A stretch of 64,000 bases of DNA from Ginglymostoma cirratum (taxonomy: Eukaryota). Numbering within the stretch: the first letter of the stretch is position 1; each line of letters begins with the position of its first letter. This document shows, in pieces, positions 1 to 64,000 of this stretch. A model generated the notes under the pieces. It did not search any database, had not been told where the DNA came from, and saw only the letters and a list, made by a program, of their open reading frames with translations. Location of the stretch: positions 16,591,563 through 16,655,562 of the forward strand of contig JAHRHZ010000098.1 of the NCBI GenBank assembly GCA_024137785.1, in the 5' to 3' direction. The translations under genes and the position numbers were made by a program.

Positions 1-330
1 GGCGTAGCATGCATAGCAGTTTGAAAATGCTTGGATGCACTCACTGTGCTGCAATTAGTAGTGTTTGGGTGTTAGTGTGGTCACACTGTTTGTTGGAATG
101 TAGCCCAGGAGAAGACGTCCTCTAGTTCTTTCAGATATTGTTGGTTCTGTAATTTTTTTAATGGACCAATTATGTAGCACCAGGGGAGTAATTCTATCTT
201 GTAATGTTGGTGTTCCAGGAGTTTGAAGCAAATATGCCAAAGGGTTGCCTTAGATATAGCTGTTGCTCAGCTGATGTGGAGAGTAACTGCAACACCTAAG
301 TTTTCAGTTGCTGCTGACTCATTTGGAAGT
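1..330 (-). mobile_element. Possible highly decayed Penelope-like element ORF fragment (RT thumb/linker region)
   Basis: Minus-strand frames give YSPHQL..AISKA, LLQ...QDRITPLVL and YLKELEDVF. This resembles the order of PLE motifs GY...A / LL...DR.PLVL.Y / LK.IF, but with several frameshifts. Confidence 0.3.
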
Positions 331-1556
331 AGTTCTGGTCAACCAACTCACACCAATGGAATACAAATTTGCCAAATGCCACTCAAATGAGGAAGGACAC
401 ATCAACAGCACCGCCCTTGCTAAGACCTCTAGCAGCAAGAAGAATAAGCATAGCTATGTTAAGGAAGCACCATCACCTCAAGCTCCCTAACCACCAGTCT
501 TACTTGCAGCTGGCTCTGAACCTTCAAATTCCCATCCACAAACCTGACTCCTTCTGATACAGCAGCTTTATGCTGGAGATTAGAGACTGTGACCAGCCAG
601 CCTGATCAATGTTATTTTTATCAAGTTTAAAACTTGGGGCGGTGTGGAAAGAAGAATTCTCAAATGTGAGACCTTAGAAATTCATATATGCTTTAAGCCT
701 TCCTCCTCCAAATGTTATTTTATGTGAAGCTGTACTAATTTATGACAACCTGTTGGATGTTGGATTTGTTGCTGAGAATGCTTGCTCCCAATAATTAGGT
801 GAGTCAGTGCAATCAATACACAGCCCATTGCGGAAAAATTAGATATTCTCCTTTTTAGTCAGACTAGTTAGTGGTTCTTGCATTTAATCAATAGCCAACA
901 CTCCAGGGTTTTTCTTTTGTAATAAGTTGCCTATGTGGTGTAGTTAGTGGTTACTGATAATGACTAATCATTCAATTATAACTCAGATTTTGAACATCTA
1001 TTTCTTTGGCTTTATTTAAGGAGATGGGAAAAGGAAAGTAATAGAACTTTTGACAAAACGTTCAATAGCTTCTACTGCAGTGCAGTTCTAATGAGGTCAT
1101 TAATATGCCACATGTTACAACCGCCTGAAAAGCAACTGTAGGAATGCATGCTGATCTTACATACTTCCTGCATACACAAGGGAGTACATATTTACTGGGC
1201 CATATGGTGCACTTTTTTGTGGAAAACAGGCATCTAAAATTGCCACATACCTTAGGGTCTGACAGTTATGCAGAAAAGTTTTTAAAAATGTTTCCTATTA
1301 CCATGTTCACACATCTTGAGGCCTGGCAAATATGGTACATGCCAGTGCAGATTTCAGAATAAAAAAAAAAATTTTAAATATGAGAGTGTATACAAGGTAT
1401 AGGTATTTCAAGGCATCTGGTGTTCATGGGATGTTCATCATTTTTGCAATTGAGAGCATCAGCCTATGGATGTGCTATTATCATACTGTATGGTGTCCGG
1501 ACTAAATTGTCTATCCATGGTTGCTTTTTGCAATACAGCCACAATAGTGACAATAC

Positions 1557-1770
1557 TTGAATTGAATTAGCTTTATTGTCACAAGTACTCAAATGAGTAT
1601 TGTGAAAGTCTTCTGAGTCGCCACTTGCGGCGCCATCTTATGCACAGTGTACCTAGGTACAATCCTTGGTTACAGAATAGAGAAATGATGAAAAAAGTTA
1701 CATTACAGCTCTACACAATATAACCGTAAGCCAGAGAAACAAGAAGCAAAATTAAAAAGCCAAACATCAC
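1557..1770 (-). mobile_element. 3' end of a non-autonomous non-LTR element (GTGACAATAAA + (AATTC)n tail)
   Basis: The minus strand ends ...actttcacaatactcatttgagtacttgtgacaataaagctaattcaattcaa. The same tail occurs at 26609 (-) and about 34735-34785 (+). Confidence 0.6.
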
Positions 1771-1814
1771 AGTCTCTCTCCAAAGGATCTCTGCAGCAGA
1801 CTAGCATAAGGGGC

Positions 1815-2090
1815 CTCCAATGAAGGAGCTCTTTCTGGGGCAAGCATGCCACGTACAGAGATGCTGATCAAGCAAAGAAGGTTGTGCTTGTTTAGATTTG
1901 TGCATTGGAGGGAGATGGCTGCATTCACAAGGAAGTGTTCCACAGTGAGGTGGCCCATACCAAGGGACCAACAGAGTGTCCAAAGCTTTGATTCAAGGTA
2001 GCTGCTAAAAGAGACATGAAAGCCCCCAGTGGTGATCCTCACAAGTGGAATGCCAATGCAAAACAACTGTAGCCAGGATATATTATTTAA
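1815..2090 (+). mobile_element. RTE-clade LINE ORF2 C-terminal fragment (decayed)
   Basis: Translates as SNEGALSGASMPRTEMLIKQRRLCLFRFVH, then after a frameshift DGCIHKEVFHSEVAHTKGPTECPKL*FKVAAKRDMKA..DPHKW. This matches the RTE motif RLRWLGHVxRM.DGRIPK..LYGEL...R..GRPKLRYKD..KRD.K. Confidence 0.8.
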
Positions 2091-3168
2091 TCTGATTTCC
2101 GAAACTCGAAAGCAGGCAGCAGCCCTGCTAGCAAAGCAACAGCAGAGGTCATTGTGTAGTGCTGGCAAGGGACAATTTCAGGTGTGGCATTTGTGAAAGA
2201 CTTTGTCTTACTAAAATTTGTTTGTTTAGTCGTTGAAAGCAGTGCAGCAGATCATTCCACTGGACCTTTTGAAATTCCGAGACCACATTCCCATCATCTC
2301 CCACAGAGGGAAGGATGCCAGTGGTTTGAACATTTACAGGCTGGGTATGTTGTTGTCATAATAGTGATAAAATATGAACAATTATTTTTCAGCTTCCCTC
2401 ATCTGATTTTAAGACCTGAGAGATTCATGGGCTAAAATGGTTTCATAAAGGAAAAGCAATGGATTTCTAAATGGTCACAGTAATCACCTGACCACAGGTC
2501 GAGCCAAGCTTTGTGAAGTCATCAATAAATAAAAGTCAGTTTGAACTCAGATTAACTATTTTCATCAAAGGAGACTGAAACCAGTCAACTAGACCTGTTT
2601 CTCTGGTTTGTTTTATACAATTATGAATTGTTCCCTTTAGTAATTAAAAATGAATCACCCATCAACGCTGTAACTTGGGGGCAATGAACTCAGATACTAG
2701 AATGCACAAATGAGCTGTATTTCATGCAACTGCTTGAGCTGATCTGAGGAGGTAGATTTGTAACTGGAACTGGAGAAGGCTCTCTCTCCCCAAACAATAC
2801 CCCTACCCCTGTGCTGTCTCACAAGAGGAACAAAGACCAGTGATGAGGTAAATTGGAAAAACATCCAAACACTGATATTACAACGGTATCTGCCTTTTGT
2901 TGAACCAAGAAATCCCTAATTAATCATAATCTCAGGTTGAAACCTAAAACTTTAAAACTACCCTCAAGATTTTAAATTGCATATTCTTTTACCTCCCTTT
3001 TTGTACTGGACACTGTCTCCTTTTTAACCTGTGCTTTTTTTGTGTGTATTTGAAGTGATGTTTTAATTATTTTTCTCAGAGTTGGCATAAAAGAAAACTA
3101 CTCTTCCTTTTACGATCTTCTCACACAATGTAAACTGGTCATTTTCCCTTTACATAGGTATTCTTGCA

Positions 3169-3208
3169 AATTGTCCTGATGAGTTCAAGAGAAAATGCTT
3201 TGCCAATT
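3169..3208 (+). ncRNA. Degenerate minimal type I hammerhead-ribozyme motif (PLE-type)
   Basis: aattgtc-CTGATGA-gttcaaga-GAAA-atgcttt-gccaatt. The flanks pair 6/7 as stem I, and stem II is damaged. Confidence 0.45.
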
Positions 3209-4680
3209 GTGTATTTTATCAGCAATACTCCAAATTGCATGCTACCGGATGATTTCTAAAAGCACATTACAAACATGATCTTCTCAACCATTTATGTACC
3301 ATGTTATAAAAGTTGCATTGCCATACATAACCCTCTCTAATGTTAGTTATTCAGTGAAACACATTTATTATTTTTGTTTCATAGCATTTCTGTAAAGAGG
3401 TGAAGGAAGTTTTGACAAGCACAATGCAGAACATGCTTGATGTTTATCCTGGTCTGTTTTAATTCCAGTGACGCCCTCCCCCTCCACTGGTCACAGAACC
3501 AGCAGGAGATCTGCATTGCTTCTGATGAAATATGCTCCAGGCATTTATCTGAATGAGGTTTCAAAATCACCACAGTCATGTTCCACGGAGGAAGGGCAGA
3601 AGTCCTGTCCCCATCACTGCTGGCCAATCAGATGCCTGTAGCTCACCACTGTTCGCTGCACCACTGAGAACTGTGGCCACAGCTGGTACTGCAGTAAGGC
3701 CCTGTCCCAGGATTATTGCTGGATGCTAGGACACAGATGAATGATTGCAGAATTGGTGTTGTAGGGAGGTAGTTGCTGGTGAGTGAGAGAAGTTGAGGGG
3801 AGCGGTGTGATCAGAGACAAGGCCAGTGAGATGGTTTTCAATTGCTCCATTTCCTTTTCAATGTTGGGTCCCACAATCGGGCACAGAATACCTGAAACCA
3901 AGGGATCACCAAAGGATCACTGTAAGGTCAGTGGGAAATCTGAGTCCCTTTTAATCCATGAGTCACCGCTAAAGTCTGGCAGAGTCCAGAAGAATTGATT
4001 TTCAATAAGTCATTAATGAGCCCATTAATGACATCCCATGCCAGGGTGAGTGGGATTCCCACATCGGGCTCCTGCCACCCTAAACTCATTTGTGATTGTT
4101 TCCATGAGGCCAGGAATCATATTCAATTCTCCATGCCTTGCCATGTTATTGTCTCCAGCTGACTCTACTAAATCTAACCTCTTGGCTGCATTATGCTCAT
4201 CATCACCACAACCTCCTCCAGTACAGATGGCTAAGAAGTGCTGACTTTGCCAGGGAGGCTGACATTTCATGAATGAATTAAAACAGAAGTTACTTAAGTT
4301 TGTGGACTGTTGCTGAGGTTAGCCAACGCCCATAGTGATACGGTAAGACTGATTGAGATTGCTGGACAGTGCGATGAGGTCAGTGAATTTTAACAATGAG
4401 GTTTATGGACTATGAGGCTGGTGGATTGTCACTGAAGCTGTTGGAATTGATGGTGATGATGTCCATAGCAGCTCTCATTTCCCTCTTTTGTAGCCCAGGC
4501 TGTGTGGAGTCTGCCCCCTGAGACCAGACACTGTCTCTTTGACAGCACCATTTTTAACCGATCACCCTCAGGGCAAGTTGTTGTACTCTCATTCTTCCCA
4601 TTCTGCATTGAGCTGGAGATTAATGTGATACTTTGATATCAATCAATGACTTACAGCAGGATAGAAATGAGATGAAAAAT

Positions 4681-4839
4681 CCACAGTCCAGAGATGTGCA
4701 GGTTAGGTGGATTGGTCATGCTAAATTGCCCATAGTGTTCAGGGATGTGTAGATTAGGCAGGTTATGGGGATGGCTCTGAGGGTCGGCGTGGACTTGTTG
4801 GGCCAAAGGGTCTGTTTCCACATTGTAGGGATTCTATGA
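4681..4839 (+). mobile_element. HE1-type V-SINE, 5'-truncated
   Basis: ccacagtcc.agatgtgcaggttaggtggattgg.catgctaaattgccc ... tgtttccaca.tgtagggattctatga. Matches the 3' half of the full copy at 49325. Confidence 0.9.
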
Positions 4840-5274
4840 AATAGTACTCAGTAAGTACTCCGTAACTTCCAGAGACCAGGATTACAAATATTTTAATTTT
4901 TTGCATTGTGGAGGGAGGGAGCTACTGATACTTCATTGAAATCTTTGCACAACTCAGAGACAGTGATAGACACACACCCCAAAAGCAGTTAAAAGTCCCA
5001 TGTAATAGATAACTGATTCCAATGCCTGTTTAAGACAAAATGTTAAAATTCTAAGATAGCTCAGAGAAAATATGTCTGATTAAAGTTGAGCTGTTTGTTT
5101 CTCATCTTTTTCTGTCTGAAAACTGTTTTAGAATTGAGCCACTGAGATAATAACCGATACTGTTTACCTGCTGGCTCTCTAAACTGAGTAAGTCAGATAT
5201 TAAGGAGTTGCATTTTTGCATTCCATGGTACAATCAAAGAGTGAAAGGTCAAGCTGAAGTGAGTGTAATCCTAC

Positions 5275-5440
5275 CAGATTGTAGGCTGCCCTCTCATTAG
5301 ACAGAGATGACTGTCTGGTGGCTTAACCTGAGCTTGACCACACCTCAGGCCAGGGGAGAGGTTGAGAAGGAAACTTCAGCCGAAGCTGAAATTGAACCCA
5401 CTTTGTTGGTGTCACTGTAAATTTGCAAAGCAGCTGTATT
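5275..5440 (-). mobile_element. tRNA-derived SINE (family distinct from HE1), decayed
   Basis: The minus strand has a B-box-like gtgggttcaatttc followed by the body cttctcaacctctcccctggcctgaggtgtggt...ctaatgagagggcagcc. Confidence 0.55.
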
Positions 5441-5709
5441 CTTAATGGTTTGTTTAACTAATTCTTCTCTGTGTAGTAGTGTACAGATTATTTTCCTTTT
5501 CCCACAAATTGTTTAATTCATCAAACCTTCTGGGCGTCAAGTCTAGGTTTGCCCTTTCATTTTCCAGTGAGGCAAGACCCTTCCCTGGGCACTCGGATTA
5601 ATGTGATGTTGGATAATCAGGTGACTCATTAGGTTAAGCATTGTCCTTGCATTTGTAGCTGGAGGATTAGAGTCTAAAGCTGTTAGATAAATTGAAACCA
5701 CGCAGGTTC

Positions 5710-6052
5710 ACATACACTGACACACAGACTCACTCATCCACGCATGCATGCACTCCTGCACTCACTGTCTCTCACATGTGCATGCACACAGACTCTCTCT
5801 TGCACACACACTCACTCACAAACACACACCCACGCACACATGTGCACACACACAATTGTGCACACACAATGACGCATATGCACATACAATCGTGCACACA
5901 CACACAATCGTGCACACACACATGCAATCATACATGTGCAATTACACACACACACACATACACACTCTGTCTCTCTCCCACTCTCACTCTCACTCCCACA
6001 CACACACACACACACACACACAGTCTCTCTCTCTCACAAACAGACTCACGCA
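5710..6052. repeat. Compound imperfect (CA)n/(CT)n microsatellite
   Basis: Directly visible CA runs, including an uninterrupted run at about 5997-6022, with interspersed (CT)n. It explains the His/Thr-rich ORFs. Confidence 0.95.
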
Positions 6053-6793
6053 CCCTTATGTCGCACCACCACGTCTGTTGACCGTGCTGTCTCTTTTGTT
6101 CTGTCTCTTTGTTTTGTTCACTCTCTCTCCTTCATAAATCATATCTGTAAACTCAACTTTTATCAGTGTTTCAGAAAGCTGAGTTTTTCAGTTTTTTTTA
6201 ATTGCTAGCATCGAAAACCAGCGGAACATGAACAAGAAATTAAGAGCCAGAAACCCAAGTATATTGGGAGAAAACAAATAAACCCAGTTCTTAATTTTAT
6301 TGTTCTGAGACCTCAAAGAGAGCAATCGGGGGACTAACAATGCATAGTTAAATTAAATGACACCCTGTAATTACTCCAACTGTTCATAGGCACTGTTTTT
6401 ATGGGCCTCAGTGGCAGCTTCAGAGATGTTGGCAAGCCAAGGCTCACAGCAGTTATGTTAATTAATGTTCACATGGTTTACTTGGCTGGAATCTGTAGTC
6501 AAATCTGGAAAACATTCTGATCATCAGTTGGGAAATTGAAGATTTAGGAAGCTGCATTTTTCAAATTTGGAATGTCTGTGTGGCACATTTCCAAAAGCCC
6601 TCTGGATACCATGCCTTCAGTTTCTTGAGCAGACAATTGTGGAACTGATTTGTGAGTTTCGCTTTGTCTTCACAATAAGTCACACAATTGGGAGAAAATA
6701 TTTTTTGGATTTTTTTAAAACCAAGTCAAACAAGGGTTGAACATGGGGCAGCATCACTTTCTAGAGGAATTCCTCACTGTTGGAATTTTTAAA

Positions 6794-7086
6794 ATAGAAT
6801 CCATACAGTATGGAAGCAGGCCATTTGGCACATTTAGTCCACACTGGCCCTCCAAAGAAAATCTGATTGAGACTCCCCACCCCCAGCATTGTATCCCTGC
6901 ACTTCCCATGGCTAATCCACCTATCTTGCACGGCCAATCTCCAAATTGCATGTCTTTGGACTACAGGAAGAAACCCATAGGGAGAATTTGCAAACTCCAC
7001 ACAGACAGTCACCCAAGGGTGGAACTGAACCTGGGTCCCTGGTGCTGTGTGGAAGCAGTGCTAACCACTGAGCCATTGTGCTGCCC
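6794..7086 (-). mobile_element. HE1-type V-SINE, near full length
   Basis: The reverse complement begins gggcagcacaatggctcagtggttagcactgct (A box), contains gggttcagttcc (B box) and tgtgtggagtttgca (V domain), and ends in a CR1-like tail. Confidence 0.9.
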
Positions 7087-8024
7087 TTACATATATGCAT
7101 GTACACACATTTGAGGAAGGACACAATATTTCCCACTGTGCTATACTCCGTTTTGTGGTTCTGAAAGAAGCAAAAACAAGATTTTCCCTAGTGAATCCCA
7201 CCCAGTGCAAGTCCTAATGAAGCAAAGTACTTCAAAAATGATTAATTTAGAAAATTGTCTTCAATTCTGGTGTGTAGATTTGGTTGGTTGCAATATCAGT
7301 TTCTGCCCCGAGTATTCAATGTAAATCAGTTTTCTACCATCACCAAAGTGAGACGAGATCATCCCCAGAAGTGGGGGAGGGAAAGTTTTAAGGCAAACCA
7401 TATCCCCCTGGTTCAAGGGTGCAAGCCATGAACAAGCTGTGGGGACACTTAAACAATAAACATTTTAACTAATTAGCATCAGTACACCATAATGTGCAGA
7501 AAAATTATATCACTGGGGAGTAGAACAGTTTGCATTTGCTGAAATCATAAAGGTACAATGATTTCCTGCTTTAAAAAAATTAAGGCCATCTTGTTTTCTG
7601 AAACTTGTTCCAAAACTTAAACATAAAAGATGAATGATTGCTTTTTATATGATGCAGCTGGCACACAGCTTTGATGTAACAAGCGAGCTAATTATTAACT
7701 TCAGAATTAACGAAATAATGCAGTTATCCAGTGCCAAGCAGTATCCAAGTCTGTACTTCTCGAAAGCTGACAGCAACTTGTTTGTGGCATAGCAAGCTCC
7801 CACAAAGAGCAATATCCTAACGTCCACCAAATGTGTTTTTCAGTAATGCAGAATAAGAGACAAACATTGCGCTATGGATGACTCTCCTGCTGTTTTTTCG
7901 TGCTATGGAATCGTTTGTTGCCTACCTTAGAGAGCTGACCGGACTGTGGTGTAATGACAGATGGGATCTGCATTGCCGTTTTCTGCACACATTCAGGATG
8001 ATTTAAATTATGGAATAATCTTTT

Positions 8025-8735
8025 CAAGATGGCGGAGGCTGCAGGGTAGGAGGTGTCCAGGCTCCTGGCCTGTCTGCTCCCTCTCACGTGACTGACCGCA
8101 TCCTTTCTTCTAATTTTATTTTCTTCACTTAACTTTTGGATCAAATTCATCTTTTCTTCTTTCTGCGGTTGAAGTAGTGGGGAGAGGTTGTGGGAAGTTG
8201 GTGCGGGGCGGATCCGGCCCACACCATATGGCTGTGGTAGTCATGCCTTGAGTAACAGATCCAAGGTCAACGAACAGCATGATGGGGGGTGGTCTGTTCT
8301 TTTCCTTTGCTTTGGCGGCGTCTGCATCAACAGCCACATGAATGATATCCCGGTCCTCGGGGGATAGTTTAGGACGGTCACTTGGTTCTCAGTTGAGATG
8401 GGCCCCAATCCTTGAGAGTTGGGACCATCTCCTGGCTGTGGCTGCGGCTGGAGTATGGCCAGTGATGAGGTGGTTTTGGCAGAGATAGCATGGGGAACTG
8501 CTTCAGCGTGCTTCCTCCCTGGTGTTGTGTCCTTTGGGATAGCTTTGGCGGCTGTGGAGTGTGGTGGTGTCCCGTATCCACTTAGGAAATCAAGAAGCCT
8601 GTGTATTGTACAAAAGATTAAATTTGCCCTAATTTTGTTTGGTTTATTTGATTTTTATAATAAATGTAATTAAAACGACACCAGCATCTGGCATCTTATA
8701 AACAATTTACTGTCGTTTCATAATAATGATAATTT
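8025..8735 (+). mobile_element. GC-richer non-coding element starting with CAAGATGGCGG (probable non-autonomous LINE derivative)
   Basis: YY1-type start, pyrimidine tract, GC-rich body and AT-rich end, the same architecture as 34352-34785. The 3' boundary is uncertain. Confidence 0.4.
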
Positions 8736-10235
8736 ATTGTTACAGGTATTTGTGTTCGGGTCTCTGGTTTGGAACTTGAACCTCTAACTATGAGTAGCTT
8801 AAGTTTTATGCTTGCTTAGCATCCACTATTTGCACTACTTTCTGCTCAGTTTGCGCTTTTTCGTGGTATGTGTTTGCCAATGTGATTTGCAGTGTATATT
8901 GTTATAAGTTGATATGAGGTGCCTGTAAAAAAAGACATAAACATTTAGGTGAAGGATCAAGGAAATGTCTGGTTCATTATGTATGCAGAGTGCAGGTCTC
9001 TGTGTTAGGAGGATGCTGAATTGCTAGAATATTAGCACTCTTCAAATAATTAACAGCAATAAACTGGAGCTGACTTTCCTACAGTTCAGATTTCTATCTA
9101 TAAATAAAACCTTGCATGGACTGAGGCTGTGTGTTCTTTTATCAAGCACCCTTGTGGATGTCACCGTTTAATCCCTGGAAAGTAAGTTGGTAGTTGATGG
9201 TGGAAATTAAGATTTGGCAGGCTGCCAGGCTCGACACTGTGAGCTACATCCCAGATTGCTAATCATTGACGTGCAGAAAACACAAATGGGATTTCGGGAT
9301 AAACTGGAAATCAGACAAAAATACTCTTACAGGATTTTTTAGACACAGGCTTTGTTTGGAGAAGTGGGAGGTCAGAGCTAAGAAGACAAATCTACAGTGT
9401 AAGGCAGTTCAGAATTAATTAGTTTAGTGAAGTGGCAAGACCTTGGGACTTCAACAAGGCTACAGCGATTTGAATACAAAGTGCATAAAACTCGAGATGT
9501 ACAGCTACCTGGTGAATAAAAATTGTAAATTAATAAAAGGGTTTACAGTAAGCCAAGGTAGTGTGTCCAACCAACATGATTTATTGTCAAATCCTGGTGG
9601 CTGTTCTTTGTATTGCAGACATTTGGATAATTTTTTTTAACGCTGAAACTGCTGAACCAGAGCTTTGCACTTGCCAAAAAAATGCACGTAAACCGTGTCT
9701 GATTTTTCCAGTCTAAGGCCAATTAAATATACACAGCAAGCTCCCAAGCCAGACTGAGCCTGTAGGAAAGGGCATGCTGTTAACAATGGATTCAAGAAGT
9801 GATGTGTTGTTGCAGTGCATGACGGGTGTGATTTTCAATTGCCACCAGAGATGTTTACTTAAAAATAGCGGGCAATCAACCAAACATTTCCTTTTCCTGT
9901 ATTTGCGGAGATGTTTAAGCATCCCTAGTGGGAATTTTGCCTTTTTGTCAATAATACAAGGATACCTTTGCTTCCCCTTGGTGAAGTAGGAAATCCACAA
10001 ATGATCATGAATATCAGAATCTCAGGCAACAAGTTAGATTAGTGTTTTAGATATATATATCCTGCAAAATCCACTTCGAGTAGTTACTGTTACAAAAAGA
10101 CAGCATGTCTCCCTTTAACCAGTAAGTGTCCATTTGCCATGTGAGCTAAATGAATAGGGATTCCCCTTTTAAGAAACGCCTGGATTGTTCTTTCTCATGT
10201 TACGTTGCTATCCATTGATGTTAAACAAAACTGTT

Positions 10236-10350
10236 GCACAGAGACTGGGAGAATGAGCAAACTCCATAGGGACAGGCATCCAAGGCTGGAATCAAACCCG
10301 TGTCCCTGGCACTGTCAGGTAGCAGTGGTCACCACTGTGCCACCATGCCA
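10236..10350 (-). mobile_element. HE1-type V-SINE 5' fragment
   Basis: Reverse complement reads ggcatggtggcacagtggtgaccactgctacctgacagtgccagggacacgggtttgattcc...ggagtttgctcattctccc. Confidence 0.85.
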
Positions 10351-12255
10351 ACTAGTGGGATTGCTTTGTTAGTGGTCAGTCAGTGACAATCTTTGAGGAG
10401 GATGTATTCCCAGCAGATATCAATGCTGTTTAAGACAGTTAGAACCTGGAAGGATTAACTGACATGACAAGCTAAGCTCCACTCATCAGGACATAAATCA
10501 CTGTTCTGGAGAAGCTAACTAGAGCTGTGATGCCAGCATGAGAGAGAGTGTCCTTAGAGCTGGCAAAGTGTCCGGTGTGTGCCAACATTATATAACTAAA
10601 CAGCTAATGTGTACTTATTGTTACATTGAGCCTGATGCTTCATAAGAGACTTTCATGAATTCTAGGTATATTGTAACTAACTGGTAAGTATTGTATAATA
10701 AACCTGTAGAGTTTAACAAGATTGAACCTATCTTCTTCCATAGACATTGTGAAGGCATCCTTGCCCACATGGTCATCAATAGTGTGACTAAAACCAATTA
10801 AAAAGGATTGGTGGCAGACAATCTATCCATACAAGGTTGGCAGTGATGGCAACCAATTTAAGAACCAGGAGCCAACAATGCCCAAACCTCATAAATGGGA
10901 AAAGAGCGAAATCCTGAGGAGGTAAATATTTTCGCAAAGATAAGTGATAAATGTCCTTGTTTATCTGCCAGTCTGCATGATAATGTTGTGCAGTTTACAA
11001 AAGTATTGGTAATTCTGTCTACTTTCACATAATTTTGCCTTTTAAAATACCATCTAATGTGATGTGCTGCAGATCAAGTGGCCCCAGGAATAAATTTCTC
11101 AGAGCCTCTCCAGTGTGGAATTCATCCATTACGTTACGAGATTTTCTTTCGCTGTTGAAAAATGCCTGAGACTCCTAGGAGCATTTATGGATGTAAAAAA
11201 AAATCTGCACTTGTGTCAACATGGGATAAGTAATGATAATGCCTGATTGGCACCCTGTTCAAGTAAAAATTTTAGTCATTAAGAATTCCCCACCAAATCC
11301 TTCTGTTTGTGTCTGGCAGTCTATTAGATTCAGTCATTTTGTTTGAATGACTGCTTACAACTTATCATGTTATTGGGGAAGTGGCTTGATTACTGAGCCT
11401 AACCATTTGAGGGAGCTGAATTAACATGTGTAGCTGAATTTGAGGCAGTCTAGGTCAATGAATGTATTGCCATTGAAGTGAACTGTATTTGTGCACTGAA
11501 TACTCCCAGCTATTTTCTCTGCAAGTTTTTGTGTTCAAACAAAATTACTTCAGATAATGAAAAATACAGATGTGGTGTAACTAACTAATTCTTTCAATTG
11601 TCACATTTACAAACAATAATATTAGGTGCACAGGGTAGTTTTTCTCCAATATAACCTTTTGCTGTAATACTGAAAATAGAAACTGGTGCACTGTCTGACA
11701 GATGCTGATTTTGCTAGAATGTGGCATCTTGCAGCAGTCTCTGTTCTGGTTTATTTCCTTAACCACCATTGTTTTGTGCTGCAAATTGCCAGAAGGTTGA
11801 GCTGAGAGTGGAGTGAGGGCAACAGATGCTTGGTGAAGAATATGACCAACGTTCTATCTCCTTCATCAGAGAGATTTTGTAGATTGGGAAAGAAACAAGA
11901 AGAAGGGTGAAGGAAATTAAATAAATTTCGCGTCCAATCTGCTAAAGGAAGAGAAATAAAGAGAGGGATTGAAAGATTAGGTAAAGAGAATTGGAAAAAT
12001 GAGAAAATTATTTTAAGATTTTGAAATTAAAGTACTTCTAATAACACACTTCTGTAAGAATGAGAATTCTCTTTCTGAGCGAGCCAGGTTTAGTAGCATT
12101 GCAGCAATATAAATCTCCTTGTTAAAAATCGTATTTCTGCTGTGAAAGTTCAAGTTCAATGAGTGGAGGAAAACCTAGCTTTCAGTGACATGTTGAATTG
12201 GTAATTAAGGCATATCTGCAACAATCTCTTGAAGCTCTGAAACAGGTTGTGGGTT

Positions 12256-12369
12256 GCCTATGGCCATGCTTGACTGAAAACACCTGATCTTGCCTGGTTT
12301 TTGGCTGCTGAGCAGACCTCGGATGGGTTAGGATGAGACCACCTGGGAGTATCAGATGCAGCTGACTTT
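12256..12369 (+). pseudogene. 5S rRNA pseudogene or 5S-derived SINE head
   Basis: gcctatggccat...ctgaa..c.cctgatct.g.ctg...gctgagcag...ggttag...gagaccacctgggagtatcagatgc...ttt is collinear with vertebrate 5S rRNA from start to terminal T-run. It has many CpG-type transitions and a short deletion in the C-box region. Confidence 0.8.
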
Positions 12370-12371
12370 CA

Positions 12372-12490
12372 GGCCCCCCTGGGGCACAGTGGTAGAATGC
12401 CCATCCTGGACTAGGAAGGCTGGGTTCAAGTCCCACCTGCTCTAAAGGAGTGTAATAATGTCTGTTAACAGGTTGATTAGGGAAAAATAG
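12372..12490 (+). mobile_element. Short (about 115 bp) tRNA-derived SINE
   Basis: A box ggggcacagtggt, B box gggttcaagtccc, then acctgctctaaaggagtgtaataa...aacaggttgatta. Sister copies at 12615 and 56790. Confidence 0.7.
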
Positions 12491-12614
12491 GTTAAATTTA
12501 AGAAAACAAATTGAGGGTAATTTGTCAATTTTTTTCGTGAAACTTGGCAGAATGCTGCAAATTGTCTGAGGGCATCTGGCAGTTACACCAAGGAGGATTT
12601 GGTCCTCAGCCTAA

Positions 12615-12730
12615 GGGGCTCTGGTGGTGCAGTGGTAATGTCCCTACCTCTGAGTCAGGATTTCCAGGTTGAAGTCCTACCTGCTCCAAAGGAGTGAAAA
12701 ACCATCTTTGAACAGGCTGATTAATAAATA
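12615..12730 (+). mobile_element. Short tRNA-derived SINE (same family as 12372)
   Basis: tggtgcagtggtaatgtccctacctctgag...aggttgaagtcctacctgctccaaaggagtg...aacaggctgatta. Confidence 0.7.
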
Positions 12731-14559
12731 TGTTGTTCTTCAGTACAAGTTGTTGGGTGATTTACAAATTTAAAACATCAAGCTCTATTTAAACTCTCCT
12801 TTTCCGACAAATTCTGATTCAATCTGTTTGCTCCTGGAAGACTAGTTTACTTGTAAGAATTGTGGCTTTAGGAATTTTAGAAATGTCATAAGATCACCCA
12901 CCAGCAATTAAGGAATGAAACACAAATTCTCATTGTAACTATTGTAATTGTGTATTATGTAATGATCATCAAATCAACAATAAGCAGACGTTTTTAGTAT
13001 GCTTTAAAATGTATAAACTAAGTAGGCACCTGGAAGACTGGAGGGTTCATTTTCAAAACTCATGGTGGCTTTACTCTCCCCAGCTCTGTGATCTTCTTTA
13101 CCTTTGGGTGTCGGCGTATCCCTACAGTTCTACTAACTCGCACCTTCTTGTGTATCTGTCCTGGGCTACACCATCTGTGCATTCTGCATTCAGGGATTCT
13201 CTTTCTTAAGCAATGCTAAACTTCTTCACTTGTAAACTCTGCCTATTTAGCCTCTCCCTTTTCTTATTTACTATCTTTGATCAAATTTCTATTCCCTTCT
13301 TTGTATCCAGTGCTGTCTCTGCAAGTATCTGAAAGGTGCTAGATCAGTGGGAGTTGTTAAGTTTCACTTTGATTGCTGTTTATGGTTGATGCTAATGCAA
13401 AGGACATTTGTTGGTGTCTAGCTTTGAGATTGTTTGTCAAGTTGGATCAATATTTAAATTGCTGATATGAAACTCTTGGATCCGTGCTCAGAAGGAGTAA
13501 GAGGTATTAATGCTGAAAGGGCCATTTACTTCATAACTTTTAGACAGCGAGAAAAGATCAAGGGAAACATCACAGATGCCATTTGCAACCTCAACCCCAT
13601 TTGGCTCAGAGGTCTGAGAGTTTATATTCATGTTGTGACAAGTACTGAGTAAAAATAATACCTGTTGAAGAGGAACGAGCCCCTTTTAAGACACGTAATG
13701 TTACATAAGGTAATGGTTCTGAAAGGGTTCATTTTAGAGCCTGCATTTAGTTCTGCCCAAATGGATAATGCCCTAAGAGCTTGAGTGTGGGAAAGGCAGA
13801 GCATGTTAGGATCTTGAAGGGTGAAGACTTTTACTTGCAGGTCTCCCAGTCATCTTAGTAGCAACATCTAACCTACCTCATGTAGTTGGTACCTGATTGC
13901 TAACGCACTATAAAGTACGTCATCCCTCTTCTCATTAAAATCCCATGGTGATATTCCCTTCCCTTATAAACCAAGTAGGCCCTTAGACCCTGTCACACAA
14001 AGAGCATGGTGACTGCACGCTACCCAACCACAAGCTTGCAGTGGCTGCCATTGCAGCGACGTAAAACAGATGAAACAAGGTGGAAAAGCTGCTTTTGAAA
14101 CCACAGCATCAATATTTGTGTCCCAACATGAAATCGATGGTTGGGTTGACAGCAAGAGTGTATTGAAGGAGTCAGAGAGGTAGACTACCCCACAGTCGGG
14201 GTCATCTTTCGTTTAGGTGTGTTATGACCAGGTGAGAAGGGGTGCATTGGCTTCCGTTTTTTTCAACACGCGGTTTTTTTGGCACAACGTCTTCATGAGC
14301 AAAAGGGAGAGCGATTTTATTGTCTGCTAACCCTGTGAAAAGTAATAACATCAAGGATACATACGCACAAGTACAAAGATAAAAGGGGAAAGTGTCCAGC
14401 AAAAAAGGGGGTAACAGAATCTACAAATCTGTATTTCTTTGAGTGTCCTTCAGACTTTTAACGTGAGACTATTATTGGTTAGCTAGGCTCTCAAAGCTTC
14501 AGAATAGCAAATATTGCAGTTAGTATGTACGGTCTCAGTTAATAGCTCTAATAACGCCT

Positions 14560-14940
14560 CCTCTTTTATATTAACGCGTTAATATTAAGGCAACATTCCA
14601 TTTCTCTTTTGATTATTCTAGTACCTGACTATTACATCTTCTAGAGATCTGTGTATGTAGACTCCTTGCAATCCTTGAACCTCTCCGTTTGTAATTTTTC
14701 ACTATTTAAGTTATACTCTGATTTGTACTGTTCTTGTACGAAATGGCTGACTTTGCATTTTGCTGCCTTGAAATTTATGTGTCATGGTTTGCCTGTTCAA
14801 TTTATTAATGTCTCTTTATAACTTTATGTTCTAGCCTGCATTAATTTTTGAAGCCCCAGCGCAAGTCCTTGTTGGACACCATTTCTTTCTTATTCAAGTA
14901 CATATCCACTATCCATGTACTTTGGTATCCACTGCCTAAC
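14560..14940 (-). mobile_element. Old CR1 LINE ORF2 (RT C-terminal) fragment
   Basis: The minus strand retains traces of CR1 motifs: aaatttcaaggcagcaaaatgcaaagtcagccatttc (F...KCKV.HF), tataacttaaat (Y.LN) and aaggagtctacatacacagatctcta (GVYIHRSL). Confidence 0.5.
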
Positions 14941-15087
14941 AAGGACAATATTTTTTCTTATATCTGTTCATAGGATGTGAACATCATTGGCACGACCAGC
15001 AATTATTTTAACAACCTAATTTGTGTTTGAAAATCTGGTGGTGCCTTCAAACTTTCTGAATATCCATGAACCGTATTTATAGCAATA

Positions 15088-15220
15088 AAACCAAAAGAAC
15101 TCTGAATGCTGGAAACCAAAAAGGAAAAGAGAAATTGTTGGAAAAACTCAGCAGGTCTGGCAGCATCAGCGGAGAGAAGTCAGAGTCAGTACTTTGGGAC
15201 CAGTAATCTTTCTTCAGAAC
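15088..15220 (-). mobile_element. PLE terminal-repeat (pLTR) fragment, family B, decayed hammerhead core
   Basis: ctcagcaggtctggcagcatc..ggagagaa...cttcttcagaac, homologous to 31785-31880. Confidence 0.75.
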
Positions 15221-16061
15221 TTATTTATAGCTAACAGTTTGTTATGTGGACACACAGAAGTAAGCAAAAGAAAGCTTTCAAGGTGACATACTATACAGGA
15301 TTTCCTTGTATATTTTGATGAAATCATACATTCACCCTTAATTGATATTTCTTGAGTCAAATAATCCTTTAATTTGGATATATTGAAACAGTTCACTTTT
15401 AAATTAAGTATGGTGGAATTGATATTTTTAAAATTGCACTTGAATCATTATTCCTAGCCATGAGTTGAGATAATTGTGCTGAGAGCTGGCTGTGAGTGAT
15501 GCCAGAGAGAAACCACAGTTGTTGGTGCTCAAGAGGCCGAGGTAAATGATGGGATTACAATAATGCTGAAGAGACTGGCAAAATCTGTTTGATAAGTTCC
15601 ACAAGCACCTTCACTGGGGATACATAGCAATGATGGAACTGATGTATTCAGCTATTGATAAAGTTAAACTGTAATGCTCTTGAATATTGTTTTTCAATCT
15701 CAGGGCTGCTTGATTGCTTTTTGATTTCAATAGAACTGTAATTTCCTTCATCAGATAATGCTGTCAGATGAGAGCTGTCACCACTTTTAAACACACTGGA
15801 TTTTCATTTACTCAACAGAAGGTATCGTGGTGACTCTTAAAACGTGCTACAATGAGAATAATTGCATTAGAAGCTTTGCAAGGTTCCTGCATTACGTTCT
15901 GCTTTTGTGTCTCAGTCCAGAAATGTAGTAGCAATTAACTCGTGATTCCTTCCAATATGTTTAACTAAGGTTTATCATGGAATGAAGTACTTTATTCCAC
16001 TCAGTTTACAACATCAATTTTTAGAATGAAAAGATACTCTAGCTGACCATTAAAGTTTAAG

Positions 16062-16461
16062 NNNNNNNNNNNNNNNNNNNNNNNNNNNNNNNNNNNNNNN
16101 NNNNNNNNNNNNNNNNNNNNNNNNNNNNNNNNNNNNNNNNNNNNNNNNNNNNNNNNNNNNNNNNNNNNNNNNNNNNNNNNNNNNNNNNNNNNNNNNNNNN
16201 NNNNNNNNNNNNNNNNNNNNNNNNNNNNNNNNNNNNNNNNNNNNNNNNNNNNNNNNNNNNNNNNNNNNNNNNNNNNNNNNNNNNNNNNNNNNNNNNNNNN
16301 NNNNNNNNNNNNNNNNNNNNNNNNNNNNNNNNNNNNNNNNNNNNNNNNNNNNNNNNNNNNNNNNNNNNNNNNNNNNNNNNNNNNNNNNNNNNNNNNNNNN
16401 NNNNNNNNNNNNNNNNNNNNNNNNNNNNNNNNNNNNNNNNNNNNNNNNNNNNNNNNNNNNN
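16062..16461. other. Assembly gap (400 N)
   Basis: Run of n in the sequence. Confidence 1.
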
Positions 16462-16466
16462 AAATG

Positions 16467-16590
16467 GTGAAGGGTTTAGGCCCGAAACGTCAAGTTTTCC
16501 TGCTCCTATGATGCTGCTTGACCTGTTGTGTTCATCCAGCCCCATGCTTGTTATCTCGGATTCTCCAGCATCTGCAGTACCTTTTATCTC
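16467..16590 (+). mobile_element. PLE pLTR-derived short element, family A (young subfamily), abutting the gap
   Basis: gaagggtttaggcccgaaacgtcaag...ctccagcatctgcagtaccttttatctc is nearly identical to the arms of 21476-21651. Confidence 0.85.
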
Positions 16591-16649
16591 TGATCCAATA
16601 AGCAGTTGTCTTCTACCATCTTTATCAGTTATCTGAAGAAAGGTTGAAT

Positions 16650-16742
16650 TTATCTAGCACCTTTCATGAACCCAGAGTATCTCAAATTGGTATAAGACAA
16701 TGAAATACTTTTTGAAGTGAAGTCACTGTGGTAGCGTAGAAA
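16650..16742 (-). mobile_element. Deu-domain SINE 3' tail fragment
   Basis: tagcacctttcatga...caatgaaatactttttgaagtg.agtcactgt is the reverse complement of the tail seen at 21660-21730 and 50140-50270. Confidence 0.55.
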
Positions 16743-17428
16743 GCCCTTAGTGTATCATTCCAATAAGACCGGAGTAGAAGTTATAGCCCAGGAAGGAATT
16801 CCCCATGATTAGGCTCATGCTTTTAACTTGACTGTTTCCTACTTGACTGTAGCCTAATGAGCTGAGAAACTATTGATGCCAGCCCACAGAGACAATAATG
16901 TCGAAGTCTGTACTGACTTCGCTAAACTCAAGTGAGGTACATGGAATTAAATCAAAGATCAGGTAAGATCTCACTTAAGGGCTGAAACATATTTGAAGAG
17001 CTAAATGGTTTATTCCTTTTCCTGTTTTACAGTTGGGGGAATACAGTTGAGCTGAGTAATTTTGGAGTAGAGAGAATAAACCAAAAGCAAGTGTTTTCAA
17101 TTTGTTTTATTTTGACCCATCTTTACCTTCTGAATGAATCCACCATCCCCTCTTTTGTTAATGTCCTTGGGGGGGGCTAGAGTGGACAGAGGGCCATCAG
17201 TGTGGTATCTGATTGAAAGGCGCTCAAGGAGGATTCATCATGTGTGGCACAGTTCTACCAGTTGTCTCCTCACCAGGAGGAGATAGGATTCTGTCCAATG
17301 CTTCATCAAATACTAACATGGCTGGAAGCTGAGATTTCAACTTCCCACAAAATAATTTCCATTGTTGAATCAAATGTAATGTTTACATATTGTTTGACTT
17401 TCAAATAATGGCCATAGAGTCAATATGA

Positions 17429-17715
17429 ACACAGCAAGCTCCCATAAATGCCAGTGAGATAATGACCAGACCTTTGATTTTGTTGTTGGTGTTGATCGAG
17501 GGGTTAGTGTTGGCCAGGAAACCAGGGATCACCCCTCTGTGATTCAAAATATTGCCAAGGGATCTTTAAGGTTTTGCTTTAGTCTGACAGCATTCCATCT
17601 TTCCTTACACATAAAGAAGGGAAGCCCTCTTTACCACTCATTTGAGAGAGAGCAGAAGGGGCCTTCATTGAGATTTTATCTGAAAGATGGCTCCTCTGAC
17701 ATCACAGCTCTGACC
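17429..17715 (-). mobile_element. Deu-domain SINE (SacSINE1/AmnSINE-related), internal fragment
   Basis: The reverse complement contains ctttcagataaaa, aaagatcccttggcaatattttgaa, cctggccaaca..aaccctcgatcaacacc and tctggtcattatctcactg. Confidence 0.7.
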
Positions 17716-18094
17716 ACTCCTTTTCTGATGGACAATTCTGTGATAATGGCTCATTCAATGAAGGATTCTGTTACAATCCCTATCTGTCACTGTCATTTTT
17801 CAATGATGGTCAGGGACATGGACGCATCGCGCAGGAAGAGGAGCAAGATTCACTTCCAGGAAAGACTAGTGACTCACTGGCTCAGTTCTTCTGCTGGTGA
17901 AACCCTCATCCATACCTTTTCATGGAGTCACATGTAGACCAGACCAGGCCAATTGTAGCAGGTCCCCTCCCTTGAAGGACAATATTTGTTTTTTTCAGAC
18001 AACCTGAAAGTTTTCATGTTTTTATTTTGATTCTGTTCCACGAATTCTAAATTTTATGTAATTCAGCTTCACACCATAGAATGATTGTGGTAAC

Positions 18095-18245
18095 GAGCAA
18101 AGATGCCTTTAAGGGAAAACTAGGTAAATGCATGAGGGAGAAAGGTTCATGAGGATCTGCTGAGAGGGTGAGATGAAGAGGGGTGAGAGGGGGCTTGCGT
18201 CAAGTATAAACACCAACTGTGCAGAACAGTCTGTTTCTCACTGTA
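18095..18245 (+). mobile_element. Old CR1 3' tail
   Basis: tttaagggaaaactaggtaaatgcatgagggagaaagg (FKGKL..MREKG) ...agtataaacacca...ctgtttctcactgtaa. Confidence 0.6.
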
Positions 18246-18439
18246 ATTTTTTTATATGTAATTTTTCATGATTGGATTTGAACTCAATCTCTGGATTGTT
18301 AATCAGCTCCATTGGAATTCAGCTGCCATACTTGACAACACTTTTAATAAAATGTCTTTTTATGCCTTCTTTCAAGATTTTACCTGACGGCCTTGAGCTT
18401 TCCCAGAAGCCTGGGCTTGGATTTGATAGTTTTGCCCAG

Positions 18440-18797
18440 GACTTTTATAAAATAATGAGGGGTATAGACAGTTAATGGTAATTGTCTTTTCCCTAGGATG
18501 GGGGATTTCAAGACTTGGGGGGCACCTTTTTAAGGTGAGAGGAGAGAGATTTTAAAAAAGACATGAGGTGCAAATGTTTTACACAGAGGGTGGATCGTGT
18601 GTGGAATGAACTTTCAGAGGAAGTGGTGGATGCAGGTGAAATTACAACGTTTAAAAGAAATTTGGATAAGTGCATGAACAGGAAAGGTTTGGAGTGATAT
18701 GGGCCAGAATCAGGCAGGTGGGACTAATTTAGCTTTGAATCATGATCAGCGTGGACTGTTTGGACCAAAAGGTCTGTTTCCATGCTGAATGACTCCA
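18440..18797 (+). mobile_element. CR1/HER1-type LINE 3' end
   Basis: YKIMRGID, FKVRGERF, FTQRV.RVWNELSEEVVDAG..TTFKRNLDK.MNRKGLE, then a tail ggacc.aaaggtctgtttccatgctg shared with HE1. Confidence 0.9.
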
Positions 18798-18894
18798 TCC
18801 GATGATCTGTTGTCATTTATATATTTGAGTAGTGGACCAAGAAGCAGTATTTAAATCCCAACAAAGTTAAATCATTTCCAAAAATTACTGTCTG

Positions 18895-19170
18895 TTTGAC
18901 TAAAGAGTTGAGAACCAGAAACACAGATTTAAGGTGATTGGCAAAGGAACCAAATAGTGAATGGTTAGAATTGACAGGAATGGACTGGCTTAGAGAATGT
19001 TAAGACAATGACAACTATACTTATAAAACAAAGAAACATTTGTTCAGAAAAGAAATGCAGGGCAATGGGGAAAAGGGTAGGAGGGACTGGCTAAATTAAT
19101 AATATAAATTGCTAGCATATACTCGATGAGCTGAATGGCCTCCTTCAGTTCTGTAACCATTCTATATACT
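18895..19170 (+). mobile_element. Old CR1 3' fragment
   Basis: agaaccagaaacacagatttaaggtgattggcaaagg ... gatgagctgaatggcctccttc.gttctgtaaccattctat, a CR1 terminal stem-loop and tail. Confidence 0.65.
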
Positions 19171-19889
19171 TACTTGTGTCCTTGTTTTTCAGCAGGATAG
19201 CAATAATTTCTAAAAGAGTACGTTTGCAGATCCAGATTGGGGGAAAATGAAATGAGAAAGGTGGTATTTACTAATGACTACCACCAGAAAATATTTGATG
19301 TCAAATCAGTAAACTTTGCAGGAAATTTTGGGTTTTTTTGGAGGAGTTTGAGCATTCCACTGTTCACCTGCTCTGGAATTCTGGAAACAGCTATCTCTTG
19401 TCTTTAGTGTTCAGATTACGTTGACAAACATAGTCATCAGCCATGGGAGTCTGCTAATTTGACCGCGTTAGTAATATACTCATTTGTCTCCCATGATTTT
19501 GCCTATACTGAGCAAAGGATTAGATTGAGTCAGTAGCATTCTTTCTTAAGCACGATGCAGCCTCCGAAGACGCTAAAGTAGTGTGTGTACGAGGTGTGCG
19601 CATGACATCTGCTGTTCTGATAAGCACAATCAAGAACTGTCACCGACAGCACAGGAAGCAGGGAATGCCTAGTTTACTTAAGCAAGTTCAAGGCTTAATG
19701 TCTGCTTCAACTTTGGCTCTCCCATGAAAAGAGATGATGATTAACTAGACTGGTGTAGGTGATGAGTTTGGGGACAGCTGCTGCCAACAATGACAGGAGT
19801 AGATACATCACCCCCTACCATTCTCGGGCACTGCTGTTCTTTTTTGTCAGGTCGAAAGCTTCGTGAACTCTGTGTCCATGTAGAGTTAC

Positions 19890-20060
19890 CTTAGGGATAA
19901 ATGTTGGCTGCAAGAGCTTCCACATTGACCTGACAAACTAGGATAGGTCTTCAATTTAACCTCTCCGAAAGACAGCATTTTTAATGGTAGAGAAGTCCTT
20001 CAGTACTGCACAGGGCTTTTGACTTGGAGTATATTGTCTTGACATTGAAACCACAACTGC
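19890..20060 (-). mobile_element. Decayed Deu-domain SINE fragment
   Basis: gggataaatgttggc...ccgaaagacagca...ccttcagtactgcac...ttgaaaccacaac. Confidence 0.45.
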
Positions 20061-21280
20061 ACAGCACGCAGAAATATTATTTTATCTTAAAATATATTAG
20101 TCAATTGATTAGAGTGCTCTGCTTATAATTTTCCGTGCATTTTAATTATATTTTCATTTACCGATATATCTTAATTAGAGAAGTAATTACATAAAACAAC
20201 TATTTAACCTGACATGTGTAAGTCCTTATTTAATCGGATGTTCAAATAACTCAAATCTGATTAAAAATGAAATGGATCCTTTTCATAGCTGGATTATTTT
20301 GGTATGGATTGTGTTTTTAAACACATTCAGGACTATTGTTCATTTTGTGCTCAAGGACAATAATCTAACTCACCAATCATTCCTGTCAGCTAGGTCAAAG
20401 CCTAACAACTAACAATTTGGCATTTCTCATCTCGAGGATGAATATTAAGGCATGATTGAAAAAATTACATTGCAAACTGTAAAGTTGATAACCAACTTGC
20501 TTGCTCAGCTATCTGCAAGAGGCCAGCATAAAACTAATTTGACTTTGAAAAGAAGACAATCAGATGGCAAAAGTAACAATTAAATTCCTAAATTTTCTGA
20601 CCATCTCTTAAATTTCAGTTTAGGCATTGCATAATCAAGATGTTGTTACCCCCTTGCTGTTATTTGAATGAAATGACATGTACCAGAATGAGGATTTGTA
20701 TGCATATATACATTCTTTAGAAGCTGCTACTTTAGAAGATATTTCAAACAAAGAAGGGGTCCTCGCTATTATATGGCATTACAAATGTACAGTGATTGGG
20801 TCTCTAAAGTTAGCAACATTGGGAATAAAGAGGAAACCTTGAGCGTGAGTGAAAATGAACCATAAAACTTCGTTGTTGACTTAAACCTTGACTACCATCA
20901 TCCTCAGTAAAAGAAAACCAGGATGTTACTTAAAAACATAAATGTTGTACAAGGCTCATAACCAATTCATTCTTTTCTATACATTTTCTTTAATACTGAG
21001 TTATATTTGTTACTATTGACATTTATAGTTAAAATTCAAAGGATGTAAAAACTCTCATTTGTGACTTGATGGTCGTAATCTGCACTCTTGAATCAGAAAG
21101 TCATGAGTTCAAGCTTCAAGTAATCAAGACTGACACTTCTGTAGAGTACTGAGAGTACGCTAACCTATTATCATTCAGGTGCGATGTGAAACTAAAACAC
21201 AGTCTGAATGGCAACATCCAATGAAGAGAGAAATCAGACAACCTGACTAACATTTAACCCTTAACCAATTTCTAAAATAG

Positions 21281-21382
21281 ATTTTTTTTTCTGAAGAAAG
21301 GTCCAGACCCAAAATGTCAGCTTTCCTGCTCCTCTGATGCTGCTTGGCCTGCTGTGTTCAGCCAGCTCTCCACCTTGTTATC
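21281..21382 (+). mobile_element. PLE pLTR-derived element, family A, single arm, 10-bp TSD
   Basis: ctgaagaaaggtccagacccaaaatgtcagc...ttgttatc, flanked by tctaaaatag at 21271-21280 and 21383-21392. The hammerhead GAAA has decayed to AAAA. Confidence 0.85.
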
Positions 21383-21475
21383 TCTAAAATAGGTAGTCTG
21401 GTCACTTATTTCAATACTATTTGTGTAAACTTGCTAGTTGCAAATTGTTGTACAACACTACTCTTGCAAAGTACT

Positions 21476-21651
21476 AGAGATAAAAGGTACTGCAGATGCT
21501 GGAGAATCCGAGATAACAAGCATGGGGCTGGATGAACACAGCAGGTCAAGCAGCATCATTTCTGATGAAGGGTTTAGGCCCGAAACGTCAAGCTTTCCTG
21601 CTCCTATGATGCTGCTTGACCTGCTGTGTTCATCCAGCCCTATGCTTGTTA
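21476..21651. mobile_element. Fold-back PLE pLTR-derived mini-element, family A, 14-bp TSD, intact hammerhead core
   Basis: Inverted arms (gataacaagcatggggctggatgaacacagcaggtcaagcagcatcat / atgatgctgcttgacctgctgtgttcatccagccctatgcttgttatc). TSD tcttgcaaagtact at 21462-21475 and 21652-21665. Confidence 0.9.
21562..21589 (+). ncRNA. Minimal hammerhead-ribozyme core
   Basis: CUGAUGA-A-GGGU(UUAG)GCCC-GAAA-C-GUC. All core nucleotides are present, stem III is the palindromic ACGU type, and stem I is only about 3 bp (UUU/AAG). Confidence 0.65.
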
Positions 21652-23171
21652 TCTTGCAAAGTACTTATTGGCTGTAATGCTCTCTGGGATGTATTGAGGT
21701 TGTGAAATGTGCAATATAAATGCAAATCTCTCAAATATTTAGAATAATTATAGTACATTAATGGTGGTTCAGTCATGTAAGAGAGTTATGCTTAATTGTT
21801 TTGTGAGAATATTCAACTATTACATTTTTCTTCTTTAAGGAGTTGAATCCTGTAGTATAAGTTAGCTTGATTTGGGACTGGAAGGCGCTAAGCGTAGAAT
21901 GGTCTGGGATGGGAGAGATGTAACGGGTGGGGCATAAGCGAGTGTAGTGAATATTTAATATCAGGGTGCGTATGAAGATGATGGAGGTAAAGAGGAGTGA
22001 CTTGCCGTGTTGATGACCCAGGCTAATTTTGCAGAGCTGGGAATCTCAAGAATTTTGGTACCATAAAATTTACCTTCGTACTTTTCCTCTTCTGGACTGC
22101 CATCTGACCAGGACCAGCATGTCAATAAGGCTACTCTTACAACTAGATCCCAAATGAGGTTCCCACATTTAGTCCCAATCCAGGCCTAATGCCCAAATTG
22201 CCAAGCTTTTGAGTTACAGGATATGCACTGACTCTCTTTTTTTTATTCATCCACTCCCTCAGTTTCTCACAGTAAGGCTAATTTACAAAGGACCCCCTCC
22301 TTTGAGGATACCTTACCTCAAGATCAAATGAATTTATGCTTTGAAAGGACCTAGGCTTTCTGAGTAAACAGAAGAATAAGCTTATAAATTACTAATGCAA
22401 GAGGAAATAATAATGCAACACGCATACACACAGGTTGAAAATGAGAAGTCCAAACTATAATATTGAAAAATATATAGGTTAGCCTTGGGCATTTGTGAAG
22501 GGTGGATAGTAGAGCATTTAATAGGTAAGTAGTATATTTTGGGATTCCTGGCTGTGATGTCCTTATTCTTTCAGATTGTGGTCAGCTTTTGGCACTCAGA
22601 GAAAGACAGTCCCTTACCTGCAACACAGAAGTGACTAGAGGGTCATTCTTCAACTATGACCTTCTACAGCATGCTAGTGCTCGAATCCAGGCTAGCACAT
22701 TTAGTACCTCAGCCAACTGGCGCACACGTGGATTTTTAGAACAAAGCTTGCAGGTCAGTCTAATGACAGGTGTGACTATTCAGATGATCTACTTCTTGAA
22801 GTTTCCATGGATTAGATTTCCAATTTTATTTCTGATTTGAATCACAGGATCTGAATTGATATATATCACATCATGTGATTTCGACTAAGGCACAGTGCAT
22901 CACGTGGATAGCATCAAATCTGCATGGAAGATGAGAAACAAATCACGTGTTGTGTACATGTGGACAGGAATTGCCTGCAACAATAAGTTTTGCACGAATT
23001 TTTCAGCTTCATAAAAGAAGTGTTGCATGTTTTGCTTAGTTTCTATAAAGAGGGCATCACTGGGGTAGTAATGTATGATTCCATGTACCTTTACACCAGA
23101 GCACAAGCTAAAACTCAGCATATATTGCAAGCAATACATGAAGTTGTTAATAAATTTGCTTGAATCGCGTC

Positions 23172-23501
23172 AGAGATAGTAAGAACTGCAGGTGCTGGAG
23201 TCAGAGATGACACAGTGTGGAGCTGGAGGAACACAGGAAAGTTGATGTTTCGGGTCAAGGCCCTTCTTCAGAAATGGGAAGGGGGAGGGGAGCTCCAAAA
23301 TAAATAGACAGAGGATGGGTGGGGCTGGGGAAGGTAGGTGGGATGGTGATAGGTGAATGCAGATAGGGAGTGGTGGGGATTGGTCAGTGAGGTGGGAGGG
23401 GTGGATAGGCGGGAGAGAAGATGGACAGGTTGTGTCAGGTCAAGGAGGCGGGGATGAGAGGGAGGGTTGGTCATGGGATGAGGCTGGGGCTGGGGAGATT
23501 T
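23172..23501 (-). mobile_element. PLE 3' UTR/pLTR, family A, longer copy
   Basis: Family-A terminus gagatagtaagaactgcaggtgctggag. Minus-strand CUGAAGA-A-GGGCCUUGACCC-GAAA-C-AUC at about 23244-23271, followed on + by a purine/G-rich UTR. Confidence 0.8.
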
Positions 23502-24209
23502 TGTGTGTTTTGCATGACAAACGGGTTAAAAACTTGCTAAATAATTTCCTTCTGTAGACTGTGGTTATAGCCAACTGTTAGAGTTCCGAAAAGGTTCCTT
23601 AATAGGTTTAGGAATTGGCTATGTAGCTGGGAAAATGAGGCACAGACTGAAAAATGTGAACATGTGCCACCCAGGACAGTGAGTGAATGTGCTAAGACTG
23701 ATTTAATGCTCAGATTCTCATAAAATTCTATCCTAGGTCTAAAATACATGAGAACAAGAATTTAATTCCCTCAAAAGAAATTGCTCAACTGTTGCTGAAA
23801 AATAAATAGTTGGACAGGCAAATGTGAGTTTGTGCAACTAAATCTGAAAGATTTCATAAGACTTTACTTACTTTGGTTTCCCATAAAATAATGAGATCTC
23901 AGAAGGAAAAAAGTGAACATTTGTTGCAGTTTTGAAGATATATATGGCTGGTAGTGCTACCAATGACTCTGATTGATTTCCAGTTTCCAGGTCCTGTAGA
24001 TTTTGTGTAAGAATAAAAAGACTGAGGGAATATAAACTGCTATAAGCACTCAATGGTTCAGGCGTCATCTGTGCAGAGAGAAAATGAGTTAATCTTTCAT
24101 GTCAATGAGCTACTTTTGGGAAGGCTGAAAGTGTTTTAGGTTTTAAGGTAGTGCAGGGTACAATCTCTCAAATCCAACAGCCCCAGACTGTGCCAAATTG
24201 TGGATTTTC

Positions 24210-24746
24210 TTTTACTCATTCATGGGATATGGGCATTTATTGTACAGGGGATAGTTGAGGGTCAATGGATTGCTGTGGATCTGGATTCACATGTAGACCA
24301 GTCCAGGTACAGCTGGCAGTTTTCCTTCCCTGAAGGATATTAGTGAATCCGATGGGATTTTTCCCCAACAATTGGCAACAGTTTCATGGTCATCATTAGA
24401 CTCTGAATTGGGAACAATAACAAAGTTGCTGGAAAAGCGCAGCAGGTCTGGCAGCACCTGTGAAGGAGAAAAGAGTCAGGTGACCTTCCTCAGACCCGAA
24501 ACGTTAACTCATTTCTTTTTTTCCCTTCACAGATGCTGCCAGACCTGCTGAGCTTTTCCAGCAACTTTGTTTTTGTTCCTGATTTACAGCATCCACAGTT
24601 CTTTCGGTTTTTGTTGGACTCTTAATTCCAGATTTCCATTGAATTGAAATTGCACTGTCTGCCATGTTGGATTTGAACACAGGACCCTAGAATATTGCCT
24701 GAATATCTGGATGAATGGTCTAGTGATAATATCACTAGGCTATCCA
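24210..24746 (-). mobile_element. tRNA-derived SINE whose 3' tail matches the LINE at 40526-41808, interrupted
   Basis: Minus strand: tagcctagtgatattatcactagac (A box), gtgttcaaatcc (B box), body, and tail atatcccatgaatgagtaaa. Confidence 0.75.
24411..24612. mobile_element. Fold-back PLE pLTR-derived mini-element, family B, nested in a SINE
   Basis: Inverted arms ggaacaa.aacaaagttgctggaaaagc.cagcaggtctggcagca.ctgtgaagg and its complement. Probable TSD gactctgaatt (24399-24409) / gactcttaatt (24617-24627). Confidence 0.85.
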
Positions 24747-25399
24747 CTGGGTCAAATGAGAGCAGGCAGGTGATAAAGATGAGCATTTTACTTTCAGGTT
24801 TATGAGCTTGCCTATGGTAGTTCCATCTTTTATTTCTGAGACCGGCAATCCCTCCTGCAGGCCTGACTTTACCTGCAAGGTATTCTTGGTGAGGCAGGTT
24901 TCTCATTTTTAATCTGTATTTCATACCCCGTCTTTGAATTGATGACACCAAAAGTACTGTTCGGTGGTTACAATGATTTCAAGGAGGAGGGTTTTGTAAG
25001 CACTCATGTATCTGCAAATAACGGTTCAAAACGTTTGCAAAAATTCACTTTTTTTCCCCTCCATCTCCTGTGTTCTGTGGGCTGAGGGACAATGCCCAGT
25101 TTTTGGTCAGTACCGATTTGCAGCCTTCAGAAGAAAGAGTAATGAGGCCCTGCAAGTAAACCTCAGAGTTATGTCAGACTTGATATACTGTACCAGAGTG
25201 TGGAAAACAGGGAAAAGAGACAAAAGAAAATAGAAAGTCTGGTGAGGGTCTGAAGGCAGGATAAAATAAATGATGAAAGGGACAAATGGGAGGGAGAAAA
25301 ATATGAAACTGGTTGAGGAAAGAAACAAAAGCTGGACCCAGAGGAAGTGTATCGCAGAATCATCACCAACAGCTGGCTTTCTCGGGGGAGAGGAAGAAT

Positions 25400-25550
25400 T
25401 GTGACAGGCAGTCAGTGTCACTGTTAGGAGAAGGTGAGGTGAGGGCCCTGTGAGAGGCAGTCAGTGTCACTGTGAGGAGGAGGTAAGGTGAGGTGAGGGC
25501 CCTGTGACAGGCAGTCAGTGTCACTGAGAGGAGAAGGTGAGGGGAGGTGA
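25400..25550. repeat. Minisatellite, 3 units of about 49-54 bp
   Basis: Units tgtgacaggcagtcagtgtcactg..aggagaaggtgaggtgagggccc start at 25400, 25449 and 25503. Confidence 0.9.
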
Positions 25551-26608
25551 AAGTAATAGTTCCTTTGTGGAGGCCAACTGCAGCCATGGCAACAGCCACC
25601 GGCAAGGCCCTGGTATTGTTGGTGCTCCAACAGCTCAGGGGCGGGATAGATTATGGCAGTGGGAATGAAGCTGTGAGGAAGGGGTGTGTGCAGAGGCACT
25701 GATCCATTAATTATTAGTGAGGGGCACAGACAGGGGCTTTTTGGCCCTTAGACGTGACTCCAGGCTGGTTTGTTGCCTCCCAGGTCCTAGGGGTGAAGGA
25801 TGTCACAGAAGAACTGCAGAGTATTCTGAAGGAGGAGGGTGAAAAGCTAGAGATCTTGGTCTATGCTGGGACTTGATGCTGCTTGATAAGCAGGACTACA
25901 AAGGTAGTAATCACTGGATTATTCCTGGAGTCACACAGTAGGGTGAAGAATAGATGGATAGAGCAGATGGATGTGCGACTGGAGAGATTGAACAGGAGGG
26001 AGGGCTTTAGATTCCCGAGGCTTTAGGGATATTTTTGGGGGAGGTGGGAGCCGTCCAAGTCGGATGGTTAGATCTGATCAGGAATGGGACCAACTTCTTG
26101 GTGGGGGGAGGTTTGCTAGTGCATTTGGAGTGGATTGACAGGGATATGGGATCCTGCCAAGCAGTTCAAGGAGAGGGAAGCTGAGAAGTTAAGGAAGAAT
26201 CTGGAAGGCAGAGGAAACATCTCCAAGATAAGAATGATGTGAATTTAACAAGATTAAATGAAATATATTTTAATGTAAGAAGCCTAAGGAATATGACAGA
26301 TGAGCTGAGGGCAGAGATAAGAACATGGGAGTATTATATCATAGGTATGGTTGAGTCTTGGTTGAAAGATGGGCTTACTTGTTCAAGAAAAGCTGTGTCC
26401 GACAAATTTGGTCAAATTTTCTGAGGGAGTAGCCAGGCGTATTGATGAGGGTAAAACATTTAATATGGTCTACATGGACTTTAACAAGGCTTTTGTTTAG
26501 GTCCCATGGCAGACTGGTCAAGAAAGCGAGAGTCCATGGAATCCAAGACAGAGTGACATGTTGGATCTAAAATTGATTGAGAGGTAGGAAGCAGAAGATG
26601 ATGGTAGA

Positions 26609-27000
26609 GAATGAATGAATGAATTAATTAACTTTATTGTCACATATACTCATTGAGTATCAGTGAAAAGGTTATACATTGCCACTTACAGCGTCATCTT
26701 GGGTACAAAGGTACTTAGGTACAGCTTCTTTAGTGACAAATCTTAAAAAATGGAAAAGTAAAATGTCCACGTTGCAGAAATAAAAGTTCAGAACAATGGT
26801 CTTCCAACCCAGACCACACTGGCCCCTAGTCTCCAGTCTACACCAGGTCCTGTCTCCAGACCATGCCAGACTTCAGCTTGAGGATGACGAGGCTGGGAGA
26901 TGGCTTCAGGATGCTATGCAAAGCTGAGGACGCCATGCTAGGAGGACGCCATGCTAGGAGGTCGCCATGGGAGGCTGGGAGTCATCAGAAGCCGGGAAAC
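26609..27000 (-). mobile_element. Non-autonomous element with GTGACAATAAA + (ATTC)n tail inserted in the CR1 RT
   Basis: Minus-strand tail ...cttttcactgatactcaatgagtatatgtgacaataaagttaattaattcattcattcat, homologous to 1557-1680. Contains a 16-bp x3 repeat at 26926-26973. Confidence 0.65.
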
Positions 27001-27002
27001 TA

Positions 27003-27205
27003 TGCTGGAAATCTGGAATAAAAAGAGGGAAACTTGGAGAAAGGAATCCTGGCAGCATCCTAGGAGGGAGAGAAAGAGTCACGTTGGTCTCGTAAAGTTA
27101 ACTCTGTTTTTTCCTCTGATTCTTCTAGACTTACTGCTGTTCTTCAGGTATTTATTGTTTTCCAGAAACTGAAAACGTCTCACAGCATCTCTGGATAGAG
27201 AAACT
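27003..27205. mobile_element. Old, decayed fold-back PLE pLTR-type element
   Basis: tgctggaaatctggaataaaa...ctggcagcatc...gagagaaagagt / gttaactctgttttt. Confidence 0.5.
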
Positions 27206-28013
27206 GGGGAGAGAGGGATGTTTCTATGACTGGAAGCTTGTTTCCATTGTGGTTTCACAGGACTTGTTGATGGGGCTATTGCATTTTTTGGTTTACGTTA
27301 ATGATTTGGACTTCAATGTAAGATCAAAAAGTTTGCTGATGATATAAAATCGCTGGAGTTTCAACTAGTGAAATGATAGCCCATAAAATGCAGGAGAGAT
27401 CAATGAATTGGTCAGCCGAGCAAAGCGCTGTCAAATGGAATTCACCTGGGCAAAGTACGACACAATGCATTTGGGGAGGGATACTAAAGCAAGGGATTAT
27501 TCTTTGAATGAAACGTTCTAGAAAAGTACTAAGGATCAAGGTAAAAATATTTGTAGCGATCATTATGCACATGATTGTATTCTACTCACTGCAGACATCA
27601 AATCACCAGGAATGATTGTTATATGCTGTCCGATACTCCCTTCTCAGCTCAGTGGTAGACCCCTGTTTTCAATGGCCACTCTGTGAAAGTTTGGCATGGT
27701 TTCCTCTCTAGCTCTCAGCTATGAGGCTGCTGGAGGACAACCTTCAGTTCTCTTTCTCTCCCTCATGTTCTTTGTTCTCCAGCAAGGAGGGAAACAAGAG
27801 ACCCAGGGGTGAAAGTAATGAAATGCGCTGAACAAATCGGTGGATAACATTTGTTGAGGTTGACTATGAGTGAGAGGAGAGACAATGCATAATACGAAAG
27901 AGTGTACTTTGAGTGATGGATGGATCGACAGATGGGGATGTGAAGAAGTATACAGATCGAGACATTTGGGTTTGTCTTTAGTTTAAGGTGACATGATGTG
28001 TGATGTGCTGCAA

Positions 28014-28357
28014 TCATAGAATCCCTACAGTGTAGGAGCAGGCCATGCAGCCCATTGAGTTCATACTGATCATCCAAAGACCATCCCACCCAGACCAAGC
28101 TCCCTACTGTATATCCCTGCATTTCCTGTGGCTAATCCACTTCACTTGTACATCCATGAACATGATGGGCAATTTAACGTGGCAAATCCACCTAACCTGC
28201 ACATCTTTGGACTGTGGGAGGAAACTGGAGCATCCCCACAGAGACAACCATGGAGAATGTGCAAACTCCACATGTACAGTTGCCTGAGGCTAAAATTGAC
28301 CCTGGGTCCCTGGTGTTGTGAGGCAGCAGTGCTAATCACTGAGACACTGTGCCACGC
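28014..28357 (-). mobile_element. HE1-type V-SINE, near full length
   Basis: tcatagaatccctacagtgt...acctaacctgcacatctttggactgtgggaggaaac...gcagcagtgctaatcactgagacac. Possible TSD tgtgctg (28004-28010 / 28358-28364). Confidence 0.9.
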
Positions 28358-30586
28358 TGTGCTGGAGTAGGTTTGGGGAAAAATAGAATGAGGGAATTAG
28401 AGTGATTCAAACCTTTGGATGTAGGTGAATGTGCTCCAGGATTCAGCCTCCGGCCCTGTTTATACTATGCAACTACTGTTCCAACTGAATCCACAAACTT
28501 TGTACCACAACACTTCCTGTTGGTCTTGTCCATTACTTCCAGTTTTGCTTCTCCGGCAGGATTCTTTCTTGTGTTAGTGAGGACAGTTCTCCCTCCAGTG
28601 CCTTCTATCTCCCAGTTGGAGAGGCACCATAAATGAAAACAGGGCACAGCCTTCAAATGTGTGTGTGAGCTCTGTTCTGTTATTTCATTGTGTCTAACTC
28701 CAAATTCTAGACTTCATCATGTTTCACAATTGTGATGTCGCCTTAAAGACTGGAGTTGAAGTTGACTCACGCTGCCCTTTGTTGTCCGCTTAGGATAATT
28801 GGTCTGGGAATCCAGAAATGGTAATGTCATGACTGAGTTAAAAAACCACTGACTGATGTGCTGCTCTTACTCCTAGGTCCCCCATGCGGTGCCACACCTG
28901 CTCCCCTGCGTACTAGGAACTTATAGTCCAGCCAATGATTATATACACTCTGAGCATTTAGTCAAAGCACAGACTGACAGAAGGACAATTAACAAAAATA
29001 AAACTCTTTGAATATCTGCTCTCATCGCAACAACTAAAACCCCTGCATATTGCTTGATTATTATTCCACTGTGAACCACTGCATCAAAATACATCCTGTG
29101 ACAATTCCGTTCCATTCAACAATGTTTATCTTTTACACATTCAGGGGGAACAGGTTTAGGAAATGGTTAGCACAAATAAACAGCCTCTCATGGTAAGAGT
29201 AAGAGACCTGTGAATGTAGCAGCATACCAAGTACACAGCATTAATTCTGATCCAAGGAAATGGTATAGTTGAAATTCTAGAAAGGCCGTTTTACTATCTT
29301 AAGAGAACAAGCACCATGAAAATAATTGTAACCCTTAATATCCACAGAGAATGGGTTTACTTTGGTGAAAAGTACACATTCAGAACAACAATTTCTCCTG
29401 ATTTACACAACCTTAAATGGCTTTGTGCTTTGCTAGACTTCATATCATAAATTATTCTAACCCAATAGTATCTGAGGGACTCCCAATTCTCTTTCTGGTT
29501 AGGCTTAGAATGAATTTTCAATCAGTAAAACCATTAGTATAAAGTGGAGAAACATCAGAGCATCTTCCCCCGGTGGGAGATTGCATTCTGTACTAGCTGA
29601 CAGTACTGATTTTAAGCAAAATCAGAGAAATGCCATAAAAATTACAGTAATTTGAATGTTATATTTTTAAAATGAAAACTAACGCTCTTTGAGAAGGAGA
29701 AGCACCTCCAGAGCTGGAAGTGATTCTCTGCAGTTGGAGCTTTTGCATTCTTCTCTGCAACCTATTCAAAAGTTACAAGGTTACAAATGTTACTGGAAAA
29801 TCTACATACAGAAAGTGTTTTGCAACATTTGCTTCACTGAAAGGCAACTGTTATTTAGACTATTTTCTTCCGAGTGTAATTGAATCTAATCCTGGTGTCT
29901 GTTTCTTTAGTACAGTACATTGATTCTTTATTGAAATTTTGTGCTTGCATGATCTTGATGCAAAGATGATTCTAGCAAGGTCACTTTCAATCGGATTTTG
30001 AAGAAATAGAAACCATTACACAGTGGACTGCCTTGACAATATAAGCTTCCTAAAACTAGCCGGTAATACTGAGGTAACAGTTACTTGAATTTACACACTG
30101 TAACTGCTTTCGACATGATTAATGAACTCGAACGAATATATTTGTAAAAAGCCCATTCAGAGATCAAGTAAATATAAATGGCTAAAATTCAAAAGATACA
30201 CATCTCACTAACCATGTAGGAAGATTTAATTTGCACAGCCGGTCATACATATGTGCACTGTAGCACGTTAATCTGTTCCATCAGAATTGATAACTGTTGA
30301 ATGCCACCGATTTTAATAAGAGGATTAAATTAAATCTTTGTGAACAAACGTGTTTTTACCCCACTGCTCAATAAGTAAATGATTCTTAGAGGGAATAGTT
30401 AAAGTGAGTTGATAGTTGGTGCAAATTTGTCTAGAAGCCCATGTCTTCAATGGACGTGCAGATGGTTGTGGTAAGTGTCGAATTAAATCAATGCCAGTAT
30501 CTGTCCATTGTTAGTATAATGCACGTGTAACCTTTTTATAAGGAAACCAATAACAATTTGCATTTGCATAGCAACCTTGATTTAGT

Positions 30587-30720
30587 TTTATTCTCTTGTG
30601 GGACATTGGTATTGCTGGCTGGCCAGCATTTATTACCCACCCCCCAGGTGTCCTTGAGTATGCGGTTTCTGCTTGAACCACTGCCATCCATGTGCTGTAG
30701 GTAGACCCAAATGCCCTTAA
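30587..30720 (-). mobile_element. 3' tail fragment of the LINE family seen at 40526-41808
   Basis: tttattctcttgtggga...gctggctggccagcatttatt.ccca is the reverse complement of 41745-41800. Confidence 0.7.
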
Positions 30721-31781
30721 TTGCTGGCAGAAAATACATCCAAGTGCTTCACTAACTGAAGCCAAGCAATAATAGATTTTGACCCAAAACCTGGATGACA
30801 AACTGGTTTTTGAGGAAGTTGTTACAGACTGGAAGCAAAGTTGAAGAGTGTGAACTCTCTGCTATCAAGGTTTTGTTTTTGCAGGAGGCCAGAGTCGGAT
30901 ATTAAGAGTGTTGGCCATGGTATTTGTCTGGAGGAGTTTGAAGAAGCAAGAATGACTAAGGCAATGAAAAGATTTGTAAATGAAACAAAAGCCTAAAAAA
31001 ATGTTAGCCAGCATATCAGCAGTAATTTCTGTACATGTGGCATAATCAGCTCAAGTTATATTCTTTCATTATAATGCCATATGAAGTTTAAAGCTTTGAC
31101 CAAGCTTTTGGTCACTTGTCCTTGCATGGTTCAGTATCAAATGATGTTTGACGAAGCTCCTTGCAGCACCTAATGATGCTTTACTCCATGAAAGGCAGTA
31201 ACATTACAAACACAAGTTGTTCACTCTTGAATGAAGTTTGACCATTTCAAATTATTAGAAAATACAAATACTTTAAACAGTTTAACAATGGCATTTTAAT
31301 TGCAGTATTGATTGAGATAATTTATTTATTGTGGTGCAGAAATGGTACTGAAGTATCAGGAGTGAAGCCTTAGCTTCAGAGTGTTGCTATCAGTCCCTTA
31401 GCCATAAGGTGTTGCACATATTTCCGCCAATGAATGTCTCACACATACTTATCCTTAATTGCAAAATAGTAGTAGATAAATCAACAGCCTAGTAATACTG
31501 CCCATTTTCAATAATCATTTTTGCCAAAATTTTGTTTTGGACCACTATGTAGAATTGTTTTAAACACATTGATTATTCCACGGGTGCAGAGGTGGCAATA
31601 GGGGCCAATTTTATAATGAGCCAATTTTATTTTATTATTCTGGCTGGTGTTCAAGTTTTGCCTTCTGTGCTCTTGAACCCTCTGTTGGCTTCAGACTAAA
31701 CATTTATTAAATGCTTCATACTTCCTGTTTATTTTTATTATAAGTGGTCCATTATCTTTAACTGAACAGGAAAAGAGCAAT

Positions 31782-32328
31782 ACAAAAACGAATTGCTGGA
31801 AGAGCTCAGCAGGTCTGGCAGCATCTGTGGAGAGAAACTACAGTTAACGTTTCAGGTCCAGTGCCCCTTCTTCAGAACTGATGGTAGCTAGGAATATGGC
31901 TTTTTATGCGGAAGATAGGGTGGGGGAAGGGGGTAAGATGCAAATGATAAATGTAGGTGGAGCCTAAAGAGTAAGAACAGTTGGACAGACAAAGGAGTGG
32001 ATAATGATCAACCTGGGAAAATGAATAGCTACTCTTAGGGACTGTTAATAGCTAGCAATGAGTTGTGTGTAATAACAGAACTTGTGATATCAGGACCTGG
32101 TGTGGGGTTGGCGTAAGGATGTGGGAGAAGGTGCCTCAAGACCTAAAACGATTGAGCGTGATATTGAGTCCAGAAGGCCGTAGAGTTCCCAAGCAGAAAA
32201 TGAGGTGCTGTTCTCCTAGAAACATTAACTCTGATTTCTCTCCACAGATGCTGCCAGACCTGCTGAGCTTCTCAAGCAACTTCTATTTTTGTTCCAGATT
32301 TACAGTGTCCACAGTTCTTTCAGTTTTA
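31782..32328 (-). mobile_element. 5'-truncated Penelope-like element: GIY-YIG C-terminus, pLTR and inverted pLTR (family B)
   Basis: Minus strand 32213-32160 encodes EQHLIFCLGTLRPSGLNI, the PLE endonuclease end motif E...I..L.TL.P.GLN. It is followed by UTR/pLTR down to 31782, and 32220-32328 is an inverted copy of the pLTR end. Confidence 0.9.
31841..31880 (-). ncRNA. Minimal type I hammerhead ribozyme in a PLE pLTR
   Basis: CAGUU-CUGAAGA-A-GGGGC(ACUG)GACCU-GAAA-C-GUU-AACUG. Perfect 5-bp stem I, intact core, one mismatch in stem II, palindromic AACGUU stem III. Confidence 0.7.
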
Positions 32329-34351
32329 TCACGTGTATTCCATCTCCCTGTAATTAATGTTTTTTTCTATAAGTAATACTTCTAAATATTTATTTCTTTA
32401 CATGATCAATGTCTTCTCACAGGGACAATATCACTCATTTTTGATGAAAATATAGACATAAATTGTTTTGATTTATTTAAGATTTGTTTAGATTCTGAAT
32501 TTCCTTACCAGAAATATTATAGTTTATCTGGAGTATAAAACTTAACTATTGTTCTGAAGCTTAAAGAAGCATTTATTACTGAATAGAAACCTGTCTATGT
32601 ACAGTGTAATGAAGCATGGTTTTGAGTCGCTGGATAATTGTTGAAGTTCTCACAGTCTATTTTCTCAGTATCATCTTACATCAAATTAACAACATACTGA
32701 ACAGCATTTCCCATGTTGTGTGAAGCTGGATAAAGCAGCTGCTGATGCGGGCACCAAGTGAAAATATTTGAATATGTGATAATGCAATAATGCACAATGC
32801 AATCCTGAATCCTGCAGTGTAACTCTGAACAATCCAATATTTCATCTCAACAACTATTGATCAACATAGAAGACCCATGATTCCCTTTAGCAAAATAAAT
32901 AGGAGAGACTTTATTAACCGTGCAGAAACACAATTTCATTTACTTTACAGCAGCAAAATTCACTTTCACATCGCAATTGTGTAGGTCTCACAGTTAAGGT
33001 TAATGCAGAAAAAGAACATGAAACAATAATTGTCCTAGCCTTTGTTTACCAGTAATGCATTCAATCACCATTTGAGCTTTATATTTAATGTGTTAGATGT
33101 TTATGCTGCATTAAACTGTCTGCAAATGCACTTAACACCATCCTGAACTCTGTTTTCTATCCAGCTTGCTCTCTTTAACATGTTAAGTGAGGTCCAGTTT
33201 AGGTCCATTGTAAAAATTAATGTAAGCATTTTCAGCATAGTGCAACACAACGAAATGTAGATATTAATATTTGATAACTAATTTGAGCAGCCATGGATGG
33301 TTCTATGGACTGAGCAATAATAGAAAATTTTGTGCTAATCATTTCATCTCCATTCTTCTTTGGATTGTTTCCATCTGTGCAGAGATGGGGACAGTGGGGA
33401 AAAAGTGAAAATCAACTTAGAGGGACTAACTTTTTGCAACATCTGCCTTTTTTTTGGAATGTATCTAATTGAAATACTGTAACAGTCATGTGAGTAAAAT
33501 GAATTTAACTTTTCTGTCATGCTTCAACCCTCAGACTTTCTTAGCATAACTTCCGAAGCGCCATTGGGGAAATTGCCAGTGCAAAAGCTGTCACACAAAA
33601 ACGCAGAACTATTCCCTATATTTCAGTTTGTGATCTTGCTTCAGAAGATCAAAAAATGTCAGTGATCATAAAATGGCAGTTTTCATTAAAGTACGCAATT
33701 GCATATCCTCAGTCTTTCCAGCACATGATAATCAATCAATTACTTTTAATAGGCAGTGGCATGATAAAGTGATTCAGGGAATAAATAAGATGATTGTTGA
33801 AATAGCCTGTTTGTTTGGGTGGTATTGGTTGTTTGGGAATGTTGACCACAATATTAGGAGAGCTTGCTGCTCTGTGTTACATTTGTTTTTGGTAATTTGC
33901 ATGAGATAATTTCCCTTGGGATCAGTATGACTGTATGTGGACCTTGTCTTCTCCACTTATTCAGTATTGGTTTGGAGGTTGAGTTCTGAATGTCATTAGA
34001 ATCAGTTCAATGGCCTAAAACCTTCAACGATGCACTTGTTTTAAAAAAAAGTCTTCTGAAGCAAGTAATGACGTGGGTAACTTTTAAAAAAAAGCCGAGG
34101 AGCAGCTAATCCAAGTGACACCAGATAGTGCTGGTCTCTGATATGTGCAGCCAACTTGATAAGTAGATGACAACAAAGCTTCAGATATCAGCCACAATAT
34201 ATTCCTTTTTCCAAGAGTTGCACATCTGTCACAGAATATGACAAATGTGGAAGTAATATTTTAAAAGCAATGTTCATTTTGCTACCTAGTAGTCATTGTT
34301 TGGGGAATTAAACATTATAGAATATTAATTCTACAAGGAATTGTATAGATA

Positions 34352-34785
34352 CAAGATGGCAGTGGAGTAGGCAGCTCCCGGGATCCTGTGCCCCAGCTTG
34401 TCCACTTTTTCCTTCTTCCCTTTCTTTTTTCTCAAACTTACCTGAAGGGAACGTGGTTTCGATGGGCTCCGGAGCAATGTCTTCAGTGGCAGCGTGGCTA
34501 CAGAGTCAGTCAGTCGGTCTGTGAAGCCTGGAGCAGGACTCTTGCTTCCGTGTGGAGTAGGCCTCTGGCAGCGGCATGGAGTGGGGTGGGAAGCCTGGTG
34601 CAGGACTGTAACAGCAGAGAAGGAATACTTGGACTCTCTTTAAGTTATCTTTCTGTAAAATTTTATTCTAAGTTAATGTGAGTCGCGCCTATGTACGATG
34701 GCTCACACCTTGCACTGTATTTTATATTGAATACACGTGACGATAAAATGAGTCAAATTAATTCAATTCAATTCAATTCAATTTT
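34352..34785 (+). mobile_element. Apparently complete non-autonomous non-LTR element (about 430 bp) with CAAGATGGC head and GTGACGATAAA + (AATTC)n tail
   Basis: Starts caagatggcagtggagtagg and ends ttgcactgtatttta..ttgaatacacgtgacgataaaa...aattcaattcaattcaattcaatt. No tRNA boxes and no credible ORF. Confidence 0.65.
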
Positions 34786-34794
34786 ACTACTCCA

Positions 34795-35045
34795 ACTCCC
34801 AAACTTTTAAGAAGAGAGTTGAGGCAAAGTTTTTTTCACATAGAGGGAGGTTGGAGTCTGGAACTGACTGCCTGAAAGGTTGGTTGCATTGGAAAATGTT
34901 GTAACATTTCAGCAGATATTCACTTGCTTTGCCATAGCCTCGAAGACTGTAGGCCAACAGCTGGAAAATGGGATTAATGGAGACAGATCTTTGTTGCATG
35001 GCATGGACAAAATGGGCCAAATGGTCTCTTTCTGTGCTGTAAATG
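34795..35045 (+). mobile_element. CR1 3' end fragment
   Basis: gttttttcacatagaggg.ggttggagtctggaactgactgcctgaaagg ... atgggccaaatggtctctttctgtgctgtaa. Confidence 0.75.
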
Positions 35046-36489
35046 TCTGAGTCTTCAGCTAATGAGTCAGAGGCTCTCATGTTCCATGTTAGAAGATAAT
35101 TAGCATTTGAGTGTACCAGTAATCCTTTTTGAAGCTGCACTTCACTTACAGTCTGAGGGCAGCAATAATATTACGGATCTTTTGAGGTTTAAACATCATT
35201 TTTGCATTATTATTATTAAATGCAAAGAAGGTTTCAAATAACTGCCCAACACCAAAGGAAGGTACTTTCTGTCTCCATCATTTTTTTAGTTATGTCTTGT
35301 AACAGTATTGCTATCTGGTCTAAAGTGTACATCACAATTGATCTTAATATCTCTCGGGCATCTCTTCGCAAGACAATCTGGATCTTCTGGTCTTTTCTGG
35401 AAAACCTTACTCGACAGTACATTATATGCTGATTAAGTGTGAGAATAAAATCTGGCTCACTTGTGATTTCTGTCGTGATAGAACAACATACTGACAGAAG
35501 TTGACTGGATCCACACATGGGAAACAAATTACCATATTGGGATGTAGACCCTTATTCAAATATATTCCTTTACAATGCATTTAGATTGTGTTTACATTTG
35601 TTTACTTTTATACACACATTTAATTTCAAATGAAGACATGCCTGTCTTTGAGTTGACAGTATTGAGGCTAAAACACGTGTGTTCCTATTAGATGACTTGT
35701 CTGCCTTGCCATTGCATTGTAATTCAAGAGGATTCTCCAGGCCTTGGACTCCTGTAGGAAAAATATTATTGTTCTGTTCTCTGGTGTGAGTTTTTGTTGT
35801 TAAATCAGAAGATAAGTGCCTACCTAGCCAATTCTACATGAGGCCAAGAGGAGCATCCCATCTACTACTACACTTAGTAACCGATTCCGAATTTGTAAAA
35901 CAAAACATTGATTAACCACTTTTTTCTTACTGTAACGTTTTTTATGATCCTGTAAGGGACTGTAAATGCTTAAAAAAGACATCCAAACATCCAGCAATCA
36001 GAATTTAACCATGAGATTTCTCATTCTGGATTTTGCCTCATTCTCATTCCACATGATGAACGATGAAGGTATTATTTTCGCTGCTTGATGTACAGTCCTA
36101 ACCGACTCTCATCTCCTATTACATACATAATCTGGTAACGTGCCCTACACCAAAACAAAACTATAGTTGTCCCGTCTGTTCCCAAAACGGAACTATACAT
36201 CAACATAAGTAAAGGTATTGACTACCCAGGCCACCTCTATGATGATGTGGAATGCACTGGGATTTAACAAACAGAAATTCAAGCAACTTATTTATCTTCA
36301 GTGCCACTCTTTGATTCCATAACCCAAATGAATAATTTGTATTTCTCAAAGAGAGCATGCAACACGAGAGCCTTTAACTCATGAGCTGATGAGTCAGATA
36401 TTTGCAGTATCCGGAGAGACCATTTGGCCCATTGCACAGAGGAACTTTTTTTTTCTACAAAGCTGCTTTCAGTTTCCTTTCATTTGGAA

Positions 36490-36614
36490 TGATGTGGAGG
36501 TGCCAGTGTTAGGCTTGGGTGAACAAAGTCAGAACTCTCACGTCACCAGGTTATAGTCCAACAGTTTATCACAAGCTTTCAGAGTGTAGCCCCTTCAACA
36601 GGTGAAGTCTTTCA
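36490..36614 (-). mobile_element. PLE pLTR-type short element, family C, 13-bp TSD
   Basis: caccaggttatagtccaacag..tt...cacaagctttc...ccttcaacaggtga. TSD ctttcatttggaa at 36477-36489 and 36615-36627. Minus-strand hammerhead-like core with A6->U. Confidence 0.75.
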
Positions 36615-38528
36615 CTTTCATTTGGAAACTACATACATAATTTGCTTTTTCTTTAAAATATGGGCAGATTTTCAGATTTAGTTAAAATATAAAACCCCAA
36701 TCACTAATTCCATTTATGACTCAACTTTCAAGATAACTTCGGATACCTTTTAAGTGTAATTAACTGAACTTTGTTATAATTGTATTTACATCAGAGTTAT
36801 TACCAGTTCCTCAGTCAGATGTCCATTTATCTTACATTTAACACTTTAGCTTCCAAACAGAAGTCAGAGGCATGAAACTTAAAAATGATACCTTAAGACA
36901 CATGACTTCTAAGCCAGATTTTGCAACACTTTTCCAATTGACCCTTCTTGAATGCAACTGATGATGGGATCTTACCACTTGGGTCACTTTATAAACATCA
37001 GCAGAACCGGAACGCTGAAATCTGTTGTCCTGCAGAACTCAGAAACTCAAAAGTCAATTCAGTGCTTCTTCTCGAACAGTTTCGGATTAAGTTCTGCCAA
37101 TATTAGTGCACAAAAGATCTCTCCTCTGGTAACAAACTTCAAAATGAACATTGACTTCTGGAAGATGAATCATGTAAAATAAACAGACATATTCTGGCTC
37201 TATTCCTCATGCTATATGCAGGCACAAACACCATCAATGTGTTTAGCTCTGCTTGAAGTCAGGTTGGAATTCCAAGTGATAGGTTATTAAGTTAGACCCT
37301 GAGCTACTGTGACTGACTGCTGTCTTAATATGTGAAAGAGAATTAGAACCAGACATGCAGTTGCCATCTCCAACTTTATTGAACAGAGAAGTATTAGGCC
37401 ATTGCAGGGTCCAACCGGTGTGCTTCTACAGATTTTTAAGAAAATTCTCCTCACTTACATAAAAGAAAAGCAACCAGTTCAGGACTAGTAAAGTGATTGG
37501 AAATTGGTTTGAATTTTGTTTCATGTATGCATTTCTCCTGTGCCCAATTATGAAACTTGCAGAAGTGATTATACATGACTGTAATCTTTCTCGCTTGCTA
37601 ACAGAAAATTGGAAAAGTGCATCTGAATGCTTTGGCCTTTTTTCATTTTCCTTTCTGGCTATTTCTGTATAATGTCTGATTTGTGAGTAGAGAAAACTGG
37701 GTCATTGTCAACAGGGGCTCAATGATACAAAGGTTGACATCAGACATAATGAATACACGTTACAGTGCAGTAATACTGATGCAAAGATCAAATAGTTAAC
37801 AAAACAAAGCTTGATTAGGCAGCTTTCTTCCCCTCAAACTGTCATAAAGAAGAAAGGTTAACCAAGCCCTCCTTTTTTATTATAGGGCACAAGCTATTGA
37901 ATTGTAAGTTGCCCAGCTTCATTTTCCTATAAATTTATTTATAATGCTGAGATATATTTACAAAATCCCATGCACTAGCTCAGTTATAATATGAAATCTA
38001 ATTTTCAAAACAACAGTTTATTTTCCTTTTCTGCCAACTTTTTCTGAGGTTTAATAACCTCATCTAATTTACTATATCACAACATGATTAGCTCATGCTA
38101 TTGAATAACTCTTCTGCCAGTATACAGCTCAATAGTCTCTGCTTTCTACCGCTGGTATAAAAAGCATGAGACGTGCTGTGTTTTGAGTCATCCTGTAGCA
38201 TGAATTTCCAGATGAATAATGTCAAAATTCTGGATCGCAACTATTGCAGTACACAGCATCTTTATTAATATGTCACTCACTGGTACAAACTGATCTAAAG
38301 TGAGCCTGTGACCCCTTACCACAGTGTGGTGAAAGAATACAGCCGGTCTGCATTTATGGCCCATGTCATGTTTCCTTAAGATTAAAGCATGTATTTTAAC
38401 TTACTGCGTGTTGGAGAAGGACTACTTTTGTGCCAGCACTGAAATTGCCCAAGATAATGTTTTTCGCTTTGGCAATCGACAGTGACCATTCCAGCCCGAC
38501 ACAAGCACTGTCGACTGCCTGCATTTTT

Positions 38529-38545
38529 GCACTGCCACCTACTGT
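38529..38545 (-). promoter_or_regulatory. Candidate CTCF-binding motif
   Basis: Minus strand acagtaggtggcagtgc closely matches the CTCF core CCAGYAGRKGGCRS. Motif match only. Confidence 0.3.
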
Positions 38546-38573
38546 AGGGTTGAAGTGGCTTGACATGACAATA

Positions 38574-39891
38574 CAGGGAGTTCTGCTAAAACGTGTGTTT
38601 TGGCAACACAAATTTGGCTGTAACGCTACTGACAAATAGGGGAATGCTGTTTCTTAAATGCGAACGTGCGTTGGCTATAGCACGATTCCATCAGTGACCT
38701 TATTGTTGATATTTTGGAAGATATTTTTAGAAAATAACGCAGGAAGAAAGATTAGATTTCAAGATTCTCCTCATTCTGGATAATGGGCCAATCCATCCTC
38801 CCACGACTGGTGAACTTTCTGAAAACCTCAAAGTGCTTTTTCTACCCTCAAACACAACCTCTCTCTTTCAACCCATGGACCAGGGTGCAACAGCAGCTTT
38901 TAAAGCTTATTATTTATGGCGTGTATTTAAGAGGCTGCTTGAAGCTACGGAGGGGGATGAGGACAGTGTTCTTCAATTTTGGAAGGGTTTTAACATCAAG
39001 AATGCAATTGGGGTGATGTCAGTAAGGACTGCTTACATGCAGTTTGGTGGAAACTTCTCCTAGATTTTTTTCAAGATTTTAAAATCTTTGATCCATCCCA
39101 AGAATCAAAGAACATTGTGTTGATGTTGAAAGCAAGTTGGATTTGAAGTGGAGAGTGAGGATGTTGAAGAGCTGCTTGAGTCCCACTGTGAAGACCTCTC
39201 CAGCTGATCTACAACAACTTGGCACTGAGAGGGAAGTGGAAGCTGGAGATGAAGAAGATGAAGTCCAGGATGCAGCACCACGAGAGCTTTCCATGTCTGT
39301 TTTGTCTTCTATCCTGAGGGAAATTGAGAAGCAGTTGCAGCTCTTAGAGGACAACGATTACAATGTAGAATGCAGCAGGGTGTAGTAGTTTGTGGACTAA
39401 GATCTTATTTGGCACCTTATGAACCATTCCTTCATGAAAGAAGAAAAAGGGCAAAGCAGCAAAAACTGGATGTCTTTTTTAAGCCAACCCCCAATAAGAC
39501 AATGAGCCACAGCCGTCCACTTCAGGATTAACTATTTTTCACCCTAACCCTGCAACCACAGCTGCATCTGAAGGTGGTGATGATGATGATAATGACGACC
39601 CTCAGCACCTGTATTTAACAACAGAGCAACCCCAAAACCTCCCCTCCCATCAAGGTAAAATGTTAAATTTACTCTTATTTCATTATTAGATAGGAATTAA
39701 ACATTTATTCAAACTGTGCTATCCTTTGTGTTAGGCATTTGAGTGATTTTTGGATTATTTTGATTGATATTTTTTGGTGGTCTGCCCCTAACCCCATTTT
39801 TCCCGTAGGCCCCATTATTTCTATAGCGTGTTTTTCTATAAATGTGATGTTGCGCAGGAATGCAACTATTACGTTCTAGCAGAACCCCCTG
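38574..39891 (+). mobile_element. Tigger/pogo (Tc1-mariner) DNA transposon, internally deleted, with decayed DDE transposase
   Basis: TIRs cagggagttctgctaaaacg / cgttctagcagaaccccctg (18/20) flanked by TA. KILLILDNGPIHP...KVLFLPSNTTSLFQPMDQGATAAFKAYYL is the pogo DDE_1 signature, and the C-terminus reads KQQKLDVFFK. Confidence 0.92.
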
Positions 39892-40451
39892 TATAAAGAA
39901 TCCAGCAGAATAGGTCTGGAGAACTTCCCTTTCAGATTCTGTTCTGATAATTTTTTTAAAATGGTAATTTGATTGTCTAGGCTTTTAGCTTATAAGTCCA
40001 TTTGATGAATGAATGTCCGAAACGCACTTTCAAGCATAAATTTACGTCGGTCAAAAACACTAATTAAATTGATGTTGTTGCACCCAGTAAATACCAGAAT
40101 GCTGTGAGGAACCAGATTCTATTTTCATGAGTCAGAGATTTGTTAACTCATGATGAAGTCTTTTTCAGGAATAAAAATCAAGTTCACTGCTTTCTAATGA
40201 GTATTTTCAAAATGATAGCTGCTTGAGAACAGACAAACATTGACTTGGGACCGATGATGTCTGGAGAGACTAAATATTTCTGCTGATACTCAACTTCAGT
40301 GAGAATATGTTTAGTGTTTAGAGTGTGGCTAGCAATGCTTCCCCCAGTTTATGGATGAGTAGTGTTGCTTACTGTCTCATGTGAGGAGTTGTTTTACTTT
40401 ACATTATCTAAATGTGTACTCAGGGAGGACTGAAACCCATACCTAATGTGT

Positions 40452-40528
40452 GGTCCTGGCAAAGTGGTATTATTACTAGACTATTTATCCAGAAACTCAA
40501 CTAATGTATTGGCGACCTGGGTTTGAAT
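40452..40528 (+). mobile_element. tRNA-derived SINE head (family of 24210-24746) joined to a LINE body
   Basis: tggcaaagtggtattattactagactatttatccagaaactcaactaatgt...gacctgggtttgaat. Confidence 0.7.
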
Positions 40529-41808
40529 TGGCCAGGAATGCCCGGTACACAAAAACCACAACAGATCCAACCCAGCCAATTACTGCCCCATCAGTCTACT
40601 CTTGATCATCAGTAAAGTGATGGAAGATGTCATCAACGGTGCTATCAAGCAGCACCAGCTCAGCAATAACCTGCTCAGTGATGCCCAGTTTGGTTTCTGC
40701 CAGAGCTACTCAGCTCCTGACCTCACTACAGCCTTGACCCAAACATGGACAAAAGAGCTGAATTCCAGAGGTGAGCTAAGAGTGACAACCCTTGACATCA
40801 TGGATGTAATCAACTGAGTGTGGCATTAAGGAGCCCTAACAACACTCGAATCAATGGGTATTGGGGGAAAACTCTCTGGTGGTTGGAGTTATACCTGGCA
40901 TATAGGAAGATGGCTGTGGTTGTTGGAGGTTAATTATCTCAGCTCCAGGGCATCTCTGTAGGAGTTCCTCAGCCCAACCATCTTCAGCTGCTCCATCAAT
41001 GACCTTCCCTCGACAATAAGATCACAAGTGGGGATGTTCACCGATGATTGCACCAGGTTCAGCACCATTTGCGACTCCTCAGATACTGAAGCAGTCCGTG
41101 TTCAAATGCAACAAGATCTGGACAATATCCAGGCTGAGGCTGACAAGTGGCAAGTGACATTCGCGCCACACAAATGCCAGGCTATGACCATCACCAATAA
41201 GAGACAATGTAACCACCACCCCTCGACAGTCAACGGTGTTACCATCACTGAATCCCCCACTATCAACATCCCGGCGGTTACCATTGACCAGAAACTCAAC
41301 TGGACTCACCACGTAAACACAGTGGCTACAAGAACAGGTCAGAGGCTAGAAATACTGCAGCAAGTAACTCACCTGCTGACTCCCCAAAGCCTGTCCACCA
41401 TCTACAAGGCACAAGGCTGAAGAAGTGTGATGGAATACTCCCCACTTGCCTGGATGGGTGTGGCTCCAAAGGCACTCACGAAGCTTGACACCATCCAGGA
41501 CAAGACAGCCCACTTGATTGGCACTACACCCACAAGCATCCACTGCCTTCACCACCGCCGCTCAGTAGCAGCAGTGTGTAGTATCTACAAGATGCACTGC
41601 AGAAATTCACCAAAGATCCTCAGATAGCATCTTACAAACCCACGATCGCTTCCATCTAGAAGGGCAAGGGCAGCATATATACGGGAGCACCACCAACAGC
41701 AACTCAAGAAGGCAGCTCACCACCACCTTCTCAAGGGCAACTAGGGATGGGCAAGAAATGCTGGCCAGCCAGTGACGCACACATCCCACAAAAATGAATA
41801 AAACAAAA
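40526..41808 (+). mobile_element. 5'-truncated CR1/L2-group LINE (RT domain to 3' tail), pseudogenised
   Basis: PVHK...SNPANYCPISLL.IISKVME, QFGF, GVPQ (following GSVLG deleted), INDLP, MFTDD, WQVTFAPHKCQ, IYKAQ, MEYSPLAW. Tail gggcaactagggatgggc...acatcccac...gaataaaa. Confidence 0.92.
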
Positions 41809-44800
41809 CATACTCAGACGGGAGGCATGGAGTGGTGCTGAGTCTTCATGGCTTGACCAGTGATGGGAGGTATTGATATTCATGGGCAGGGCTGATACAA
41901 CCATCATGAAAGGTTGGCAGTAACAATACATGTTACATGTCCTGGCAGAATTAATCAAGGATACCTGGTAGTATGTTACAGCAATTCTAATTCATCTGGC
42001 TAGGATTGTAGTTATACGTTACCAGCAGAGTAAGCAGATCAGCTGGGTATAATGAAAACCATGCAGTGTGTTGAGTTCTAGAATGATTTGTATGAACAAG
42101 GCACCTGAAACAAGAGGTATCAGGTGGCTATCTGTTAGTGAGAATTCAGAACATCTGCAATGAATGCAGTATCAGCAAAGTGTTCAGTAACATCAGCGAG
42201 GTTACCTAACAGAGAGGAACCGTAGCTTTTGTATAATTACAAAGTTATCAGACTGCAAAATGTGAGAAATAGGCCAGTAAGGAAAGTATCACAGTTCAAC
42301 AAGTGATGACAAATATTTAATTCACTATTAAGCTTTCCATTATGAAAGTATTAACCGAACTTTGACATTATGCCCTGTTTCAGCAAGTCCTGCCCCATTT
42401 TGTTTAATGTCTGGCTCAGAGGAAAGTTGCCTGTTTCACAGTTAGCTAATTGAAATGCAGCCCTTTCACTGAACTCACAATGTGCAGCTTGAGTCAGGAT
42501 TAGATTTATAGCAGGTATCGTTCTAAGATCCTGTCTAGATTGTGGACCATTGAATTATTTTTATTTTAGGCTAATTAGGTACAGTGGCTACTTTGTTTCG
42601 AAGGCCAGTACTTTCCACAAAGAACACTAGCGATGTCCATTGAATCTTAAACAGTTGTGTACAACAGTTTGGAGAAGTGCCCTTCTGAACGAAGACCGAT
42701 GGTTTTGAATTTCTGCAGCCAGTGTTCTGCTGCTGCATCTTATTCAGCCGCCTACACTGGGAGGAATGTATGATCTACTTATCAACTTCAATCTTCTTAG
42801 AATCAAAGGGAATGGCACCTGAAACCAACTGGCTGCAAGAGCTGGAGATAATTATTTGTGAGTTCGAGCCTGCTCATTTGCCCAATGCTGAACGTACTCG
42901 CTCAAACTGAGGTCAAAAGTTGCTTCAAGCGTAACTTCATTGCAGAGTTGGAAATTCCTGTGATGCTTGGCAGTGAGATACCCCCCTTTGATTTTCACGA
43001 GCTGGGTTATTGTGTTAAATTCCTACATTTCTTCAGACAAAACAGTCAAATGATAAAGTGCAGGACCTCTCGGTAGTGCTGACATTGTGCTTCTGGTAGT
43101 TTCCTTAGATCTACCCAGCTGTTCCAGTTTAAATAACACCCTAGCTGAGCATTCATGCCCATCGCATGTCGGTGAAATTCCCTATAAGCAGCTAATTGCA
43201 TTTCGGAAGCCCAAAAAAATTCAAGTTGCCTTAAAAAGATATCTTTTTTTCGCTGTTTCTTTATTGAATTTGAAGGAAAATTGTGTCCACACCCCCCACA
43301 CTCTGTCCTATTGGATCATGTTCTAAAAATTGTATCCAATTAGCCACTTTGGATACATTCAATCAAGGCCAGGAACAATAGGTCCAAAACTGCAACCTCG
43401 CAGAGGAAGAAACTTCTTCTAGTCATCCCTTTCATATTGCTGCTGTTTAACTCTGGAGACCCACAGCACTGTAGAGGAAATGGAGGGCTGTAGGCAGTCA
43501 AGCTAGACCTAATGTGTTTTCTTTTGCCTGCTACTTTAACCATGCTGTTGATGAATCCACACTGTAATACAAACAAAAGTGAAGAAGGATCATCTACACC
43601 TTTATAATGCTGAAAGGATATCAATATTGCAGTGGTGAGCAAGTCATTAATAGGACTTGAGGACATCAGCATAAAATTAGCAAGCCACAAGCAAGATTGG
43701 AGATTAGTAGAATTTTATTTTCTCCCTCTGCGTGTACAATGCATTTGTGGAATAGTCTCCAACTAAAGTAGTTAATCCGATGTGATTAGTTCCCTTATTA
43801 TGACACTCTATGAAGAATCCCCTTGATCTTGGAATGTGTTAGTTAATTGATCATTTACTTTGTAATACATGGTGCAACATTATATTCAGATGGCAGCAGG
43901 GAGGAAAGCCATTGCAATGTAACTGGGTCCAAGTCCTATAATGGATAACTGAATGGTGTACCAATATTTGTCCTGCAAAGAAAAAGCCAGACTAACTGAC
44001 TAATCAATGGGACGATGTGGAAGTGGCTGCTATCTGATTAGAAAAACGGATGTTTTTACCACTTTAAGCTCAAGAATTCTCATTTGGCAATGTTCTAACT
44101 CTCATACTACAGATAATTCCTGGGGCAGAGGTTTTCATTTGGTTGTGCTGCTCTTTTCCAGCACGTGTTGTGCAATTGACTATGTAAGTTAGAAACAGTG
44201 AGTTTGAAATTGGCCACACCCACAAAAGTAGTCATTCCTCCAAGGCCACTGTGCATTCCTGACACAGCAGCTCAATAAATTTTCAGGCCCAAGGACACGA
44301 GTTGGCACATTTTAAACATGTTTACATAGTTTACTAAGAAGCTGTCTCCTGTCCAGCAATATAACTAGCAAGTTGTACTGTACAGTTTTAGTAGTCATTT
44401 CCAGTTGTTTGGTTTCAGATTATTCATAGGAGTTGGATTTAAAGCAGATTTGGACTGTCTATTTTTGTGAAAAAGCCATTTACAGTATTAAGAAAACTGC
44501 ACCTCAAGTTACCAAACTTAAGTGTGTCAAGGATAAATTAGGAATATCTTTTATTGCAAAAAGGTTTTTGGTGAAATTATATTCTGAAACACTGGCTGTG
44601 CTGGTTAATGGAGATTTTGTATTTGGTGATATCTGATATTTGGCTTTGGTTGGAAACTGAAGAAAGAAAGGATGTTCAAAGCTGATGCAATGTGGGGCTA
44701 GATCACCAATTCTGCCGCAGGCAGAAACCGTGGTTGGCCTTAACTGGCATTGTGAACAACCCTATTTGATACATTTTCTTTGCTTCTTTCTTTTCTGTTT

Positions 44801-45669
44801 GGTGGAAGCTGGTCTGTGTGTTTCAAAAGGAATGCTCTGGAGGAAGTTTTTGTTTGTAATCAGTGTTTGGTGCAATTGTGACAGGCTTTTGACAACTTGG
44901 TTAAGACCTTCAAAATGAATAAATCTCCTGTGGCCGCTTAAATGCAGGATACATAGACTCAAGCTATTTATGTTCCTGTATGTATGTACTGAGGTCGTGG
45001 AGATTGTTGATGCCTGCAAAATGTCTCAGAATATTTTTGCTGGCATGTGGATTAGTTTAGCTCTGAGCTTGGATTACTGTTGTTATATTTTTATTTTATT
45101 ATATATCAAAATATTGTTGTATGCTAAGAATGTGCAACTATAATTCTGCATCCCAACTTGTCTAACTTTTACATTCCTCACGTCTCTACATTGTTAGTCC
45201 AAAGTCCAGTCTTGAATGAGCTAGAGTTTGCTTTAGGTAAATATTAGAAAGACTGAAATGATCGCCTTTGGCCCACACCCAGATCTCTGCGCATTTGCCA
45301 CCAATTCCCACACCTTGGGGCTACTATTTTAGGTTGAACCAGCTTGCCAGCACTCCATCTTATTGAATAGACTTTGAGAAAAAGCAGGGAAATGGAATTA
45401 GCAGCAGAGTTCTTCCAAAGAGCCAACACAAGTTTCATAAGCCTCAATTGAATCCAAAGTGAATTTCTGTCTCCACATCTGATCCAACACACAGATTCAT
45501 GTGATACATCTCTGTAACATTGTCTTCCTCTGTTGAAATTCTTATCTGTGTTTTTGACCCTTCCAGACTCTGCACTGTTCTCATTTTAAGGGATTAAATT
45601 GAGGACAGGCTGCATAAACTTAGCTTCTATTTGCTGCAAACAACCATTTTGAGGAGTAATAATTGCAGT

Positions 45670-45920
45670 ACCTAAATTGTCAGAAGGATTTGATATTGTT
45701 GGTATAGAAAACTTAATTGCACCTGTAGTGAAATTGAGAACAAAAGGAGATCTTAAAATTAGAGTTAGGCCATTCAGGAGAAAAATCAGGAAGCAATTTT
45801 TCATGCAAAAAAATCATGTAAATTTGGAGCAATCTACCTCCAATGGTTGTAACTGCTGAGATGTGTAAAGAAAACTCAATTATTATGTAGTTGAATGGCC
45901 TACTCCTGTTTTCTGTTCCT
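45670..45920 (+). mobile_element. Old CR1 3' fragment
   Basis: LKIRVRPFRRKIRKQFFMQ, with tail gttgaatggcctactcctgtt. Confidence 0.65.
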
Positions 45921-47249
45921 TAAACATTAATGTCCCAAGTTTCAATTAACTATTTTTGAGGTTAGATTGTTTTCCGTTTGGTGCAATGAGTCAACTGATG
46001 ATAAGGTACTGGTCCTAGATTTGTGTAGAATTTGTCCCATCTCCATCCATTACTGTGGTATGAGGTTAGCTGAATTGCCAGAAAAAACACAGCAAAAATA
46101 ACCACTGCTACTTTCCTGCAGACTCAAACCTCCCCTTGAAGTTACAGCAGAGAACAGGGGGACACCAGGGAATTTCCGGAACTGTAGTTTTGATTGTTTT
46201 GTTTGGATCTTTATTAGGAGAGTTCAGCCTATGTGAATCTGTCTCTTCTACTTCAGTAGACTGTTTAATGAGTATTAGTTGCAAGTTGACCCAAGTGTTA
46301 GTATTGATTAATATTCTTCAAGGAGACAAAATTAATCATTTGGGATTGCTTACCAAGTTGGTGAAAGGGTTGAGGCTATCACTCATTATAGCAGAGATGA
46401 TGTTTTATGAGTGTAAATACTACATGAGAGAGATCTGTCATTTTTTAAAAATGTCTTTTTAGTTAATCCTATTTGACTGACAGCTTTGTCTGTTGTAAAA
46501 TCATTGCTTTTGATGACGTTCCAGTTTGCAGTTAGAAGCAGTGAGATGGTATACATAGTGTATCATCTCAAGGCACCTTCACTAAAGCTGTGCCTTTCTG
46601 CGCAGTGATTGAGCTAGTGTGGTTTATACTTAGCTCTTCCTCACAGTTGTGTTTGAGATTTCCAGAATTGATGAAAGTTTTGAAATTCTAATTCTGAAAT
46701 GGATTCAAGTCTTTCTTGACTGTAATGTAGTGAAATCTGCTGATTTTGAGCTTGTTCCTATTTAACATTAGTATCTAATAAATCTGATTAATGCTTTACA
46801 CAGAGTGAGAAAGTTTACTGGAATATTATTTGTCCATCAGCTGGAGAGATTATGAGAATATGAGACAACATTTCTTATTTTCATGAGCTTATGCAGGCAT
46901 CTGATGTTCATTTTACAAATACTGATATGGGTTGGCGAAATTGTTTTGCCTTTTTCTATGTTCTTAGTTGATATCCGTTTCAGTGTTAGTACCAGTGCAA
47001 TGTAATGACCGTGAATGCATTTTGAAAGGAAGCCACAACAGCACTTTGCCGCCAAACTGTCTGGCAGTGGTATAACTGGCATTGGGATAACATTTTAACA
47101 AGGTTAGGGAGGGGACAGGCAGGGGAACCAAAGCTAGCACTGTTGGATGATGGGGAAATGGAGAATTAATTAGGCAAAAAAGTAAGTTTTATGATGCTTG
47201 GAATTCTTCAGGTGAAAATGTAATCAAATACAACAAGTTGAGAGAGGAA

Positions 47250-48165
47250 TATTTTTCTTCATCCTTTTACGGAATACGGTCATTTCTGCCGAGGATGACA
47301 TTTGTTGCCCATTATGAGGTGCCCTTGGAAAGGTGATGGCGATCTGCCTTTCTGATCTAATGCAATCCTTGTGGCATAGGGACAGAATAGGAGCCCCAGG
47401 ATTTAGATCCAATGATAGTGAGAGGATAGTGATATGGTTCTTAGGCAGGATAGCACATGGTGTGGAGGGGATTTTGTTGGTAGCATTGTTCTGATGTATC
47501 TCCTGACATTTTCCTTCTAAGTGGGAGAGATCTTGTGTTTAGATGGTGCTTTTGGAAGGCAAAATTGATGAGGCAATTGAACCTTGATGAGGCACTGCAG
47601 TACACCTTGTATCTAATGCACATTGCTGCCGCCATGCATCAGTAATTAAGGATGTAAATGTTAAGATTGGCAGATGGGGTGTGAATCAAGTAGGCTGCTT
47701 TGTTCTACACATAGCCGGGTTTCTTGAATGTAATTGGAGCTGCATTCACCCAGGTTAGTGGAACGTATTCCATCACATTTTTGACTAGTGCTTTGTAGAT
47801 GCTGGCTTGGCTTTTGAGAGCCCAAGAAGAGGGCTTCAGAATTCTTCTTTCAGATTTCCCAATCTCTGACCCGTTGTTAAAACTATAGTATATTTATGGT
47901 TTCTGCAGTTTGGTTTCTGGTTAATGGTAACTTAGTGGGGGATTCAGCAATGTAATGTCACTGAATGTCAAGGTGTGGAGGTGCTGGAGTTGGACTGGGG
48001 CGGACACATTCAGAAATCACATGGCACCAGCTTATAGTTCAACAGGTTTATTTGAAAACACAAGTTTTTGGAGCCTCAGTCCTCCTTAAAGTATCAAGGG
48101 AGATGTTGTGCTCTGTCTTGTCAGAGATGGTCATTGCTTGGCACTTGTGTGGTGCAAATGTCAAG
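47250..48165 (-). mobile_element. Decayed copy of the 40526-type LINE (3' about 0.8 kb), interrupted at about 47974-48090
   Basis: gatggtcattgcttggcacttgtgtggtgcaaatgt (minus strand FAPHKCQAMTI), ggaacgtattccatcaca (MEY), and tail tttttcttcatcc...catttgttgccca. Confidence 0.75.
47974..48090 (-). mobile_element. PLE pLTR-type short element, family C, decayed
   Basis: tgtggaggtgc.gg.gttggactgggg.ggaca...caccagcttatagttcaacaggtttatttgaaaacacaag, homologous to 36490-36614. Confidence 0.7.
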
Positions 48166-48199
48166 AATGTCAAATGAAGATAAGACTGGTAAAGAGAAA

Positions 48200-49270
48200 A
48201 TATGAGAACACAATGGCTGGAAATCCTGAGGCAAATAACTAACTTGCTCTCCTAAAGGTAACCTAAAAATCCTAATGTAAATAGGAAGAAAGTGGTAAGG
48301 GCCACGAAGGAGCCTATTAGGTACAAAGGAAGTGATTCACAATTGAAGGTGCTGAGCAGGTGTATTGGTGTTTACTGGGGATGAGGACGCTGAGAAAATA
48401 TCTGTAGAATAGAATACAGTGGAGCTAATGGATGGGGGATAATTGATACGCGGTATGTACTGGCAAGACTGACTATGCTCAGGATGACCTACATCCTAGA
48501 TTGCTAAGCGATGTAATGGAAGGCTTGTCGTTATCTTCTCCAGATATGAGGGAGGTGCCAGAGATTTAAAGAGTGGCTAACGTGACATCTTTATTCAAAT
48601 AAGGATGTTAATTCCTAATAACTGCATGTCAGTCAGTTAAATGTCAGTGATGAGTAAAGATTTAGAAATAGTAATCAAGGAAATAATTAGGATGTTCTTT
48701 GAGAGGTTTAAGCTAAGAAAAGCAGCGCAGATTTGTTACAGAGATTGTATTTAACTAATACGATTGAATTCTTTGATGAAGTAACAGAAAAGGTTGAAGC
48801 AAATCAAATGAATGCTTTCTATCTGGGTTTAATAAGGTACCACATAAAAGACTGGCTGTGATATTTGAGGGTCAGAGAATAGAAGAGTCAAAAAATTTGC
48901 TGAAGAACAGAGACAGCAGACTATTGTAAATGGGTTTTGTTCATGCTGGAGGAGGCAGAAAGAACTGCTCCCCAATTCTCAGTGCTGCCCATTTGTGTTT
49001 TAATATACTTGTGTACAAATCAATTGGATACTGGAAGGCAGAGTAAAATTTCTGAATTTGCCAAAAAGGCCAAACTTGGTCTCAACTATAACAGACCAGA
49101 GATAGGCTAGAAGAATGAGTAGACAAATGGCGAATGGAATTTAATACTGAGAACTAAGTGTAAAGTGACAGAATTTAACAGAAGGAATAAAGACAGACAA
49201 AATGGACTTAATGGCACGGTTCTAAAGGCAGGGATAGAGGGATCTGGCAGTTCTTGCACATAGATGGATA
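48200..49270 (+). mobile_element. Old CR1 ORF2 (RT) fragment
   Basis: Remnants of LHPRLL, VANVTSLFK, LTNTIEFFDEVTEKV, KVPHKRL, ISEFA..KL and KWRMEFNTE. Confidence 0.75.
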
Positions 49271-49324
49271 TGACAGGTCAAATAGCCTCCTTCATCAGTT
49301 TCCAACCTTCTCCAATAGTGACTT

Positions 49325-49638
49325 GGGGGCGGCACGGTGGCACAGTGGTTAGCACTACTGCCTCATAGCACCAGGGACCTGGATTTGATTCCACCCTTGG
49401 GCAACTGTCTGTGTGGAGTTTGCACATTCTCCCTGTGTCTGTGTGGGTTTGCTCCGGTTTCCTCCCACAGTCCAAAGATGTGCAGGTTAGGTTGTTTGGC
49501 CAAGCTAAATTGCCCGTAGTGTTCAGGGAGGTGTAGATTAGGTGTGTTATGGGGGATGGGTCTGGGTGGGATGCTCTGAGGTTCAGTGTGGACTTGTTGG
49601 GCCAAAGGGCCTGTTTCCACACTGTAGGGATTCTATCT
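49325..49638 (+). mobile_element. HE1-type V-SINE, full length
   Basis: ggcggcacggtggcacagtggttagcact (A box), ggatttgattcc (mutated B box), V domain tgtgtggagtttgcacattctccc...ggtttcctcccacagtccaaagatgtgc, and CR1-like tail gggcctgtttccacactgtagggattcta. Confidence 0.95.
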
Positions 49639-49795
49639 AACTTTAATTATCAGATCTAGATTATATGCCGAGGATACTATTTTTGATCTGCACAGCACAA
49701 GTGTAAAGCACCCTGACCTACTTTGTTGAACAAAAAACATTTGGCCCAAACTTTTCTCCTTACTATTTCGAAGTGACGGACTATTTCGTAACATT

Positions 49796-50278
49796 TGTGG
49801 CTCAGTTGGTAGCACTGTGACCTTTGAGCCTGAAGTCATGGATTCAAGCCCCATTCTAGAGGTGTAAGCATAAATTCTAGGCTGACACAGTACTGCTGTA
49901 CTGAGGGAATGCTGCAGTGTCAGAGGTGTTGGATGAGACATGAATCCAAAGCCTTGACTACTCATTCAGGAGGTGGTATGAGATCCAATGGCACTACTTT
50001 GAAGGAAGGGAGTTTGTGCCAGTACCCTGGCCAATATATTTCCTTCACTCAATAATGCTGAAGCAGATTATCTGGCCATTGTCATAATACTGTTTGATGG
50101 GGTTGGTGGGAGTTTCCTGTACCTAAATAAGCTGCCGGGTTTCCAACAATATAACTTTGAAACTGCTACTATGGCTATAGGGGTAATAGGAACTGCAGAT
50201 GCTGGAGAATCTGAGATAAACCACTTTGAAACATTTTGAGATGTTGAAAGGCACTATATAAACCCAAGCCCTTTTACT
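49796..50278 (+). mobile_element. Deu-domain SINE (SacSINE1-like), near full length
   Basis: tggctcagttggtagcac (A box), ggattcaagccc (B box), Deu domain ggatgagac...agatccaatggcactactttgaag...cctggccaatat, and tail gaaaggcactatataaa. Confidence 0.8.
50181..50219 (-). mobile_element. 39-bp terminal fragment of PLE family A inside a DeuSINE tail
   Basis: gtaataggaactgcagatgctggagaatctgagataa matches the family-A terminus (compare 21477-21517). Confidence 0.75.
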
Positions 50279-50821
50279 TTAAACATACCTGTGAATGAGC
50301 ACTATCAATTTGACATCAAGTCACCAACCCTCCAGACAAACATATTTATTTAAAAAAAAGTAACAACTGACTTCAAGAACAGGCAATTGATGTCTGTCAG
50401 GATTGATTGCCTTGGCCTAAGTAAGGTTTAGGCTGCTTCTAAGTATCTCAGTTAGATCTGTACTGCTGTGTTGCTTTGTATTCTTAAAGCAGAAAGCCCT
50501 GAGATAGGCCAGAGATGTCCTGTTCTGTGTAGCAAATATGGAGAAGCCTTGAAATAACTGCTGCTAGCACATAACAATCCAGAACGAATGGAACACATTC
50601 ATAGCAGAACAAGATTTGACTGTACTTTCAGATCTGATTGATATCTAGATTTCATCTTCGATTCTGCCTTTCCCCAGACTGGGATATTGGGCCTTGTTGT
50701 AGCTGGTGCACTTTTTTCAACTTGATGGATTCTGACAAGCCTCAATCACAAGCACAGATATTCTGAGAGGATCCAGTTAAAATTGTGAATTTTTAATCTG
50801 AAGGAACTTTTATACAGTTCT

Positions 50822-51160
50822 CATAGAGTCATAGAATTGGTCCAATGCCGTCCATGCCGACCAGATAACCTAAATTAATCCAGTCTCATTTGCTAGCATT
50901 TGGCCCATATCCCTTTAAACACTTCCTATTCATATACCCATCTAGATGTCTTTTAAATGTTGTAATTGTACCTCCACCACTTCCTCTGGCAGCTCATTCC
51001 ACTCATGCACCACCCTCTGCATGAAAAAGTTGCCCCTTAGGTCCCTTTTATATCTATCCCCTCTGACCTTAAACCCATGCCCACTAATTTTGGACTCCCT
51101 TACCATGGGGTACTATTCATCCTATCCAAGCCCGTCATGATTTTATGAACCTCTATAAGG
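50822..51160 (-). mobile_element. CR1/HER1-type LINE 3' end
   Basis: catagagtcataga tail. Minus strand GH.FKVRG.RYKRDLRGNFFMQRVVHEWNELPEEVVE. Confidence 0.9.
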
Positions 51161-53037
51161 TGTTAAAAATGCTTCTTAATACTTTTTCACTAATCCAAAG
51201 ATGTTTTGTTCAACATTGTTGTTTCTATGGGGAAAGAATTGCTACATACAGTGAGAAGGCTCTTTGTTGATTGTTTTTGCCATCCATAAAAGCAGGGAAG
51301 GATGAAAAACGATGCAGTAGTGATCTGCTTACAACATTAGGATGTTCGTGCACTGTTTCACATCTAATTGAATCATGAACATAAAAATAAATGTGCTCCT
51401 CTCTTATTCTGTTGCTCTCACTTGCTCTGTCCCTCACTCTTCCTCCAAAGCTTTGTGTCTTATCTGATCCCTCTCTTGTTCTCATTTGCTCTGATTTTTT
51501 TCTCTTGCGCTCATACTTGAAGTAGAGTCAAATATGTTTCCAATAAATTGACAAAAAATTGTTTGTATCAAAACTGAGTTATTCTGAAGAGTAATCTAAG
51601 TAGATTTTTAATCAAACTGAACTGCATAACTCAAAGGTTTGAGCCTTGGGATATCTATAAAAAAAGCAGCTGGAAGTTGTGTAGAAATGTTACATCTTTG
51701 CAGGAGAGTTGTTCACTGAAAATGACATAGGACCAGTAGTCAGCGCTGACAGTCTTGATTTCACAATGCTTTACCTGGTGTGTGAATGTTTGATGCTGGC
51801 ACAGGTTGAGGATAGTGAAAGCTCTTTTTGTTCCTATCTTGATGAGCAGAGAAATTCACATCATCACCAAAATAAAATAATAATGGGGCTTCCAAATTAC
51901 TCCACAAAGCTAATAATATGGTAGAAATCAAACAGTAGTTGTTTGAAAGCCTATTAAAACTCAGAGTAAATGCAACTCTTTCTAAAGCATGAAGCATTTT
52001 GACCAATTAGGAGCTGCAGGGGCCTGTTCTCTTCATCCCATTAAACACTCAGTGGCAGCTGCAGTCATTATGATTCTCAGGAAACTGAAGTTGAAAATAC
52101 ATAGGTCTCCAAGTATTAGTGGTAAAAAGGTATGTTGAGAAGATCTGACTCTGAACAATTTGAATAGTATAAGCACTGTAGGCCTGGAGAGGGGCACACT
52201 TTCATTAACTCCTGTAGTATTTTCTTTGAAGTGTCTGTCTCATTCTGTCCTTACATATAACTTACTTTGTAATAAACTAATGCTTGTTCATCCATTGGTG
52301 AACAGTGGGACCGCAGTAAGACAGTAGCAATGGATTTTGCTCCAGGCGGATATATTTTCCATAGGCACACACCGTGGACTTTGTTCCCACGGGAAGATAT
52401 TTGAATTAAAATCTTGTTCTACCTACACTTCACTGTGCAGAGTGAATCCAGCTGTGCAGAGTGCCAGCTGTAGATCAGTCGATAGCACAGGCCTTCAAGT
52501 CAGAAAGTTGTCTTTTCAAGTCCAGCTCCAGGGGCTAAGATGTTCACTTGGGAGACTGAAGGCTCACTGCATCCTGATAGCTTCAAGGAGCAAGGATATC
52601 TACCAAGGGGAGCTGTGGGGGAACTGTGGTGTCCCACAAGCCTCCAGTTAACTGATTGTCATGTTCATTAGGGAACGTTTGAATAGCACCTTTTAATTCT
52701 CAATCCAGAAACGCAGTGAGCATGAGCTTGCAGGGTCTCAGGTTTCAGTAGTCAAGCACACAATGAGGAGTCCTGAGAGCAAATGGCTGCATTGGCCAAT
52801 GTAATTTGGAAATGGAGATATCACCTTCACTCAGCAATCAGGATTATTGTCTCTGCTGACTGCTTTGTATTTGTGAACAGCAAGGAGATAGAGACATGAG
52901 GGGAATGTGAGGCTGTAGGCGTTCCTTTGTTAGCAGAGATTGATAGAGCAAACCTTCATCAATGACCATCTAGCAGCTGAGGGACTTCAGCTGGGAGTAG
53001 GTAATGGGTAGAATAGATAGGAGGAACCTTTCAGATA

Positions 53038-53226
53038 CAGGTAGTTCTGCTACAATGCAATAATTGTGTTCTTGCGTGACCTCGCTCTACAGAAAATCGC
53101 CATCAAAAATCACATTACAGGGAAATCGCTGTAGGAAATTGCTATACCTATACAGCATTCACTATTCATTATTCGTGTTACAACCAATTTGTGTTAACAA
53201 AACACGCATTATAGCAGAACTGCCTG
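53038..53226. mobile_element. Tigger/pogo-type MITE (189 bp)
   Basis: TIRs caggtagttctgctacaatgc / gcattatagcagaactgcctg (19/21) with TA on both sides. The TIR core gttctgcta is shared with 38574-39891. Confidence 0.9.
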
Positions 53227-53399
53227 TATATCCTTGTTGAGGGGAGCACAGCAGAGAGCTGCAAGAGGAGGAAGGCACCAGATAAGGCATCAGGAAGGCC
53301 ATTGAGAGTCAGCTACTCGCAAAAACAATGTTATAGGAGGTTGTACCTCTCAAAGCTCAGCTGCTGTTGAACAATTATACTTGTTTATAATTATTTGAG

Positions 53400-54080
53400 G
53401 CATCACAGCCCCCTGTAGTGGCTCTCTGTGTGCAGCCAAAATATTTTCGTTTATCCAAAGATCAACTGAAGATGAGGGTAGTGTCTCACGGTTAGTAGCT
53501 CATAATGCCATCAGGCAGGTCACCAATGTCTTCTGCCAGAGGATGGGGTATGTTTCCAATCTGAAACAAATCAGCCAACTCAGGCACCAGGGATTTTCCA
53601 CCCCTGATAGATATTCTCAGGTCCAGGAGCTATCACTTGTTCTTATGCAACCATCAAAGTACTAACAGATCTGCCAGATAGATTGCTACCTGTCACTGAA
53701 TGTCCAGCTGCTCTATGACCATAAGAAGAGCATGTTGTAAGTCAGTGCCCTGTTTCTAGACAGATGTTGTGATTCCTTCCAGTTCTTGCACCGTCTCATC
53801 AGCATCCAGACTTTCTAGATAACTGCTGGGGAAATTCTCTGAGAAAGGTGATTCCTGACCACATCTGGTACCCAGCCATGGTGGCAGAGAGATGTTGCAA
53901 CCAAGCTCATCTACTCTGCCATGTCCCTGCGTTGAACAGACCTGTAGAATCTTGAGGATGTGTCTCTATGACCTTGACTGGTTGGGTAGCACCAACCTAG
54001 AATGGAAAAGCAGGAGTGCCTAGTGTTGTGATCATCTGCTTAGTCCTGCACTACATGATGCTACAAAAACAATTGGAGCT
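53400..54080 (+). mobile_element. PIF/Harbinger transposase relic (HARBI1-like DDE)
   Basis: AHNAIRQVTNVF, SLNVQLLYDHKKSML*VSALFLDRCCDSF, VEQTCRILRMCLYDLDWLG and VVIICLVLHY follow the Harbinger motif order HSLNVQ.VCD, A.FPGS.HDS, IE...GLLK.RFRCLD, CC.LHN. Confidence 0.75.
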
Positions 54081-55255
54081 GGATGCAGGGGAGGACCTGA
54101 ACTCTTCCTTAGAGTCAGACTGAAAAGAGGATAGATAGGGTGTTCCAGATGATTCCAGCCTTGAAGCATTAAGATCTTTCCAGCTCTGTCATAAATTGGC
54201 AATTATTATTCCTAACCTATAGTCTAACCTTGCTTTTCAAGCATTCCAAAGGACAGGGGCAATAATTTGCTGTGAAATAATGACGAGGCTAATGCTTTTA
54301 ATGAATTGGTCAATGACGACAGCTGAGCACAAATGTGCAGTCAAATATTAAAGCTACTGCCCTTATTAAAACTGAGCTAAAATGGCATCTCGCCATCTGG
54401 TTCCCTGTTTATATGTAGCTACTTCCAGTTCAGTCTAAATAACCTTTTAATGGTGTTATAACTTTTCATTTTACTAATAAAAAACCTCTCTGGTACTGAA
54501 AATTAATTTTTACCTATGTTGAATCCCATTCCTTTGCCTCTTAATTGTTGTTGGTAAATTTAAAAGGATCTAAATTATCTTGATATTTCTACAACATTTT
54601 TTCTATTTTTTTTAATCTCTTCTGCAGACCCCATTCTAATCATCAATTATTCTTCAATCGGATTTTTTAAGGAGGCACATGGTTGTTTGGCCTATTCATA
54701 AATCCCAGATGCCTCATGAAGAGTACTGTGCTGTTTCAATCTCCCACTTGCAACAACTTACTGCACAAAAACCTGTAGAAGTGAAACATATGAAGACAAA
54801 TTTAACAAATGGTGCAGTTCATTGGCTGGTTTCCATAAATTCTGGCTAAATATGTTCATACCATGGATATAATTATAGTTGATCAAGAGGGAGTTTGGAG
54901 CATTTAGTTTCAAATATGACAAAGTAACTAGTTAAAAAGAGTTGCACAAAAAAAGACATAAGTACAATATTTAAATACTGTGGCCAATATATTTCCTTAA
55001 AATTGACATAGGTGTCTCGCAATTGCCTATTATTCACAGATCAGTAACAATGCTTTTATTAGTTATTATTAATCTGGGTGATAATAATTAATAGCGGAAA
55101 TACTGGGATCATTATTTGTTGCTTCTCAGTTAAACTATGTACATATATCAAATTTATTTTCATTGTGAAATACAGCTCATTCATGCTGACATGCAAAGAT
55201 CCAAATAACTTTATTCTTCAGTTGAAGCAAATGGGCAAAAGTCCAAGACACATTT

Positions 55256-55464
55256 GTGTGCAGCTGGATGAACACAGCAGGCCAGGCAGCATCAGAGGAG
55301 CAGGAAAGCTGACGTTTCGGGTCTGCACCCTTCCTCATTTTCTGAAGAAGGGTCCAGACCCGAAACATCGGCTTTCCTGCTCCTCTGATGCTGCCTGGCC
55401 TGCTGTGTTCATCCAGCTCTACACTTTGTTATCTCAGACTCCAGCATCGGCAGTTCCTACTATC
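55256..55464. mobile_element. Fold-back PLE pLTR-derived mini-element, family A, with back-to-back hammerhead cores and a 14-bp TSD
   Basis: Inverted arms of about 75 bp around 55337-55342. TSD tccaagacacattt (55242-55255) / tccaagacatattt (55465-55478). Confidence 0.9.
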
Positions 55465-56059
55465 TCCAAGACATATTTATGTATTGTTACTTCTTCCAAT
55501 ACACGTGACAGTCCCCTTGAGTTAGTGTTATAAATTACAATGTTTATTAAACATTAGTCACTAAAGGTTTCCTGGACATTAGTTGACATTTCTGCACATG
55601 CTACAATAATGCATTGAGTCTGTACGGCATCTTCAAATTTGTGAAACAATGTTTGCTTGATATTCATAGCTGAAATGCTAAACACCTGCTAAGAACTATA
55701 GATTCAAGTTATTAAGATAGCAGTTCACTATCTCCTATATGAGAGATGTGATTCGAAGCAAAGAAAATGAAGGAAGTAATACAGAATGGACTTATTACCC
55801 ACAATTATTTTGAAACAATTTACTGTCCAGTTTGATTCCTATTTACCAGTTTATTCACTCCCATTTGTTAAATAATGGAAGTGTTGAGCCTAATTTGTAT
55901 AGGAGGGAATGTCAAGCTTTTTTGAAGATAGTCCAAAGTATTGGTAATAACATTTAATAGGCACCAGGCACCTTTTGTATAGGTAATTTCCTTTCAATCC
56001 AAGCTAACATTCTTTCTTTGATTTTTGCAAGGTATTTTATCACCCAAGATTGAACAAAA

Positions 56060-56162
56060 GAGAATTCACATTTGTATAGTGCCTTTCATGACCTTGGGAT
56101 GTCTCAAAGTGCTTTATAGGCAATTAAGTAGTTCTGAAGCCTAGTCCTCGTTGTAATATAGG
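56060..56162 (-). mobile_element. Deu-domain SINE 3' tail
   Basis: catttgtatagtgcctttcatgaccttgggatgtctcaaagtgcttta..ggcaat.aagta. Confidence 0.65.
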
Positions 56163-56789
56163 TAATAAATATATTTGCTTTGGTTTACATCCAAAAGTCA
56201 TATATAGATGCTGCGGTGAACTTAATATTTTTAATATCTGCAGCAGTTTGCCTTAAGTCAGTTGTAGAGATTAAATGTTGTTAGATTAAAGGAATACCTT
56301 TAAACTGTACACTGAAAATAAAGGGAAACATTGATACCTTGTGAATTTCTGAGATCCACCCTGGCACCGATAGGGCCTGCAGGGTGAAGCCTACTGCACA
56401 CTGTGGTGCCATTCAGTCCGCTTTGTCATGGATGTGTCCGTTATGCAATGTGACAAGCTCCGTCTTCAGGCTAATGTGCAATGACTGAGCTTGCACCCCT
56501 CGTTCAGTTATATTCTCGGTAACCTTAATTACCATTGGTCATCTGGTGAGGACACAAGAGGCAAAGTGTCAGCTGGCCTAAAACATGATCAGTTAGTGTG
56601 GCTGAAGACTGATGAGACCAGTGGGAATGGCAGGAATTTACAGACAAGAATTTATAAGGTATTATTTCAATTAACTGATATGCGTTTTTGACAAGCTAGC
56701 TGTTATTTAATAGCTTCCTTCAAGGCAACTGCCTGAGGTTGTGCTGTTAGCATTGACAATATGCAAAAGAGGACTCTTACATTGTTTTT

Positions 56790-56880
56790 AAAAAAAAAAC
56801 TTGGCGTGTTATGACACACTTCTGGAGCAGATGGAACTTGAACCTAGGCCTCCTGGCACTACCACTGTGCTGCAAGAGGT
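56790..56880 (-). mobile_element. Short tRNA-derived SINE (family of 12372/12615)
   Basis: Minus strand gcagcacagtggtagtgcc...ctaggttcaagttccatctgctccagaagtgtgtcataac. Confidence 0.65.
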
Positions 56881-56894
56881 CACTTGCTAAAGTA

Positions 56895-57290
56895 AAGACA
56901 TTGGAGGAGTTGGAGTCATTTGGGTTTAGAAGAATGAGAGAGGAACTTACTGAAACAAATAAGTTTCTCACGAGGCTTGGCAGCTCAGATGCAGAGAGAC
57001 TGTTTTTGCTTATTGAATATAGGATCAGAGGGCATAATCTAAGGATAAGGGGTCACCCATTCAACATAGACAAGGAGGAATTTCTTCTGTCAGAGTAGTG
57101 AATCTGTGGAATTATTTACCACAGAGTGCTGTTGAGACTGAGTTCTTAAGTGTATTCAAGGCTGAGAAAAATACAGAGACTTTTCCACAGTGAGGGGAAC
57201 AAAGATTATGGGGATAAAACTGGAGAATGGAATTGAGGATTATCAGCATAGCCATGCTGAATGGTGGACAGAATGGCCTACTTCTGCTCT
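56895..57290 (+). mobile_element. CR1 LINE 3' end
   Basis: LEELESFGFRRMREELTETNKFLTRL...DAERLF...RIRGHNLRIRGHPF, VVNLWNYLPQ, and tail cagaatggcctacttctgctc. Confidence 0.9.
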
Positions 57291-58918
57291 TTATTGCACT
57301 ATAGTCACATTTTTAAAAATGCTCATGCATGTAGAGTAATTCTTACTATCAGCTGGCCATTCTGATTTTTGATAAAATGACATGTTTTTAATGAATTAAA
57401 ATTGCCTCCATGCTGAAGCTCCTTGTGTAAAGCATTTTCTTTGAAAATATGAAGAGTTTGTTCAGTGGATTTCAGGTCAGTGTTTTCTTTAAATCTCAGG
57501 TTTAAGCATCTACATTTGTTAAAGAAATTTCAAATAAAATTACTGTTGATTTTTGTAATATTAGCCTGAAGTTTGAATGTTTGAGCTTGGGGTCAAACCT
57601 GTTTCCTATTCCCTGCCAGTGAACATCAAGGAGTGTTTGGCTTTGGTTATGCAAATGATTTGAATAAATATAGTTTGATATTGTCACTACCCGAGGACAT
57701 AATTATTTAATTTTAGAAAAGTTTTGAAATATTCAATTTTAAATCATAATGTCTTTGTCCAAAGACTTAAATACACAGAACAGTAACATATGAGTAGGCC
57801 CAACTTCTGGTCTGGCCCCTGAAGAGGAATAGTGGTGGAATTCTTCCTCTGAGACAAATTAAGTTAATGGAGGCATCGCTATCTCAGGATCTAGAGCGTT
57901 TGTGAACATTAAAATGATAGGACCTCATCCATAATTCACGGCTTGAGCATACCAGTTAAAAAACATGTCAGCAACACATCACATGACAGAAAGTATATAT
58001 TTGCACATGCTAGTAAGAAATAAATTAGTTGTATTTTTTCTATAAATGAAAACCATTGAATTTATTGCCACATTTTCTTTCAAAATTCATGGGAAATACA
58101 CGTCAAGTTTTTGACTAACAGTGTTTGTTAACCCTGCAGGCAGTGCTTACGTTGACTTGTGGTGTAATGTACAAATAGTCAGCTCTCATTTTGCTATAAT
58201 GGGAATTTTCCATTTTTATATAAATCAGGGGACTGTCGCTTCATTGCAGTCTCGTAAGGCTTTTGAGAGTTAAAAGATAAAAGCCCTCTCATATTAATCT
58301 GTCTGAACAATACCTATTCATTTTAATTGGTGAAAGGTCCTTCTTGGTGGTCAGGTATCCCAATAATTCCTACAAACAGTGAAACTCAGTGTAAACTCCA
58401 GATGTCCTGTCCCCACTTCCTCAATTTCCCAAATCTAGTTCTGTTATGGACACTTTTTTTTTGAGTTTTAAAACCTTCATCATCAAACTCAACTGTAGCA
58501 GCTCTTCAGCACCCAAACTGTAAGAATTGACTTTGATAAATCCTACTGAAGTAGTGGATTTTGTTTGATCTAATTCTACTACGTTTGAAGGGTGGGAGTT
58601 ACAATTTCCATTACACCAATGGAAAGCTGAAGAAATGGCAGAAAGTGTCGCTTATGCTGTTACTTGGGATGTTTGCCAAGTTTATAGTGGAAAACTGGAA
58701 AAACCCCTTTGGAGATTTCATTTGATCATGCTTGGAGTTTGACAAGAGCCAATGTAAACAATTGAGTAACATTCCATCCAGATCCACGCAAAGCACAAAA
58801 CTTTCTCGAAGTTGGCTCCATCAGTTTTGTGGCTCAAGCAGGACATGGAGGGGTCGTCTGTAAAGTGTAGCTGACAAGCATTCAGAGAGCCAAATAACAC
58901 CTCAGTAGCAGCTACTGT

Positions 58919-59464
58919 TGAAATAATTCCACAGAGCCAATATCCCATCACCAACTTGCCCTTTATTTACACGTGCATAATGCTTGAATTGGTCCGGCTT
59001 CCTTGGAGCCAGCTTTCAGAGTGAATTGGATGTCTGAAGCTCCTTTTTTTTATTATTAGGAACTTTCCCCACAGTACACTGTCTGTGGCCAGCCAGCTCG
59101 GAGTCAGTCCCCTGAACTGAGGAGATGCTAAATCCTCTGTTTGTATATTTTTTTTGTTACCCCTGCACTACTGTAACACAGCAGTCATGCTTATTTTTCC
59201 CACAGCACCTGTGTTGTGTGTGTGTGTAAGCGCAGGGACTCAGTGGAAGACGCCATTGTTCAAATAGTTTTATTCAATGTTTCCAGCACCAGGAAAAACA
59301 CCCATGTGGCCACAAAACTAGTAGAAAGCCAAGCCTGACAGGGGCAATGCCTATGTGAGACACTCCTGTTCATATCTGTCAGCCAGGGCTCCCTGATTGG
59401 GACTATTAATCTGGTCCAATCAGGAAACTAGGTCCACCCGACTGATCTTGTTACAATCGCTACA
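58919..59464 (-). mobile_element. Probable solo LTR (TG...CA) with an internal insertion at about 59045-59358
   Basis: The minus strand starts tgtagcgattgtaacaag, has a CCAAT box (ccaatcagggagccc), TATA-like gatatgaacagg and polyA signal aataaa, and ends ttatttca. Flanks actgt / gctgt (4/5) fit a 5-bp TSD. Confidence 0.6.
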
Positions 59465-60243
59465 GCTGTGTTTGTTTCAGACCAGATTACCTCTCCACTA
59501 TTATTTAAAAGCTGGATAACTGGTTGTTAAAAATGTCTATCTACCTCATTTTGAAATACACCTGAAAAGGGGAGCACGATTGAAATGCATTGAAGTGTCG
59601 TGATCTGATTTTGAACAAAAATCCGTCGCTTTTTAAAAGTAAAGAAAAGGGAGGTTTGTGACGTTAACTAAGATCTGGCAGAACATATAATTGACAGATT
59701 GGTGGGAAGATGGCCCCTTGCCTCTGCCATGGTGTCAGGAATTGTGTGTTGGTAGTTGGTGTGTTGTTTGATGGTGATACATGAGGCATGCATCCGCGAA
59801 AAGCATTTTGAGGCACCAACTGTAATGCTCAATCTGAGCCGTTATGAAGTTGGCTGGTAATTTTGTTGGGCTATAGTGCAAAAGCAAGCATTTTAAATTG
59901 GCCAACTCTGACACCTCTCTCTCAATTAAAATTTCCATTCCCTCAATGAAGATCAGGAGAGATTTATAAAAAGCAACTGATCCAATATCAAAAGTATTTT
60001 GCGTCACTGGGCTGACACATTGGCAATCAAGGCCCACTCTTCTCCAAGTTGTGACAAGAGTTAAAGTTTTGAAAAGTACGGAGAATTCTCCTAATTTTAC
60101 CAGTCTTTTAGTCCCAGATTGACAGGAAGCATGGATGAGACTTCTGTACTTAGCAAACAAATAAATTCGAACTATAGATAAACAGTTATGAACCTTCGAC
60201 AGATAACTATTGTTAAAATTCTAAATTGCTTATAAACTCCACC

Positions 60244-60361
60244 CGCATGCGCGTGCACACACGAATGTTCATTTACACACATACAAACCCATATATATAC
60301 ACACACATGTGCACACACAGGCACATGCGCGTGCTTGCACACACAGACATGCGCGCACACA
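60244..60361. repeat. Imperfect alternating purine-pyrimidine tract (CA/CG/TA)
   Basis: cgcatgcgcgtgcacacacg...acacacatgtgcacacac...catgcgcgcacac. Confidence 0.85.
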
Positions 60362-62547
60362 GGATAATGAAAAGGGTTTTATGGTTGGAATACAAGTTTG
60401 GCAACCCATTTCATTGGTCCCTGCTCTCAATATTTGCTGAGATGATCCTTGTGCTGATCAGAACACTACATTTCGATCCTCCTTCACCAGATACTTTTAC
60501 TTGTTTGTAGGAAACGGAAGGTGACTTGTTCCCACCCATAGGGTTTTTTGACTTAAGTTAAAAGTCACAACCTCCAGCAACTGGAATGCTGAAGTAAAGT
60601 GTCTATTTTCAGGTCTGAGATGCTTTTTCCTTCAGAACAATAAACAGCTCTTTCTCCTCTCGAGGTCCAATGGTTTCTGCGCAAATATTCATACCTACAA
60701 GCTGCTCAGCTACCTGGAGCCAATCACATAGTTGTTGGCAGGCAGAAGGCCTTTGTCATTGGTCTGTGGACTAGTGACCAGTTAGCAATCATCTACCTGT
60801 TGCTGGCCAACCGTCCATTCTTACACACTGCTTGATTCCAGCTCATCTGCAAACTCGGCTTCCACTACTGCTTGAACAAGAGGCTGTGTAACAGTACCTT
60901 ACAGTGAGTGTCAGCTTACTTGCTTTAAAAATGTGCAGCAATTCTTCAAGAATCCTTGGTTTTTAAAAATGCCATTTTTCCATTTCAGGCCACAACAAAA
61001 ATGCTGAAAAATTAAAAAAGCATGGTCTTTACAACAGTCTTACACTATTACCCAGAGCTTAAATTACCATCCACGTCCATGACACTTCAGGTTGAGTATT
61101 ACAGTGTCATAAAACTTCAGGAGGCTTGTTCCAATTCATTTTTACCGATGTTCCACTTTGTTCAGTGCACAGTGCGCGTGGTGCTATGGGCATAGAATTA
61201 AAGTGGTAAATGCCAGGAAGCCATTCCATGGGATCTTTCTGGATGTCTAAAAAAATCCACATCTATCCTGGGAAGGCAATGTTTATTTTTCTCATCCAAC
61301 TCCTATTAAGGACTGCATAGAATTGCAGCAAGAGCGATTTCACAGCTTCACATATAGCTATCATCTCCTTCAGCTAAATACCCAAACTGTCAGCCATAAA
61401 AAGGGTTAGATCTACTCCTGTGATTTTCCATATCTGATCTGCCAGTTGTGTTCAATAGTAGCTATCAACCTCCCTTGGATGTCAAGATTTCTCATCATCT
61501 GCCACCTATTGACTTTTCTCCATTTGTGAAAAAGCACATTGGGACATACTTAAAGATGAGAATGATCCAGCTTTGAATGCATTGCATTAAATCCCTTCAC
61601 TATTTCCACAAAGGGTCACAGGAGTGCAGTAATCTTCACCCCATTTTGATTTTTAACCTGAAATCACCCTTTAAATCTTTAAATTTTCTTTTGCCAAGGC
61701 TATGATCAATTAAGCCCAAAACCTCTAGTAAGCATTGACACTTACACAAATTGGAATGGATTGATGAACTACTGAGAACACTGAATAATGATTTGTAAAT
61801 AGAAGGACAGGCAATCCCTGAATGTTTCAGCCTAGAATTTGAATGTTACACAAATATGGGCAGGTTCTGTTCTCAGGGTCTGTGGGTTACAAAGACATTG
61901 CCCTCCACCTATAGAGTTCTTGTGTGGGATTATAGCAATTGTCAAGCTGTGGAATGGTGTCATAGTGGGGAAAAGTTTGGTAAGCTCTGATATACAGTCA
62001 GGTGAAGGGACTCACAAATCTTATACACCATTACGCCAGACATGCAAGCCACTCCAGCTGATGATTACCTTGGATTTAATAAAAGATATAGATAGATTAC
62101 ACCATTTTCAGATGATGGTCGTTTTGGATTAACATTGACACAATCTAATATTTCATAATTTTGTGAAAATTGTTGATTGTTTTGAGTTCATAAATACAAT
62201 CCAGCTGATACCACACTTGAAATGACAATGGGCCAGACTTCCTGAGGAGTGGTGATCTCATGCAGACTGGCACTCCAGCTCTTTTGTTTGATGGAAAAAG
62301 AGAGATCCTCATTTCTGACAGGAGATTCTCATTTGGACAGCCTCAGAAATGCAGGGTCATATTTCAATTCTGACAGTTCTTTTGTAGTCAGGATTGTCAG
62401 AGGAAGGCAAGCCAAGTTCACTTTACACAGCAGTCAGCTGCCATATACTGAAATTGAAAGATCTTGATAGCCATTTTGATAGCTGCTGTCAAAATGGCTA
62501 AGTCTTTAGGTTTAAGGGCAATATTAGGTGCAGGAAGAGCAAGATGC

Positions 62548-62720
62548 CAGACGGTTGGTGTTGAGGAGGGGTAGGTGCCATGTAAGTATTGTGTCAGGTG
62601 AGTAGGGTGTCAGCTGGTAGGATGCCAGGTTGGTTGGGCATAGCAAGCCAGGTAAAGACCGTGCCAGGTAGGTAGGGTGCCAGTTGGGTAGGGAGTGGAG
62701 GACTAGCTGGGTAGGGTGCG
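62548..62720. repeat. Degenerate G-rich tandem repeat (about 16-bp unit, ggtagggtgccag)
   Basis: Recurrent ggtaggtgcca, gtagggtgtcag, ggtaggatgccag, ggtagggtgccag, gggtagggtgc. Confidence 0.6.
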
Positions 62721-63698
62721 AAACAACATGGAGGGCAGTTAAGTGTTTAAGATAGGTCAGCGTGTAATGGAGAAATAGATCCAGCAGAGATGATGGATTT
62801 TGGGACTGAGATGTTCGGATTTGGCAGCTCTCCTTCCATCAGCGCTGGAATAATAATTCTGTATTCCCTATTGTTCTTGCAAAGTAAGGTTGTTGCTCAG
62901 TCTCTTCCTGAATTCACTTGCATCATTACAACTGTAGAATCGTTCATGAACAATTGTAATTGGGCAATGTAGCAGAACATAGTTTTTGTTTCATTCCTTC
63001 TTGTATTTAAAGTGGTAACCAGGTGCAACTTTACTAATCTAATGAAAATGGGTTAATCACGAAATAAATAGTTTGAAGGAGAGCATCCATATACTTCACC
63101 TTTGGTTAATATGATCTGAAAATCACTGAAAATCGCTCAAAAATAAAAACATTCTGAGCCATTTGAACTTCATTGGTGAAGACACTAGTTTCTCAGTAAT
63201 TTTTATTTGCATGATGTAAAAACTTTAAAAATGATCCTACTCCTCCCGTTCCATTTAATTTGGAGACCAGCTAATCGCAGAGCAATGGGCAGAAAATCAC
63301 CATGTTTTTCAATCTGGTGTGTGGGCCAGGTACTAGTAAAGTGATTTTTAAACAAGCATTAAATATGGTGGGAATGTTTTCACACTTGATATAATTTATG
63401 TTTAAAATTCCCCAACCTCTGGTGCTGGTTCGGCTGCTTTCAGCTGAATGCTGCTGCTACTAATACCAGAGCAAACTATGGGAACGCTGCCTCCCATTCT
63501 TCAAGCCTGTACACCATTGGTGCAGTGTGTTACCCATTTCAGCTTTTATCCTGATCTATCCTTACTGTCACAGCCTCGAGAGAAGATGCCAAGAGATTTT
63601 CTGTATATTTGCTTTTATTTTTAAGAGCTTCAGAATTGCATTATGTCATTAATCTAATTTATGAATTGTTCGATTCATGGATTTGTTTCTCCAAACAG

Positions 63699-63845
63699 GG
63701 CAAAAGCAAAGAAGGGTGTGAAGATTGTTAACGTCAGACCCAGCATCCCAAACTTGTGGGAGGTTAAACAGGAGATGGGAAATGGGGGCAAACACTCGAT
63801 TGCAACTGTTGTTTGCCGAAAGAGACCTGGTGCTTTAAGTGGCAG
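63699..63845 (+). other. Candidate 147-nt symmetric exon (unrecognised product)
   Basis: Acceptor tttgtttctccaaacag, donor cag|gtaaga, length divisible by 3, and one open frame (phase 2-2). I recognise no homology. Confidence 0.2.
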
Positions 63846-64000
63846 GTAAGAGTTGATCAGTAACCTTAATCACACTACATAACTATGATGCAACTGGTAA
63901 CAGTTGAATATGTCAGAGGCGATATTATATTCTATTCAAGGTTGAGTCACAAAATCAATGCTTTATTTGGGATGTTCACAGTGGATTATTCAACGTCTGA

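Follow-up and report, generated by a model that had tools for sequence, protein, structure and literature searches.

All 12 sites listed by an initial annotation of the window, a 64,000-nucleotide stretch of the Ginglymostoma cirratum genome, are pLTR pieces of four families of Penelope-like elements (PLEs), here called A to D. Because their junctions are distinct, their 5′ edge lies off the ribozyme cut site and they form no arrays, these stubs are neither retrozymes nor cleavage-defined units. Judged from the sequences, they were probably made by reverse transcription that was primed on the first pLTR, on one or both cut target strands, and ran off an uncleaved RNA starting about 4 nt before the hammerhead core. 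As elements they are of an ordinary kind; what makes them useful is the evidence they offer on how PLEs transpose.

Identity of the listed elements

The repeat population proposed for the window is real: the sites at 16467, 21281, 21476, 23172, 50181 and 55256 belong to family A, those at 15088, 24411 and 31782 to family B, those at 36490 and 47974 to family C and the one at 3169 to family D, and a thirteenth site was found (Table 1). The description of the elements as tiny does not suit the sites at 23172 and 31782, which extend 232 and 352 nt upstream; at 31782 the long arm carries the last ~29 ORF codons, the 3′ UTR and the hammerhead. The motif itself, noted in whole or in part at most sites, is indeed of the minimal type I, yet it is complete, passing the full descriptor, in only 2 of the 12 (21476 and 31782). 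In the remaining 10/12 copies it is broken or missing, with broken cores or stems at 47974, 15088, 21281, 36490 and 3169, and with the tail alone at 50181. Inverted pLTRs were rightly recognized, the fold-backs at 21476, 24411 and 55256 being real and 31782 adding a fourth inverted pair; so were the target-site duplications (TSDs), which are exact over 14, 13, 10 and 10 bp at 21476, 36490, 21281 and 15088. Folding z-scores of −14.6 and −20.8 were obtained for two of the three fold-backs at 21476, 24411 and 55256, and in the last of these the hammerhead is predicted to be buried inside the hairpin stem.

Table 1. PLE-derived features in the window. Arm positions are counted with the C of CUGA as 0; in family A the inner 3′ site lies at about +94 and the outer at about +127.
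Feature	Position	Strand	Description
Family D pLTR remnant	3110..3256	+	CUGAUGA core at 3176, with decay of helix II and GAAA
Family B solo arm	15085..15226	-	-4 to +130; hammerhead decayed; TSD 10 bp exact
Young family A1 arm	16465..16591	+	Reaches outer start site (+127); 5′ end adjoins N run, unjudgeable
Family A2 solo arm	21281..21385	+	Ends at inner start site (+94); GAAA mutated; long T run at 5′ edge; TSD 10 bp exact
A1 fold-back, inverted arm	21476..21559	-	+127 to +44; bears 34-nt tail; fold-back TSD 14 bp exact, at 21462/21652
A1 fold-back, sense arm	21557..21654	+	-5 to +94; minimal hammerhead intact, core 21562, predicted cut after 21589
Family A2 ordinary 5′-truncated copy	23172..23503	-	-232 to +123; 3′ UTR and pLTR
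Family B fold-back	24411..24612		Arms ~24411-24499 minus, ~24491-24612 plus; whole hammerhead in neither; TSD 13 bp, 2 mismatches (assessed by eye)
Family B remnant, weak and old, unlisted earlier	27070..27162	+	E 1e-4
Family B long arm	31782..32219	-	-352 to +95; hammerhead core 31875
Family B inverted partner arm (tail)	32218..32329	+	+21 to +130
Family C solo arm	36490..36608	-	-7 to +116; core mutated; TSD 13 bp exact at 36477/36615
Family C solo arm	47974..48099	-	Core lost or decayed
Family A tail fragment	50178..50219	-	+87 to +126; no hammerhead
Family A2 fold-back	55255..55466		Arms +83 to +1 (inverted) and ~-4 to +124 (sense); TSD 14 bp, 1 mismatch

Parent elements

The proposed PLE origin was borne out by relatives of families A and B that extend upstream into an ORF with a reverse transcriptase (RT), a CxxC motif and, C-terminally, a GIY-YIG endonuclease (EN). 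The family A parent ORF (locus L159) matched RVT_1 with an E-value of 2.9e-6, under the curated cut-off, and GIY-YIG with 1.1e-4; family B loci show the same ORF motifs by eye, while the single B peptide scanned had no Pfam match. Translations of both families contain CX4CxxC between RT and EN, which fits the CX2-5CxxC of the Neptune clade, a motif that the available text of PMC8557442 places there in Neptune and also in Nematis. The pLTR runs on into the ORF in loci L241, L257 and L260, and the parent is a tandem unit in the order 3′ UTR, hammerhead, tail and ORF. The A and B parents have the layout of EN+ PLEs, namely a partial tandem pLTR, an optional inverted copy and a 30–40 bp tail; an inverted 5′-truncated pLTR and a one-sided tail of this length are described for EN+ PLE insertions in the accessible parts of PMC8557442 and PMC3846280. 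Family C copies share at most ~600 nt of common upstream sequence, two 3′ ends and inverted pairs, and those of family D ~130 nt of common upstream sequence; an ORF was reached in neither.

Hammerhead motif

With the minimal descriptor, the first sample yielded 27 hammerhead matches, compared with 2, 1 and 0 for shuffled sequences. An Rfam scan returned no hammerhead match at E≤5; its miRNA matches, under the gathering score, were rejected as hairpin artefacts. Pairs 1–3 of helix II are kept in 67–69/72 A copies, 27–28/33 B copies and 10–11/11 C copies. Helix I differs on both sides among the families (UU/AA, AGUU/AACU, UCAC/GUGA and UUGUC/GACAA; four families only), and helix III is formed by the palindromes ACGU, AACGUU or AAGCUU. 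By its core, its helices I and II and the helix III palindrome the motif is thus predicted to be a minimal type I hammerhead, as had been claimed, with helix I of family A only 2–4 bp and helix II of family D 2 bp long. Minimum-energy folds of the A and B copies folded did not yield the hammerhead, and neither did that of the dimer, in which helix II was paired between molecules. In short copies core G12 decays like other CpGs (12/70 versus 39/210), in favour of passive copies; counting against this, the non-CpG positions of the core show less variation than those outside it (2.4% versus 4.9%), a comparison biased by anchoring on the core. Published minimal hammerheads share with these the CUGANGA, the bulged A before helix II, the G-C first pair, the palindrome after GAA and the short helix I; they too are mainly single motifs with some opposite-strand pairs and were attributed to truncated PLEs. 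The published text does not map the ends of copies against the motif, as is done here.

3′ ends and fold-back structure

Ends were mapped in an unselected sample of 842 kb of genome containing 214 arms (52/140 sampled stretches were all N); HMM-defined ends are accurate to only a few nucleotides in old copies. The 3′ ends fall mainly at two sites ~34 nt apart, a spacing that corresponds to the known PLE tail; in family A, 47/128 lie at +88..+99 and 69/128 at +120..+127. Two such sites are RT start sites in a Poseidon element of Anolis, according to the portion of PMC11167929 available, and by analogy the two sites here may be RT start sites as well. Fold-backs join one arm from each 3′ site in 34/37 scorable pairs (p 6e-8; 9 more were unscorable), and TSDs of at least 7 bp flank 30/46 fold-back pairs against 3/46 controls. 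Every junction is different (46/46), many overlapping by microhomology and some containing 10–30 nt of filler. We suggest that an RT dimer would prime each of the two nicked target strands from a start site of its own, and that the two cDNAs would then join head to head, often through microhomology. It is very unlikely that the fold-backs formed instead by snap-back, in which one strand primes itself at the palindrome of the junction, perhaps with an antisense template. Snap-back was proposed for Adineta PLEs in the part of PMC3846280 available, the arms of young copies are near-identical and certain junctions are palindromic; still, it explains neither the outer ends on different start sites in those 34/37 pairs nor the junctions with filler.

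The same junctions bear on the proposal that the stubs are a self-propagating, retrozyme- or MITE-like non-autonomous class, in which the PLE protein would recopy short hammerhead units after their transcription, cleavage and possible circularisation. Their density in the sample is indeed very high, and the available text of 10.64898/2026.07.22.740005 reports PLE-derived retrozymes in vertebrates, one of them chondrichthyan; the junction at 21476 recurs in 24 exact copies (13 + 11) against 30,099 intact cores; and solo arms recopied from the inner start site would, by junctions alone, look like run-off products. Yet that junction is found in copies of several subfamilies, where it has 3, 4 or 5 T, unselected junctions all differ, the arms end away from the cut site and in most window copies the hammerhead is broken or missing. 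Moreover, no core out of 82 in the sample and window together lies within 1 kb of another on the same strand, and no head-to-tail hammerhead array was found in the window; the sole two-unit head-to-tail case, among selected loci, is L282, in which a second short arm was re-primed head to tail. An apparent master family among the 30 best matches to 21476 was query-selected and was refuted by the unselected junctions and the exact counts. The tandem units with ends at the cut site that define non-LTR retrozymes were therefore lacking, as were the one common junction and pair of ends of a MITE- or SINE-like master family, and we consider such a class highly improbable. The stubs give the impression of dead-end by-products and not of a family able to copy itself.

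5′ edge and the proposed start of the RNA

The 5′ ends concentrate at −8..+12 of CUGA, at 4.2% per nt, against 0.6% and 0.2% per nt at the cleavage site, which agrees with the earlier remark that several arms start close to CUGA. This range holds 62/128 A arms and 38/65 B arms, solo arms included, and the edge does not fall on a single base but is spread softly over −6 to +6. Only 5/128 A arms and 1/65 B arms end at +25..+32, around the cut site, and since the NUH site is ~30 nt downstream of the pile-up, the copied RNA would have held an uncut ribozyme; the suggestion that ribozyme cleavage sets the ends thus fails. So does simple random truncation, given that the family A edge is 17–20 times as dense as the region 30–300 nt upstream. 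A second family A cluster at +33..+44, just 3′ of the cut site (16/128 arms), could be cleaved templates.

The pile-up at the front of helix I probably marks a capped transcription start; the copied template would therefore be uncleaved and begin ~4 nt ahead of the core. In family A the edge carries an Inr-like sequence, CCA(−4)TTTC; a 3′ splice site was ruled out by sequence, as family A has no AG there. In family C, 2/6 unselected solo arms begin at −7, too few arms to separate Inr from helix I. The parent's 11-nt upstream sequence is present in 15,393/30,099 intact A1 cores; about half are without it, some as point mutants. A run of at least four T, read as stutter at this edge, occurs in 16/40 short copies against 1/43 read-through copies (p 2e-5). 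Cap-derived G at the 5′ ends of retrotransposon copies is a mark of the end of the template, although our literature search for it found no paper. Before A(−4), G outnumbers T by 901 to 242, where base composition would favour T, and TG precedes A(−4) in 80 of the first 100 listed; such a non-parental G fits a cap. All 12 fetched G-junction loci are short copies (12/12). Copies with the G junction make up little of the total (901 of ~14,700), and in at least 3/12 fetched loci (L286, L288 and L290) the G is explicable by microhomology with the target or inverted arm. The G excess was not significant in the unselected sample (7/17, p 0.11), nor was the extra T in family B (7/11, p 0.11), where there was no G excess either (1/3 non-parental bases).

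The same parent and dual priming could also give this edge if RNA structure or palindromes at the hammerhead front caused RT to stop there or made the place a hot spot for joining. The softness of the edge, the short inverted repeats on either side of the core in families A to C, the pairing predicted in B and C between the core and upstream sequence and the microhomology at many junctions are in keeping with this. However, solo arms, which need no partner, stop at the same place (35/90 A arms at −11..+11); among ORF-long copies only 2/10 stop at the edge, against ~6 expected from the short-arm rate; and the stutter and extra G mark a template end. A stop or hot spot is accordingly an unlikely source of the edge, and we favour run-off from an RNA start. 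In favour of such a start, two ORF-long copies, L251 and L245, begin at −3 and −4 next to an inverted pLTR; weighing against it, 8/10 unbroken ORF-to-pLTR copies do not end at the edge but carry on upstream into the 3′ UTR.

Discussion

These stubs resemble EN+ PLE insertions, including Pen2a_Av of Adineta, which in the available text of PMC8557442 and PMC3846280 share partial tandems, a head-to-head inverted pLTR, a 33–34 nt tail on one arm, TSDs of 7–16 bp, a pLTR that leads towards the ORF start and an Inr-like motif within it. They differ from the insertions described there in being mostly pLTR-only, very numerous and bounded by one common 5′ edge, and here the rule of one arm per start site has been counted. 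The Poseidon element of Anolis (PAc; PMC11167929, partial text) likewise has a tail set by two internal RT start sites, cuts and extends both strands, uses uncleaved RNA as main substrate and is predicted to act as a dimer. It belongs to a different clade, no CxxC linker being expected in Penelope/Poseidon by the portion of PMC8557442 available, and the accessible text on Anolis does not treat first-pLTR run-off or fold-back products. Short copies may be dead ends because they would not contain the stretch of RNA, downstream of the tail, on which the Anolis protein depends. Non-LTR retrozymes (PMC7229834; 10.64898/2026.07.22.740005, both in part) are also short and non-coding, with a type I hammerhead and PLE pLTRs as relatives, but they are head-to-tail tandems processed from cut site to cut site, whereas the stubs are solo or head-to-head, with one end at a putative RT start site and the other ahead of helix I.

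Tens of thousands of hammerhead matches in this genome probably represent passive stubs, and annotation should not count them as retrozymes. Beyond this, it is possible, and we put it forward tentatively, that the stubs record several hundred thousand PLE insertions in which a dimer primed both strands, one per start site, on capped uncleaved RNA. Both the mechanism of PLE transposition and the role of the ribozyme are open in the literature, so far as the available text of PMC11167929 and PMC8557442 goes, and the stub counts bear on both. The counts yield three predictions that can be tested at the bench: the RNA would have a capped start at about −4, each target strand would use one start site, and the templates would be uncleaved. 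If they are true, the RNA would begin 4 nt before the hammerhead, the ribozyme would stand at the very front of the mRNA, and its cutting would remove the cap, limiting translation or copying rather than making the template.

Results

All 12 sites that the initial annotation had listed in the window, whose source assembly is 4.36 Gb, are genuine repeats and fall into four families (A–D) of the terminal repeat (pLTR) of Penelope-like elements (PLEs), putatively so for C and D. TSDs of 10–14 bp, claimed for five of them, were found at six, two being imperfect; the three fold-backs (two pLTR arms head to head; 21476, 24411 and 55256) were confirmed, and the longer copy 31782 is additionally a longer inverted pair. 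Among the 12 sites, only 21476 and 31782 match the full minimal-hammerhead descriptor, which gave 27 matches in the first sample versus 2, 1 and 0 in shuffles; an Rfam search returned no family matching these hammerheads. Helix I and the palindrome are altered on both sides between families, the four families representing few independent events, and helix II is retained in most copies. This pattern is like that of the minimal PLE hammerheads described in PMC4209133. In short copies, G12 of the core has decayed about as often as other CpGs (12/70 versus 39/210), while variation at the remaining core positions is lower than outside the core (2.4% versus 4.9%, a figure biased by core anchoring). 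The predicted fold would bury the 55256 motif within a hairpin. By motif, the window hammerheads are candidate ribozymes. Other repeats of the window are listed in the table.

Features recorded by coordinate
Feature	Sequence	Position	Remark
Dispersed repeat family	window	4681-4839, 6794-7086, 10237-10349, 28014-28353, 49327-49636	79-92% alike; presumably similar to a shark SINE, e.g. HE1
Tandem repeat, 54 bp	window	25400-25550	2.9 copies
152-aa frame	window	40962-41420	by eye similar to the end of a LINE RT (CR1/L2 type)
N run near young A1 core	window	16062-16461	
Short A1 copy, repeated 5′ pieces	locus L101	~9122-9260	

Relatives of the longer copies 23172 and 31782 extend upstream into a 3′ UTR and then GIY-YIG and RT coding sequence. 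At one locus (L159), RVT_1 and GIY-YIG matches flank a CX4CxxC linker, the motif type given for Neptune and Nematis (PMC8557442), a likeness read from the motif. The tandem unit at three loci (L241, L257 and L260) is ordered 3′ UTR, hammerhead, tail, ORF; for families C and D, upstream relatives were traced but an ORF was never reached. In the family A ORF of the same three loci, the RT region is preceded (~+850 to +1050 from the core) by a low-complexity repeat of Ala, Thr, Pro and Asp that varies in length and is reminiscent of the Asn-rich inserts in Adineta PLEs.

Arm ends, counted from the C of CUGA as position 0, were scored in an unselected sample of 140 stretches of 10 kb, the last 20 picked as neighbours of readable ones; 52 were all N and 841,873 bases were usable. 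Profiles, discarding arms scoring <30 or ending short of +70 and excluding family D, yielded 214 arms (A 128, B 65, C 21). The 3′ ends are two-peaked (family A: 47 at +88 to +99, 69 at +120 to +127); this is the PLE tail, mapped in Anolis Poseidon to two RT start sites (PMC11167929). The 5′ ends concentrate at −8 to +12 (A 62/128, B 38/65), at 4.2% per nt at risk, versus 0.59% and 0.20% at the predicted cut site (+25 to +32) and 0.1–0.25% 30–300 nt upstream. Ribozyme cleavage, proposed to define the ends, therefore does not set them: the pile-up precedes the predicted cut by ~30 nt. The template would thus have contained an uncut ribozyme, in agreement with Anolis Poseidon, where uncleaved RNA is described as the main substrate (PMC11167929).

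A second, smaller family A cluster of 5′ ends at +33 to +44 (16/128 arms), 5–16 nt beyond the predicted cut, may reflect trimmed cleaved templates or microhomology at a T/C run. Genome-wide, exact young A1 cores number 30,099, the parent's 11-nt upstream sequence being present in 15,393. An N run lies within 150 nt of 6/25 young A1 cores, in the window and at sample loci, so young fold-backs may be under-counted.

The fold-back set comprises 46 pairs (42 from the sample, 4 from the window), with both outer ends scorable in 37; in 34 of these, an arm ending at the inner site (family A ~+94) is joined to one ending at the outer site (~+127; p 6e-8). TSDs of at least 7 bp accompany 30/46 pairs versus 3/46 controls. 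Formation by snap-back appears very improbable. The junctions, read by eye from the junction list, are distinct in 46/46 pairs; that of 21476 recurs among its 30 best matches, but its exact counts are 13 and 11, beside 30,099 cores, and it occurs with a variable number of Ts and on several subfamily backgrounds. These distinct junctions, low exact counts and mixed backgrounds rule out a master family, and a tandem layout as described for retrozymes (PMC7229834, 10.64898/2026.07.22.740005) is ruled out by the absence of any same-strand neighbour within 1 kb of 82 cores. A self-propagating retrozyme- or MITE-like class, raised in the initial annotation, is contradicted by these counts and is the least probable explanation of the short copies.

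Discussion

Four observations suggest that the 5′ edge is where the RNA itself begins: it is shared by solo arms, two ORF-long copies begin at −3 and −4, a T run is lengthened in 16/40 short copies versus 1/43 read-through copies, and genome-wide the base before A(−4) is a non-parental G in 901 copies versus T in 242. Among the first 100 cases listed of each, 80 of the G cases read TG and ~60 of the T cases CT, the latter likely parent mutants; all 12 G-junction copies retrieved are short, some with repeated 5′ pieces. The context of A(−4) is compatible with the initiator consensus YYANWYY, and an extra G is known from LINE work as a record of the RNA cap, although our literature search found no passage on this. 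In PLEs of Drosophila (PMC2377424) and Adineta (PMC3846280), the pLTR is reported to carry an initiator-type promoter. Against an RNA end count the softness of the edge, the small share of G-junction copies and the read-through of the edge by 8/10 ORF-long copies; microhomology could supply the G in at least 3 of the 12 retrieved copies, and no significant G excess was seen in the unselected sample (7/17) or in family B. That the edge is instead a structural stop seems unlikely to us.

At L101 and L281–L292, short A1 copies carry repeated 5′-end pieces; in L282 one arm is re-primed head to tail, and at the L101, L283 and L292 junctions both arms apparently finish in the same non-parental G. 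These arrangements suggest that the RT restarted or jumped template on reaching the end of the RNA. Directly 3′ of the family B hammerhead (+30 to +60) lies a possible 3′ splice site, consisting of a branch-point-like motif, a pyrimidine tract and a CAG with ATG after it.

Judged from sequence, the stubs are probably cDNA run-off products of the first pLTR of an uncleaved parent RNA, primed on one or both target strands. This RNA would likely start ~4 nt upstream of CUGA, and the PLE protein would likely cleave both target strands and prime at two internal sites. Priming on the first pLTR would allow ~100 or 132 nt to be copied before run-off, one product giving a solo arm and two a head-to-head fold-back with a one-sided tail (the ~34 nt between the two sites), and priming on the downstream pLTR would give copies truncated in the usual way, 23172 and 31782 among them. 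Our literature search, with most subscription papers, supplements and Repbase outside its reach, found nothing on families A–D or first-pLTR run-off. The architecture of these elements is already in print, and the stubs are further members of the PLEs, built as published.
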